From the NCBI GenBank assembly GCA_958009085.1, contig OY253675.1, positions 682,001 to 746,000 of the forward strand: 64,000 nucleotides of DNA, given 5' to 3'. Positions 1 through 64,000 of this stretch are shown here, piece by piece (position 1 is the stretch's first letter; every line of letters starts with the position of its first letter). Made by a program: the position numbers and the translations under genes. Below the pieces are notes generated by a model. That model searched no databases. It was not told the origin of the DNA and saw only the letters and a program-made list of their open reading frames with translations. Source of the DNA: Protoeuglena noctilucae. Taxonomy: Eukaryota.

Positions 1-165
1 ATGGGCAGCTGAGATGATGTAAGATGCAGAGCAAGGTAACGGGAGGTGTGACGGGGGGCGGGGAGATGGGGTATGAGGGCGAGCCACCTGACGGAGCACG
101 ATTGACTGCTGTCGATGCATGGATGGATTGACACTAACAATAATGCACTCGCCTTTTCCATACAG

Positions 166-3100
166 GCGTTCAAGGCCTGCATGAAACTGCGGACACCGCT
201 GCGGTACGCCCTGACTGGCACGCCCATGCCCAACAGATACGGTGAGGGTGGGGAGAGGGTGGTGGTGACAACAAGGGGGTGAGTGAAGGCATGTACAATG
301 GCAGTGCAGTGCGGATGGGGAGAGAGAACGTGAGGGGTGGCTGTGGTAGTCATGCATGTGATGGTGGGACAGTAAGTGAGGGCCCTCGTCTTTACCCCTC
401 ACACCCTCCCAGAGGAGCTCTACGCTCTGGTGGAGTGGGTGACGCAGGGCGACAACCCCCTGGGGGACATCAAGGTGTTCAGAGACGAGATCAGCAGGCC
501 GCTGAGGGAGGGGTTTGACGCGCGGGCCACCCAGGCGCAGAGGGCCAGGGCAGAGGCGGTGCTGCACCGGGTGCAGAACAGGATCAAGTGAGGGAGAGGG
601 AGGGTTGGTGTGAATGTTTGGATGAGTGGTTGGTGTTGATGTCAGTTGATGGAGATGGGCGGTTATTATTGATGGGTGGTGTTTGTACTAACCCCAAAGC
701 GAGGGTGTTTGATTACTGGTCGTGCTATGCCATGGGTAATTACCAAGCATCGTCATGCTTGTCACCGCATCAGACACACCAGACCTCGCCACCTCCCTTT
801 ACTCTCCCCAACCCCCCAGGCGCCTTCTCCTGAAGAGGTCCAAGGACGTCGTGCTCCGTGACGTGCTGCCGATTAAGCGGGATCTCTTTGTGCTGTGCCC
901 GATGAGCGCGGTGCAGACGGCGGCGTATGAGAGGCTGCTGTTGTCGGAAGACACGCAGTGGGTCATCGACGTGGTGATTAGAGGAGTGGGGAAGGGGGGG
1001 GAGGTGAGGAGCATGGATGTGGGAGTGGGTGGTGATTTGGGGGGACGGGAAGGGGGCGGAGGTGAGGGGCGGTGGTGGGGAGATGTGGCAGTGGTTGGGT
1101 GACGGTGGGTGTGTGGCTGACCATTGACATAGTGCGTTTAGAGGGGAGGTGAAGGGCTGTACGAGGGTGGGCGCGTTGAGAGGGAGGGTGCAGGCAGTGT
1201 GGATGTGAGAGCGACAGGGTGCCACTACCACCGAACGTGCTCTCTGCCAATCGTGCTTTGCCCTTCTCTCTCTCAGATGGTGATGGATCCAGAGACCAAG
1301 GGTCCCCTGTGGCGGTCGCTGCACTGCTGCCAGTGCCCCAATGAGGACGGCAAGTGCAACAAGCACAGGCCGGAGGTAAGGGGTGGTGGCTGTGTGAGAT
1401 GGTGGCGGTGGGGGTAGCAGTGAGACTCACCTCACCCCACCCTCACACACCCCACCCTCTCACCCCACCCCACACTCTCTCAACCCCCCCCCCCCCCCCC
1501 CCCCCCCCCAGGGCTGCGAGCCCAAGGGCTTGTTCCAGGGCTGCCCCCAATGCCTGCTCTTTAGCACCCTGGACTTAATGTGGAGGACCGCCAATCACTT
1601 GGAACTGATCAAGGCCAACCCCGTCAAGGACCCCCCCCACAAGGTCGCGACTGACAGGGACGTCGCCAGAATGGCGTTTGGGGAGGACCTGGAGGCCGCG
1701 GGGGGCACGGACCGCATGCAGAAGTTCGAGTTCCTCATGGACTCGAGACAGGTGAGGGTGCTCACCCTCACTCACCTTCACTCTCCCGTGACCCTCCCAG
1801 TACTGACTCACTCCCACTTTACCATACCACTCCCAGTGCGGCAAGCTCCGTGTCCTGGACTTACCTCATCCTCTCCCACTCTTTTTGCCCCTCACAGTAG
1901 TAATGACTCACTCACCGTTACTCACCCTCACATTCTCCCTCACTCACCCCCCCCCTCCCCCCCCCTCACTCCCTCTCCCAGTGCGGCAAGCTCCGTGTCT
2001 TGGACTACCTCCTCCGCCAGTTCCGCGACGAGGGCAAGAAGGCCCTGGTGTTCTCCAACTCGGTGCGACTGCTGCGAATCATTGAGCATTTTGTCATAGC
2101 CACGTATGGTGCTAACTACCTCATGCTGCACGGGGAGGTGCCGGAGGAGGCGAGGAAGCAGATCGTGGTCAAGTTCAACAACAACGAGGTGAGTGGGTGT
2201 GAGTGTGACAGGGGGTGTGTGAGGGGCACGGGAGCAGATTGTGACTTGATTCAACAACGATGAAGTGATGGTGATGGCGGGTGTCAAGTGATGGAGGGGT
2301 GGGCGTCCATCCATCCATCCATCCATCCATCCAATCCACCCCATCCAATCCACCCCCGCAGTCAGTGCGCATCCTCCTGGTCAGCAAGGGCGTGGGGTCG
2401 ATGGGCCTCAACCTGACCGGGGCGCAGAGGGTGGTGATCTTCGACCCATCGTGGACGGCAGACGACGACCTGCAGGCCATGGACAGGGCCTACCGCATGG
2501 GACAGACGCAGGGTGAGGGGTAGATGGGAGTGGATGAGAGTGGTTGGGGCTGATTGGGGTGTAAGTGGAACAGAGGTAGGGTGAGGGTGAGAGTAAGTGG
2601 AGTGCAATTCCTGTCTCATACCCTCCCATCGACCCCAGACGTGGACGTGTACCGCCTGGTCTCCAAGGGCACCGTGGAGGAGGTGCGGTACTGCCGCCAG
2701 ATCTACAAGCGACAGCACGCCGACCAGATACTGGAGGGACGGAAGATGGACCCGTTGTTTAAGGGATATCAGAGGGAGGGGGGATATCAAGAGTTAACGG
2801 ATAGGGACAAGGAGGCGGGGGGGAGTCTGTTTGGGCTCAAGGCGCTGCTGGATGGGGCAGGTGAGAGTGGGGGTGGCAGTAAGGGTGAGGGTAGGGATGA
2901 GGGTGAGGGTGCGGGTGGCAGTGGGGGTGGCAGTGAGGGTGGCAGTGGGGGTGGGAGTGAGGGTGGGGGTGGCAGTGAGGGTGGGAGTGAGGGTGGGGGT
3001 GGCAGTGAGGGTGGCAGTGGGGGTGGGAGTGAGGGTGGGGTTGGCAGCGAGGGTGGGAGTGAGGGTGGGGGTGGCAGTGGGGGTGAGGGTGGCAGTGGGG

Positions 3101-4453
3101 GTGAGGGTGGCAGTAGGGGTGAGGGTGGGGGTGCCAGTTAGATGCGAGCAGACACATCACAATGCAATTTCGCAATCACACCCTCCCGGCGTCGCCTCGC
3201 CTCACTCTTCTGCACTAATCCCATCACCCCCACCTCCCCTTCGCTCTTCCCAGACCGCCATTTCCGCCATTTGCGCACGGGCGCCCAGCGCTACGGCCAC
3301 GCAGGGGGCACGGTGGCGATGGAGGTGGGCGAGAGTCAGGATGATGACGTGGACAGGCAGGGGTGGGTCGTGCAGGACCTGGGGGTGGAGATTTGGCCCA
3401 TGGAGGTGGATGCTGTGGGGGCGGAGGGGGTGGGTGGGAGCGACGATGACGGGGGAGGTGAGGGGCATGAGGGGGGTGGGGGGGGTGGCAGGGAAGGGGT
3501 GTGGTTGTGTATGCGCATGGGTGCGGTTTGTGGGTGGGTTGATGGGTGTGAGTGTGGCAGGTAAGGGCTGGGGTTGTGTATGTGTGTGTGTGCGGTGGCA
3601 GGGTGACTGGCGAGGTGGGCAGTAAAACGACCCTTTGGTTTGTTACATAGTCTTTGTTATCGTCACTATCAGTATCTAGCAAATACTGTTTCGATCATCT
3701 TCCTGTGGTGCAGGGTCGATGGGTACGTTACGTGAGACGCAGTCGTCGGATGCATGGGATGGGGACACGGGTGACGAGTCGTGTGGGAAGTCAGATGGCA
3801 GTGACTGGCACAGCGGAGAGTGGGGTTCGGGTGGTGGTGGTGGTGGTGGTGGTGGGAGTGCAGAGGAGGGGTCGGCGGATGCCGAGTCAGCTTGGGGCGA
3901 TGGGGGGGTGGCTGATGGGGCTATTGGTGGGGTCATTAATGGGGTTGCTGCTAGAGTAACTGAGGTTGGGGCCGTTGATGGGGTCACTGGTGGGGTCATT
4001 GATGGGGTCAGCGATTGCAGCGGTGATGTCAAGGGCGTCAGGGGCGCGAGGGTCATTGTCATTGGATCTTCGTCATCGGACGATACGCGTGGGGGTGACT
4101 CTGCGGGAGAGGAGGGGGTACGAGGGGCGGGGGAAGCGACGGCGACGAGTGCCGGGGCGGAGAGGGGAGGGAGTGAGGGTGGCAGTGAGGGCAGGGGTGT
4201 GGGTGGGAGTGAGGGTGGGAGTGCGGGTGGCAGTGGGGGCGGCAATGCTGGCGGCAATGCGGGCGGGAGTGGGGACGCGATTGCGGGCGGGGATGTGGGC
4301 GGGAGTGCGGGCGGTGGGGCAGGGGGTGGGGCACAGGGGGCTTCGGTGGGTGCGGGTGCTGCGGTGGGTGCGCCTCGCGTTCTGGGTGCGACGGGGTCGA
4401 CGGTGCCAGACGCGGGACCTAAAGTCATCAAGAGAAAGCTCGCTTGGACATAG
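166..4453 (+). CDS. ERCC6L2: SNF2-family ATPase, ERCC6L2 / plant Switch2 (CHR9)-like; 5'-partial, about 10 exons in the window
   Basis: GT-AG exons at ~166-241, 412-587, 820-970, 1277-1375, 1512-1751, 1982-2188, 2362-2512, 2639-2860, 3254-3457 and 3714-4453 join in frame. Motifs include [82 protein letters not shown] and [12 protein letters not shown]. The C-terminus is Gly/Asp-rich. Confidence 0.85.
2861..3137 (+). repeat. Intronic hexamer-based low-complexity array (GAGGGT/GGCAGT/GGGGGT)
   Basis: Directly visible tandem hexamer variants that start at the GT donor at 2861. The Gly/Val-Arg/His-Pro ORFs here are by-products of the array. Confidence 0.85.
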
Positions 4454-4657
4454 GGGCCGAATGTTTTGCGAGTCCGCAGCATAGTATCTGTCAGCTTTGC
4501 CCCGAGCATTGTCGGGCTGAGGCCGCTCTGCCGGCTCGTGGTTTCTTGGCGTGCGCGCGGCAACCACTTCACGCACCATCGCTTTCGGCATTTGTGCCTG
4601 AACTTCTTGTTTCTCGCCATTGGCTCCTAGGCGGGAGACGTCGCCCTAGCTGCCACC

Positions 4658-7600
4658 ATGTCTACGACCACCGCCTTTGAAGAGGACGAGGGGATGAGGC
4701 TGGGGTACTGGAAGTACTCGGCCAGCAAGGTTCGTGGCTCCGCGGTTCAGGAAGCGGGCGGAAGCGGGCGCGCAAGGAGCCCATGGGACACCTTTCGGCG
4801 CCTTGCTGCAGCGCTAGGCGCCGTTGTTCCGGACAGGAGCGTGTGTTTGCGCTGTTCCAAGTCGAATGTGGTCGATGGGCTGGTCCGATCATCCATACAA
4901 AGCCACTTCGGCCGGCGGGCGGTTGTGAGATCTGCGCATCTGCATATGCCGCTGCGGCGCGATCGGACGCCGCTGCCCCTTCCCCTGCGCTCGGCAGGAC
5001 GGGCTGATGATGGCACACCGTGCCATTCGCCGCGGGAGCGAGATCCTCTTCGTCGCTATGCGGGAGATGCACCGCCGCGCCAAGGAGGTAGGTGGCTCCC
5101 CTTCGCGCGCCTGCAATCGCGTGCGCTCCCCTAATGCGGCAATGCGGGCTCACGAATCCATACTTGCTCGATCGTCATCATCCCCGCCGCAAGCGTCGGT
5201 CGATTGCCGCGCGATCGTCGGCAAGGTGAACCTGGTGATGCGCAGGGCAAGACCCTGCAGCCGTTCGAGATCCAGGCCCTGAAGGACTTCGCCGAGGTCT
5301 ACGGCATCTTCCTGCACATCCACCACGACGGCGAGGAGCACTACTTCTTCCCCTTTATCAACGAGGCGAGGCCCTCAGTTGCGCTCAGTTGCCCTGCTCC
5401 AGCTACCGGTCGCGGCTGCGGAGTAGCCGTCTGCACCTGCTGCAAAGTATACTACAGCTCGTTGTCTTAATACTCGTCTCGTCCATGAAATTCCGCAGGC
5501 GCTGGAGCGCGTCGCGAAGGAGAAGGGCTCGCCGGCTGAGACGATCCCGGCGCGCATGGCCAAAGACCACGAGAGCCTTGTCCAAAACCTGGACAAGTTC
5601 TTGAACGGCGTCAGGGGCCTCAGCGACGTGTCGGGCGCGGACAAACAGGCGCAGGCGCTGGAGGCCATCATGACGCACTTCGTGGCAGCATCCAAGGAGA
5701 TGTTTGCGCATTTGAAGGAGGAGGAGGAGATCGTGCTCCCCCTGATGCGCCGCACCGTGACGCAGGAGCAGCTCAGCTGAAGCCCGTCGAGGCCAAGATT
5801 GCCAAGCACGCCACGGCCAACCCCCAGGCCACTCAGTACGCCTTCACCATGATGTGCAAGGCAAGGGCCGGCTGGGCTGGGCAGCTGCGGGGGAATCTGC
5901 GGGGGGAGACGCAGGAGGCAGAGAGCCCAACACACGTTGCACACCCGTTCCCAATCGCTTACACCCGCCCAACCGCGCTTGAACACCCACATAGCTCGTG
6001 TCCCCGCCACTGCTGGCGCACCACACCCGACTGCCAGTGCCATACCATACCATACCATACCATGCCATGCCATGCCATGCCATGCCATGCCCCCAGGTGT
6101 CGGAGCGCAAGGCCCTCATGGACTTCGCGGGCATCCCCGGCATCGTGCAGTCGCTCATCCTCGCCCCCCAACTCAAGCGCTTCACCAAGGGCACGCTCGC
6201 CCGCCTCGAGGGGTGCTTCGTGGGCGCGGAGAGGGTGCCCGTGAAGGAGTCGGTCATTGACCAGTTCGAGGGGTGAGTGGGTGGCGGATGGGTGAGGTGG
6301 TACTGGAGTTAGGAGGGAGAGAGTGAGTGATGGACCAGTTTGCATGTGGGACGGGGACGACCACCGGTGTTGATGCATTTGACTCGTCTCATGGGCGTCT
6401 TCCGCAGGAAGGAGTTCTGGCAGGACGATTACAAATCCCCCTCGTTCAACTACAAGATGGGTGAGTCGCCCCGGCGGGGGTGCTGTGGGTGCATGGGGGC
6501 GTGAGGGAACTGCCACGGGGGGCCGTGCACCAGGATGCGGCGTGGGTGACGTGAGGACCCTTGAGTTAATAGCAGCATGGAAGGCGCATTGCCGTAGAGC
6601 CTTTGTTTGGGTTCGTCTGATGATTTCTCATTTTGGGTTCCTTGATGGCCCAGGCGCTTGGCATGCGGTGGGCAGCGCTGTCATTGGGTTCCCAGGCCGC
6701 CAGCAGCCGTCACGCTGCGGTGGCGGCCTGTCGTTGCGGCCGGCGCGTTTCTTTTCCGCTCATTTACGCCCCTGATTGGCACTGCTTGTGCCGTCGCGCC
6801 CTTTCCACGTTGAACGCCCACGGCTGCCCACCGCCACTTGCCCACGCTTGCCCACCGCCCCCGCCACTTGCCCTCCCACCCACTGTCACCCGCTACCCCT
6901 GCCACCCTGCCGCTCACCTCCCCCGCCCCTGACCTGCGAGCAGACTTCTCCAGCGAGGAGGACGGCGGCGCCTGGTTGTCCTCGGTGGGCATCCTCGTGC
7001 TCCTCATCTCCATCGCCCTGGGCATCACGGCACTGTCCTTCGACGTTCCCATGCTGAACAAGGTGACGCGGGTGGTGGTTAAAGTGAACTGCGGTGTCCC
7101 ATGCTCAAGTGAGGTGACCGGGGTGGCAGGTTGGACTGCTCCCACGCACACCATTCCATCCCCGCAGGTGCTCCCCCAGCAGTATGGCTCCAAGGCCATC
7201 GCGTGGCCCGGGGGCGGCTTCGCGCACCTCCCCATCGCCGAGTACCGCGCAGAGGTGGCCATGCGCCCCAACGTGGACGCCGCGTACCTCTACACCTGGA
7301 ACGACAAGGTGAGGCGGGTTTGGGGGTGCGGGGGTGGATGGGGGTGTGCGTGGCTGGGGTAGCAGGGACGGCAGGGTTGGTGATACTGGCGAGGATGGCG
7401 GGGGTGTGGATGGGTGATGCTGTCGATAAGCGGAGTTGGGCAGGTGTGTTAGGCTGCTGGGCTAAGGAGAGTGTCGCTGCCGTCTCATAGGCGCAGCTAC
7501 GGTCGTTGAGATCGCAGGTGCACACCCAGTGCGATGCGAAGACGGCCAAGGGCAGCAAGCCGGCTGCGGGCGGCAAGGCCACTGACGGCAAGGCTACGGA

Positions 7601-7949
7601 TGCTGGCAAGCCTGCTGCTGACGGCAAGGCTACGGATGCTGGCAAGCCTGCTGCTGGCGGCAAGGCCACTGACGGCAAGGCCACGGATGCTGGCAAGCCC
7701 GCCCCTGCCCCCGCCGCTGGTGGCGCTGCCAAGCCCGCTCCCGCCCCCGCCACTGCTGACGGCGCCAAGCCCGCCCCCGCCGCTGCTGCCGGCGCCAAGC
7801 GTGCGCCTGCCACTGCTGACGGCGCCAAGCCTGCCCCTGCCGCTGCTGCCGGCGCCAAGCCCGCCCCTGCCGCTGCTGCCGGGAGCAAGCCCGCCGGCGC
7901 TGCCGCTGGCAAGACCGCGGGCGCGGCCAAGCCGATGGCTGCCGTGTGA
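4658..7949 (+). CDS. Hemerythrin (HHE cation-binding) domain protein with a TM helix and an Ala/Pro/Lys-rich repetitive C-terminus; one apparent frameshift at 5769-5778
   Basis: Exons ~4658-4729, 4998-5087, 5246-5365, 5499-5860, 6097-6272, 6408-6460, 6944-7062, 7168-7308 and 7519-7949. Hemerythrin motifs AHRAIRR, LHIHHDGEE, DHESL and HLKEEEE. Hydrophobic helix VGILVLLISIALGITALSF. Two GC-AG introns. Confidence 0.75.
6041..6090. repeat. Intronic pentanucleotide microsatellite (CATAC)n(CATGC)n
   Basis: Directly visible array immediately upstream of the acceptor at 6096. Confidence 0.9.
7553..7930 (+). repeat. Coding tandem repeats (GKATDAGKPAA / GAKPAPAAAA units)
   Basis: Repeated GGCAAGGCYACGGATGCTGGCAAGCC and GGCGCCAAGCCCGCCCC units in the last exon of the hemerythrin gene. 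Confidence 0.85.
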
Positions 7950-8494
7950 TAGCGGTGCTGGGAGGGTGTGGACTAGAGGGCTGATGCTTCAAGCCCAGAC
8001 GATCGTGTGACGTCGTAGCAATAACGAACCTAGGTCTAATAGTCGCGAGAGCCAATAGTCGCGAGTGGTTGGCCTTAGATATCCTGTTCGTCGCCTGCTA
8101 GGCCGAAAAGGCACTGTTCGATGACTTGTGAACCGTAGTCCTGACACTCTCGCTCCTAAGTTTCTTTTGAAGCAGCGGCAGCCACCCCCACACCAGCAGC
8201 CACGACTGCTGTGAAACCTGGGGCGCAGCTGTGCGAGAGCTCGCTTGCACCAGGTCCAGTCCGCTGAGTTCAAGTCCGTGGCTCTCTTGCTGGGTTGCAC
8301 GCGCTGCTGAGTGGCGCTGCTCGGCTTGGGATGCGTGATGGCCAAAGGTGAAGATGCTGCTGGTGGTTGCGCCATTTGTGCGTTGCAGAAAGCGTCCAAG
8401 GCAAGCAAAGCGCTCTAACATGGTGAGAATAAGAGAGTGCAACAGAGAAAGTCAGCTCTTCATTGCTTGGTCGAACGAGGAGGCGCAGTGCAGC

Positions 8495-11400
8495 TCACGA
8501 CTGCCTCGGTACCGTGCGCTCCGGCCGCTGTCCCAAGAGCCAGACGCCTGGCACCTGCGCAAGCACAGGCAAACTAAGAACGCGGTGCGCTTTCGCATAC
8601 ACGCAGGCTCGATCGGGACGCACAGCGAGCAGAACGGTCGCTGCACCGTATGGCATCACTCTGCGCATCTCACCACGGCCGCTTTGCGCGCGGCTGCCAC
8701 GCAGCACCTCGCGATGATCCACCACGACACCGCGGCGATGATGCCGAGCTCCACGAGAGACCGCTGTGCGAAGGGCCTGCGATGAAAGGCGGGCATAGAC
8801 GTAGCCAAGTTTATGCACGCTAATGGCAGACCAGCGGAGCAGAGCATTGGCGCTGGCATGTTGAGTAGCCACTGCGCATGCCTGCCCACGCACTTCACTC
8901 TGCAGCCCAAGGCTTGGCAAGCTGGGTGGCAGGGTACGCCCCTCGCGCTCACTGCAGCAATCACCTGGACCACCCCTGCGCTGCCCTGTCCTCGGCCAGG
9001 GGCTGGCGGAGGCGGCGGCGGTGCTTGCCCTTCGAGGCGCGCCGCCGCACCACCACCCCCTCGGCAGCCTCGGCCTCATTGCCCAGCAGCCCGACGTCCG
9101 TGTCACCACCGCCGTTACCGCCGTTGCCGTTGCCAGAGCCGGCGCCCTCCCCTGCCCACGAGCTGTCTCCGTTGCCTTTACCATTAGTACTGTAACCACC
9201 AGCAGCTGCGTCGACCGCTGCTTTCACCGGCACCCCTGGCTGGGCCCCTCCCGCCCTGCTCTGCTGACCTCGGCCCGCACCCGCACCCTTCCCGTTCCGT
9301 GCTCCAAGCGCATTATTCCCGCTCCTAGCAGCACGACGATCGGCGCGACCGTCACCACCGGTCGGGCCCGACCCGGGCGCGTGCGATGGCGAGGGCCGTT
9401 GCCGTGTATCACCCTCTGTCACCTCCACGGGGCCCATGGGGGCGATCTCGGCAGCCGCGCCCCGACCGCTGCGACCCCGGTCATCTGAGGGCGCGGGGCA
9501 GGCGGTACGTCACTTTGAGAGTCAAGACCACACCGCTGGGCTAGCGACACTAGTGGACTGCGCAATGGGACATTGTGTGAGTGCCTGAAGGGGTGGTGGC
9601 GAGGGGCGCGCTGAGCTGCTGCGGTCTTCAACAGCCCCTGTGCGCCGCACGCACGCCAGCACAAAGGACGTGACAGTCAAAGCACAAGACACGAGGGCAC
9701 GCCAAGGCATGGCAGCAACCAAGGCCTCGCTCGCAGCTCCATTCCCTCCACGCACTACAAGCCCACTACAAGCCGCACTGACACCACCACCGCCGCCCTC
9801 TATGCTCCGTTCCATCCGCCCGCCCTCCCGCAACCGTTGACCCCACCCCTCCGCACCTCTCAGCCCACTCCTGCGCCGCTAGCCCTGCAAGCACCCTCGC
9901 ACCTCCGCAGGCCGCGCTAGGCTGCCCTCACGCTCACGCGCTCATCCTCGAGCCGGCTCTCACCCCACCCATCGTTGGCGCCTCCGTCTCCACCGCACGC
10001 AGAGGTGAAGGACGAAGAGAGACTGTCCAGGGGGAAGCTGCGAGTAAGGCGAAGAGGGACTCTTTAATGGGAAGCTGCGGGTGAGAGACGAGGAGCAATA
10101 AACAGCGGGAAGCTGGGTGTCGTGGTTGTGCTAGTGATGATGGTAGCTGTGTTGCTGTAACTATGGGAATGGCCAACACACTCCTAGTCCCAATCCCAGT
10201 GCCACAGCTCTGCCTGCGTCCTGCACCCTCTCTCTCTCACCTGGAGATGCGAGACCTGAGGATGCGAGCGTCGGCGTCCTTGCCAGGTGGGATGACCGAG
10301 TCCCAGTTGCCATGCTCATCATCGCACGAACCCGTGACTGCACCCACGCCGGCCAATGTCGCAGTGAGCGGGGCGCCCTGGGCAGCCGCCACCGCCTCAG
10401 CCGTGAGCCCGTGAGCTGGGATGTTACCCTTAGGCACGGGCACCGCCACTGCGGCAGGGACCGCCACTGCACCTGGCATGGCAGTGGGGGCAGCACCGGA
10501 CACCCCCCCGGCAGCTGCGTGCGAGGTCACGGCAGGCACCGCGACCATCGCTGCCGTCTCTGCCGTCCGCACGCTCTGTGCGTCTCCCTCCGACCCCTGC
10601 CCTGCCCCACTGACACGCACGTCGCCGTCAGCAGGTGTGGCCTCCACGGCCGCCCCTGCACCCGCACCCGGTGTGGTCTCGACAGCCGCCCCTGCCACTG
10701 CACCCGGCACAGTCGCAGGGCCTGCAGTTGTGACCTCAGGCTCAGTGGCGGACTGGCGCTGAGGGCCGCATGCAGACTGCGACAGAGCTGTGTCGCCTCG
10801 GTGCGGCTGAGCGGCGCCGCCTGCGCAGTCTACCATAGCCACTGCCGCTCCCGGGACGCGGTCAGAGCCCTCCGCTGCCCGCCTGAGCTCGTCCGCTGCA
10901 CAGAGCGGTGAGCCCTGGGCAGCTGCAGAGCGCTGGGCCTGGTCGGCAACAGCTGACTGCAGAGACGCAGCCTCGGATGCCGCGGGGTCGAACGCAGCGA
11001 GCTCAGGCGCATCCGGGTGCGCTGACGCGACGACTGCGATGCCATGACTCTCCACAACGCCGCCCTCGCATGCCGCACCGTCGCCGCCCATCACCGCTCC
11101 CGTCGAGCCATCTATCGCCGCCCTGCCGGCCGCGTCAGGGGCGTCGCTCGGCTGCTCGCTGCCCACAGCGATGTCAGTGATGGAAGCCACGGGCTCAAAG
11201 CACGCCGGGTCTGGGACGGCAGCGCTCGCAGGCGCGAAGGCGGGCTCCGGCTTGCCGGGCGCAGGCGACGGAGAGGGATCCGATGCCTCCTGGTCTGTGG
11301 GGCGCGAGACTGACCGGGAAGAGGGGCGGTCGCGGCCCTGCATCTCAGCTGCACTGCCCGCGGATCCCACCGACCGTGCCTGCGAGCGAGCGTATAAGGC

Positions 11401-12083
11401 GATTTGGTGGGTAACTGGCCTGAAATATGGCATGCCGATGACAAGCTCCATGCGTCACTCACCGGCTTGCGCGAGGTGCGGCCACGGTCCGCGTCGGATT
11501 TGCGGCCCGAGGCCCCGCTGCGGAACCAGCTGAACCGGGAGCGAGTGCGCGCGTCCTTAGAGCCATCAGTCGCCTTGGGCGACGAATCCCACCACGCGTT
11601 GCGGATGCGGGTGGAGAGCGGGCTCGCGGGCGGCTCCGTGGGCTGCCCCATGGCCGCAGTGCTGGTGCCCGCTGACTGCCGCGCCAGGGCCTCGGGACCG
11701 CTCCCCTCCGTCATCGCAGCGTTCTCGGCGGCGATTGCAGCGGGGGTCTCCCTGGGGGGGGCATCGACGGGGCGGGATTCGGCGACCTCGGGTGCTCCTG
11801 CTTGCGAGCCGGCCAGGGAAGCCGTCGACGCGCGATTCCTGCGCGCGATTGTCGGATATGAACGATGGCGTACGACAAGAGACGCGGTTTCGCAGGATTC
11901 GCTTCCCTCGATTCTCGAGCCCGGGAAATCTCACCCGGCGAGGTCCTGAGCCGAGTTCGTCTCTTGAGGGACTCCCCTGTCCTTCTGGGAAGCCTTGGAC
12001 TTCCTCGCGCGCCGCGATGGCATCGCCGCTGGGTCGGGGTCGGGCGCGGGGCGCCGGCCGAAGGAGAACAGCTCGCGCATCAT
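8495..12083 (-). CDS. Hypothetical Ala/Gly/Ser-rich disordered protein with a C-terminal hydrophobic (tail-anchor-like) segment
   Basis: ATG at 12083 (MMRELFSFGRR...) splices in frame to ~11840-11462 and 11381-10241. Further exons lie at ~9485-8966 and ~8775-8673 (LVELGIIAAVSWWIIARCCVAAA), and the last exon VPGVWLLGQRPERTVPRQS* ends at 8495. Internal exons around 9500-10200 are unresolved and I recognise no domain. Confidence 0.5.
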
Positions 12084-12115
12084 CACGGATACGCACAACA
12101 AAACAACTGTTGGTC

Positions 12116-12315
12116 NNNNNNNNNNNNNNNNNNNNNNNNNNNNNNNNNNNNNNNNNNNNNNNNNNNNNNNNNNNNNNNNNNNNNNNNNNNNNNNNNNNNN
12201 NNNNNNNNNNNNNNNNNNNNNNNNNNNNNNNNNNNNNNNNNNNNNNNNNNNNNNNNNNNNNNNNNNNNNNNNNNNNNNNNNNNNNNNNNNNNNNNNNNNN
12301 NNNNNNNNNNNNNNN
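12116..12315. other. Assembly gap (200 N)
   Basis: Run of N characters. Confidence 1.
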
Positions 12316-14575
12316 GGAATGTGAGAGCTGGTTGCTCACTTGCTTTGCCCCATGGGCTGTCGCGGGCGCGGGTGGGGTGGGCGACGGGGACCGGCGCGGA
12401 CGGTGCGAGGGTGGGGAAGGCGGCGTCCTTGGCGAGGCGGTCGGCGGCGATGGAGAGGTGGCACTCAAACGCAGAGACGATGGCCTCCCGCGTGGCGCGT
12501 CCGGCTGCCAGAACGGCGCCAGTCTCGGAGGCGGAGTGGGCGCCAGGGGGGGAGTTGGAGGGGAGCGACGAGGTCAGCCTGGGGTGGGGGTGGGGGGGAG
12601 GGCTGGGTGGGTGAGTGAGGGGGAGCGGGGGCGATATGCGAGGGGTGGATCAAACCAGCCATGCGCTCCCTGCCGTTCACACAACTTCACTCTCGACCTA
12701 TCCACACGACCGGCACTATCAACCACCCACCTCACTCCCAACCGCCCTCACCACGCCTGCACCGCCGCTCTCACCTGGCCAACCCCCGCCTCTCCAGGAT
12801 GGCCGCCCTGCGCTCGGCCCACGCCCGCCCCCGCTGCCCGAGTGCCTCCGCGGCGATCTGCACGAACGGCAGCCCCGCCAGGGCACTGGGGTCCGCCTCG
12901 CCCTCCCGCTGCAGCTCCGCCGCCTCACATGCCAGGGCCCTGGGGGAAGTGAAAGGGCCATGAATTGGCACAGCAAGGGGTCACCGCGATCCATCTGTCC
13001 AGAGACGGGTGCGGGGAGGAACAGAGCAACTCAAACAAAACTGTTAAGCACAACAGTACCCTACTATGCGCCACACCGCCCACCTCGCGTCGGCCACCCA
13101 TACGGGCAGCGGGTCGGCGGTGACGGTGAGCTTGGCGAAGGCGGCGGCGGGGGGCGGGGCGTCGCTCTCAAGCCCACCCCCCAGGGCCGGCACGCCCGTG
13201 ACCATCGGCTGAGGGGGCGCGTCCGGGCGCGCGCGGCGCACGAGGGTGACGGTGGCGGGGCTGCCGACCGCCGAGGGCTTGGCGACGGCGAGGGACGCGG
13301 AGCGGAGGTCTTTGGCAGTGAGCGGGGCGAAGCAGAGGGGGCACGGGGCGGCGTGGGGGCCGTCGTGGGTGGTGAGGTGCTGGATGATGGAGCTGAAGCT
13401 GAAGACGTGGCCGCACGGGGTGATCTGGGGGCACCTGTGGGGAGGGAGGGCGGGGGGGTGAGGTGGGGGCAGGTTGCAGGGTTGCGCGTGGCGGTGACTA
13501 GTAAATCTTCACTGGGGCAGGGCGGGGAGCAGCTTGCGACTTTGCGAAAGCGCGGGTCGTGGAGTGGCGAGGCACCGCACCTGGGCGGGGTGTCGAGGGA
13601 GATGGGGCACTGCAGGTCATGGGGCACGAGGACCGTGACTTGCGCCACGTCGCCCCAATCCACCGATCTGTCGGGGTCGAGGCCGTGCGCGGCGAAGTCA
13701 GAGGCATCCGACACCTGCGGGGATGGGGAATGACAGGTGCGGATGATGTTTACTCTATGAGGGTGAGGGTGAGGGCAGGGTGGGGCGCGTGGTGGTAGCA
13801 AGGTGCGTAGCAAGACCAGTGAACGGCACGCGGGGCATGGGATGATGGGGTAAATGCGGCTCACAACACGCGGCCAGCCAGCCCCACCAGCCCCGCCCGC
13901 GCTCACCAGGAAGCGAGAGTTGGCGAGGACAAAGAGGGAGCGGTCGAAGGGAGCAGCGGGGCGCTGGGGACGGCGGGGGCCGGAGCGGCCGGCGCGACCA
14001 CCCCGGCGCGCGCGTCCGGCCGCGCCGGCGTTGTCTTCTGCGCGGTAACTCTGGAAGCCAAGCAGGAAGTTGGCGCTGATGCCAGATCCCCGGTTGCGAG
14101 GTCCCCGGGGCGCAGCGGGCGAGGAGCCCGGGCGCGCTGCGGCTTGGCTCGCGAGTTCGTTCGCGAGTCCGCCGGGGCCGGTCACGGCCGGCGGCGGCGC
14201 GGCCGGGGCGCCCGCGGGGGGCGTGGCATTTGAAGCATGGGCGTCGTCAGCACCCGGGGGAGCTGCCGGGGGCGCCCTCAGGGGCTCGCCGCCCGGCCCA
14301 GCAGCCGCGACATGGTCGTCGTGGCTGCCGTGGAGCTCTGAGAAGAGCGGAGTGGTCGCGGGGTTGGTTCGCGGGCCACGCTCAGAGTGCATCAATGGGT
14401 TGGGGAACGGGCCGAAAGGCGGGGGGGCTGGGGTGCGGACGCGCCACCAGCCGGAGGACAGAGAACAGGAGAACGACGAGAGCGGGCGCAAGGCCGGAGC
14501 TGCGGGGCAGGGGAGAGGGTCCCCAGTTCGGATGGCGAATCTCGCTCCTGCGACGCGAGGGACAGCGCCATGCAT
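12316..14575 (-). CDS. RNF10: RNF10/MAG2-like RING-domain protein; 3' part lost in the gap, start codon uncertain
   Basis: Family-like segments ISANFLLGFQSY, FDRSLFVLANSRFLVS, LDPDRSVDWGDV, CPISLD-x-CPQITPCGHVFSFSSIIQHL-x-CPLCF and FAKLT. A donor at ~12349 shows the gene continues into the gap. Confidence 0.8.
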
Positions 14576-15043
14576 CGCTACGCCATCTCATTGCCAACAC
14601 TAGATCCGAGGCGCGGAGGAGCGCGCGAGAGAGGCGTCGTTGGAAACCCTCGGCGAGAGACCCGTCCGTGCACGCCGAGCAAGCGTCGAGCGCGGATAGA
14701 GGACGCCCACTCGTTCACCTCTTTGTCACACGCGTCTACCTTTCAGGCGCGCCGGATGATGGGCGCGGCCACTACGAGTTCGGATATCGACCCGGCCGAG
14801 GGCGACCAGAGGGCGTTGCGAGGGATGACAGTCGGAGCTGCGCGGATCGGCGGGGCCCGCGACGCCGGAAGAGGCGTCTGTGGCTTCCCCGACCCTTGGT
14901 CAGGTCCGTCATCCGCAAGAAGAGCCGGCGAACCGCGTCTGCGCGCCTCACACATCCAATTCGAACCCCCCTCTTCACTCCCGCCCACGGCATCCGCGGA
15001 GGCAGCGAAGGGATACGGCGTGCGGGGTGGGGGGGGTGGCGCC

Positions 15044-16720
15044 ATGTCGTGGCAGCATAGCCGGGGGGGTCGGGGGCGGGGTGGGTACCACGGCGGCAGA
15101 GGGGGGAGGGGAAGGGGTGGGGGCCGGGGCCAGAGCTTGCCAGACGGGATGGAGGAGGTGCATCGCTTCCCCGGGCACCAGCGCAAGTGCAAATGCCTCG
15201 CCATCGACGGCGAGAACATATTCGCGGGGTTCGAAGACGCCGTCGTCAAAATGTTCTCTTTGACGGTGCGCGGGCGCGGACAGGGGCGCGCGGCAGCGGC
15301 ATTGTGCTCCAGCGCAGCTCGTCCGCGGGCCACTTCGGCAATCCTGCTGGCGCTCGCCCGCGCGGGGGGGCTCGGGTCGGTTCGTGTCAAACGCACTAGT
15401 TTCGTGGGCATTGCGGATCGCAGGAGATGATGGAGAAGGCCACGTTCCCGGTCGAGGCGGCGGTGGAGGTCATGAAGGTGGTGCGACCGTTCATGTTTCT
15501 GGGGCTTGCGAACGGGAAGGTCCTGCAAATAAGCTTGGACCCCTCCATGCCGGGGCAGAACGATCTCATGGGGCACAAAGGTGCGTCGCAGCTTGCGGAG
15601 CACACGCTTGGCAGCCATCGCCTCCACCCCTGCAGGCCTCGGCCCGGCAGGCGCGGGCTGCTCTCGCGACGGATGGCGGGGTGGCAGTGCTCAATGTTCG
15701 CCCGGCGTCACCCGGATCGGAGCCCGCGCCGCGACGCAGGGAGCATCTCGATGGTGGCGCTGCACGGCGAGGACCTGGTGACGGCGTCTGCGGACGGGCA
15801 GGTCGCGCGCTGGGTGTACAACCAGGCGACGAGGTCATACTCGACCGAGACGGCGATGGTCGCCGCGGTGGGCGCCGCCATCTACAGCGGGACGGTGCAC
15901 AGTGGGCTCGTGTTCTTGGGCACCGTCGATGGCAGCATCTTGGTGAGCGGACGCGTCGCGATCGCATGCAGTTTTGACCTCTGCGCCGTTTCGCGCCCGC
16001 TGATCCGCGCGCGCGTCGCGGCCCGCGCAGGTGCACAGCGCCGACACGCTGCAGCAGGTGCAGGCGGTCCCGAAGGCGCACCACAAGTGCGTGAGCTCGC
16101 TCCTCGTGCATCCGGAGGGTCTTTTGTCCTCGTGCGTCGACGGCATCATCAAATCGTGGGGCCCGGGGCCCGGCGGAGCCGTGTTGGACCCAAGGCCGAA
16201 GACCGTGCAGGCGCGCGACGACATCCGCTGGCTATTCGCGCATGGCGTCGATATTCTTATCTCCGTCTTCGCGTCCCTCACTCTTCCGCCGCGTCGCCTG
16301 CCCGCAGAATGCCGGCCAGACGCATCCAGTCTACTCCCTGTGCCCCACCCGCAACGCCCAGGGCCAGTGCTTCGTCCTGGTGTGCTACAGCCGGTGGGAC
16401 CCGTTGCTCCTCGAGCTTCCAGGAATCGAGAAGCGCCTGAGGATCAAGGGTAAGGGCGCGCAGCGCAAGTGTGCTCGTGCTTCGTCTTCCCAGCACCGCA
16501 GCTTATGATAAACAGCAAAGCGCCTTTCGTTGCAGACGTTTACGGCCCGCGAGCGATCGGCACGGCTCCCGACCAGGGCCTGTTGGCGTGCGGTTTGGAT
16601 GACGGGACCATCATTCTGTGGCGGTGGCTCGAACCGGGTGCAGTGCCCGTCGTTCAACCAATGGCGCCACACATGGGCTTCGCGGGCCCGGGAGGCTACA
16701 ACGGAGGGGTCGGGTATTAA
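15044..16720 (+). CDS. WD40-repeat protein with an N-terminal RGG tract
   Basis: Starts MSWQHSRGGRGRGGYHGGRGGRGRGGGRG. Six exons join in frame and contain WD-type repeats (FPGHQRK...VKMFS, GHKGSISMV...LVTASADGQVARW, AHHKCVSSLL...LLSSCVDGIIKSW, LLACGLDDGTIILW). Stop TAA at 16720. Confidence 0.8.
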
Positions 16721-17205
16721 CCCAGCACACTTTCCCGAGCGCGCGCGCGCGAAGCCTTGCGGAGCGCTGCTGTGGAGGGGCCTGGTTGCGGCCATGCCCA
16801 GCACCCGCGCCCGCACGGATGTTTGCGTGGATCCTGGCATGCTCGGCGGTGCTAGACGCATCGTTGGTATTCGGCGTCGGCGATTGCGACCGGTGCTGTC
16901 AAGTCGCCGTTTCGCCATGCGATGCACCGCTGCTCTTCTGCTTGGTCCACTTCCCTCATTCCTCTCATAGTTGCACTCGTAGACGCCGACGCCTTGAAGC
17001 TGTGATTCGAGAGACGGACCCCAGCAGCCGTCACAGCTCACGAGTTGCATGCTTGCACCTCTGCACGTCGATGCTGCCCATGAACTATGCCACACCCATT
17101 CAATTCCCGTGGAACCAATTCGCTTCCCCACTTGGCAATTGGCAGCTCAGCGTTGCTTATGATACTCCACCTTTGCAAGTGCCGCAACCATCGCCAGTGT
17201 CACCC

Positions 17206-17385
17206 TCAGCCCCGCTTGGCCCTCTTGCCACCCCCACCCCGCCCTTTCCCTTGCTCCCCGCTCTCCCGCTTCCCACCCCCACCCTCGCCCCGCCCACGCC
17301 CCCCCGCCTTCTCCCCGCGCCCCCCTTTGCCCCTACCCCCTCGCCCACCACCACCACGACCCCTCGCACCCTCACTTGCCCCCTC
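17206..17385 (-). repeat. Direct-repeat copy 1 (~180 bp), a duplicate of the last ~60 codons of the PUF6 CDS
   Basis: Near-identical to 20031-20216 apart from a few substitutions and a 6-bp indel. Both copies begin TCAGCCCCGCTTGGCCCTCTTGCC. Confidence 0.95.
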
Positions 17386-17491
17386 CTAACCCATCCATCC
17401 CGATTTTCCTCTTTCCCACCCTATCTTTGCTCCGTCCCATCCCTGCTCTCGCAACAGCCCGCTACCCTCCCTCCACGGACCCTGCTTGCAA

Positions 17492-19561
17492 TCACTCATC
17501 AGCAACGGGCCAAGCTTCCTTGTCATCCACTGTCAGGTCGGCAATGGGCTTGGGTGTGAAAACCTCCTTCGGCACGTCCTCCTCGGGGAACATGAGCTTC
17601 AACATGCGCCGAGCCGCAAAGTCCGCCAGGGTCTTGACCTGTGAGGCACAAAGCGAGGCATATGGTAGACGACAGAAACGAAACAAATCACACAACAGGA
17701 ATTGGATACAGCTTGCAAACTGACCAGTTGCGCCTTCTTGTCGGATGCACCATGATCCATAGCATTCACTGGGTACCCATACTTCTGCGCTGTGTTTGCC
17801 AGTGATGCCTCGTGCCTGAAGCGCACCAGCACACAGCATGCCGGGTTGATCCGCGCCTCAATGTAGCGCTGCGTCAAGAACGCAAACAGGACGTCAATTG
17901 AATGACATGTCTAAAGTCTCAGGACTGAAAGCAAGCGCCCTGTCAATCCACCTGTGAGGGCAGCGTCAATCCTTGGCCAGCGAACGTGATGAACAGCTGG
18001 GCCATCAGTCTCTCAGCTGCTTGAAGGTCCTCCTTGTCCTGTTTGAAGATGGAGCACTTCCAGCGAGTGTCCAGCCTTGCCGAGTACCTGCTCTCCACCA
18101 GCTGTAGCAGAATAAAGTGGTTTGCCTCAAAATCAGGAAATCAGGAAAGTCATGATGATTTTTTAGCCACGAACAGCATGCCAAAAGCTGATGCACGCAC
18201 CCCCATGAGCTTGACGCGGCACTTTGTGAGGAGATGAATCGTCGCAGTGTTCAACTTCCCCTTGTATTGAGCATGGATGGTGTCTCTCGCACTGCAATAA
18301 CAAGTAGGAGCAGGAGTCGGTCGGAGCAGAGGTGCCAACCTATCCCTAATTCTCAGTGGGGTTCTGTGCTGCAAATTTCGCCCAAGGCAATATGACTCAC
18401 GTGTTGTGCCTCAACGCCCAGTCCGGAAGGCAGCGTTCGAGGCTCCGTACACACTTCCGGGCGGACTGGTCAGGGACGACGGGGGTGAGGAGGAAGTCGG
18501 CGAGGCAGATGACCTTTGCGTTGCCCATGTTTGTGGATGGGTTGACGTCGATGAGTGCGATGTCAAAGGCACCATCGCGCCTTTCCCGGAAACGCTTCTG
18601 GATTTGGTGAAGGACCTGCGGAACAGTAACCGGAGCACTGCACGTCATGACTACAACCATTGCACATCTACTGCTGCTGCTGCTGCTGGCGGCAGCATCG
18701 TACCATGATGCTTTTAAAACGCACCTGTTGCATGGCCAGTAGGGAGCCCGTCGCCAGTTGTCCATTGCTGCCGTAGGCAAGCGTGCACTCCGATGAGAAC
18801 TTTTCAGTCCTCGTGGCCGGGAAGCAGATACAGAGCCCCACCCTTTTCCTCTCCCTTTTCCTCCGTGATGTTTTTGAGGTTGCTTGGGAGAGGTCTGAAG
18901 TGGCTGCTCAGAAGGTTGACCAGGCTGCAGGGGCAAGCTTAAGGCACGTTTAACACCGATTCCACTCCCAGCTTCGTGCTGGCAAACCGGCTGGTCCCAG
19001 CAGCGAGCCACCCTCTTGCCTGGGGCACGTGACCCTGTCGTTCCGCCCATCCAAAACACTGCGCATGGCATCATAGACGGTGTTGGGCTGCGACTCATTG
19101 GGTCCCGCATTGGGATTGTATCTGTTCCAGTTGCCAATTTGGAGAAAGCTCTCGTAGTCGACCTCCTGCGTTATCGCGGGAGTGTGATCCGTAGTCGCTT
19201 GAAGCATGCGAAGCACAGGAAGCGCCAGAATTAAGATGCAAGGCCAGCTTACCTCGACCTCCTTTTCCCTTGGCCGTTTGGGAAGCTCCAAGTGCTCAAC
19301 TTCATTGTTAAGCGCCCTGGGACCCCAGCGGTGCTCCAGCACCGCGTTGGGCGAGCGCATCGCCAGTTCGGATACCGTGCTCTGGGGATCAGCATCGACA
19401 ATGAGGACCCTCTTCCCCAGAGCTGCGAGTGCGTAGCCCATTTTGAGGGTCGTCGCGGACTTTCCGGAACCTCCTTTGAGCGAGTAGATGACGACTTGCT
19501 TGGGCACGTCTCCATCCGCCGCCATCGCCACTTGCTCCACCCTCGCTTCGGACACACCCAT
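17492..19561 (-). pseudogene. parA: ParA/Soj (MinD/ParA superfamily) ATPase with 8 exons and one frameshift near 18805 (pseudogene or sequence error)
   Basis: Deviant Walker A VVIYSLKGGSGKSATT, switch motif VLIVDADPQ, LYLLPGHED, Walker B FDIALIDVNPS followed by ADFLLTPVVPD, and C-terminal SLANTAQKYGYPV. Exons 19561-19253, 19165-19020, 18924-18725, 18615-18401, ~18292-18202, ~18102-17953, ~17867-17724 and ~17638-17492. Confidence 0.8.
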
Positions 19562-20030
19562 CTCTGCGGCGGCCGGCCCCCAATATCCAATCAAAGCAAA
19601 CTTACGTATGGTATGAATGTGTATGTGGGACTTTTGAGCCCCCAAAACAGTGCGATCCAGGTTTGACATGTCGAGGAATCTGCCCCGGGGATCTTCTTGC
19701 TTATTGCTTCAGACGCGCTACGCCCCGGGCCATCCTCACCTTTTGCTCAAACGAAAGCACAGGAAAGACCTCCGCAACTCCAGTCCTCCGTGGAGTTCGG
19801 TCTCTGTAACTTCAGGTTTCGCGAGTATCGGGGCAAGACAAGGAGGTCCTGCAACTAACTCTCTTCGCTACACCCGAAAGACGTCGAGAGTGAGTCTTGG
19901 TCGAGGTCGACAGTCCAGGAAGGCAACGCCAGTCACTGGCATCAGTCGCTGGCATTGTTACTGGCATTTCGCCTCAGTTCAGCTCTATTGCCCGTTTCCA
20001 AACATTGACAACGCATACGACCACAACACA

Positions 20031-20216
20031 TCAGCCCCGCTTGGCCCTCTTGCCACCCCCACCCCTCCCCTTCCCTTGCCCTTGCTCCCCACCCTCCCGC
20101 TTCCCACCCCCACCCTCGCCCCGCCCACGCCCCCCCGCCTTCTCCCCGCGCCCCCCTTTGCCCCTACCCCCTCGCCCACCACCACCACGACCCCTCGCAC
20201 CCTCACTCGCCCCCTC
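20031..20216 (-). repeat. Direct-repeat copy 2 (the real 3' end of the PUF6 CDS, ending at its TGA)
   Basis: Matches 17206-17385. It encodes EGASEGARGRGGGG...KRAKRG*. Confidence 0.95.
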
Positions 20217-23200
20217 TCCGTTGCCACCCTCGCCCCCCCCCTCCGCCTTCCTGCCCCGTTTCACCCCTCCCTGCTTCCCTCCCTTCTGCCCCTCAGACTT
20301 TTCAGCAGTACCCCCCTCGCCGTCCCCACCCCCGCCTTCCCCTTCCTTGCCCCTACCCTCAAACGTCGCAAGCCACGCATCCACGTCACCACCCGGCAAG
20401 CCACGCGCCAGCTCCTGCCGCACCGCTGCAGGGGCAGAGCAAGCGTAAGGTAGTTGAGAAAGCATGGTAAAAGGTTTGAGCGTAGCGTGCATATTGGGGG
20501 GGTGAGGGCGACACTTGACATTACTACCCGATACCTAATACCCTCCCCATCCATGGCTGTGCACCCATGCACCCCTCACCCTTGACTGTCTTCTCGTCCC
20601 CGCACGTCGCCAGCGCCGCCACCACCTTGGCTGCGTGGGTCTTGGCCAAAGACCCCGCCCGCCCCTTCACCGCCACCCCCCACAGCGCCGCGCACAGCGC
20701 CCGCCCGCACCCCTCGTCCTCCGCCACGCTCGCGCGCAGCACGCGCCTGCGTGCCAGAAACAGTCGGGAATTGCCAGATCTAGACGAGCAGAACCCAGCT
20801 GGGAACGGTGCTACTTGCGGCACCCTTTCCGCATCTTCAACCATATCGCACACGTGCAAACCAAAACGGTCACTGCATGCGACACTTCATCTCTCACCGC
20901 AGCGCCCGTGACACGAAGAAGTCCTCCATCAGCTTGCCCCCCTCCTGCGCGCATTCCCCCACCACCGCCTCCCGCACCCCCGCCACCCCATCCCCGCACC
21001 CGCACCCCTCCTCCTCCGCCAACACACCCCCCGCGCCGCCCCTGGCCACTTCCAGCGCCACCTCGCACCCGTGCCTGTCCCGCATCAGCTCCCCCGCCCT
21101 CGCTTGACACTCCGCCACCACCGCCGCACCCAATGACCCCGCTCCACTCCCCAGCAGCTCCCTCCGCCGCAGCGCTGGGTCTTTCCTAGCCACGTAAATT
21201 GCTCCCACGCGCCACCCGCCCCCCTCCTCCCCCTCGTCATCCTCAGCCACACCCAACCCCTCCCCATCCCCGTCATCGCCCCCCTCCCCACCCTCCGGCC
21301 CCTCATCATCCTCATCCGACCACAGCCCACGCTTGTCCTCATGTCCATTACCCTCCCCACCCTCATCTAACGATGGCTCATCGTCAGACCCAGACGGTCC
21401 CTCCCCACTCCCACCACCATCGCTCTCACCGTCATCACCCCCCTCCCTGTCGCTGCCACTCCCCCCCTCCCCGCTCTCCTCCTCCTCACTCCCGCTGTGA
21501 CCATCCCCATGCTCATGGTCATGGTGACTGTGATCATGATCATGGTCGTGGTCGTGACCATGCTTGTGATTGTGACCGTGGTGACTGTGACCATGCTCAT
21601 GGTCATGCTCGTGTTCCTCGTTGCCCTCCCCGTCTGTTCCCCTCGCCGGGTGCCCAATTGGCAACCGCCCCTTCCCCTTCCCCGCCGTCCCCGCCACCTT
21701 CGCCAACTCCGCTCGGTGCCTCGCGATCGAGTCCGCTTCTGCAAAGGACAAGGTATGAGAAGTTCTATTATTGTATTATGTAATCTTATCGACTATGATG
21801 CTGCTGCAGGGCTTAGTGCCGCTCAGGCATAGCAGCTGCACATTAAGGCCAGGCACCCGATCATCCATGCACATTCGCGCGCTCACCCGACACGCGCACT
21901 TCTGCCGGGTGCACCCACTCCTGCATCCACCGCGGCACGTACGAGGGGCAGTCCGGGGCCAGCAGCTGCAGCACGATGCGACGCGCGTGGGGGTGGGTGA
22001 GGGTCTCAGAAAGCACCGCCATCAGCTCGGGGAGGATGGCCTTGCGAAGCAGCTGCAAGGGGGAAGAGGGAGGGTAGTAAGGGAGTCGAGGGGCAGTGAG
22101 AGCATGGCAGTGACGGCACCCTCCCTATCGACATGGGGTGGGGAGCATTGTGTGCCCCAAGTCATGTGCCTTGCATTGCATCACCCATCGCATCACCCTG
22201 CCCCCTCACCTGCGTGTCGTCGGTCATGCACAGCAGCGTCAGAAGCACCGTGTGCCCCCACTCGTCCATGGCCACCTTTGCCAGGTGACCCTTGAAGGCA
22301 CGGGCCACGCGCTTGCGGTCACGGGCAGTGCCGGCTGCCACCACACGGCACGCCACGCGGGCACCGTCCTGAGAAGGGAGGGGTGAGATGGGAGGGGTGA
22401 AGTGAGGGGTGAGGTGTGATGGGTGAGATATGATGGGTGAAAAGGGATGGTTGCGTTTTGAAAAGTGAAAAGTAGGGTGCGATACATGCAACCCCACCCC
22501 ACATGCCTGCCCCTTACCCTGGTGTGCAGGATCCGCAGCAGCTGTGGCCCCGACAGCATCTCCGCAATGTCATAGACCTCCAGAGGCCCCGCGTGGTCCA
22601 TGAACTCCGCCAGCGCCCGGTGCGTGGGTGCGGGGTCCAGGAGAGCCTTCTCGGCTAGTGGCAGGACCTGGGTGGCCAGGTGTTGCATGACGGTGCGGCG
22701 GCGGGGGGGGTCCGACGATGCGAGGAGAGAGGCCAGGCTCTGAGGGGGAGCGGTGGGGTGGGTGGATGGATGAGGGTGAGGGTGGGGGTGGGGTGGCAAT
22801 GAGGGTGGCAGCGAGGTTAAGAGTTGCGTAGCCCCACCAGCAAGCTTGCCGCAGATACCGACAACAGCATCAAGCATCCAATCCAAATCTCATCCCCTTC
22901 AACCCTCGTCACCTTGGGCGCCCCCCCCTCGAACAGCGCGAACTCCGGCCCATAGAACTCGGCCACCAGCGCGTCCCTCTGGGGGTCCCGGAGTTGGGTG
23001 TACAGGTCGTCGACCACAGTGCAGCCGCAGGGGTGGCGCAGCAGGGGCACAAAGCGGCCCTTAAAGGCGCGGGTGAAGACTGGGGAGAATCAGAGGCGGA
23101 AGTGGTGGTGGAGGTGGTGGGTGGGGTATCTCACACATTGTGATAGTCCCCTGCACGGCGACTGCCAAGGGCGGCAAAAGCAAGAGTCGCGAGGTGCAGC

Positions 23201-24580
23201 TGCAACGAAGGCATTCTATTGGCGGAAATAAATGGACAATACACAATATGCACATGTTCATCGCCTGCGTCGAATCGAGTGACGAAATGTCCGCTCCTGG
23301 TTTGGGCGCACTCTCTGCGTGGTTCGCGTGGCACGGTGCGACGGAGGGATGCGGAGTGAATCTGGCAGAGCACATGACCCCCCCGGGCCATGGGGAAGGC
23401 ACGGGGGGGACTTCAGCCCTGCTGGAGAGCGAACGTAGTTAGCAGGGCAAAGGAAACGGTCTATTCCACGCAGGCCTGGGAACGAGTGGCGGGTGTCACC
23501 GGACAGGTCCTGCTTGGGCGCCGCGATGAGCTTGCGGACGCAGAAGTGGCCGTACTGCGCCCTGGCCAGGTCCAGGAGGTGGGGCTTGAGCTCGGAGAGG
23601 ACCATCGCACGCTGGGCATCGTCGCCGTACTGCGGACGCACGAGGTTGTTACATCATGCGACATGACGGCAGCGTAGTAACAGTCAAATATAGATATCGA
23701 ATCCATGTGCAGGGTCTGTAACAGGGACCCGATGCGCTGCAGCAAGAGCCGCGATCGTGGCACCACAGGGCGACGTCAAACGCAGCCCTCATTGCTCCAC
23801 TCCGCGACCGTCCGCACCTTGATGACGGCCTGTACGACCCTCGACGCCGCGTGGTTGTTGGCAAGCGCCGCCAGCTGTCCCCGCATGGTGTCCAGCACTC
23901 GCTGCACCAACGCGCGACGCTCGCCCGCAGCCACGTCGTGCGGGCGGAGCTTTTCCCAGAGCGAAACGCACTCCTGGATTACCGCGAAGTTCTTCTTGAA
24001 CTTGAGCTTCTTGGACCTGGGCGGAGGGGCGCTGCCGGGCGCAGTGAGCGGGGGCGAGCAACAACAAGGTCTCGTGCCAACTGCCCGCCGACCGCGCACC
24101 TCGCCCGCTCCCGCCGCTCGGCAGCAGTTAGTTTCTCCGGCGCTGATGGCTTCGGCCTGTCCGGCTTCCCCGCCGGGGGCTTGCCCGCCGAGCGCGAATT
24201 CGCGTCCCCGCGACCGCCGGCCGCCGGCTTGACCGGGGTCTTGCCGCCCCGCTTCTGCACCCCGCCCTTGACACCGGTTGCGATCCTATCTGCAGAACAG
24301 GATGAAAATCGAGCAGGTCATAAAACGACGCCGGAGACGGCGAGGGACGCGCGGGGATGGCAGGGCACCAGCAGCCGTCCCATTCCCCCAGCTCCTGTGC
24401 CGCGGGGCCTGGTGCGAGCGAGTGCGCGCATGGAACACGTGCAAGTAAAGGCCACGCGGCATCCGGCGCAGCGAGCTCGCCTGTCCTCGCCCCACGGCCG
24501 CCGGCCCCTCCGCGTCCCCGGCCACCGCGACCCCGCCCCGACCTCCCGCCAGCATTTGACCTCCCCGGGCCGCCCTTCAT
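20031..24580 (-). CDS. PUF6: Pumilio-family nucleolar protein PUF6/PUF-A/PUM24 (CPL domain)
   Basis: Basic RGG N-terminus, then SLWEKLR, HAASRVVQAVIKYG, ARAQYGHFCVRKL, LLRHPCGCTVVDDLY, EFYGPEFALF, RILHTQDGARVAC, DEWGHTVLL..TDDT, RKDPALRRRELL and THAAKVV. Multi-exon. Stop at 20031. Confidence 0.9.
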
Positions 24581-25003
24581 GACCGAAGCAGGGCTCACGC
24601 CAACACGGAGCGCGCCGGGCCCGCGAACTCGCTCCGCCGCCGTCCTCGGCTCCTTGCGAGCTCCACGGCGTCTTTGCTGCCGACTGGCGGCGATTTCGAC
24701 CGGCGGGGACGCACGCCAGGTCTATCGTTGCGACTCACTGGTCTCTTGGTCACGAAGGGAGGCGGGAACCTGAAGCAGGGCGCGGGGACGGTCTGTGCAG
24801 CACGGCCAGAAGCTGGCAGGGCCGAGACGAGTCAACCGGGGCCGCGAGCCACCCGCCTCGTCTACTGGACAGACTTTCACACGTGTCGTTGCGGAGCCGC
24901 GGCGCCGCGTCGCCCCACCGCCCCATCTCTAGCTGTTTTCCGCCTGCTCGCACCCCACTTTTAGCCATCGCTAGCATGCGCAGCGAATTTCCGTGCTTCA
25001 GCA

Positions 25004-27519
25004 ATGACTTCAAAGACCGGAAAGCCCCTCGTAGCCATTGTGGGCGGAAGCTTCGCGGGACAGAGGTGAGCCCGCTTCTGCACATGCGAGCACTGGCCGG
25101 TGCCCGCCGCCGCTGTCATTGCCGATGACGCCGGCCTGGGCAAGCGCGCTTAAATTCGATGGACACGATACGCGAGCGCGACATCCCGACGTCATGCTCG
25201 GGCGGCTCCGCAGCGTCCGCGTGTGTGGCGTCAGCATTGGGCCTGGGCCTCGCGCCTGGCCCCTTGCTTCTTCAAAACAAGTGCCGAGACTACCTGTATG
25301 GGCAGACCTACATATAGAGCTGTGCGCGGCAATGCTGAAGCTCGGCGCGCCACAGCAGGCCCTGTTCAATGACGTTTTGTCGGGTTGCTTCCCGCAGGGC
25401 GCGCCAGGTCCTCGATAAGTATGCCAAGGCTGTGGACTATGTCATGATCGACCCCCGCGAATTCTGGGAGTATCAGCCCAGCGCCAGCAGGGCCCTCGTC
25501 GACCCGTCCAACGCCGTCCTGACCGCCCACTCCTTACCGGTGAGCCGCCGCCCGGGACCTCTTCGTTCGCAGAAACGTCATCTCACGGCTCACCGCATAC
25601 GCTGCGCCGTGCCGCTCGCGTTGTTACGTCGCGGAGCGCACGCGCTCCTGTAAAATGCATGTCGTGCTGACCCCCGCAGCCGGCCAAGCTCCTGCGCAAG
25701 CTGGTGCGCTTCGTGGCGCGCTCTGACGAGCAGGACCCAAGGGCGCGCGTCGACATCGTTTTCGATGACGGCACCGACTTGCAGGCGGACTACGTCTTGC
25801 TTTGCATGGGTTCGATGGCGGGCAGGTACTTGCAGCGATTTGCCGGCTTAACCTCTCAAATTTCATTTATTTCGGTTTATATTCCACGCATGTATCCCTC
25901 GCTGAAGTCAGGGACCCTTCAACGCTTGCGCATTGCGAGCTTCGTCAGCGAGCGTGCCTATGCTGTGCCCGCAGCCCCATCAAGGCCAGGTGCGACCGGC
26001 TCGTTTCGGAGAGCGAACAAAGAGCCGAGCTGGCGGCGTGTGCGGGGGCGCTGGAGCACGCGCAGCGCGTGTGCATCGTGGGCGGGGGACCCACCGCAGT
26101 GGAGGTCGCATCCCAGGCGAGGCTGCGGGCCCTCCCATGCGGCTCATACCTGGGCATTGCCGCTGCTCGGCTCATATCTCAGGACTGTGGTCCCGTCGCG
26201 CTGCGCAGGTGGTGGAGAGGTACGGGTCAGCGAAGGAGGTGACACTGGTGTGTGCGGACGACGCCCTTCTGTCCCATTTGGTGCCCGAGGCCAGCCGCCG
26301 CGCGCACGCATGGCTGGTGTCGCGGGAGGTCCGGGTGCTGACGGGGCACCGCGTGGTCGACTGGGGAACAGGGGCGGACGAGCAGCACAGCGAGAGCCGC
26401 ACCATCGGGTGAGGAGTGGCACAGCAAGGGATGGTGGTAACACACAGTTTCAAAGAGTGAACAGCGTATTTCATTCATTCAACTCCCCCGCCTCGCAGGG
26501 ACTCGGACCCTGCAGGCCCTCCCCCGCCGGCGTTGGAGGTGGGGCAGCGCACGGTGGTGACCGACCGGGGCGAGCGGGTGGTGGCGGACGTGGTCTTGCG
26601 TTGCACGGGCGTGACTCCTTACTGGCGGGTCGCCGGCAAGCTGCCCTGCCTGCGTGGGCTGCCCGACGGGCAGGCCTCGGGTGTGCCAGTAAACGCGCAC
26701 TTGCAAGTCATGGGCGAGGTCCGGGTCTTCGCGGCCGGTGACTGCATGGACTTGCCCTTTGAGGTGAGCGGGAGAGGCTGCTCATGGCACCGCGTGTGTC
26801 ATCAGCAGGTCTGCAGAACAGGCCCTCACGAGATGCGACACGCCTCATGTGCTTTGTTGCCAACATCGCCCCATCGCCGCCCGCAGCGCACCATCATGCT
26901 GGCCCAGACGAGCGCCAAGGTGGCCGCCACCAACATCGTCCGCCTGGCGCAAGCCGAGGCGGCGGCGGCGCGCCCGGGTGCCCGCGGCGCGCACCCTCCC
27001 GAGCTGCTCCGCTTCCCCGAGGACCCGATGCGGGGCTCGGCGCGGCTGCCGGTGGTGGCGGCCGTCGCCCTGGGAGGCGCCGCGGGGGTGCTGCAGGAGG
27101 AGGACCGGGTGCACCCGCGGTCGACGAAGGCCGTGTCGCTGCGGCGCAAGCAGATGCAGCAGACGCTGTCGGTGCAGCGAGGGAGCCGGATCGCGGCCAA
27201 GCTGGCGAGCATGGCCGAAAGCCGCCTGCCGCGGGCGATCAACCCGAACTGGCAGCCCCAGAAGGCGTGGAAGTCGACGGCGTCGCGGCTGCTGGTGGCC
27301 AACGCGGTGGCGGCGGGGGCCAGGGACACGCGAGGGACGCCAACCACGCCGGCCGCGGCCACCGCGGTGCATCCCGCGCCCGCAACGGGGGACGAGAAGG
27401 GTGACGCTGGCCAGGAGAGCCACGGGGGCGCAGACGGGGACGCGCAGAGTCATGTGCATGCCGGGGAGGCCAAAGAGAAGCACAACCGGCAGTGGGTCAA
27501 CGCGGCTAAGGTGGGATAG
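25004..27519 (+). CDS. FAD/NAD(P)H pyridine nucleotide-disulfide oxidoreductase, AIFM2/FSP1-like
   Basis: First Rossmann motif VAIVGGSFAG, then IDPREFWEY, ADYVLLCMGS, second Rossmann motif IVGGGPTAVEVA, ADVVLRCTG, VNAHLQV and VFAAGDC. Confidence 0.85.
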
Positions 27520-27853
27520 GCTAGTGGGCGTGCGAGTGGACGTGCGAGTGAACGCGCTAGTGCGTGCTAAATAGAGCGGTGAGACTCCTGATAGCATAGA
27601 TGGGTGGGCGAGCGACGGCCTTTCCAGGGCCTCGCCTCGCCGCGTTGCTTCACTTGTAGCGGACGCCTGGGCAGGCGGGCGGACCCTTGGATTGGTTTGC
27701 AGCACTCGGATGATGCGAGATGACTAGGATGACGCGGTAGCTGGCCCGGCGAGGGTGCCGCGATAGGCAACGACGTTCGTTCAAATCACGATGCTATGCG
27801 CTATCGCAACACAAGCCCAGCTTGGTCAAGACCCGCAGTGCAGCACGAGAGCA

Positions 27854-29593
27854 TCAAGGGGTCGCGACTGCCAGTGCGTACATGCGCACTTGGAAGAGCT
27901 CCTTGGGGAAATCCGTCTGCTTGGCCCTGAAAAGGAAAGAGGAAGTCACATGGCATTACAACCAAGCACATGCTTATGCCATGTAGCTTTTCCCTCAACG
28001 CATGCATACCCTTGAGATTTACATATCCTTGAAACTCACGCCCCGACCACCCCCACTCACGTCTGCACCACGCGCATCCCCGCCCGTACCGCCAGCTCCT
28101 GCATGTACTCGTGCGACCTCGTGATGGACGAGTCGTCCTTATCCACAACGAAACCCTCCTTGCACACGTTCTCCTTCACAAACACCATGCCCTGCGATGA
28201 AACACAACAGCTCTCTGTTACTGCGTCAGCACATCAGCATCAGCGCATGAGGTGTTGCCCTCCCCCCACTCCCTCTCCCTCGCTCATCCCCATCGCAACC
28301 ACCCTGCCTCCCTCACTGCCCCCATGCCGCCACGTTCTCTCACCCCCGGCTTCAGCGCCTGCCCCGCCCTTCTGAAGAAAGCCACAGCGTCGTCATCCGT
28401 CAGATACAGCAGCGCCCACTGCACCCACACCACGTCGTACCGACCCGCCTCTGCAGACAGGGCAGCATGGGTCACCATGATACACGTGCTCACTCGATTG
28501 TTACAATGCCACAGTCTGATGACCCAGGTAACACCACCACCGCCGCCCAGCGCCTCCGTCCACCCCAACCGACGCGCCTAGACGTCATCCCCGTTCAATC
28601 CACTATCTCCCAGCCGCGCATCCTCACCGATCTCCACGTCCTGCAGGCCCTGCGCGAGGAAGCGGTCGGCCTTGTGCCCCGGCGGGTGCTTGCCCGACGC
28701 CTCCGCTCTCGCCAGGTTGGCTCTCGCCGCGTCCAGCAGCTTCTGCGGCAGGAGAAAACTGTCATTTAATGCAAAAGCAGCGCACTGTGCGGACAAGGCG
28801 GCGTTGGCGGGGGCACGCTGCGCGAAATGGGCCACGCTCGCCGGCGCACGCAAACGCAGCCCCACTGCCTCCGTTCCTCCTCTAAATCCTCGGGAATGAC
28901 GCCCCGCGTGTACATCAAACACTCATCATTGCAATCGCAGCAACATATGCAGGATAACGCACCACGACCGGCTCGCAGAGATCCACGACGTCGAAGTGGT
29001 GCAGCAGTAGCTCCTCGGTGACGCGCCCCACGCCCGCGCCGCAGTCTAGGGCCACCAGTCGACGCTTACCCTCCGCCTTTTCCTTCAGCGGTCCTTGGAA
29101 CGCCGATCGCTGCGGGGCAAGCCGTCGCAGGGGAGGTCTCGGACTTTGCGGCGTCTGCCGAGGCCGCGGGGCACGCGGGACGCGCAGAGTACGCGCACGC
29201 GGATAGAAGACGCAGATGGCTGCGCATTCCGATGATTCGCTCACCAGGAATATGGAGGAGTCGCGAATGTCGACCGGAGACACGTGGCCGAAGCCGCCCA
29301 GGACCCCGTCCACGGAAGCCTCCGAATGCTCCCAATAATCCACTGCGAGAACGCGGATTCAAAGTGGGAATCGAAGCCTATGCGCACGCGCCACGCGGTG
29401 CAGCGCAGGCGCGGCGGGAACTGAGGCAACGGCTGCATCTCCCTCGCAAAACTGCTGCAGAAATGGGGCACTGCGTTTCACCTGCCTTCGCGTACCATTC
29501 CTTCGAGTCACCCCCCGGGAGCTCCCGATCCCACATCTCCTTGCGGGAGCTGTAGGTGGAGCCCGCCGTGTCCGTCCCCCTGCACGCGTCCAT
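27854..29593 (-). CDS. NTMT1: Alpha-N-terminal protein methyltransferase 1 (NTMT1/Tae1)
   Basis: WYAKAVDYWEHSEASVDGVLGGFGHVS, ALDCGAGVGRVT, YDVVWVQW, YLTDDD, KENV, DKDDSSITRS and QTDFPKELFQVRMYAL. Confidence 0.93.
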
Positions 29594-29947
29594 CGTGCCT
29601 CTCCTGCGTGACCGGACCCCGTGCCACCCGAACCAGCAAGTCCGAAGCCCAGACACCGTGCTACTGCAGGTCGAAACGACAGCCTGGATGCTCGCAGGGC
29701 CCTACTCGCAGAGGACGCTGTCGGTTTGCAATACTCGTGGGGTCTGCCCTGCTATAGAAGCTCTGCGCGCATCGATGAGTGCACGAGGACACGCGGATGG
29801 CGTGCGATGGTCGGCATGCGAAGCAATGGACGAACACGGCCACGCTTGCGACGGCTCTGCGCCCAATGCGCCAGAATTTTTTTGAGCAGTGGGCAAGTGG
29901 GCAGGCAATTTTCCCCCCTCGGATGCATTCCCTGTAGCGAGCGCCCG

Positions 29948-32006
29948 ATGCTCGCTTCATCCCGGCGCTGGTATGCGCGTCGCGATGCAGGACTGAGCGG
30001 CCGGTGGGCGCGACCCGCCCGCGCCATTGTGCGCGCAATGTCGACCGATCCTGACCTGCAGCTGGCAGTGGTCTGGCTGCGGAATGACCTTCGCGTCCGG
30101 GACAACGCTGCGCTGCGGGCCGCGGCGGATCTCTGCACGCAGGGCGCCGCGTCCCATGCCTTGCCCGTCTATACGCTAAATCCACGCACCTTCGGCACCA
30201 CGCGATGGGGAAATCCCAAGACGGGCCCATACCGCGCGCAATTCCTCATCGAGAGCGTCCTGGACCTCAAGCAACGCCTGCGCGACCTCGGTTCAGGTGC
30301 GTTGGGCGAGGAGCCTGCGCAAGCGAGCACGAATCGCCTCACTTCGCCCCTCACTGCGCTTCTGTATGTCCATGCAGATTTGCTTGTCGCTGTGGGGCAC
30401 CCTGAGGACGTATTCGCTCGGCTGGCGGGCCCCGCGCGTTCTCTGGTCGTGTTGACGCAAGAGGAGGTGACGAGCGAGGAGCTTCGCGATGATGAGCGGG
30501 TGCGGTCGGCGCTGGGATCGCGGGGGGAGCTCCGTCGCGTGCGGGGCCACACGCTAGTTCATCGGGACGACCTGCCCCTCGCTGCGGACCTCGTGGACAT
30601 GCCGGACGTCTTCACGCAATTCCGCAAGCGCGTCGAAGCAGCGATGCGCGTCCGCGACGAATCCCCGCAGCTGCGGCCCGGGGAGCTGCAGCTGCCGCCC
30701 GAGGAGTATTTCACGTCCACCGGGCTGTCTCTGGCATTTGAGCCAGCGCTCTCCGACCTCCCCACGCCCGTACCCTTCGCCAGGTGCGCATGCAACACAC
30801 TGGCCGGTGCAGTCGCGCACACCACTGCTCAGTGTGAACAATATCAGCTATCCTCGTTCGTTGCAGGCCGGTTGTTGATTCCCGCGCGTGCATGGCCTTC
30901 CTCGGTGGCGAGTCGGCCGCCCTGGCCCGCCTTCACCACTTCGTCTGGGGCCCCGACCGCCTCCCTCTCTCGTACCTGTCCACGCGGGACGGCATGGTGG
31001 GCCCGGACTACTCCACCAAGCTCGCCCCGTGGCTCGCGCTCGGGTGCGTGTCACCCCGCGTGGTGTGGCGGGAGATCAAGGCATTTGAGGATCGATTCGG
31101 GGCGACGGAATCAACGTACTGGGTGCAGTTTGAGCTCCTCTGCCGCGACTTTTTCCGATACGTGGCTCTCAAGCATGGCAACAGGATATTCCAGTGGCAT
31201 GGGCTGGTGGGGCGGGGCAGAGCAAAGGGGACGGATGGGGTGGGCACGGGTGCAGCAGATGGGGTGGGTGGGGTGACGAGTGCGGCGGGGGCAGATGGGT
31301 CGGGTGGGGCAAGCGCATCGGGTGCAGTGGCAGGTGCAGATGGGGCGACGGGGGCGAGCCTGACGGCGGAGGAGCGGTTGTGTCGGTGGAAGGAGGGCCG
31401 CACGGGCATGCCCCTGGTGGACGCGAACATGCGGGAGCTAGCTGCTACGGGGTTCATGTCCAACCGCGGTCGCCAGAACGTGGCGTCGTACCTGGTGCAC
31501 GACCTGGGCCTGGACTGGCGGCAGGGGGCCGACTGGTTCGAGAGTCTGCTGGTGGATTACGACGTGAGTTATATGAAGACTGCGGAGGTCATATGAGGGA
31601 CATATGAGGGGTAGTGCGACATGCATAGAAGGCGCGCATGCAACTCGGTAGTCCCCTCTTGCGCACGCAGGTGTGCTCGAACTGGGGCAACTGGGTGTTT
31701 CTGGCGGGCTTGAGCGGGGGCCGCGTCAACCGCTTCCACGTGACCAAGCAGGGGTTGCAGTACGACCCCGAAGGCTGCCACGCGCGGCTGTGGCTGCCGG
31801 AGTTGCGGGACGTGCCGGGCGGGCAGGTGCACGAGCCCTGGCTGCTGACGGAGGAGCAGCAGGCGGCGTGGGGCGTGCGCGTGGGCGTGGATTACCCCAT
31901 GCCCATCGTCGCGCCGAGGCCGTTTGTGCGGCTGGGAGGGGGCGAGGGGTCGCTAGGGCGAGGCAAGGGGCGGCGGGGGGCGGGTGGGAGGGGTGCAGGG
32001 CCATGA
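29948..32006 (+). CDS. CRYD: Cryptochrome DASH with a probable N-terminal organellar transit peptide
   Basis: VWLRNDLRVRDN, KTGPYRAQFLIESV, PDVFTQFRK, GGESAAL, STKLAPWLALGCVSPR, FELLCRDFF, GMPLVDANMRELAATGFMSNRGRQNVAS and DYDVCSNWGNW. Four exons. The N-terminus is Arg/Ala/Ser-rich. Confidence 0.93.
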
Positions 32007-32791
32007 CAGGTCAGGGTATAACCATAGACGTAGATGAAGATCGCGATTTAACTGGCTGAAGACGCCTGGCCAGCTTGCGACGATGGACCGGGCGGCTGAC
32101 GGGTGCACGTGTGGCGGGGTTGCCCAAGGAGGTGAGGGGTGTCGCGGTGGAGAAGCGCTCGCATCGTGCAGGGGCTGTCCGCCGTGACCGTGTGACTGTC
32201 ACGGTCTCTGTGAGCTTGCAGGACGTCCTGGTGGAGGTATTGGCTCGGGCGTCCGAGGTCGGGTGCAGCCAGGGTTGCCAGTTCAGCAACCGAGGCTGCC
32301 GCCCGTGCCGCACCATGGCGTAGCACACCCCCAAAGGGCCAAGACGTACCGCCCACGCACAAGCCGGAGCTGCGCCGACGCAGGCGGAGGAGACAGAGAT
32401 GTCACGGCGCGGGAGACGGACGTGGAGCAGCGGCAGCGGGGCACAAAGCAGATAGTAGAATCTGCGGCCGCTGCACACGCAGCTGATGCCTTTAAAGCGC
32501 GCTCCCTGGACTTAGACGAGCGATTGCTTAAAAAGAACGGGCTCATGTCTGGCAGACAGGGGCCCTCGCGAATCGTGCTCCCTCTGGCACGCCAACGTCT
32601 GGCATCTGACAGGGCATTCCCCATCCGGAACGTGCTTAAATGGCCCGGCGGGGTCCCGGGAGCGGTCATTGCTTTCATCGACGACCTCCTCAGCCTCCGA
32701 CCTAAGCAGTCAGCCTCCTCGACAAGCAGCACTCTCGCCCACCCAGGCCCGAGCACCGAGGCGCAAACCCCGACCCCCCCCCGCGGGCAAT

Positions 32792-34444
32792 ATGCCGGAG
32801 GGCGGACGCGGGCAGGTGAGACGCCCGCCAGCACAAAAACGCCCAGAAGTCGCAGTGTTGATTGGTTGCGCGCCGTCGACGCACCCCGCGCCCCGCCGCG
32901 CGGCTGGTGAACGATCCTATTGTGCTCCCACCGCCCGGCGCGCGGTCAGCGCCGCGGGGGGCCGACGCAGCGCTCCGACGCACGCGTATTTAATAGAATT
33001 TTGTGCGGCGCGTGCTCGTTTCAGCGGTGGCGGCCGCGCAGCCGCGATTGAGTCGCTGTGCTCCAGTGCTCACTGCGCTCGTCTGACCCGCCCCCCGACC
33101 CGAGCTCCCGCCTGTCCTGACCCTCCTGCACCGCGGTTCCCCCTTCAGGGCAATAAGCCATCGGGCGGGCGAGGCCACAGGGGCCCCGGCCGCGGCCACA
33201 AGGACCCCGACCAGGGCCACAAGGGCTCCAGCCGCGGCCACAAAGACTCCGGCGACGGCCAGAAGGGCCCCAACCGTGGCCATCAAGGCCCCAGCAAGAA
33301 CAACCACCACGGCGGCCGGCCCAGCACGTCCGCCTCCGCGCCCACCCCTGTCAAAAAGGGCACAGCCTTCTCCCTGATGGTTACGCGGGATGACGTGACG
33401 AATTCGGTCGCGGGCACGTTCGATTTCACGGTCACGACCAAGTTCCACTGCAACTTCACAATCCTCGTCGACCGGAGCGGGTCCATGGCATCCGATGCGG
33501 GAGGAGGGAAGACGCGCATGGAGGTGGCGCACGAGGCCTTCGAGATGTTCGTGAACGAGGTCGCCGAGAGGTGAGGCCGCGCTCGCAGCACGGCAGATGC
33601 TGGGTGCTGTGCCGGCCGGAGCACGCGGCCAGCTGGCCATGGGCGTGGCCTGCGCGCTCCATCTCACCGATGCGGGACACACTTTGGGGGTTCATCCCGT
33701 CCACCGGATCGACGTGGCGCACGCATGCCAAGTCCCTGCGCCTCCCACCGCTCCCGCAGGCGCGAGGAGGAGCTGAGCGACCTCATCTGCGTGTGGACCT
33801 TCAACCACGATGCACGCCACGCCCTCGTCGGCTCCGCAGACCGGTTCAACCTCAAGCACCACGGCCTGCAGGGGGACTTCGCGCCCGCCGGGGGCACCGA
33901 CCTGCCCCGCGCCATGCAGAAGGCCATTGCCTGGATGGAGGAGTACAACGACAAGGTCAAGAGGGACCACCACAACGCCGTCGTGCAGTGGCTGGTCGTC
34001 TTCACGGACGGCGACACCAACAGCTCCCGCCTGACCCAGGACCAGACCGTGGCCATGCTGCGGGAGGCGTCGCACTCGATCTGGAACTTCAAGGTCTGCT
34101 TCATCGGCATCGGCCAGAGCGCCAGCGAGACGGCCGTCCTGCAGGGGATGGCCGCAGCCGTCAAGGACCGCCTCGGCACCCCCGGGGGCATGGTATGCGC
34201 CACGCGCGGCACGGACATCTTGTCCATGCGCAAGGTCTTCAAGGAGGCCAGCACCGTCGTGCGCCAAATCCAGGACAAGCTCGTGTTCGTGAACGGCGAC
34301 GTGAAGCATACCTTCGAAGGGGACGCCGCGCGTCCAGCCTTGGAAGCCATGTTGAGCGGCCTGAGCCAGCTGGCCCTCGGAGGCGGCGGCAAGGGCGGCA
34401 AGGGCGGCAAGGGCGGCAGCAAGAAGCTCCTCACCGCCAAGTAA
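32792..34444 (+). CDS. von Willebrand factor A (vWA) domain protein with a Gly/His-rich N-terminus
   Basis: Exons 32792-32815, ~33149-33570 and ~33760-34444. MIDAS motif ILVDRSGSM, GGTDL, VVFTDGD and FIGIG. Confidence 0.85.
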
Positions 34445-35653
34445 GCCGGCAGTGGCTGAGGTGCTAGAGAGGTGCACGGCACCTGCCCTGCGACGCCGGC
34501 ACATGCATTTGCCATGTGAGACTCTTAGCGCTTGAATTGAGGTGGCGCACTGGTGACACACTCCCTACCTGATGCACTGCAACGTGCACATACGCATTGC
34601 CATTTTTGTGGGTGAGCTTGCAAGCGACAAGCACCACGTGCATGGACTGCAGGCGTGGGCTGCAGGTATTTGCGTTTCAAATTCGGGCAGCGCGCCTGTG
34701 AGCCCCAAAGGTGGAAAAACGGGTCGCGGGCCGCCAGGGAAAGGGGATCGTCGGGGAGGTGGGGTGAGCAGCGGGGTGGGGTAGATACAAGCTCAGGGAC
34801 TAGCAAACTTAGACAGATCGCGGGGCACGGTCGCTGCCCTGTTTGCAACACGGCGGCCCTCTCTCAGAGGGAAGAGTGAGAGCTCGCCAATAACAACGGA
34901 GCCCCCCATGCCAGTCAGCCACGGCATGGGTCAGAGCAAAACGACCCAGATGGGCTCAGCAAGGCGGCCGCAAGGGGGTGTGGGACCCAGGTCTAATCAG
35001 CGCCGGTCGGCGTGGCAACGGGTGTCGCCTCGCTAAGGGCTGCGTGGTGGCGACGCACCCAGTAATTACACCTAGCAAAACGCAAGCGGTGAGACGAACC
35101 TAGGGTGAGAGCAGGAACTTAGGTTAAAGCGCAGGCGGGGTTAGGTGCGGTGCCCAAGCGTGTGCACACGGAGGTGCACAGCTGTGGGAGAGGCTTGGCA
35201 CAGGGGAGGGGGCACAGGGTAGGGTGGGACCCAGGAAGCACTAGGGCTCAGGAACGAGGGCCTTGCCAGAAACAGAGAGCTGAGCTGGGGAGGGGTTCCG
35301 GATGATAGAAAGGCTCTCTGCTGGAGTCGCCTGGCTGGCGGTACAACATACAGTGGGGCATGGAACTAAACAAGAGCATGCGTAGCACGAAAAGAAGACG
35401 TATCACGAAAGCACGTTTTGGATGGGGCAGCAGGAACGGGGCGCGTGGGCAGCACAGGTCTGGGGCGCGGGCAGGCGTGCGATCGAGATAGAGCAAACCT
35501 CCTGTTGGTGGGATCCATATCTCGCAACGCCACGACTCAGGCCCATGCCACTGTCGCTGCGTCGCTCATCTCACAGTGGGGCGACCGTCCGTCACCCGCA
35601 GGTGCACCCCACCCCCGGTGCCGCTTGCATCTGTCCACCGGCTTGCTGATACC

Positions 35654-38600
35654 TCACAGGGCCATCACCAATGCCCACGCGTCTGGGTTGCTGACCAGGT
35701 TGAACCCCAGGTCAGTGAGCTCCTCGTCGTATCGCACCACGTCCAGCAGATACGTCGTCATCTCTCCCTTGCCCTGGGGAGGGGTGGGGAGGGGTGATGA
35801 GTGAGGGGTGCGGATGGGTGTGGGTGTGAGTGTGAGTGTGAGTGTGAGCGCGGGTGTGGCACGGAGGGAGCAGGTGGGAGTGGGTGGACATCACCCCTCT
35901 TGCCGTGTAAACAGTCACTCTCCAGCCCCCCGCCCTTCCTCGCCTTGACTTGGATGGTCATGCGTTAGCACTACCATCAATTGGCACAATCATCACTCTA
36001 CATCAACCCCCACTCGCCTTGACTGGGATGGTCTGTGGCTGGAAGAGCGCCTGCACGTTGGCGGGCAGGAACTCCCAGAACTCGGCCGTGGCGTTGACGT
36101 GGGTGGGGCGGGAGTTGGTCTCCATGCGGCTGGCCACGTTCACCGTGTCGCCCACCAGGCACCTGGGGGTGTGAGAGGTGGGAGATGGTGTGTGGGCTTG
36201 AGGAAGAGAGGGTGGGAGAGGAAGTGGGGGTGGATGCTCAGTGCCGTTGCATAATCAACTCATCTGTCAGTGCATAGTCATTAAACACACCCATGCATAG
36301 TTCATACACCCATGCCCCCCTGGCACTCACATGAGCCTCCTCCGTAACCCCAGCACGCCCGCCGCCACTGCGGGTGAGGACAGAGGTGGTTTGGATGAAT
36401 GAAACAACGATCGACTAAGTGAGACCCATTAATTGCTATAAAAACAAGGCGCGGATCGACTTGCTGCCCACCAAGCTCAACACAAACCATGCGTCACCAC
36501 CACACCCCCCCCACACCCCACACACCCACACCCATCTCTCCCCTCTCACCCGGCCCGCAGTGCAGCCCCACCCGCGCCTCGAGTGCCACCTCCCCCCCAC
36601 CCGTCTTGACCCTCGTGCGCCGCACCACGTTGCACAGCGTCACGCCCATCCTCAGCGCCTTCTCCCGGTGGTGCTCGTCTCTTGATATCAGGTTGCCGGC
36701 CGTGATGTAGGCGTCCCCCACCGTCTCGTACTTGTGCAGGTTTAAATACTGGGTTACTGCAGTTGTGGAAAAAAAACTTGATTATCATTTTATTGCTTTG
36801 AGATGGATCATTCACTGCAGCGAAGACAGTGGCTGTGCGTCGTTACCATGTTCGCTCCTGACAGTGTGGCGCAGTGACACAGACAGTGCATGTTGTTCAT
36901 AATATTATTTAGAACCGGTGCACCGTCTCACCCTTGTCGAGTATGCTGAACACGGTGTGTAGGGTGAGCAGTGCCGTGCGTGGGTCTGCCTGGGAGGAGA
37001 AGGTTGTCCAGCTGACCAGGTCACTGCGGGGGGAGATCAGGGAGTGGGCATGTGATACGATAGAGTGACTGAGATGGGTGAGAGCAGGAAGAGGCACTGG
37101 AATTGTTGCAGTCACTGCGAGAGTGCATCGCAACGCTCACACCGTCCTTGATAGTAGTATGCAACGCCACACTTCCCATCACTCTTATAATCATCACCTG
37201 AACATCATGGACACTTCTGGGTGCTCCTTGTAGAAGGTGAGGTCGACGGGGACACTGCCGGGAACGTCGCATGTGACGGGCCAGTCGGGCGTGCACTCCA
37301 AGGCATGGGCGCTCTTCTGCTTCTTGATGCTGCCAGGGGGTATAGAGATGAATGGTTGAGTTAAATGCTGTGACACGTGGGCGTTTACGTAGTAAGCATT
37401 GAGTGAGCGTGCGACAGCCTTAGTAACGTCCTACACCCCTCTGCTGCTCATGCACATGCACACGCACCCACCCCGCCCCACCCCTCTCACCTCCTCTGCA
37501 TATGCATCGACAGCCTCTTGAGCAGCCCCGTGGTCGGCGCCGTCTCCATTTCACGGTCCGTCCCCTGCCCGCCCCCCTCCCGAGCCACACCCCCCACCCC
37601 GCCCTCCCTGCCGCCCCCGCCCCCGCTGTCGCTCTCGTTGCTGCGCTGGCTGCCCGCCCCATTTACAGCTCTTGACCCGCTCGCCGTGGCGTTGGCGGTG
37701 GGGGAGGACAGGCAGCCGGACAGTGCCCCCGTGTGGGCCGTTGTTTGCACGCGAAGGGACAGGCGGGAGCTGCGCAGGGCGCCCTGGGCCTGCGGGGAAT
37801 AGGAAAGGGTGAGATACTCTACTGTCGACAATGATCGATGGTCATGTATCGCTATTGCTTGTACCCCACAATCACTTGTGCGTTACTAGCTGCCATGGAG
37901 ATGCTTGCCGATGCATCATTCGACACCCCCACTCGCCTGGTGTTCCATTAGCCCCGATCCACACCCCCACTCGCCTTGTGATCCGTCTCGGTGATTGAGA
38001 AGGGCGACCCACCCCCCAAATGGGGCGACAGGGGCTGCCCCGGCGGCCGCTCCTTCTCCACGCTCCGCCCCGCCGACGATCGCCTAGACCCGCGCGCGAT
38101 CTGCTGACGGGAGAAGTCCTCGACCAATGCCTGCGCCACTTCTTTCGTCACCATGTCGCCCAACAGCTCGTCCCTGGGTGGGGGGGGAAGGGGGTGAGTG
38201 GGGGTGAGTGGGGGTGAGTGGGGGTGAGTGCGGGTGGTGAGTGGGTTGAGTGGGGTGGTCAGTGGGGTGGTGAGTGGGGTGAGTGGGGGTGAGTGGTGAG
38301 TGGGGGTTTGAGTGGGGTGAGTGGGGTAGGTGGGGTTGACAGCGATACTGGCTATCCAGGCACTCCAACGATTGATCCTTAACCTCTGCTCCGACAGCAC
38401 CCTGGACAGCCAACAGATACTAAGAGAGACTTATGTATCCAATCACAATAAGTAACCCCTTACCTCTGCTCCGACAGCACCCTGGACAGCCGTATCCCGA
38501 CCGCCATGCACAGGAAGGTGTTCCCGACGAGCAAAACGCAGGAGACCACGTCCACCACGGGGATGGCCTCTCTGGCACCCGGCGAAACGCCAGATCCCGA

Positions 38601-41600
38601 GTCGGGCAGGGGACGGAAGGGCAGCACCATGCGCCATATGGCGAACATGAGGGAGGCGGGGGCGATCGTCCACATGAGCAAAGCCAGTAATCGCAGCATG
38701 AGCACCTCGTCGGACATGACGTCGTAGGCTCGCTGCGGGTGGGTGGGGGGTGGGGGTTGGGGGTGATGAGGGTGACGGAGGTCAGCGTGGGGGCGCTGAG
38801 AATCGTGAGAGGCGACAGTGGCAACACGCTGTCTGGTCCAATGTCAACACATCAATTACCATTGCAAGATGTTGCTCTTACTCTTTCTCTTAGCACACGT
38901 GCCACCCCTAGCCCCCTCTCCTCACCTGCCACAGGCATGGCCGCCCCTGCCCGCTCATGCGCGCTTGCAGGCACGATCGGCACTTGCACTTGCGGCTGCC
39001 CCAGGGGCCCCACGCCACGCGCATTTCGGAGGAAGACTCGGAGTCGACGTGGCGGGACATGCGGGAGATGAACTCCTGCGTGTGAGAAGGGGCGGGCGTG
39101 GGATGTGAGGTGATGGGATGCGATGCGTGTGCAAGTGCGATGGCGTCACACGGCACAGAGCATGAATGTGTGCATCATATGTGGCCATATGAAACGAAAT
39201 GAGATGTACCAACACACTCCGCTCACACCGTGACCCCCTCACCTCCCTCAGCGCCCCGCACATGACCCAGACACCCTCACCTCCCTCAGCGCCCCAAACA
39301 TGACCCAGAACCCCACCGCCAGCACTGCAAACAGCACCCCCGCCATCACGGCCTTCCCGCCCGATGCCTGGTCCCACCCCGCGCGCCCCTCTCCCCACAG
39401 CTGCCCCCCCACCGCCACCGCCGCCCCCATCGCCAGCCCAGCGATGGCCGGCCACTTGGCAATGGCTGACCCCGATGCTCCGAGCGTGAGTGCCCATACG
39501 ACAGAGGAGAACCCCGCAGAGGAGACCACGCGGACCCATGAGTCAGGGAAGGCCTGGCAGCGGGGGTCCAGGGTGGCCAGGAGCTGCGGGGGGGATGGGG
39601 GGGGGGTGAGGGTGAGGGCGAGGGTGGTGGTGGGGGTGGGAGTGGGGGTGAGGGTGGGGGTGGCAGTGAGGGTGTTGATGGTGCCGCTTATGACCGTCAA
39701 ACACCTGGTACGCGAGGTGGCACCCGTAGAGCACGATCATGAATGCCGGCGACCATGTCATGACCCATCTCCCCGTGCGCCTCCACGCCACCAGCGCCAG
39801 TTGTGTTGCCAGAACCGCCATGCCCACCAGCGTCGTCCACACCTGCCCCGCGGCATACCGGCGCATGTCCCTGCGGGGGTAGTTAGGCCGGGGCTCAAGT
39901 AGCGAACCGTGAAAGGCGCTGCATGGCTGACACTGCGTGACTGTCACTGAAATGGCTGTCATATTAACAAAAGAGCCACCCGACCCAACCGCACTCACGT
40001 GGCTTGCTCCGCCGAGTAATGCGACGGGAGGTCGGCTGCTTGCAGGGTGGCGGTCAGAGCCTTGGCGTAGTGAAACTCTGCGGGGAAGAGCGAGAATGTA
40101 ACTGACATGGATAATGGGGTTGGTAGAGATGGTGACAGTGGGAGTGGCAGAGGGGGTGGTGGTGACGATGGCATTGGCGGTGAGGGTGGCAGTGCCCGTG
40201 TTCCCCATGCACTCACGTATGGCTTGCCCCACGTCCACCCAGTACACCACTTGGAGACCCAGCAGGCACCCCACCAGCCAGGCGAATTTGGGTCGAGTGT
40301 CTGGGGAGGAAGCGCATAGGGTTTGTATGTCAAAATCAAGGTTTTAGAGTCACACATGACATTCAATTATTATCCTCATGCGTTTCCACAAACCTCATTA
40401 GCACGTCAACCCTCCATGCATCACCCACCACACTCACCCAGCACGAACCCCTTCTGCAGCCCTCCCAGCACGATGCGGATGCCCAGGATCAGGAAGTGAG
40501 ACAACACGGACGCCACGTTCAGCGGAGGGTCCTTGACGGGAGTGGACAGCTCGTAGGTGCTGCGGGGGATGGGCGAGGGGGGGCGATAGTAACGAGTGCG
40601 GTGGATGGGTGAGTGAGACGGCGTGTGCAGCGCTGGCACCCAACGACCCATGTCTGCATGGTCAGCGTTGCATGATCTATATCAATGGTCTATATCAGCA
40701 ATGACCCAGCAGCCACGCTCATGACTAGTAGTAATAGTAGTACTAATCCATCTATCGCTTACCCGCCGGGTGTGGCGATGAGGCCGTCCTGGAACGCCCG
40801 CCCACTGCACACGGCCGCATCCATCTTGCCGGACATCCGGCGAGACGCGGTGCGAGAGGGAGCCCTCGCTGCGGCGCTCGCTCCTGGGCCCAGCAGGCCC
40901 CCGTGCGCGCTCCACGTCGCCAGCCCGCCGTCGGTGAGGGCGGGCCGGGCCTGGTGGGCGAGCGCGGTGCGGAGCGCGGCGTTGATCGACGCCACGCGGG
41001 AGGGGGACGTGGCGACGGCGTCGTCCCGGCTCGGGAGGTTGAGGCCGGAGAGCGAGGCGCGGCGGGGCACCACCCGCGGGCCTTGGTCGACCAGGGACGT
41101 GCGCCGGGATCGCGCGGTGACGAGCGGGGGGTTGGCGGCGGGCGCATCGCGCGAATCGGCAGAATTGCGGCGGGAGCGGGGGGGCGCGCGCGCCGGGCCG
41201 GCGGGCTGGGACCGGGAGTTGGATGCGAGGTCCTGGGCGAGCGCCCGCGCGTGCGGCGTCAGGGACTCCGGCCACGGCGACGGGGCCGGAGCGACGCGTG
41301 GCGTCCCGTTCCACGCGCGGCTGTTGTTTATGGCCGTCGTGCGATCCTCCTCGGACGTCACGACAGCGCGTGAGAGCCGCGACGCGCCCGGCTGGTCGCG
41401 GCTCGGGTCGCTGTTGCCGTGCGTGACGCTCCGACGGCGCACGAGCACCGCGGGGGACGTCGTGCAGTGCGAAAGGAGCGCGTCCTCCGTGTCGGAGATG
41501 GGATGCACTGCGCCGAAAGAGCAAGGGCCTCGTGCGGTGAGGAGCCGGGGAGGTGCGCAGCCAAGACGGGCGCGCTGGCAGCAAACGGAAGCACAGAGGT

Positions 41601-41686
41601 GATCGCGACCGACCTTGCGACGGCGTGGGCCTGTGGACGGGGCGCCGGGCGTCCTCTGGCCCGCCCCTAATCAGCGAGCCTTCCAT
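35654..41686 (-). CDS. Multi-pass membrane class III nucleotide cyclase, guanylate-cyclase signature
   Basis: Catalytic pieces DLVSWT, HKYETVGDAY, ARVGLHCGP, VAAGVLGLRRRL, CLVGDTVNVASRMET and VKGKGEMTTY. Upstream are several hydrophobic helices (38500-40500) and an S-helix-like ELLGDMVTKEVA. The 5' exon is less certain. Confidence 0.85.
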
Positions 41687-42509
41687 CCTCTGCCTCTGGG
41701 GGCGCGACAGCAGGATGATATGTCGATTCCGGCGATGCAGGTGCCATCGCGTGCCTCGGAGGTCGCTCCGAAACGCTGCTTACGCCATGGGGATGCGTGC
41801 GCGCGCGCCTGCCTCGCCTCAGCCGCGGCCTGCGCCCAGGCGTCGCGCCGCTCGCGATTTCCGTGAGAGCTGAGCGAGCTGCGCCGGCTCTTGCGCGACA
41901 AGGACCCGTAGCCGCCGCAGAATGCGCGTGAAAAGTATCCCACTTTGGGCTGCGACGCCAGGGGCGATCGAGCGCCCAGCAGGAGGCAACGCTAGCTTGT
42001 TTTGTCGATCAATCAGATCAGATCACGTCCAGGCGCCCTCTTACGTGCGCGGGTTGGCCTCCTCCAGGCCGGCGGGGCCCAAACGCAGCGCAGAAGCCCG
42101 ACACACGGCCATTCCATGCGCCATGTGAGAGGTGACGGGGTTCGCAGCGAACCCCTTCGCGCCTGCACTCCTTTCCTGTCAGACACATGTGACAGCCCGC
42201 CCGCGCCCATCTGCCTGCCTCCCCGACCCTGCCGACCAGACCTGCGTTATGTCCATGACCAATCAGGACTGTGGGCAGCGGTGGGGGATGCATCGTCGCT
42301 GCTGCTGAGGGAAGGTCGGGCAAGTGCGCGGACCCCGCTCGGGGTTTGCGCGAGGGGCGCTCGCATACAACATGGCGGGGACGGTGGACGCGGACGAGGG
42401 GGCCTTGCGCCGGGTTGCCGAACGCCTGGGTCGCCCCGAGTGAGGCCTGCGCGTGCATTTGCCTCGCCGCCATCGCAGATCTCGAAATCTCATTCGTGAT
42501 GCCAGGAAA

Positions 42510-44233
42510 TGCGCTTGCTGATGCGATTACGCCGCGCATTGGGCCGCAATGGCGCGTACCGCGCTTGCAGGTCGAGGGGGACCCTCGCGCGCGTCCTGCG
42601 GGCCTGCGGAGGGGACGAATCTAAGGCGGTGGAATGTCTCGAGTCCTACCGAGCCTGGTGAGCCATCAAAACGACCCCGTGAGCCACTCGCCGCGTAACT
42701 CCGCATCGGGGCATTGCCCGCATGCGGCCGCGGCGGGAAGCGACGCTGCGCCTCGTGCGGCCATCGCCACGTGCGATTGATGGAGGGCGGGGATGAGGGG
42801 GCGGCGCGGGTGGCGCGGATGTCCCTCACGGACCAGAGCTGCACGGCCCCCGCAGGCGCGAGGCGGAGGTCGTGGGCAAGGAGCTGCTGAGCAGCAGCTT
42901 CCCGGAGGCGGAGGAAGCGCTGAAGTCGTTCCCTTGCGGGTACCACGGCGTGGACCGGGAGGGACGCCCCGTGTACTACCAGGTGAGCGTGTGTGCTGCA
43001 GATGCGGCGGTGTGCTCTCTGCACGGTAGGTCGTCTGAGGTGGTGGGAGGGCGTGGCCGAGGCGACACGCACACCCTCCGGCTCTGTGCGCATGCAGGAG
43101 ATGGAGGGCCTGGACGCGAGCCGCCTGCTGCAGCTGACGACCATGGAGCGGGTGTCGCAGATGTACGTCAAGGCCTTTGAGATCTTCCTGGGGCGCCTGG
43201 CCCCCGCATGTAGCTTGCTGGCGGGGCGCGACATCGGGCAGCAGTACACGTGCGTGATGAACATGCGGGGCGTAGGGATGCGGCACTTCAGCGCCGACTG
43301 CCGGGCGCTCGTGCGGCTGACCTCCAGCATCGCCGAGGAGCGCTACCCCGACACGCTCCACAAGGTGAGCAGACCGGTCTGCTTGCTGGGAGTCCCATCC
43401 AGCCCTGTCGTCCCGTGCATCGCTCTACATGGTTGCGACCCCCCCACTCCACTCCCCCACTGCCCGCAGCTGTTCATCGTCAACGCCGGCGCCGCCTTCT
43501 TCACGGCGTGGGCCGTCCTGCGCCCGATGCTGTCCGCCGGCACGCAGCAGCGCGTGGTCGTGCTGCGGGACGCCGGCGTCGACACCCTCGTGCGCCACAT
43601 CTCGCCCGAGAACATCCCCGTCGGCTTCGGGGGCCAGAGCCGGCGCGACATCCGGGAGTACTGGGGCCCCTGGCAGAGCGTCCTGGGCCCCATGCACGGG
43701 GTGCTGTCGAGGCCCCTGGGGCCGCCGCCCAAGGCCGTGGCGGACTGGGAGCAGTCGCAGATGGTGCCGGGGCGCGACAGGGTCGCCCCCTGGCGCAGCT
43801 GGGGGTCGTCCGCCAAGGAGGTGCGATGCTTGGGCAGCTGCACTGCACAGCACGATGTGGTCGTGTCATCAAGATGGTGGGTCCTGGCGTGGTTATCGGA
43901 CACAAGCTCTCGTATTCCCGGCCCTTCTCCTCGCAGGTGGCGGGGTCGGAGGCGTCGACGAACGGCGACCTGACGTGGCGCAGCAGCGTGGACAGCGAGG
44001 CTGGGCTGGCACCCGGGTCATCCGGCAGCGTCACGCGCGACGCCAGCAGCGGCAGTGGGCGGCCCTGGTGGAGGCGGCGTCCCCAGGCGGAGGCCCCGGG
44101 TCCGCCGGGAGCGCTCGCGAGGGAGCGGGGAGGGCGCGGGAGCAAGTGCCTGCCAGTGTGGCGCAGGGGCCGAAGAGAGAGGGAGGGGAGCGACGTGGGC
44201 GTGGATGTCGCTGCAACTGGTGCCCGTGTGTAG
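42510..44233 (+). CDS. SEC14 / CRAL-TRIO lipid-binding protein (5' end uncertain)
   Basis: LARVLRACGGDESKAVECLESYRAWR (CRAL-TRIO N), FPCGYHGVDREGRPVYY, RYPDTLHKLFIVNAG and ISPENIPVGFGG. Confidence 0.85.
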
Positions 44234-44766
44234 ATCCGTTCTAGTATTCAGCTAATTGATTGCCATTAGCTCCAGTTGTCGCGTAGCTCAGCTGACGCAG
44301 GTGTGTCGCAAGAGAGCAATGGCACGCGCGATTCACAGGGTCAGAGCTACCATGCCGGATGCCATTGGTAGGCGGTATTGAATCGGATTGGATTGCTGCG
44401 GGCTCTGTCGCGCAGCGCGCTGCTGCATGCAGTGTCTGACGCAGTGCACTTGATTGCATCACTGCGCCTCAGCACTCGATTTGCCGGAGAGAAATCGAGC
44501 GTTCAAGCCGCATTACTTTCGTTCGGGTCCATATCCGACGCCGGCGCCACACGCGGGGCCGCAGAGACCCCGGCCGGTCGCGCGTCGCGGCGTCCCACGC
44601 GACTAGCCCCGACACTCTCCCAGCGCACCATTCCCCTTTTATTCGCACCCTCATTTACCCCGACCTCTCCGGCAGCTGTCTGACCGCGGGAGCGAGGCCA
44701 GCAGCACCGCGTCCCATCCCCGCGTCCCACCCCCGCGTCCCCGCTGGCGCTCCCCATCGCGTGCGG

Positions 44767-47717
44767 ATGTCGGAGCTTGGATGCGTGCCACGCGGGTGGT
44801 CGCCCGAGGAGGACTCGCGGCTCGCCCGGTGCGCATTGCTGCTGTGGGTTGTCGACATCGCAGCCCACAGGGCGCAGCGCCCACTGCGAGCTCCTCGCGT
44901 TCCCCCTGCCCCGCAGTCTCGTGGCGGATCACGGCGAAGGGAATTGGAGCAAGGTCTCGGAGCTCATCGGTGGGCGGCGGAGTGGCGGGAAGCAGCTTAC
45001 ATCCTGGGCTGCAGCTCCCACCCCGGCTCGCGACTTTCCGGAGCCATCGTCCCCGCAGGCGGACGCACCGGCAAACAGTGCCGGGAGAGGTGGCTGAATC
45101 ACGTGCGCCCGGGCATCAACTTTGCGGGGTGGACGGACGAGGAGGAGGCGATGCTCGTTCGCGCCCACATGGAGCACGGGAATCGCTGGAAGGACATCGC
45201 AAAGGTAAATCTGCGATGTATGATGCAATCGCGCAGGCCATGCGGCCGGGAACGGCGACGAATCGCTCGCTCGGCGCGCCTGACACATGTCCGCCGGCTT
45301 ACTCAGGCGATTCCGGGCCGCACGGAGAACCAGGTCAAGAACCACGTGCACAAGACGCTGCGACGCATCCGCCGGGGCTCCCACGACGAGGGCGGCCTGC
45401 ACACGTTAGCGGAATACCTGTCGCGGTGAGCCAACAGGCTCCAGCTGCGATGCGCGAGGGGCGGCTCAACATGTGCTTGGCGGACCATTCATCGCATCTT
45501 ACCTTCCCGCAGGTCCGTGCCCGGTTTGAGCCAGCGCCCGGCCCGGCCGGGGGCAAGCGGCGGGTCGGGCAAGCAGCGGCGCCCTCGCGAGCCCCGGGAG
45601 CCCTCCCGGAGTCAGTCCCCCCGCCGCGGGCGCAGCCGGGCTCGCAAGGGCTGTTCGCGCCGGCGCACGTGCTCCCTCGACACCGACGCTGCGCCCAGGC
45701 AGGACGCGTATGGGGACCCGCAGGCGAGTAACTGCGGCAGACTTGCTTGCATGCGCGACGATAGCGCTTGCGAGTTGACATGAGCTGAGACGACCGCAAC
45801 AATGCAGAGCAGAGCAGCATGGACCGATGTCAACAGCTAGCAGCCTGGCTGTCGTTGCTGCAGCCCCAATGTTAACCCGAGACCTTGTCTGCTCCTTGCC
45901 AACAGGACAGCCACGCCCACGCGCAGGCGTGGCCCCATGCGCTGCACCAGCACCGCCCCAGGGGCGCTCTGGGGGCGCAGGACGCGAGACCTGACGTCAG
46001 CACGCCCAGCCTCGTGGACTCGAGCGTGTGGGGCTTATCGGGCGATGTCGATGATGGGTGTGTCGAGGACCTGTTGGGTCCCCTGGGCCTGTTTGGGGAC
46101 GGTCTCGGGTTCGAGTCCCGCGTGGGACAGGCCTGCGTTAAACAGCCGGCAGGCGCGGCGGGGCAGCTGCAGGCGGGGGCGCGATGGTCGGACAGCAGTG
46201 GCGTCGGGGCGGAGAGCTGGGCTTTGAGTGGCGCGCGCAGGCCCGGCCGCGAGGCAAGGGGTGGCCCCTGCTCCCCGCCAGGTGTGAGGCGCGGGTGGTG
46301 TTGACTGGCAGGGCCGCTGGCAGCGCGTTGTCACAAATTATAGCTAAAACGCAAATGGTCCCTGCTTTTGGTCCTACCCGCAGATCGGGACGCGACCGTC
46401 TGCGTGGCGCTGTCGACGCCCCCCATGTCACCCGGGGTCAGCTGGGATCGCAAGGCGGGGGGCGTGCGGCAGGGGCGGGGCGGGGCGCTGACGAGGCGTG
46501 GCAGCCAGGACGCGTCGCGCCACGAGTGCCGGGGTGAGTCGGACGGATGTATGCGGTAATGGGATACAGACAGGGGACTGACTGGTGGGGTGAGGGTGGA
46601 GGTGGAGAGCTGCACCTGGGATTTGGCGGGCTTTCATGCGCTTGCACTGTCGACCTTACTGCCTGTGACAGTGAGCCTTGATTAATTGTGGATGCATTGC
46701 ACCTACATCTCCCTGCAGATCGCGACACCACCCCAGAGCTCGACCACTGCTCCTCTCCCACACCCCCCACGCACCGTGACGCTTCCCGCCACACCCACGT
46801 CCACCCCTGCAACACTGCCCCGCCCTGCTATGGCGCCTGGGGTCGAGAGGGCTCCGCGATCCGTGACTCCACGCACACCATGGCCTGTTCTGGCACGGCC
46901 GCTTCGTCAGAGCGCCGCCAGAATCGACCGTCCGGGCATTCAATGGCCCTCGCGTCCGCCCCTGCGTTGCCGCCTTCTGGCTCCGCCGGGTCTTGCCATA
47001 AGAAACATGGAAAGATCAGGACCCATGCCGATGGCTGCAATTGTGGGCTCCGGGGGGCGTGCAGCGCTCCAGACGTAGCGGCTGGTGCGGCGGGGCATGC
47101 GGTGGGGTGGCAGGAGGGTGGGAGTGCGGTGGGGTGCGACGCGGCCGTGGGGTCGGAGACGGGTGGCGCGACGGGTGCGGTGTGGGAGTTGGCGGGTGCT
47201 GGGTCGTCGGAGTGGGACGCTTGCAGAGACGTGGCGATGCTTCACCCGACGTGGATGCCGGGGCCCACGTGCACGTGAGTGGGTGGATGGTGGGGGTGGG
47301 GTGGTATGAGAGTGGGTGGCTGTGCATATGAATGGGTGGATGGTTGCTGTGGATGGCTGTGCACGTGAGCGGGTGGATGATGGAGATGGGGATGGTTGCT
47401 GTGGGTGGCTGTGCATATGAGTGGGTGGATGGTGGGAGTGGGTGGCTGTGGGTGGCAATGGGTGGTGATAGCGCGAGCGATGGTGGGTGGGAGTACATTA
47501 CATGACAATTTCCCACTCAGTTGCCTCATTCGCCACTCTCTGTAATCTTATCCGCAGGATGCAGCGGCTGTGCCAGTGCGAGGGTGCCGGGTGCCACTCA
47601 GGCAGGGGTTGCGTAGGCGGCGGCAGCGATGTGGCGTGCGATGGGGCGTGGCTGCCTGCCATCAGCCCCTGCGATCTCGCGTCGCTGGAGGAGCTGGCGG
47701 ACATATTCGGACAGTGA
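44767..47717 (+). CDS. R2R3-MYB transcription factor (C-terminal exons less certain)
   Basis: GWSPEED-x-GNWSKV-x-RTGKQCRERWLNHVRP, then WTDEEE-x-HGNRWKDIAK-AIPGRTENQVKNH, followed by low-complexity exons. Confidence 0.85.
47269..47456 (+). repeat. Degenerate four-unit tandem array derived from a donor junction of the MYB gene
   Basis: Units start at 47269, 47322, 47359 and 47411 with GTGCA(CG/TA)TGA-(G/A)(T/C)-GGGTGGATG. Confidence 0.75.
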
Positions 47718-48460
47718 GGTGGCGGTGGCCGAGATGGGGGAGGTGGTGGGGGATATTTAACTGAGAGCTTACACAGCGACCTGCGATGGCGAAGTGGGTG
47801 GGGTCGTTGTGGGGTCGGGTTGGCGCTCATCTATCGGCGGAGTGAGAGGGTAGTTGTGGCAGGCAGAGCCTGGTGGGCGTGCTCGTAAGCTGAGCAATTA
47901 ATGGGGCTTGCGATGGCGAGCAGGGGCAATGTGGGAAGCCAGGGTGGTGGGCGGGAGCGGTGCGTGAGGGTGATGGGGCAAACCGTTGAAGTTACGATGC
48001 TCCTCTTGGTTACATTTATATTCCTGAGTGTTGATAGGAGTGACCAGCAGTGACTGGGAGCGATGAGGAGCCCTGTGCATGGAACATACAACAGGGGCGA
48101 CTGTTTGTGTTGTGCTGAAATTCGAAACCCGGACTTGACTTTCAAAAGGACACTCTCAATGAATCTCTGCTCGCGAAATAGCACCGCACCGGCAGGCCAA
48201 TAAATGAGCGCGAAGTGCTTTGGGGTCAGCGCTTGGTACACTTGCGCTCGTGCGTGTGTGTGGAAAGCATAGCAGTACGAAGACACAGCAATCGATAGCA
48301 GCGAAGCGGCTGCGGCACACAGAATGGTAATGGAAATTCCGAATGCTTAAACGGATGAATGGTCGTGGCCTTTGCTAGGTGGGTTGATATGGCCCCAATC
48401 GCCGACCCACACCGCCGCCAACCACCCACGCCCCACCTCTCCCTCCTCTCTCCCTCTCTC

Positions 48461-51400
48461 TCATGCATCCCCCACCCCCGCCAGCTCCCTCACTTCCCTC
48501 TCCCTCTCGCCCCTCCCATCCCCCGCCACCCCCATCAGCACACGCAAATCACGCGCCCTCTCCCTGCGACGGTCTGCGGCCGTCTGACGGCTGAAGGCCT
48601 CGCGCTGCAATGCCGCCTTGGCTGCCTGGGTAATGGGAAAGGGTAAGTGATAATTAGTAGTTATGAAATAAGGAACGAGAGGTACTGAAGGGCCGCCTTG
48701 GCTGCCTGGGTAGTAGAGAAGAGTAAGGACAGTGAATAAGGAGAGATGATCAGATAGTGAGAGACGCTGCAGTGCCGCCTCAGCTTGGTTGTACGCCTCA
48801 TTACCCCAACACTCACATGAACTAACCCACGTCACTCTCTATCACCTCTATCACCCATTCCCCACCCCGACCACCCCCCACCTGCAGCGCCAGCATCCTC
48901 TCCTCCACCGTCCCCCTGGCCACGTATCTCCGCACCGTCACTGCCTTCGTCTGCCCCAATCGATGCACCCTGTCCATCGCCTGTTCCTCCACGCTGGGGT
49001 TCCACCATGGATCGAGGATGTGGACGCGGGACGCCGCGGTGAGGTTCAAGCCCACGCCGCCTGCCTTGAGGGACAGGAGCAGCACGCGGGGGGAGGTGGG
49101 GGAGGGGGACTGGAAGGTGGAGATGGCGGCGGCCCTGGGGGGGTGGGTGGGGTGGGGTTGAGATGAGAGGATGAGGTGTTGGTGCAGGTGAGGATAGGGT
49201 GGGTGGCGAGCAGGGGTGGCAGTGGAAATAGCACAACGCTTGATAATTGCCGATCCCGCCCCTCGCAATCACACACTCCCCTGACGTGCGCAAGACCACA
49301 GTTTAGCCACGATCTACCCTTACACCTGCCCTCACACACCCCACCCCCCCTTCCCCCCCTCACCTCTGCGGCGCGGGCACCGTCCCATCGATCCTCAACG
49401 ACTGCACCCCCACCTCCCCCAATGCCCTCCCCGCGGCATCCAGGGTGCCCCGGAACTGAGAGAACACCACGTGCTTGACGGGGGTGTTGTCGGCGTGAGT
49501 GAATGGGTCCGATTGGATGAGGGTGATGAGGCGACGGATCTTGGAGGAGAGGGGGGGGGTGAGGGGGGGAGGGGGGGCTGGGGGGGGATGGGTGGGGGTG
49601 GGGTGAGTGAGTGTGTGAGTGAGTGGGGTGAGGTGCGGTGAATGGGAGTGGGGTGGGTGGGATGAGTGGGTGATAAGTGAGGGGGGTGTCGTGGAATGAG
49701 TGGGAGTGGGTGAGAGTGGGGACTGCAGCGGTAATGGTATCTAGTCAAACTCAGCCCTGCACCACTGCTCTCCCTCTCTCATTAACTCCTCGCCTGCTCT
49801 TCCCCCCCTCCCCCACGTCTGCCGCATCCGATGCGTCACACTAACAACACCTGACACACATCTCATATACACACATATATACATTCAAATCCACCTCTCA
49901 CCTGCTCCTCTCCCTCCTCCCCCACGTCTGCCGCATCAAACAGCGTCTGCCAGGAGAGTGGGCCGCGGCAGAGGGGGCAGCGGGGCTCAGCGGCGATGAT
50001 GACGGTCTCAATGCACATCTGGGGGGGAATGGGATGGGAGATGTTGGTGTGTTATGTGTTGAAATGATATTATTGAACATGATCAATCAATGATCATGGA
50101 TTCGACAAGCTATAACCATCAAACTACCATCAACACTTGTCTCCCTCCCACACCTTGCAGAACACGTGCCCGCATCGTAGTGACAACACCACTACTAACT
50201 CACTCTAACTCTCTCTCTCACTAACTCCCTCACCTTGCAGAACACGTGCCCACACAGGGTGATGACGGCATCGCTTGGCGCGTCCAGGCACACGGGGCAG
50301 TCCTCCTGCGCACCCTGGCTGAGCAGATCACGCAGACGAGCAACGGAGTCGGGGGAAGCGGGAAGCTGTGAATGGGGGGAGGGGGGGGGGGGGGGGGGGG
50401 GGGGTTGAGTGATGAGGGTGGGGGGTGAGGATGGTGGTGGTGGTGGTGGTGGTGGTAATGGTGGTAATACTGACTCGGGGGAAGCGGGGAGCTTGGGGGG
50501 GGAGGAGAGAGGGGGGTTGAGTGGTGGGGGTGGCAGTGATGGTGGGTGCGGTGAGGGTGGGTGGCAGTGGGGATGGCAGTGAGGGTGAGGGGTGAGCGTG
50601 TATGGGGGTAACGCCCCCAAACAGTGAGCCACCCCCAATCACCCCATCATCCCACCACCACTCACCCTCTTCCCCCCCCACTCCTGCATGCTGGGCACAT
50701 CCACAAGCAGAAACAGTGAACACATCACAAATCACCTCCAATCACCCCCCCAACAAATCCCATCACCACTCACCAACACTCACCCTTTCCCCCCCCAACA
50801 AACCCCAACCACCATCACCCCACTCTCACCTTCTTCCCCCCCCACTCCTGCATGCTGGGCACATCCTTGGGCACCAGCCCCGGGTGGGAGCAGACCTGCC
50901 GCATGCGCAACAGCAGCTCGAGGATGGTGGCATAGGATGACAGGACGGCGTCGTCGTCGCGACCCATGCGGGCCACTACCATGCGAGAGAGCGACTCCCA
51001 TTGAGCATAGAGGCGGGACTCGTCGGGCTGGGTGTATGGGAGAGGGATGGTAATGTTATTATTACTATTGTTATATTACTAATATTGATGTGTCTGGTAT
51101 GTTTATGTTTATATTGCATGTCAAGTGTGCGAGAGAGCGACTCCCATTGGCGGTACAGGCGGGACTCGTCGGGCTGGGGGGGGGGGGGGGCAAAGTGTTG
51201 ATGGGTAATTATGAAAAATGATGATTGGCAATTCTTATTGTTTGTTATCGTGGGTCATGGTGCTACTGGTACAACCAATAGGAGCAATATTACTCAAATA
51301 CAGTAGATGCTATCACATGTACCCATTCTCACCTCCAGGTCGACTGTTTCGATGACCACCGTCTTGGATGGGAGCGACACCAAGGGGCGGCCGTCTACCT

Positions 51401-54400
51401 GGGGGGAGGGGGAGGTGATTCCATGTTAATGGCTAGATATTGTGCAAAAAGCTTGTCATGTTTATCATGTTTACCATGCTTATCATGTTTATCTATTACC
51501 ACCTCCCCCACCTGCATGTCCTTGGTCCTCCGCAGCGCCAGTGCTATCGGTGAACACTTTCAGACAAGCACTATCAACAATACCATAACTGCCATTAAAT
51601 TATCACCATCACCACATCCTACCTGCATGTCCTTGGTCCTCCGCAGCGCCAGTGCCCCCAGGAAGACCCTCAGCGCCTGGAGACCCTCCTCACGACCCTG
51701 GGGCGACACAAGCAGAAGAGATTAATAGCAAATCATAGCAAATCAGAGAATCTGCTGACCTAAATTACAGCAACTATGGCAACAATATCACTGCCAGTGG
51801 TAATAAGTGTTACAAATGTATTACTATGATGATATATAGTACTATCTATAACAATTAAACACCGCTCTCACCTCCCTGAGCGGCCTGGTCACGGCCCTGT
51901 TCCACGCAGCCGGGCTGTCCATGAGCGGCAGTCGCAGGAACCGCGCCAATCCAAACAGGTCCTCTGCCTTGTTCTGAATGGGGGTGCCGGTCAGGATCCA
52001 ACTGGGGGAGAGAGGGGGGGGGTGGTAATTGTTATATAACAATAATATTCAATTACTGTTGTAAATATTGTCCCTTCAGTACTATTATTATATGACTAAC
52101 AATACCACTCTCAATAGTACCCACCCTCACCCCCACTCCCACCCCCGCCGCCACCCTTTCCACCACCCCCACCCCCACCCCCACCTTCACCCCAACGCAC
52201 CCCACTCCCCCAACCCCCCCTCCTCTCATCACCCCCACCCCCACACACCCCACGCCCCCATCCCCCCCCACCCCTCACCGGAACTGCGCCTGGAGCGCAC
52301 AGGCGGCCTTGTTTGTCTTGGTGCGTGGGTTGCGAATCACGTGACCCTCATCCAGCACCACGCGCAGCCAGGGTGTGCGGGAGAGGGGGCCGGTGGTGCC
52401 CTCGGTGGACAGCACGTTGTAGGTGGTGAGCACGATGTCGTAGCTAGAGAGCTCTGGGGGTGAGGGTGGCAGCGAGGGTAGCAGTGGGGGTGGCAGTGGG
52501 GGTGGCAGTGGGGGTGGCAGTGAGAGTGGCAATAAGTGAGGCAATGATTGTGGCAGTGGGGGTGGCAGTGGCACTGGGCTGGCGGTATACCTTACTCGGG
52601 TGAGCAGGGACACATGTCACACCCCATGCGATCTTCGCATGCCTTTGTCACACTCACCCTTGGCCCCCCTGGCCCTGGCCGCATTGGAGGAGTGGTACAG
52701 GTGCACCGAGAGTGCGTTTGGCAGAACGTGCTGTCGGATCTGCTCCTCCCAGTTGCTCAGCACGCTGACCTGGGGTGAGGGGAGGGAGAGAGTGGGTGGG
52801 TGTGAGCTGGTAAGTGTTGTGTTATATGGGTTGGCAGTCATGAAAACGGTGATCATCCACCCGGGATCATCGTTTCTACCAATACCAATCTCTTTCATAC
52901 CATTAATAGCTAGCATTGCCAGCTCATCCACACCAACTTATCCACTCCCTAACCGCGCACACGATGAGCGTCCGCTGCTCATCCCTCAACCCTCACCATT
53001 CTCACCAGTCAGCTGTAATACCACTGATATCTAATGATCATGATAACAAATTATTTACTCTCTCACCGGGCACACGATGAGCGTCCCCTTGCCCCCTTCC
53101 GCCTCCACTGTCGCCCAGTCGCCGTGCAGTGCCCCGTCCATCGACCACGCCAGCGACAACTCCGCATCCAGCTGTGACTGGGTCTGGGGCTGAGACACTG
53201 CGATTGTAAGAATAGGGACACTCATGGTTTGGTAACAATCAATGTGGATGTGCATCAACACACCCGCACCCGCACTGCCACCCCCACTGCCACCCCCACC
53301 CGCACCCTCACCTGCACCGCCACCCCCCTTGCCCCTCCCCCACCTCCCGCGCCCTGCCTTGGCCTTGGCAGTCTTTTTGTAACCCTTCTTGGGGCGCTTG
53401 GCAGGGGCCTGCGAGTAGTCATCAAGTGAACACCCATAAAGATAGTGAATAAGTGACTATTCGATTCGGGGACAAAACGTATGCCACATATTATGCCACA
53501 TATTATCTCATTTGCTCAAATCAGCTCCTATGATCCTCACCTCCACCACCACCACATCGTCATCCTCCTCTCTCTTGACCACCCCAGCACCCCCACCCTT
53601 GTCACTCCCCGCAGCCGCCCCCACCACCACCACATCATCATCATCCTCTCTCTTCACCCCTGCGGCAGGTAAAGAAGCGCCGAAATTACCCATCGCATCG
53701 CCTAGCATCCACAGTGCCACACCCGCATCACGCATTACAGCACCTATCACCCTAGCCACCCACACCCACATCACAGCATAGCATTTACTACCCTAGCACC
53801 TATCACACCCACCCGCATCACATGTCATCACCTCACAACATCACAGTACCCCATCCCCTCTCACCTTGCACGCCTGTTGCTGTAACCGAGTCCACCACCG
53901 GCGTGGCCCTCAGCACCGGGACACCGGCGCTGTCATCTCCACCCACGTTGTTGTTACCCATGTTGTTCACCACCGTGCCGTTGCTCATCCCAGGCAGCGC
54001 AGGGAGGGTCATGGGGAGGCCATAGAGCTGCATACCATTACCCATAGCCAAGTAAGGGACGAGGCGAGGGTCGGCGACTGGCAATGCAGGCATGGTCCAT
54101 TGGGGTTGCATGCCCCAGCGAGGGTCGATCATGGGCAAGGGGGGAAGGGAAATGGGGGGTAGAGTGGAGATGGGGGGTAGAGTGCCCAGGGGAGCGCTGA
54201 GGTGTGGGTTGAGGGATGGGTTGCTTGCATGGTTGAGTTGGGGGTTGCTTGCGGGGTTGAATTGGGGATTGTTCTGAGGGTTGCTCGTCGTGTGTTGGCC
54301 AGAGGGGGCGTTGACGGGGAGGAGGGGCGGGCGAGGGACGCCGGGGCGGTGGGAGACGATGAGTGCCAGTGCGGTGATGGTCTTGCCCAGGCCCTGCGTG

Positions 54401-56305
54401 TGTGAGAGAAAGGGTGCATGATGTAAGACAATGAGTGCGAGTGCGGAAATGGTCTTGCCCAGGCCCTGGGTGTGTGAGAGAGAGGGGTGGGTGAGGGTGG
54501 GCTGTGAGTGCGGTGGTCAGTACCCAGCGATCTCACGCGTTCTGCAAAACGTCGGTATCCATCAGTGATCACCACTATTATCATTCCCATGTGTACGACT
54601 CACCATGTCGTCTGCCAGGATGCCACCCCTACACGGCTGGGGTCGGTTGGGGCCGGCGTTGTGGTGGAAGAGGGTGTTGACGTACGAAAGGGCGCCGCCC
54701 TCCAGTCGGGGCTCCCAGAAGGGGGGGAGGCGGCTGCGGAACTGTGTTAAAGAGAGGGGAGGTGTGGATGGGGTGAGAGTGGGGGTGAGGGGGAGATTGG
54801 CATGGGCAGAGTGGGGTGGCTGTGGAGGTGTGAGCGAGAGAGTGGCATGAAGGGTGACGGTGAGCGGACTGCGCTGAGCGAGAGACAAAGAGGAGCGCAT
54901 GCACCCTAATTACACCCTGTGTATGACCCGCTCTCGAGCTCTCACCTCGCGCTGCATCATCCACGCCAACGCCTGGCGCTGGTGGGGGAAGAGCGGGGTG
55001 AGCAGGTCGGGGAGTGGCTGGGCTTCACAGACCTCCGCAGCCTGCAGGTGAAAGGCATGGATTGGGTTCACCAACCAGACAGCTGACCCAACCAGCCGTG
55101 GCGACTCGCAAACGCATCGGTCCACAAACACATCTCCTGCACTCGCTGGCCCCGATGCGTAGATAGTATCGAGCAGCATCCGACCCACTGCCCTCCACAG
55201 CACTCACCTGCTCTCGCAGCATCTCCTCAAACATCGCATCCAGCCGTCGCTGCAGGGCGTCCCTCGGCATGCGCGCGCCGGTGCCGGTGCCCAGCCTCTG
55301 ACCCGCGGACTGGCCCCCGCGGAACGTACCGCCCCGGACGTTCGTGCTGCGATCCAAGCAAAGGCCCGGGCTGGCCATGAGACCTCGAGCTCGGCCACTA
55401 GGGTCGGTGGGCGCGACGGGCGCGGGGGCGGCTCCCGCGCCGCGCAGCTCGCGCACATCGTTCATATATCGCTACTTGCCTCGAGTACTGGTTCAGATAA
55501 GGGTTGTCCTCCTCGAGGACCGTCACGCCATCGCGCTCCAGCCTCTGCAGAACGAAGGTGCGGTCCTGAGGCCGCGCGTAGAGGTAAACATTGATGGGGG
55601 CGTTGAACCTGCAAGAAATGGGCCGGGAGGTCGACGGTCGGGACGGGAGGGAGCTGCGAACACAGTGTGGAGCTGCTGGCCACTTCGGAGCGACGGTGCC
55701 CCGCCGGCAGGTCCGCGCGGGTGCAAATGCATCATGACATGGCTAAGCAAAGGCTGAGACGGGCGGCGGTACGTTAGCGCGACGGATGAAGGGCGTGCAG
55801 CTGACGAGACCTAGCAACGCCCGCCCGGGGTCACTCACTTCGCGCGCATGCCCATGTAGGAGAAGGGGACCTGTCCTTCGCATCGGAGCTTCCCGGAGTC
55901 CATCTGCGGCCGCAGCAAGGTCGCCACGTCAACCGGTCACACCGTTCCTAGGTCACGCACGATTCCGAGCGAATCCCGCGAACAGGTCGGACACAGCCGC
56001 GCGCCAAGCGTCCGTATGACCAAGACCGTTCGTGGAGAGGTCACGCCGCACCGAAGGACCCAACACACGGTGCTCACCAGCGGGGCCAGCGCGGCGGCCT
56101 TCGCGCGTGCGATGAAGCCCACCCGGTGGTTCAGCACGCTGTATATCCCGATAGCGTTTTCGTCATACGCGTTCTCGTAGTCACGTTGCAGGATGGCCAT
56201 CTCGCCCGCGCCGATGCGGCCATTGGCGAAGCGGATGCCCACGATATCCAGCGGCGCCACGCCCACCAGGTCGAACTCGAGGATGTCCTCATCCTCGTCC
56301 GACAT
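48461..56305 (-). CDS. HLTF: HLTF/RAD5-like (SMARCA3-like) protein: HIRAN + SNF2 ATPase + RING + helicase C
   Basis: HIRAN (IVGIRF...[14 protein letters not shown]...VGFI), [81 protein letters not shown]...[44 protein letters not shown] and GTVEERM. Confidence 0.92.
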
Positions 56306-56611
56306 GTCGGCGCAGCTGGCGCCCAGCGGGAGGGCCCGACCAATCTCGCGACGCCACAGGACGTTGGTATGGGAGCCCGCAGTAAGAAGAATCGAGCGAA
56401 GTGATGAGGTGGAACGAGTCTCGTGCAGCGCTCGTGCCGCGCTCTGCACCGGCGGAGACCAGGCGAGGAGCCAAGAGCTCGCATCGCCACCGTTGCTGAC
56501 GCCAGGCTCCACGCCTGTCTCACCCCCGGTCTCACTTTCGGCCGCATTCCCTTCCAGTGTGGAACCGACACGTCTCTTCCGCTCGCGTAGCTGAGTTAGA
56601 TACGGCGGAAG

Positions 56612-57763
56612 ATGAGGTGGTTGCGGTCGGCGGTCCTCGCCTTGGCATGCGCCCTGCTTGCGGGGTCGGCTGCCGCATCCCTGCAGGATGATCTCCAATA
56701 CATGGACATGGACGGTGAGAAGACGCGCGTTGCTTTCTTGAGATCGGTGCCCGCGTGGCTGAGCGCACACGTGCGGGGCACTGGGCGTTCCGTCGACCAG
56801 CGAATCGAGCCGCTCCGGCCCGCGTGCGGTCCGCAGGGGACGGCTGCGTGACACTGGAGGAGTTCACCGACTACGCACAGGCGGAGATCGGCGCGGATGT
56901 CGTGGAGGAGTGAGTTTTCGCGCTCGCGTGCATGGCTTGTTCTCAAGCCCCCGCGCAGGCGACAGCGTCCGATCCGTCTCGCGCCTCGCGCAGGGTGATT
57001 GAGGAAATCTTCGGCGACAAGTCGCGCGTGTGCACGGGCGCGCGGGGCGGCCCGGCTTTCTGGCAATCCCAGGCGAGGCCCATCACGGTGCCCGGCGAGA
57101 AGTGGAAGGGCCAGCCCCTGCCGGGCTGCACCCAGCCCGAGTGCTGGCTCCCCTCCTCTCCGTCCGCGGCCGGCGAGCCGACCACCGTGACCATCTTCGG
57201 CATGTCCTACTGCGGGCACTCGATGCGCGCGGCCACTAACCTTTTCTCACTGGTGGAGAACCGCCCTGACAAGTACCGTGGGCGCGTCTTCTGGGGGGAC
57301 CAGGGCGGCATGGTGAGCGAGGGTGGATGTTGTCAATGTTTGCAGCACCCTCAATGCACGTGCACCCTCACTGCATGTGCAAACACGCCTGCACCAGCAC
57401 CTGCACCCTCACCGGCACCTGCACCCACGCAGGACGCTCCCGTGAGCCTCCCCAAGGAGTCTCTGAAGGACCGCCTGACTCAGTTCTGCCAGAGCAAGGG
57501 CTGCGGGTACAGCAGGCAGACGCACCCGACCTTCCCCATCGTGTTCATCGGGGACAAGTTCGTCGGGGGCAACTCGGTGAGGGACGAACACAGGGGCATA
57601 GATGGATGGACAACCAGTGTGTGGTCAGACATATGATTGCTTGTGCGGTCACCCTTGTGGCCACGCTGCTCATGTGGCTGGCGTTGCCAATGTGTGCTGT
57701 GTATGCTTTCTCGCGCAGGATTTCGAGGCCATTTTCTTCCAGGAGCGCGCCGAGTGGTACTGA
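56612..57763 (+). CDS. Secreted EF-hand + monothiol glutaredoxin-like protein
   Basis: Signal peptide MRWLRSAVLALACALLAGSAAA. Splicing 56714 to 56837 creates DMDGDGCVTLEEF. Splicing 56909 to 56994 continues in frame to VTIFGMSYCGHS, then TFPIVFIGDKFVGGNS. The last exon DFEAIFFQERAEWY* ends at 57763. Confidence 0.75.
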
Positions 57764-58259
57764 GCCCACGGCTAACCCTCGCAGGGTCACCCTCAGTACT
57801 GGGTTGTATGTGCGAGACGGGATTGAAAAGACTACCTTTGCTCGCCAGCAGTTGCACGACTTCACAGCATGGAGACAGCCAGCGCCACGGGGCAGCGCAC
57901 AGAACATGAAACCATCTACAAAGACACGAAGCCGAGCGTCGCTGACCGTGCAGCGCACGTCAGCTCTCGAAGATCCCTGCAGCAGCGCCAGGCCAGCACA
58001 ACGCGCATCGAACGCTACAGAAGCGTCCGGCGCCATTGACGAGGCGCAGCGTGTCTCGGGAGGCGCGCGGGCACACCACAGTCAGGGCGCCTGACACGCG
58101 GCCGTAGCCAGGTGCAGGCCACGCCTGTCGCCCCGGGAACGCCCGCGATCCAGTTCCGCAAGCCCATATTCGTCACAAACGCGAGGACGCGCGAAAGGGA
58201 GCGCGCTCTGCATCGCTGAAGGCTGGTGCACGCAGCCCACCAGTGGAGACCATCAGCCC

Positions 58260-61042
58260 CTATGCCTTCTCCTTCTTCTCCTTCTTTTCCTTTTTCTCCT
58301 TCTGCAGACATCCCGAGCAAACCAATACTCAGCATCGCCCCTTGGCCATGAGAACACGCCTACATTAGATTCTCTCGCAGCCCCGGCCATGATCACTGTG
58401 CATGCACTTCGACACCCGCCAGCCTCCACTCCGCACCTTTTCTTTCTTCGCCTTCTTGCTCTCCCTGTTCTCCGCCCCGTCGGCCTCCACCTTGGCCTTC
58501 TTGTCCCCCCGCCCGTCCCCCGCCTCCTCCCTCTCCCTCTTCTTCTCCTTTTTCGCCTTCTTCGCGTCCCCGTCCGCCATCACCACGTCCGCCCCCGCGT
58601 TGTACCCCGCCCCCGCGCCCCGCGGCTTCTCGTACTTGGCCGGCTGCGCCTGCGCCTTCACCACCGCGTCCGACCCCAACTGACGGCCCTCCAACTGACG
58701 AAGGCGGGCCTCCACCTGCGGAAGGGGATCGAATGCACACATAGTATCGATCAGTCACTCGATTCGCATGCACAGTTACTCGACTCGCATCTACACGTGC
58801 TCCCGGCACCCTCCTCGCCCCTCTCCACTCCCTAACCACTCGCCATGCCCCCGCCCACACCTCCCCACCCTTCTTCCAGCCCCCTCGCCTTGTTCCTCCC
58901 GTCCAGCCCGACCGTGGCGTCCGTCGACTCCCCCAGCGCGTCCACGCGGATGGCCAGCGAGCACTTGGCCGCGAGCACGCGAGAGATCTTGCCCTTGATC
59001 TTGGGCGCGCTCTGCCCCACGAGCGACGCGTGGTAGATGAGGCCGTACTTGGGCGTCTCCTTCTTGGTCTTGAGCGCCCGGAAAAGCGCCTTCTCCGCCC
59101 CCAGGATTTGAACCGTCGACGCGGGGTGCTTTGCCAGGCTGAGCAGCGACCCGGCGTGCGAGATGAGCCGCGCCCCCACCAGCTCCCCCACCAGCACCGT
59201 CAGGTTCGGCGCCACGGCCTGCATGCGGCTCTTCAGGTAGTCGTACAGCTGAGCGCGATACTCGGAGAGAGAGATGACCTGGTCCGCCAAGGACTGCACG
59301 TGCGCCAAATCGTCCGCCGATATCTGAGGGGCAACGAGGGGGCGGGGATGGGCGGTGAGTAAGGAAGAGAGACAGAAGGATGGGCAGGTGGTGCTGGCGG
59401 CGAGTAAAGCCATCTCCTCTGCACCCCATCAATACCATCTTAACACACCACCCTCACCTCCGTCCCCATCGACACCATGGCCGCGTCCTTGACCTCCTGC
59501 GCCGTGTCCTCATTCGCGCAGATCCCCGCCAGGTCCGCCTCCTGGGCCTTGGACCGGTCCCCCAGGGCCTTTACGATGCGGGCGTACTCGAGGTTGTCGG
59601 GCACGATCTTGCCCATCTCGGGGTAGTGCCAGCCGTACCACTCCCGCACGCGCATGGCGTACGTGTTGAGCTGCGAGCAGAGCAGGGGGTGGGCAGATGT
59701 GTGGAAGCTGTGCATACAGTATGCTGAGCAGACAGTATGCCAAGCACGGACGTTCTCTGTCCCACGTATGCCCACTCCACCGCCCCACACTCGCAGGCAG
59801 CGACCCGCCCATGCATGCATCTGTCCAACATGCACCCATTCAAACCACCCCATACTCGCAGGCAGCAACCCGTGCACACACGTGACCCCCCCCTCACCTC
59901 CTTGTCCAAGTCATCCAGGAGGCCAATGGCCTGCACGATCATCGTGTCGACCTTGTCCGGCGAGAACTTGAGCTTGTAGCGAGACAGGGAGTGCGACAGG
60001 CCCAGCGCCATAGGGGTCAGGTCGTGGCCCGCCAGCCCCGCCACCAAGCCCTGCAGCTGCGTGCGCACGCCCCGGACGAGCTCCAGCACGCCGTTGCCGT
60101 GGATGCATGGAATGCCGAGCTTCTCCTTAACCAAAGACCCCAGTTTGGCGTCGATCACGGCCAGCGAGTCGCCCTCCGCGTGCTTCTTAAGGAACTTCTT
60201 CAGGTTCTTGCTCAGCTTCGAGTCCACGATGGCCGTGGCCGCGGCGAGGGCCTCCGTGGTGTTCTCGAACTGAGAGAAGGCCTTCAGCTTCACGATCTGC
60301 GGGGGCGGGGGCGCGGGAGCGTCGGGCGCGGCGGGGCGGGGGGCGCACACCTGGGCGCCGGCCGAGCCGAGACGCGGCGCGGAGGGGACCCCGGGGCACA
60401 GCCGGCGTGCTCGCTACGAGCACCCGAGCACGTGGCAAAGGACTCCGCCTCCGCTGGTCCCCAGGGCGCGGCGGGCGGCCTTCCCGCGGGACACGGCGTG
60501 CCGCCAGAGAAAGGGGCCCGGCGCCCGGAGCCGAGCAGAGGCGGCCCACCCAGGGCACCCGAATAAAGGTGGGGCTCAAACGGACGCGGAAAAGCGTGCC
60601 AGACGGCGCGTGGGCCAGCAAGCCGCCGCACTTCCGCCCGTCCCAGGCCCCCGTCCCCTCCCGCGTCTCCAAACAGCCTCCGCCACGGCCATGACGCGCA
60701 CCGACGAGAGAAATCAGCACAAAGAGGACATCGGGCGAACACGGGGCGCGGGAGGACGCGGCACGAGCGTGCAAGGGCCGTCCGTCACCTTCTGGGCCTT
60801 CTCCAGCGTCTCGAAGTCCGAGAACAAGTCCTGCGCGGGCAGAGACAGTCATCATTCGTACCATACGATGCGGTGGGTGAGCGGGGGGCGAGTTAGCCCC
60901 CTCAGCGCGACGCCGGTCCTGCGCCCCTTTGCTGCCGGCCCTGCGCGCGCGCCGGGGCCCCCACCTCCGCCTCCTCGACCTTCTTCTCCTTCAGAACCTT
61001 GAAAAGGGCGAAACCCGCTGCCGTCTCGAACAGCAGCAGCAT
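58260..61042 (-). CDS. NOP58: Nucleolar protein 58 (box C/D snoRNP core)
   Basis: [103 protein letters not shown] and a KKE-rich tail. Confidence 0.97.
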
Positions 61043-61434
61043 CGCCCCGCTCGCACGCACGCCCTACCCCGCGACAGCGGCCAACAGCAGTCCAGCGGAC
61101 GATTGCAAGCGGATGCCGAGTACCGACGCTGGCGGTTTCCAAGGCAGTCACGACTGGCAGCACGTGGGGGCCGCGGCGTCCCCAACGACCCCGGCGGGCC
61201 AGGCACTGGCGTTGCAGCACGCCGCGAGTAGGCATGGCGCGGACGAAACGTCGTGTTTTGAATGTTTTGTGGGGCTGCGGCGGACGCCTATCGCGTGAAA
61301 GGGAAGCGGGCGCTGCCAGGCCTTAGCATTACTGCTCGCATCAAACGGTGGGGGAGAAGGGAGAACGGAAAACGTGCGGCCATGCTGTGTCAAACGCCTA
61401 AGCCGGCGACCCTCCGGCGCCGGACTCTCGACGT

Positions 61435-64000
61435 CTAGAAGTCCGAGTCGATGACGATCTGGTGCCCGGCGTACGACAGCTGCAGCGCGGGCTGCTCGGG
61501 GCGGACCATGTTCCCGGGCACGGCCGCGGGGCGGATGAAGCCCTGATGCAGCCCCGCCTGCATGCCGCTCGGAGCGTTCATGACGTCCTCGGCCGCGGTG
61601 ATCAGCACGCCCTTCTCCTGCGGCGGGGAGCGGGCACGGGGCGGGCGGTGAGACGCGGCATGCAGGCGAGAGGAGCGCACGCATCCCACACACCAACACA
61701 CGATGCCGCCACAAGCACTGCACAAGATCCGCTCTGCGTTACACAGAACAATGACCCCGCGCGTGCTTGCAAGCACATGCATTCCCACAAGCACAAACAT
61801 CGCCACGCGCACGCCTCCCCACCCCCACCCCCGCTCTCACGTTGACCCATCGGTCGTGCCGTGCCGTCCACTCCTTCTTGTCCTCCTCCTTCATCATCTG
61901 CACCACCACCTCCTCCAAGATGGCTCCCAGGTCCAGGGCAGGGGCCGGGATGGCCGTCACGTGCGCCCGGCACTGCGGTGGGGCGGGTGGAGGGCAACAG
62001 GTGGGTGGAAGGCAGCTGGTGGAAAAGGCGTACTTATCAGATAAGAGCGGGATGCGGGGTGCCAGCCTGTGCCCTCAGCTTCGGGCATGAGATGCGCACT
62101 CTTAGCTAACCCGTGCCTCTCCCATCGTCTCACCTTGGGGCATGAGATGCGCGTCCCCTCTCGCCCCTGCTCCCGTGGGTTCTTGACCGCCACGTGCTTG
62201 ACCCACTGCAGGATGCAAGTGCCGCAGAAGGTGTGGCCGCACGGGGTCACTGCGGGGGGTGGGGGTGGGGGTGCTGGTGAGGGACGAGGGGTGCTGAGAG
62301 GCTGACAGGGGTGGGGAGGGTGCAAGTGCAGGTGAGGCAAGCGGAGAGAAACAAGCAAGTTTGCAACCACCATGCACCCCATGCACGCAGCGCGCATGCA
62401 CAGGGCATCGTGCAACTCCACCCCTTCCCCTCCCCGCATCGCCCCTCACCCGTGTAGGGCGCGACCATGATCTCCATGCAGATGGCGCAGGTGGTGCGCT
62501 GGAACATGGTGTCGGAGGCGTTGCTCAGCAGCTCGCGCGTGGCGTCCTGCGTAATGCCCGCCTGCCGCGCGCCCTGCGCCGGCCCCACCGGCTGCCACCC
62601 CTGCCCCTGGCTCTCCCGCGCCACCGAGAGCAGCGCCTCGAGGGCGTAAAAGGCGTTCTGCGCCACCGCCGCGTGCATGAGCGCCTGCATCGTCCCTGCC
62701 TGCTCCACCGCCGCCGCCACCAGGTGGTGCCGCTCCCCCGCGCTCCCCGCCGACTGCAGCTGGTTCTCCAGCTTCACCGCCGCCGCGATCGCCGCCTGCG
62801 TCGCCCCCATCGGGCCCACCCCCGCCATGTCCCCGTCCTCCACCTTGCGCTTGCGCGCCATGGGCGTGTCGTCGTCGCCGTTCTGCGAATGTCGAGCATT
62901 GTGAGATGAGAAAGAGTACGAGCACGGAACACACACGCTGATGGTGGTGGACTGAGCCACCCTGCATGCCCCTCTTCCTCTCGCCTGCGAGTCGCAGTCC
63001 ATGCCACACCCCCCTGCCACCACACCCATCCACAAACACACACACATCCTCCCCCCAGTCGGAGTCTCACCTGCGAGTCGCAGTCCATGTCCTGGTTGGC
63101 GTCGTCCCCGACGTTGCGGGCGGGGGCGGGGTGCGACAGCATCCACTGGTTGATAATGTCGGCGACTTGCGAGAAGCCGTTCGCCATCGCCATCTGGGAC
63201 ACCGACACCCCGTTGCCGAGCACCCGCGGGTCCGCCCCGGCCTCCAGCAGCTGCCGCGTGACCTCCACCCGGCCACGCTGCGCCGCATAGTGCAGCGGCG
63301 TCAGGCCCACCTCGTCGGGGATCGTGGGGTCGATCCCCGGGGCCGCCAGGAGCACTGCGGGGGGCGGCGGATGGGGGGGATGAGCGATGCACCCACGCAT
63401 CCCATCACCCTATGTCACGCCCAGCGCCCCTGCACACACCGTCCACGCCACCCCTCTCTTTTTTGATCTTTAGAAACCCACATCACCCTCCCTATTCCGC
63501 TCTCCGCCCCCCACACCGCCCCTCCCGCCCAGCACCACACACACACGCACCGCCCCCCGCCCCTCCGCCTCCTCACCTGACATGATGTGGGCCTGTCCCT
63601 CGGACACGGCCATGTGCAGCGCCGTCTGGCCGTCCCCGGACCTGGCGTTGACGTCCCCGCCGAACTCCAGGAGCTGCCGGGCCGCGTCGGCCTGCCCCTT
63701 GAGCGCGGCCAGGTGCAGCGCAGTCCGGCCGTTGGTCTCCGAGGCCGCCCTGGCCAGCTGCGGCGCGGCCGGCAGCACCAGCTGCAGGATCTCGACGTGC
63801 CCGTGCGACGCGGCGATGTGCGCCACCGTCTGGCCCTGGTTGGTGATGGCGGTGGGCGACGCGCCGGCGATGAGCAGCGCCCGCACGACCGCGGGCAGCC
63901 CGTGCTTCACCGCGAAGTGCAGCGGCGTGGCGCCGTGCACCTCCCGCTGGTCCACCATGTGCGGGAAGTTGCTGAGCACGAACCCCACCGCCGCCGGCGA
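61435..64000 (-). CDS. Ankyrin-repeat + C3HC4 RING E3 ubiquitin ligase (5'-partial)
   Basis: Ankyrin motifs GATPLHFA, GQTVAHIA, GRTALHLA, GQTALHMA and GLTPLHYA. RING CAICMEIMVAPY-TVTPCGHTFCGTCI-x-CPKCR. Stop at 61435. Confidence 0.88.

Follow-up and report, generated by a model that had tools for sequence, protein, structure and literature searches.

Why do stretches spanning splice junctions recur inside the introns that they border, and does the copying start from the junction itself? The question is raised by 64,000 nucleotides of Protoeuglena noctilucae DNA (the window), in which an earlier note had described at least 17 such "echoes" in five genes. The count, the genes and the coordinates agree with those obtained here, 1830 and 63089 being the outermost copies: SNF2 carries one echo, guanylate cyclase four, a gene downstream of a MYB domain one, the HLTF/RAD5-like gene nine and ANK-RING two. 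The assignment to genes stands overall, with one exception: the 48612/48692 pair is part of HLTF, in its last intron (minus strand), and not of the MYB-side gene. Across the 17 pairs, echo length (L) is 19-61 nt, spacing (d) 38-164 nt and identity 85-100%; 12 repeat a donor and 5 an acceptor, and all are direct and lie inside the adjacent intron. The duplicated piece is mostly exonic, with an intron part of 2-21 nt, and one pair has 0 intron nt in its ungapped match. The polarity that had been emphasised holds in that all 17 copies are in the adjacent intron, but it is not independent evidence, because such a copy is necessarily downstream of a donor or upstream of an acceptor.

The junctions are supported in several ways. 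RNA contigs back those of ANK-RING and of the HLTF exon 53864-54393, the HLTF junctions derive from homologue tblastn and a stop-free HLTF model of 1125 aa, and Pfam matches back parts of the remaining genes, the rest of the junctions coming from an exon-chain predictor built for this analysis. Those of guanylate cyclase and the MYB-side gene are the least secure, because they come largely from this predictor. The echoes are listed below; X5 denotes an independent marine metagenome, and X8 and X9 supplied RNA contigs.

1830-2006, plus strand: SNF2 acceptor echo; echo 1830-1861, real acceptor and exon start 1975-2006 (exon starts 1982, intron 1752-1981); d=145, 31/32 identical; Pfam Helicase_C match and exon predictor.
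35939-36033, minus strand: guanylate cyclase donor echo; real 36013-36033 (predicted GC-type donor), echo 35939-35959, intron 35774-36017; d=74, 20/21 identical; Pfam Guanylate_cyc match and predictor.
37923-37984, minus strand: guanylate cyclase donor echo, near-tandem; real 37961-37984, echo 37923-37946; d=38, 22/24 identical, 14-nt spacer; junction from predictor only.
38382-38491, minus strand: guanylate cyclase donor echo; real 38462-38491, echo 38382-38411, intron 38174-38463; d=80, 30/30 identical; junction from predictor only.
39232-39306, minus strand: guanylate cyclase donor echo, simply duplicated in tandem; real 39270-39306, echo 39232-39268; d=38, L=37, 34/37 identical.
47269-47465, plus strand: donor echo of the MYB-side gene (downstream of the MYB domain), a minisatellite of period about 52 nt; units 47269-47291, 47322-47344 and onward, the first spanning the predicted exon end (6 exon nt); predictor only.
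48612-48712, minus strand: HLTF last-intron acceptor echo; real 48612-48632 (exon starts 48625), echo 48692-48712; d=80, 21/21 identical; present in an X5 contig.
49803-49937, minus strand: HLTF donor echo; real 49912-49937 (exon ends 49902), echo 49803-49828; d=109, the match running on across a 1-nt gap to a GC-type pseudo-donor; in an X5 contig.
50145-50251, minus strand: HLTF donor echo (RING-exon end); real 50225-50251, echo 50145-50171; d=80, 26/27 identical; present in an X5 contig.
50349-50493, minus strand: HLTF acceptor echo; real 50349-50367 (exon starts 50365), echo 50475-50493; d=126, 18/19 identical.
50661-50866, minus strand: HLTF donor echo sharing its intron with the 50349 echo; real 50825-50866, echo 50661-50702; d=164, 41/42 identical; spacer homologous to the post-echo sequence (z=13), hence a decayed tandem unit.
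50982-51178, minus strand: HLTF acceptor echo; real 50982-51032 (exon starts 51027), echo 51128-51178; d=146, 46/51 identical; a run of C immediately before the echo.
51510-51655, minus strand: HLTF donor echo; real 51621-51655 (exon ends 51623), echo 51510-51544; d=111, 35/35 identical; spacer not alignable with the post-echo sequence; tblastn matches the echo too.
52934-53086, minus strand: HLTF donor echo; real 53047-53086, echo 52934-52973; d=113, 34/40 identical; weak homology across the whole unit; in an X5 contig.
54354-54486, minus strand: HLTF acceptor echo of the Walker-A exon, near-tandem; real 54354-54414, echo 54426-54486; d=72, L=61, 55/61 identical, 11-nt spacer; DNA in an X5 contig, real acceptor spliced in RNA contigs of X8 and X9.
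62074-62152, minus strand: ANK-RING donor echo; real 62129-62152, echo 62074-62097 with GT altered, intron 61973-62133; d=55, 22/24 identical; RNA joint 61972/62134 in X8 and X9, DNA in an X5 contig.
62979-63089, minus strand: ANK-RING donor echo; real 63065-63089, echo 62979-63003 (GC in place of GT), intron 62883-63070; d=86, 24/25 identical; X8 RNA pieces end at 62882 and start at 63071, DNA in an X5 contig.

The very active short-range, direct duplication proposed earlier is evident in the window. An annotation-free repeat scan (11-nt seed, spacing 15-300, length at least 16, complexity filter) found 34 direct repeats, against 0-1 in each of 20 block shuffles, and 0 inverted repeats, a planted positive control being recovered; a separate inverted-repeat scan gave 40 pairs, the 25 listed being G/C-run or GC-palindrome matches with a longest perfect arm of 14 nt. 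Junction probes matched their own intron at a score of at least 14 in 18/126 cases (about 1 in 7), other introns at that score in 0/1008 and the reverse complement in 0/126; like all echo statistics given here, these counts describe one 64-kb window, partly on gene models predicted here.

The explanation that we prefer, and to which we give about an even chance of being right, is that the echoes are young scars of continual local, direct-orientation duplication acting on the introns of this marine, green-alga-like organism, as the direct orientation, the scarcity of such repeats in shuffles and the confinement of matches to the probe's own intron suggest. The echoes are young: the exon-derived part shows 5.2% divergence, spread evenly over codon positions in the manner of neutral decay (6, 6 and 9 differences at positions 1, 2 and 3, of 404 sites). 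Selection most likely tolerates such scars only in introns, and the echoes themselves appear neutral or mildly harmful. A selective filter on the survivors had been proposed and is upheld by the spacing of repeats in apparent coding sequence, always a multiple of 3, against 3/17 for echoes. The further claim that junction-spanning products alone survive fails, since 32/212 intron-internal windows also have a local copy, 25 of these being G-rich or C-rich low-complexity arrays; such copies are attributable to the same process, and the G-rich minisatellites at donors are counted in its favour too.

Mechanistically, tandem and spaced echoes would most likely arise from the same replication or repair errors, the spaced ones representing duplication with filler or a short templated copy. 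The repeat tracts abutting both splice sites, G-rich at the 5' and C-rich at the 3' end, may be the favoured starting points of such events, so that the exon edge would be the sole complex sequence in reach. Products landing in exons would be purged unless in frame, whereas an inner copy of a junction would be tolerated because the spliceosome keeps to the outer site; thereafter inner copies would decay, donor motifs fastest, the weakness of echo donors being in line with this.

Several observations fit this preferred reading poorly. Junctions had been expected to be duplicated more often than matched k-mers, and this is true against exon-internal probes, of which 1/276 matched an intron (that one being the tail of the 51-nt echo), but not against the intron-internal windows taken as a whole. 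At matched complexity, however, the expected excess emerges: in complex sequence, junction-spanning copies occupy 17/21 loci against 26.5% expected (p = 3e-7, about 12-fold), which does not fit a uniform duplication process. Taken together with the near absence of exon-internal pieces from introns, this leaves some junction-linked bias unexplained, and random copying with selection, taken alone, fails as a model. Also in tension with the duplication reading are a peak of repeat coverage centred on donors, the unalignable spacers of 11 echoes, and the zero count of inverted copies, unlike the usual polymerase-theta-type templated insertion as it is generally understood.

Tandem or decayed-tandem units of 38-164 nt straddling the junction account for 6/17 echoes: 39232, 54354 (echo 54426) and 37923, in which 1-14 nt separate the copies and d is close to L (38/37, 72/61 and 38/24, respectively), the MYB-side array, and 50661 (SW z=13) and 52934, in which decayed homology extends over the whole unit. 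The remaining 11/17 are spaced copies of 19-51 nt with unrelated, AT-richer spacers of 31-113 nt; since they are 90-100% identical while the spacer does not align with what lies beyond the echo, they are not simply decayed tandem duplications. Flanks of both copies look equally native and do not polarise the derived copy or the spacer. Such a layout could result from insertion with a long target duplication, whereby a foreign or filler AT-richer spacer (1-122 nt) enters a staggered break straddling the junction, fill-in doubles 19-61 nt, and only duplications including the splice site rescue the exon. We consider this rather unlikely, although it accounts for the low spacer GC (median about 0.44 against 0.64 for the genome), the continuous lengths of 1 to 122 nt and the mostly exonic composition of the duplicated piece, as events rescued by spanning the junction should show. 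Extra intron length, too, tracks copy spacing and not copy length: echo-bearing introns measure 255 nt and others 165 nt, the excess disappears when copy spacing is subtracted (157 nt, not significant) and persists when copy length alone is (222 nt, p=0.008); these figures are counted in favour of the duplication reading as well, and the argument is confounded, since a longer intron is a larger target. Against the insertion reading, the spacers match neither the rest of the 64 kb nor each other, homopolymer runs excepted. AT-rich islands, moreover, are a feature of almost every intron here, whether or not it has an echo, and several echoes have them on either side. The two ends of whole introns match no better than the null, a mean of 2.14 bases being shared against 2.18 in shuffled donor/acceptor pairings (63 introns; a 7-nt repeat, seen in intron 51399-51622 only, is within the null range), so that introns as such are not flanked by a duplication. 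Common events in intron interiors would also be predicted, and just 2-4 complex interior pairs exist; at acceptor echoes the inner AG would be the one downstream of the native branch site, but RNA shows the outer AG in use at 54393.

The unexplained junction bias might follow if the exon/intron boundary itself provoked breaks or template switches, for instance because G-rich tracts prone to R-loops or quadruplexes have their edge there or in the course of co-transcriptional processing, with introns growing inward from both ends and their G-rich 5' and C-rich 3' tracts being fossils of iterated echoes. In addition to the 12-fold excess in complex sequence, this reading draws on the repeat coverage around donors, which peaks at -20..+9 (15-18%) and dips at +10..+29 (8-9%) instead of falling smoothly from tract to exon, on the location of one end of every copy 0-21 nt from the junction on the intron side, and on G-rich minisatellites that begin exactly at donors (the 2861 and 47269 arrays). 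Donor-like motifs (at least 9 bits) are likewise dense in 5' intron halves, at 4.0 per kb compared with 0.27 in exons, but the antisense strand has just as many (4.07 per kb), so they may be due to composition alone. The triggering breaks are hypothetical, repeat coverage on the acceptor side tapers off into the exon without a step, which is how simple spill-over would look, and the density is very uneven by gene, with 9 echoes at 40 HLTF junctions against 0/18 for NOP56, NTM1 and photolyase together; as an account of these echoes, boundary-triggered copying is quite improbable. The broader proposition that the lineage possesses junction-anchored copying, in which breaks or template switches arise at the boundary where structure-prone tracts begin and repair copies the junction inward, is tentative and on balance doubtful. 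If it were true, introns would grow from both ends and carry a graded series of decoy splice sites, and their G-rich 5' and C-rich 3' architecture would consist of iterated, decayed echoes.

Inner copies might instead be kept for splicing control, as alternative sites feeding NMD or as extra U1/U2AF landing sites. In favour of such functional decoys, 14/17 spacings are not multiples of 3, so that splicing at an echo would change the reading frame; by our own count, roughly half of the donor echoes exceed 6.4 bits, the 90th percentile of intronic GT sites; and 5/5 acceptor echoes retain AG and score near the real sites. Echo donors are nevertheless much weaker on average (5.9 against 11.1 bits, Wilcoxon p=0.019, n=12), and by our reading of the scores GT is lost in 4/12; differences between copies show no pattern of constraint, and the exon-derived part has no obvious role. 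The outer, exon-adjacent site is spliced at 3/3 echo junctions covered by RNA contigs (62134, 63071, 54393), and the joints listed use real sites only, but occasional use of inner sites may go unseen in contigs, which drop rare splice forms; at the 14 other junctions, reading frame and homology point to outer-site use. Maintenance as decoys is, on this evidence, very unlikely.

The window holds one 200-N gap (12116-12315), so the assembly is scaffolded. An assembly or gap-fill artefact, which such a gap might suggest, is scarcely credible, as the copies differ from each other at 34/538 aligned sites, every echo is far from the gap, and contigs of the X5 metagenome are identical to the assembly (0 differences, 0 gaps) over 8/13 echoes in the 20 kb compared, as are those of X3, another culture sample, over the echoes that they cover. 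Echoes outside these 20 kb are that of SNF2 and all four of guanylate cyclase, and among the X5 pieces listed none spans the other five, including the 50349, 50661, 50982 and 51510 pairs.

Among known systems, polymerase-theta templated-insertion scars comprise both direct and inverted (snap-back) copies; the echoes resemble them in being short (19-61 nt) and close to their source (38-164 nt, the insert not being polarised), while the 64-kb window contains 0 inverted against 34 direct unique repeats. In Daphnia and related work, new introns carry short direct repeats ascribed to double-strand-break repair. These share with the echoes the presence of direct repeats in and around introns, but they measure only a few bases and enclose entire new introns, whereas the echoes are 19-61 nt long, copy existing junctions and lie inside existing introns.

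Transposon-generated introns have reportedly been treated by Gozashti et al. in 2022. Introner elements of Micromonas (Verhelst et al. 2013, PMC3879977) offer a similar setting, namely a GC-rich marine alga whose many introns look alike and are rich in repeats, and in which insertions bring or duplicate splice signals; the donor reported there is GTGCGT, against a GTGAG consensus here. An introner or other transposon-generated origin is not supported, as spacers and introns form no sequence family within the 64 kb and no target-site duplication flanks the introns. The Rogers model, in which an intron is born by tandem duplication of an AGGT-containing exon segment, expects (Hellsten et al. 2011, PMC3265369) that a second copy of the exon end closes the intron on its 3' side and that the start of the intron reappears at the following exon. 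Common to that model and the echoes are short intragenic direct duplications that double splice signals, the transcript being rescued by splicing. Origin as AGGT introns is likewise not supported: 63 introns show no such intron-end repeat above the null, and the echoes lie inside pre-existing introns.

The closest precedent is the minisatellite of human F7 intron 7 (IVS7), a direct repeat straddling the donor with several intronic pseudo-5' splice sites, the most upstream, exon-adjacent site being the one spliced (2006, PMC1557585). Its layout is shared by the MYB-side array and by the 38-nt and 72-nt near-tandem echoes. A direct repeat with one copy spanning an exon/intron boundary is present in all 17 pairs; head-to-tail units without an unrelated spacer occur in 4, are decayed in 2 and give way to unrelated spacers in the other 11. 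As described there, F7 is a single locus of strictly tandem, identical units, whereas here 17 junctions in five genes within 64 kb are affected, acceptors as well as donors. Altogether, the density of the echoes and their bias towards junctions look new.

An annotation-free scan of the 64-kb window (64% G+C) for unique direct repeats of at least 16 nt, spaced 15-300 nt, returned 34 repeats, against 0-1 per block shuffle (20 shuffles). Inverted repeats of equal quality numbered zero in the same scan, which recovered a planted control, and a separate inverted-repeat scan gave, among the matches listed, only G/C-run or palindromic ones. Seventeen pairs lie across a splice junction, with the inner copy, or echo, inside the adjoining intron: one in SNF2, four in guanylate cyclase, one in the gene downstream of the MYB domain (MYB-side), nine in HLTF and two in ANK-RING, at 12 donors and five acceptors. 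The copies measure 19-61 nt, are spaced 38-164 nt apart and agree at 504 of 538 aligned sites. These pairs match the count and coordinates of the earlier note, in which 48612/48692 had been read as a MYB-side donor echo; it is instead a copy of the acceptor junction in the last HLTF intron. The single gap in the window (12116-12315, exactly 200 N, an assembly gap or masked stretch) lies far from all echoes.

Genes were placed by Pfam scans of open frames across the window:

1-5 kb, forward strand: SNF2 helicase
MinD-like ATPase
NTM1 methyltransferase
Photolyase
35.7-40.7 kb, reverse strand: guanylate cyclase
CRAL-TRIO gene
From 44.4 kb, forward strand: MYB gene
48.5-56.9 kb, reverse strand: HLTF/RAD5-type gene with HIRAN, SNF2, RING and helicase-C domains
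NOP56/58
61.2-64 kb, reverse strand: ANK-RING gene

RNA contigs gave the ANK-RING exons and the HLTF exon 53864-54393, homologue tblastn gave thirteen HLTF exon cores, and a simple exon-chain predictor trained on both recovered 8/9 RNA-supported ANK-RING junctions, missing the donor at 63576. The intron set comprises 63 introns of eight genes, the guanylate cyclase and MYB-side junctions being drawn mainly from the predictor. The curated HLTF model has a stop-free frame of 1125 aa and 20 introns, and its exon lengths across 54393-56078 total 568 nt, the length demanded by an RNA contig. A predicted 119-nt HLTF exon (53541-53659, reverse strand), which appears to be required for the reading frame of the model, is made up of an acidic/valine-rich stretch present twice, in frame, at a spacing of 78 nt. 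In protein searches, the closest HLTF/RAD5 proteins were green algal at ~70% identity, no protein on record was identical to the HLTF of the window, and the largely low-complexity Walker-A exon gave zero matches as a query. The window DNA is present almost completely in marine metagenomes and also in culture runs, with its exonic part in marine metatranscriptomes, and we take the source to be a marine green-alga-like eukaryote. Three echoes (51512-51543, 51118-51173 and 49817-49840, reverse strand) were mistaken for mini-exons by the predictor, which is a warning for gene prediction; automatic annotation of the P. noctilucae genome is likely open to the same error.

The echo copies are genuine, direct in orientation and young. 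Contigs of an independent marine metagenome run (X5) agreed with the window, without a single difference or gap, across eight echoes (48612, 49803, 50145, 52934, 54354, 62074, 62979 and the 47269 array, a minisatellite with its first unit on a predicted exon end), and X3, a second culture sample, was concordant among the matches listed. Differences affect 21 of 404 sites in the exon-derived parts (6, 6 and 9 by codon position) and 13 of 134 in the intron parts; the absence of codon-position bias means that the echoes are not kept as coding sequence, and the copies are neutrally drifting. Repeat spacings in apparent coding sequence are divisible by three, as against only 3/17 among the echoes, where spacing modulo three is 2 in 11/17, 0 in 3/17 and 1 in 3/17; we offer no explanation for this distribution (one-class binomial p ~0.008 for the class of 2, calculated by hand and uncorrected for three classes).

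Chance does not produce such copies at this rate. With junction probes of 30 exon and 12 intron bases and a match defined by a score of at least 14, 18/126 probes matched their own intron (donors 13/63, acceptors 5/63), compared with 0/1008 against other introns and 0/126 against the reverse complement of the own intron. Exon-internal probes matched the adjacent intron in 1/276 cases, this one being the tail of a 51-nt echo, so that no other exon-internal piece was found copied into an intron among these probes. The earlier note had taken the consistent polarity of the echoes as evidence, which adds nothing because polarity is fixed logically by the location of the copies in the adjoining intron, and had proposed that only junction-spanning copies survive, which fails because a local direct copy also occurs in 32/212 intron-internal windows. 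Twenty-five of those 32 are G-rich or C-rich arrays, and the seven complex matches trace back to roughly four loci, namely the minisatellite on the MYB side, the NOP56 pair 59779/59844, the array at 2861 in SNF2 and the intronic portion of one echo. Complex sequence still shows a ~12-fold junction excess: junction-spanning 30-mers make up 26.5% of complex neutral source positions but 17/21 loci (p = 3e-7). On these figures a uniform copy-and-filter model fails. Repeat coverage around donors peaks at 15-18% at -20..+9 and dips to 8-9% at +10..+29; on the acceptor side it declines smoothly into the exon.

Clear two-copy duplications of complex intron-internal sequence occur only twice: in the NOP56 intron at 59779-59807/59844-59872 (reverse strand; 29 nt, spacing 65, with a GC-donor-like motif inside and exon sequence absent), and as a further interior pair at 3485-3527/3554-3596 (forward strand; 43 nt, spacing 69), downstream of the SNF2 exon 3254-3457. 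A dispersed G-rich minisatellite family of 12/18-nt period occupies 2807-3166, 4113-4334, 39552-39719 and 52412-52537, and k-mer depth in X3 reaches ~10,000 in the bin 52005-52671 against a baseline of ~300, which indicates that the family is very abundant genome-wide. One array of this family starts exactly on a predicted SNF2 donor (2861). From 5' to 3', the introns pass through a G/T-rich, an AT-rich and a C-rich segment. This last segment is the reverse complement of the repeats that resemble donors, whose motifs occur at 4.0 per kb in the 5' halves on the sense strand and at 4.07 per kb on the antisense strand, so that the ends of one intron or of neighbouring introns could pair; complementary arms of up to 26 nt at 92% were seen (e.g., 49339-49364/49558-49583). 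Elsewhere, tandem repeats with periods in multiples of three in long open frames (7555-7908, 15-90 nt; 21497-21610, 57 nt; 33173-33298, 21 nt) are probably repetitive coding sequence of unannotated genes, and one C-rich stretch occurs twice, at 17220-17376 and again 2.8 kb away at 20045-20207, with identity reaching 95% over 40 nt; this unannotated region may have undergone local duplication on a larger scale.

The best explanation, to which we give an even chance, is a highly active, direct-only local duplication process in these introns, and that much of the earlier interpretation, a real and active short-range direct duplication, stands without its arguments from polarity and junction-only survival. 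Such a process would yield both tandem units and duplications carrying a spacer, and would probably take its start from the G-rich and C-rich tracts, prone to repeats, that adjoin both splice sites; exon-internal products would be purged unless in frame, and junction copies carried inward would be tolerated, because the outer site stays in use, and would then decay. A tandem origin holds for six echoes: four are tandem or nearly so (1-14 nt spacers or a multi-copy array), and the echoes at 50661 and 52934 show homology through the entire unit (164 nt and 113 nt). We infer that the other eleven arose by the local duplication process as well. Their spacers (31-113 nt) have a higher AT content, recur nowhere else in the window and do not align with the sequence past the echo despite copies 90-100% identical, which rejects decayed tandem repeats as their source. 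Ranks of cognate against non-cognate spacer/post-echo comparisons gave p ~0.04 (Fisher's method, by hand), a value confounded by shared local composition and not relied on.

It is possible, though unlikely, that filler was inserted with a long target duplication. Echo-bearing introns measure 255 nt compared with 165 nt for the rest, an excess that disappears after subtraction of the spacing and persists if only copy length is subtracted; this weakly suggests, in a comparison confounded by target size, that one event adds copy and spacer together. The spacers had no matches within the window that would mark a mobile family, end-to-end target-site duplication at intron ends did not rise above the null, and flank composition did not differ between the two copies, both being equally native, so that it does not tell the ancestral copy apart. 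A metagenome scan for orthologous loci returned distant relatives only (L001-L004) with 0-2 local repeats, uninformative on the polarity of events.

A process truly directed at junctions is improbable in our estimate; the junction excess in complex sequence is what such targeting would produce. That the inner copies serve as functional decoys is more doubtful still. Echo donors score 5.9 bits against 11.1 bits for real donors (p = 0.019) and, by reading of the listing, 4/12 have lost the GT, so that, judged from their sequence, the decoy donors appear to be in the course of disarming; acceptor echoes retain their AG. RNA contigs join 61972-62134 and 62882-63071 and start the HLTF exon at 54393, placing splicing at the exon-adjacent copy in 3/3 covered echo junctions among the joints listed, in a table composed mostly of repeat-induced DNA joints. 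An artefact is scarcely credible given the agreement of the X5 and X3 sequences.

If this density holds genome-wide, the genome would contain natural experiments on duplicated splice sites, graded in age and numbering hundreds to thousands. They would allow a direct test of spliceosomal choice among sites that are identical or nearly so (does the outermost one win every time, and what causes an AG copy lying upstream to be passed over), a reading of how fast decoys are disarmed, and an answer to whether local duplication is a main route of intron lengthening. Should the junction excess be confirmed, it would also suggest that some mutational process is linked to exon/intron boundaries, with a bearing on the long-standing problem of intron growth and splice-site movement. 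If the copies merely spill over from intron tracts prone to repeats, the phenomenon would be a curiosity of one repeat-rich genome, and still a caution for gene prediction.

Among known systems, the human F7 gene provides the nearest precedent, a minisatellite in intron 7 whose first unit lies on the exon/intron boundary and whose inner pseudo-donors are silent (PMC1557585). The defining features of the Rogers/Hellsten model, in which introns are born by duplication (PMC3265369), are absent here, as are those of introner elements (PMC3879977), the window showing neither target duplication at intron ends above the null nor a spacer family. Micromonas, a candidate on account of marine source, GC content and repeat-rich introns, was rejected, its reported donor consensus (PMC3879977) differing from that of the window. 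Emiliania, a candidate on account of GC-type donors and reported to have ~56% GC-AG junctions, was rejected in view of GC in only 7/63 predicted donors here and of best protein matches to green algae. In the literature outside subscription journals we found single-gene precedents only, and no account of junction copies this dense on a genome scale. Within this single 64-kb window, the so far unexplained junction bias and the density look new, and the case is further set apart by echoes at acceptors and by copies with spacers.

Follow-up and report, generated by a model that had tools for sequence, protein, structure and literature searches.

The DNA analysed here, a stretch of 64 kb (hereafter the window), carries a ParA-like gene which we take, on balance, to be a divergent, partner-less nuclear descendant of a bacterial long ParA, transcribed and spliced, with a broken third exon and likely inactivated. 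Judged by its motifs and full-length similarity, the gene is of bacterial ParA type, descended from the bacterial long ParA lineage, and is not a MinD, NBP35 or GET3. In the history that we propose, the source would be a lineage of ParA proteins of approximately 340-430 aa with KGGxGK[ST], VDADPQ, LLPG[HS], a Walker B ending in D..PS, and an extended C-terminus in which a W and a G are conserved. In bacteria, this lineage is mostly found in two-gene operons with a HEPN RNase or on prophage-type contigs. After transfer to a nuclear genome, the gene would have gained seven spliceosomal introns, and the present copy stands alone, no HEPN, ParB or other partner gene having been found in the 64-kb window. 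An earlier note on this DNA had proposed a horizontally acquired and intronised ParA, and the bacterial type of the protein, the introns (two of them shown to be spliced), the odd composition and the lack of ParB all fit that proposal, except that the reading frame has turned out to be broken.

Exon-intron structure and splicing

In our exon-intron model of the window DNA, the gene lies on the minus strand between 19561 and 17492 and consists of eight exons and seven introns, all seven of the latter being GT..AG with CAG acceptors and lengths of 83-109 nt; the earlier note had likewise described eight exons with canonical acceptors. Exon 1 (19253-19561, 309 nt) opens with the start codon at 19561, an ATG set in GAG ATG G, and contains the deviant Walker A motif KGGSGKS as well as VDADPQ, the Walker A' motif; an upstream in-frame ATG at 19669 was rejected as the start because of weak coding statistics (GC3 0.53; a log-likelihood difference of about 3). 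The predicted intron 1 (19166-19252, 87 nt, GTAAGC..CAG) is followed by exon 2 (19029-19165, 137 nt), which includes ..NTVYDAMRSVLDGRNDRV, shows detectable homology to the long ParA family, and ends in phase 2 at 19028, where CAC meets the donor GTGCCC. Intron 2 (18925-19028, 104 nt, GTGCCC..CTGCAG) is inferred and appears in the final model in a revised version. Namely, the 32-nt intron 2 of the first model was discarded as too short in comparison with the 83-109 nt of the others, and as adding a stretch devoid of coding signal; by codon statistics, there is no such signal between 19033 and 18959.

Exon 3 (18725-18924, 200 nt) reads LVNLL..GALYLLPGHED in frame 0 up to 18807 and continues in the +1 frame as EKFSSECTLAYGS..AMQQ, and intron 3 (18616-18724, 109 nt, GTGCGT..CAG) has a (CAG)6 run. 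The Walker B motif (..FDIALIDVNPS), TPVVPD and LPDW are located in exon 4 (18401-18615, 215 nt), after which come intron 4 (18292-18400, 109 nt, GTGAGT..CAG), exon 5 (18201-18291, 91 nt, ending in ..KLMG), intron 5 (18102-18200, 99 nt), exon 6 (17952-18101, 150 nt) and intron 6 (17869-17951, 83 nt, GTGGAT..CAG). Finally, exon 7 (17725-17868, 144 nt) includes ..AQKYGYPV.., intron 7 (17639-17724, 86 nt) has the ends CT..AC on the plus strand, and exon 8 (17492-17638, 147 nt) carries the stop codon TGA at 17494-17492. The seven introns show no similarity to one another or to the window beyond chance matches of 8-14 nt, for which reason the idea that they are introners, that is, copies of a repeat, was dropped.

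The gene is transcribed and spliced. In particular, introns 5 and 7 are exactly removed in metatranscriptome contigs: a 181-nt RNA contig of run X10 joins 17634 to 17721, with the cut placed +4, and skips the 86 nt of intron 7, while a 166-nt RNA contig of run X9 spans 17952-18102, and its 15 loose letters are identical to 18202-18216 at the end of exon 5, so that intron 5 is skipped and the last 16 nt of that exon are joined to exon 6. Of the seven junctions for which RNA had been called for as a check, these two are thus seen directly, the other five lying outside RNA cover, and no RNA contig among the metatranscriptome contigs covers exons 1-4; since these are contigs, they give no measure of the expression level.

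Could the gene nevertheless be a bacterial contaminant, or the contig a chimera? Such an origin would agree with the mostly bacterial make-up of the closest family and with the fact that the best DNA holders include marine metagenomes. Against it speak the seven GT-AG introns, two of them removed in RNA, the eukaryotic neighbour genes, and DNA contigs of run X6 (a labelled organism, at 87x word depth) and run X1 (a metagenome), two independent data sets which both carry the gene and run into its flanking repeats. Because the RNA is spliced, contamination is for practical purposes refuted, and we assign it a negligible probability.

A break in the reading frame

The exons total 1393 nt, which is 3n+1, and the first stop falls at codon 189. 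Namely, frame 0 of exon 3 (..LYLLPGHED) runs into a TGA at 18806-18804, and the remainder of the exon (EKFSSE..AMQQ) lies in the +1 frame, with reading resuming one base on. The break site itself, 18804-18812 (GAG GAC TGA), is a run of nine bases with neither GT nor GC, leaving no donor between the LLPGH codons and the stop, and hence no canonical intron can restore an open reading frame that contains LLPGH. Nor is the break a slip of this particular assembly, since the X1 and X6 contigs show no differences from the window over 17400-19720. In other words, going by the modelled exons, an intact ParA is not encoded by way of canonical splicing. The complete ParA fold that the earlier note had described is therefore there as far as its six motifs are concerned, all of which are present, while it is not readable in one frame.

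As the +1 frame break in exon 3 ends in a TGA, the canonical mRNA is predicted to encode only a 188-aa N-terminal piece, which would keep Walker A and A' and would be without Walker B and the C-terminal DNA-binding part. For that reason, the present allele is most likely in decay after a recent inactivation. If the break were read through, the product of 463 aa would have every nucleotide-binding motif and 22 of the 27 family-invariant residues, and would, by analogy with the established biochemistry of ParA proteins, operate as a molecular switch, binding DNA or a partner in the form of an ATP-dependent sandwich dimer.

The single break aside, the gene looks undamaged: all seven introns are canonical, there are no other stops, the 22 invariant residues are retained and the locus is transcribed, an observation that runs counter to inactivation. 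A long-dead pseudogene would show more damage. The same features invite a second, possible if doubtful, reading, in which the gene is functional and yields a full-length ATPase through alternative splicing or +1 ribosomal frameshifting, serving as a standalone ParA, for example against viruses or selfish DNA. On the splicing variant, for example, an intron of 108 nt would run from a donor at 19011 to an acceptor at 18904, and exon 3 would be read in its 5' part in the +1 frame as ..RRKRERKRVGLCICFPATRTEKFSSE.., to give 462 aa. Indeed, 33 intact single-intron models exist with open reading frames of 432-482 aa, all of which read this part of exon 3 in the +1 frame and several of which have introns of 81-117 nt, and the alternative model retains 21 of the 27 invariant residues. 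On the frameshifting variant, the ribosome would shift by +1 at GAC-UGA-A. The stop coincides exactly with this place, as it does in known +1 recoding sites.

Several lines of evidence argue against this second reading. Among the acceptors, the strongest (ttgcccctgCAG, 18925) stands 5' of the alternative ones and gives the broken frame. What is more, frame 0 is favoured in the 5' part of exon 3 by 12-18 log units of codon statistics (a log-likelihood of -153.8 in frame as opposed to -171.5 and -166.2 when shifted) and by 12-15 bits of profile score, the profile of HEPN-linked ParAs giving 107.0 bits for the frame-0 reading and 94.7 bits for the best intact alternative. The frame-0 reading also retains the invariant G of LLPG, and GC content by codon position speaks for it too, with 0.64/0.33/0.69 in frame 0 and 0.38/0.68/0.62 in frame +1, the sure exons giving 0.60/0.41/0.73. 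As for a frameshift-stimulating RNA structure, none was found in the 79 nt 3' of the stop, which fold no better than shuffled sequences (z = +1.29; 185 of 200 shuffles were as good).

Relationship to bacterial and eukaryotic ParA proteins

Exon 1 by itself matches Pfam CbiA (1.4e-12) and AAA_31 (1.1e-11), both above their gathering scores, as well as NCBIfam ParA_partition (6e-11), and contains SLKGGSGKSAT, a P-loop of the SIMIBI type, that is, a deviant Walker A of the form xKGGxxK[ST] with the signature lysine. One could therefore ask if the gene is simply a vertically inherited eukaryotic SIMIBI protein, such as plastid MinD, NBP35/Mrp/HCF101 or GET3/ArsA. In favour of such a descent, exon 1 has sub-threshold matches, confined to the P-loop, to models of MinD, Mrp/ApbC, ArsA/GET3 and NifH. 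These matches, however, span only about 40 residues round the P-loop and fall far below the curated cut-offs. MinD proteins are defined by MinD-type switch motifs and a membrane-targeting C-terminus, and with TIGR01968 the match is confined to residues 22-58 of exon 1 and reaches 32.6 bits, where the cut-off is 212.9. NBP35/Mrp/HCF101 proteins are recognised by a C-terminal CxxC cluster ligand motif; PF10609 is matched only over profile positions 2-41 of 246, and the spliced translation has no CxxC. Similarly, the GET3/ArsA models PF02374 (21.7 bits; cut-off 24.3) and TIGR00345 (19.5 bits; cut-off 135) are matched in the P-loop and nowhere else. The motif DADPQ is unlike the corresponding motifs of MinD, Mrp or GET3, full-length similarity (residues 21-432) is found to the long ParA family only, and the tree described below, of long and classical ParA proteins, places the protein in the long assemblage. 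We therefore consider vertical descent within these families highly improbable, and the earlier note's choice of ParA over MinD, NBP35 and GET3 is supported.

A recent preprint (bioRxiv 10.64898/2026.10.19.760177) characterises ParA proper (PriB1-type) by a DxD with a Q two positions on (DxDPQ) and by a Walker B whose hydrophobic run has D as its last residue, features that the window's protein displays as VDADPQ and FDIALIDVNPS. Within ParA, its profile scores point to the long assemblage: 107 bits with the HEPN-linked bacterial proteins, 95 with the eukaryotic set, 90 with bacterial proteins that have no HEPN and 45 with the Soj type, the alignment to the long ParA profile spanning positions 3-321 of 348 and the similarity including the C-terminal extension. 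A careful maximum-likelihood tree of the long ParA assemblage and five classical ParA/Soj proteins splits the former, together with the window's protein, from the latter with support of 100/100.

Where in the assemblage the protein belongs is a finer matter. In the tree, it is sister to a eukaryotic clade (P0171, P0174, P0168, P0164, P0165, P0061, P0038 and P0163) with UFBoot 85 and SH-aLRT 69, values below the usual thresholds, falls outside the bacterial HEPN-linked clade (100/99), and sits on a very long terminal branch of 3.0 substitutions per site. A constrained tree with the eukaryotic grouping is 9 log-likelihood units better than a quick free tree, and AU tests reject neither the eukaryotic nor the bacterial HEPN-linked sister group (p = 0.45 for the HEPN-linked placement). 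All relatives are 22-26% identical to the protein, and none of them is thereby picked out as the donor lineage.

The best-scoring set, the ParAs of bacterial ParA + HEPN operons, shares the architecture of the window's protein over residues 21-417, C-terminal extension included, and has in common with it K..KGGxGK[ST], VDADPQ, LLPGH, D..PS, P..PD, W and G; the window's gene differs by its introns and frame break, and the identity is 22-26%. Among the bacterial loci fetched, 46 of 80 have a HEPN_RiboL-PSP open reading frame directly downstream of the ParA gene. In the preprint (bioRxiv 10.64898/2026.10.19.760177), such two-gene operons (HEPN family PF18735, HEPN_RiboL-PSP) are the ParA-effector systems within its ConB1 assemblage, and this bacterial lineage is read as conflict or defence systems. 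According to the preprint, ConB1 has a conserved Val in Walker A at the place where the window's KGGSGKS has Ser, and V, G or I stands there in all nine sequences of alignment A1. No HEPN partner came to light in the 64-kb window, the best match in a tblastn search with nine HEPN partners having E = 0.057.

With classical ParA/Soj and plasmid ParA/ParF proteins (PDB 1wcv, 6iub and 4dzz; NCBIfam NF041546 ParA_partition), the window's protein shares the deviant Walker A with its signature lysine, DxDPQ and Walker B, and shared ParA motifs imply the same ATP-sandwich-dimer chemistry. In contrast to them, it carries an additional insert behind the second strand, has a longer C-terminus and lacks a ParB context; as the earlier note had stated for the surroundings of the gene, no ParB family was matched in any open reading frame scanned of the window. 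Among solved structures, a single chain aligns with the family profile from end to end (profile 50-402 to chain 2-347, E 1.4e-36), namely chain A of PDB 3pg5 (361 aa), deposited as an "Uncharacterized protein" and without a described function; here, the comparison is with the family profile and not with the spliced protein of the window.

The window's protein is not a lone oddity, since other eukaryotic members of the long assemblage exist, namely standalone proteins of Monosiga brevicollis (MONBRDRAFT_38473, P0171), Spumella (MMETSP1098, P0163), EukProt P0061, Hanusia phi (P0020) and Palpitomonas bilix (P0045). Like the window's protein, to which they are about 24-26% identical, they stand alone, and three eukaryotic relatives (P0061, P0038 and P0168) have acidic, NLS-like N-terminal tails, which the window's protein lacks. 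The preprint of October 2026 describes two eukaryotic standalone ParA clades, Euk1 and Euk2, as acquired from bacterial lineages of this kind and proposes that they act against viruses or selfish DNA (bioRxiv 10.64898/2026.10.19.760177); the five proteins just named probably belong to these clades. Literature searches on the locus tag MONBRDRAFT_38473 and on RiboL-PSP, HEPN and ParA together returned nothing and nothing related, respectively.

Closer relatives were not found. Among 509 candidates in the exon 1 search, the only longer proteins were the gene's own read-through open reading frame and two alphaproteobacterial proteins, and none of the nine candidates of the exon 4 protein search scored. 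A phmmer search with the 239-aa read-through open reading frame against 1.84 billion representatives, in which relatives of more than 50% identity would share its cluster, returned only itself at E<=1e-30 and six proteins at E<=1e-10, nearly all of the 935 matches being to the P-loop only. With exon 4, none of 497 pattern matches in JGI metagenome contigs was confirmed, and tblastn against plasmids gave nine records, all below 34% identity.

Genomic surroundings and the question of a mobile element

The neighbours are ordinary nuclear genes, coding for a photolyase, an NTM1 methyltransferase, Myb, Nop56/58, HIRAN/SNF2 and RING-ankyrin proteins, and the host is a GC-rich marine eukaryote, probably a green alga. 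The neighbours have a plant-like appearance: Streptophyta is the group in which the nearest Atlas clusters of the Nop exon occur most often, and RING_XB3/XBAT was matched as well. The segment stands out in composition, in line with the earlier impression of a lower GC content and more codons ending in A or T. Namely, GC at 17-20 kb is 0.55-0.59 in comparison with about 0.65 around it, and GC3 over the 1182 nt of sure exons is 0.73, in comparison with 0.90 over 2304 nt pooled from 10 neighbouring gene segments. The gene is also flanked by a direct repeat, whose C-rich left copy of 180 nt (17206-17385) and right copy (20031-20216), which carries a 6-nt indel, are about 95-96% alike and have sharp ends.

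These features, together with the fact that the two copies bracket exactly one gene, would suit a cargo gene of an integrated virus or mobile element whose insertion is marked by the 180-nt repeats, a reading that we regard as quite improbable. Bacterial relatives are frequent on prophage-type contigs, long ParA relatives being present on 80 viral or prophage contigs, and a putative ParA is reported on a mirusvirus episome of a marine protist (PMC12606086). On the other hand, integrase, transposase, capsid and polymerase families had no match in the 100 open reading frames of at least 85 aa between 12.3 and 28.8 kb (E<=0.01), nor in those of at least 130 aa elsewhere in the window (E<=1e-5), and the only gene between the repeats is the ParA-like one. 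IMG/VR holds no close relative, exon 1 matching there in the P-loop only (38-55% identity) and exon 4 over only 15 residues; the family's viral loci, at 22-25% identity, come no nearer to it than the bacterial ones do; and the introns are not repeated elements. Carriage by a mobile or viral element, as the earlier note had suggested, thus finds no support beyond the direct repeat.

Implications

ParA ATPases are usually treated as proteins of prokaryotes, plasmids and phages. The window provides a concrete genomic case of a eukaryotic nuclear ParA, complete with its exons and introns and with RNA that shows splicing directly, and links eukaryotic ParA material to a specific bacterial context, in which ParA is followed by a HEPN RNase. 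It also illustrates one possible fate of such transfers, in which loss of the partner, fast divergence and gain of introns are followed by a break of the reading frame. Eukaryotic copies had been reported earlier, in the preprint at the level of protein phylogeny only (bioRxiv 10.64898/2026.10.19.760177). As this standalone kind has already been described there, the gene is an additional, divergent and probably inactivated example of it.

It is conceivable, albeit a long shot, that a marine green alga keeps a domesticated, partner-less ParA of the bacterial conflict-system lineage in working order by +1 recoding or compensating splicing. The protein would then bind invading DNA of viral or selfish origin and either immobilise it or disturb its segregation, and a bacterial ParA-effector defence would thus have a eukaryotic descendant that consists of a single gene. 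Should the gene still work, an ecologically abundant alga of the sea would offer a tractable candidate for a factor that acts against viruses or selfish DNA. A dead gene would be an ordinary horizontal acquisition in decay.

Results

The ParA-type P-loop ATPase gene, as recovered by translation of its pieces, runs on the minus strand from 19561 to 17492. Our final model has eight exons, namely exon 1 at 19561-19253 (carrying SLKGGSGKSAT and VDADPQ), exon 2 at 19165-19029, exon 3 at 18924-18725, where the frame is broken, exon 4 at 18615-18401, exon 5 at 18291-18201, exon 6 at 18101-17952, exon 7 at 17868-17725 and exon 8 at 17638-17492. All seven introns (87, 104, 109, 109, 99, 83 and 86 nt, in order) are GT..AG with a CAG acceptor, in keeping with the eight exons and canonical acceptors of the earlier note, and all six ParA motifs that it listed are found. 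Exon 1 exceeds the Pfam gathering scores of both CbiA (1.4e-12) and AAA_31 (1.1e-11), and its top NCBIfam match is ParA_partition (6e-11).

When DNA and RNA contigs were compared with the window over 17400-19720, the whole gene stretch was found in marine metagenome contigs and in contigs of runs labelled with one organism, those of metagenome run X1 and of organism-labelled run X6 showing zero differences from the window. Two metatranscriptome runs contain a small part of it. Intron 7 is exactly absent from a 181-nt RNA contig of run X10, in which 17638 is joined to 17725, and a 166-nt RNA contig of run X9 consists of exon 6 and 15 loose letters; since these are the final bases of exon 5, intron 5 is spliced out too. 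RNA thus bears out two of the seven proposed junctions, the only two that the RNA contigs cover. The gene is eukaryotic, intron-bearing and transcribed.

Ordinary nuclear genes share the window: an NTM1-type methyltransferase, a photolyase/cryptochrome, a pyridine-nucleotide oxidoreductase, CRAL-TRIO, Myb, an SNF2/HIRAN helicase, Nop56/58 and a RING (XB3/XBAT-like) ankyrin protein. The Atlas clusters nearest to the Nop exon occur most often in Streptophyta, which makes a green alga the probable host. The GC minimum of the window (51001-52000, 0.488 against about 0.65) lies between the Helicase_C and HIRAN pieces, possibly as a long intron within the same gene; 200 N at 12116-12315, an assembly gap, lie within a local GC dip. 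Downstream of Pumilio-like ORF pieces (22.2-23.7 kb), a minus-strand ORF at 20894-21775 has a long His/Asp/Glu/Gly-rich tract (HDHEHGHSHH..DHDHDHDH) and no Pfam match.

The ParA gene itself stands alone and is compositionally atypical. Among the ORFs of 12.3-28.8 kb we found no viral, transposon or ParB gene, the last as anticipated from the sequence, and HEPN partner proteins searched against the 64 kb revealed no HEPN gene. Its GC3 is 0.73, against 0.90 pooled (range 0.77-1.00) for ten neighbouring gene segments, so the lower GC first sensed by eye holds. Exactly this gene is enclosed by a C-rich direct repeat of ~180 nt at 17206-17385 and 20031-20216. The two copies end sharply and are about 96% alike, with a single 6-nt indel between them; they could be the footprint of an insertion or duplication.

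The ParA fold had been described as complete over the eight exons; its motifs are there, but not in one frame. In particular, the summed exon length is 1393 nt (3n+1), and frame 0 of exon 3 reads ..GALYLLPGHED into a TGA at 18806-18804, the remainder of the exon (EKFSSECTLAYGS..AMQQ) and all later exons being in the +1 frame. Bases 18812-18804 hold neither GT nor GC, and therefore no canonical intron can connect LLPGH to the downstream frame. In the 5' part of exon 3, the three codon positions have a GC of 0.64/0.33/0.69 for frame 0, against 0.38/0.68/0.62 for frame +1 (sure exons, 0.60/0.41/0.73); the codon log-likelihood is -153.8 in frame and -171.5 and -166.2 when shifted; and LLPG[HS] is conserved among relatives, its G being invariant in an alignment of nine long-ParA members. 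These three results show that the evolved frame of this part is frame 0. Against the HEPN-linked ParA profile, the read-through model joining both frames (463 aa) scores 107.0 bits and the top intact alternative 94.7 bits, and the canonical reading yields a 188-aa product without Walker B. The gene is frame-broken in the DNA, and the balance tips slightly towards its having been recently inactivated.

Could a full-length product still be rescued by alternative splicing or recoding? We consider this rather unlikely. The frame break is the sole defect of the gene, and with any of 33 alternative single introns the 5' part of exon 3 is read in the +1 frame and the ORF runs uninterrupted for 432-482 aa; that said, the RNA downstream of the stop has no stimulatory fold (z = +1.29). 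A purine-rich stretch of exon 3 (18845-18870, minus strand) gives EEKGEEKG when read in the homologous frame; in the +1 frame, which any intact model with alternative splicing would follow here, it gives the NLS-like basic cluster RRKRERKR. Full translation would, by the predicted protein, retain every nucleotide-binding motif. ParAs are ATP-dependent dimers that bind DNA or a partner, and by analogy a fully translated product would act as such a dimer on DNA or a partner.

Searches of protein, plasmid and metagenome-contig collections found no close relatives. Full-length similarity is only distant (22-26% identity over residues ~21-432) and is to the 'long' ParA family, which a single solved structure, the uncharacterised protein 3pg5, matches end to end. 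The relatives recovered with a profile of the nine long-ParA members are of three kinds: eukaryotic proteins (Monosiga brevicollis MONBRDRAFT_38473, one Spumella transcript, EukProt entries, and tandem two-domain proteins of Hanusia phi and Palpitomonas bilix); 80 bacterial loci, many from cyanobacteria, Dehalococcoidia, Bacteroidota and Pseudomonadota; and 80 viral or prophage contigs. Of the 80 bacterial loci (L024-L103), 46 carry a ~200-aa Pfam HEPN_RiboL-PSP ORF with an Rx4H motif directly after the long ParA ORF, an order seen in 9 of 12 loci inspected by hand; the two ORFs usually overlap by a few bases, mostly 4-37 nt (e.g. L035:5989-7624, L067:5995-7630). Integrases lie close by in loci L036 and L037.

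The window's protein scores 107 bits with the HEPN-linked profile, 95 with the eukaryotic, 90 with the no-HEPN and 45 with the Soj-type one. A careful ML tree was built from 62 rows, hand-chosen among about 190. In it, the long assemblage including this protein separates from five classical ParA/Soj proteins with 100/100 and the bacterial HEPN-linked clade receives 100/99; the sister of our protein, whose terminal branch is 3.0, is, at only 85/69, a clade of eight eukaryotic sequences. AU tests, on groups defined after a tree had been seen, reject neither placement with the eukaryotic group (p = 0.74; 9 log units above the quick free tree) nor placement with the HEPN-linked bacteria (p = 0.45). 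Judged by profile and tree, the gene belongs to the bacterial long-ParA lineage. The careful tree also puts long-ParA genes of Rickettsiales and other alphaproteobacteria (L095, L100, L101, L075), none of them paired with HEPN, close to the eukaryotic sequences, with weak support (64/80). The tandem proteins P0020 (H. phi), P0045 (P. bilix) and P0049 have ~900-1100 aa and two long-ParA domains each; the paired domains are mutual closest relatives in each of two trees for P0020 and P0045, and in the first of these, the only one including it, for P0049, which points to independent internal duplications.

Discussion

In an October 2026 preprint (bioRxiv 10.64898/2026.10.19.760177), the ParA conflict systems named 'ConB1' take in HEPN-containing ParA-effector pairs, and standalone-transposon-prophage ParA lineages are described as well. 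Two eukaryotic clades of standalone ParAs, which the preprint calls Euk1 and Euk2, occur in certain metazoans and certain photosynthetic eukaryotes; its authors infer two horizontal acquisitions and propose an anti-selfish-element role for them. According to the same preprint, ConB1 has a conserved valine in Walker A, whereas the window's protein has serine. A putative ParA has been reported on a mirusvirus episome of Aurantiochytrium (PMC12606086); among the viral sequences that we searched, none was a close relative of our gene, and we found nothing further in the literature on ParA in green-algal nuclear genomes.

We propose that the gene may have been acquired horizontally, either directly or via an older eukaryotic lineage, that its introns would have been gained afterwards, and that recent inactivation would then have followed. 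The gene is not categorically new, but a new and unusually divergent member of a recently described kind.
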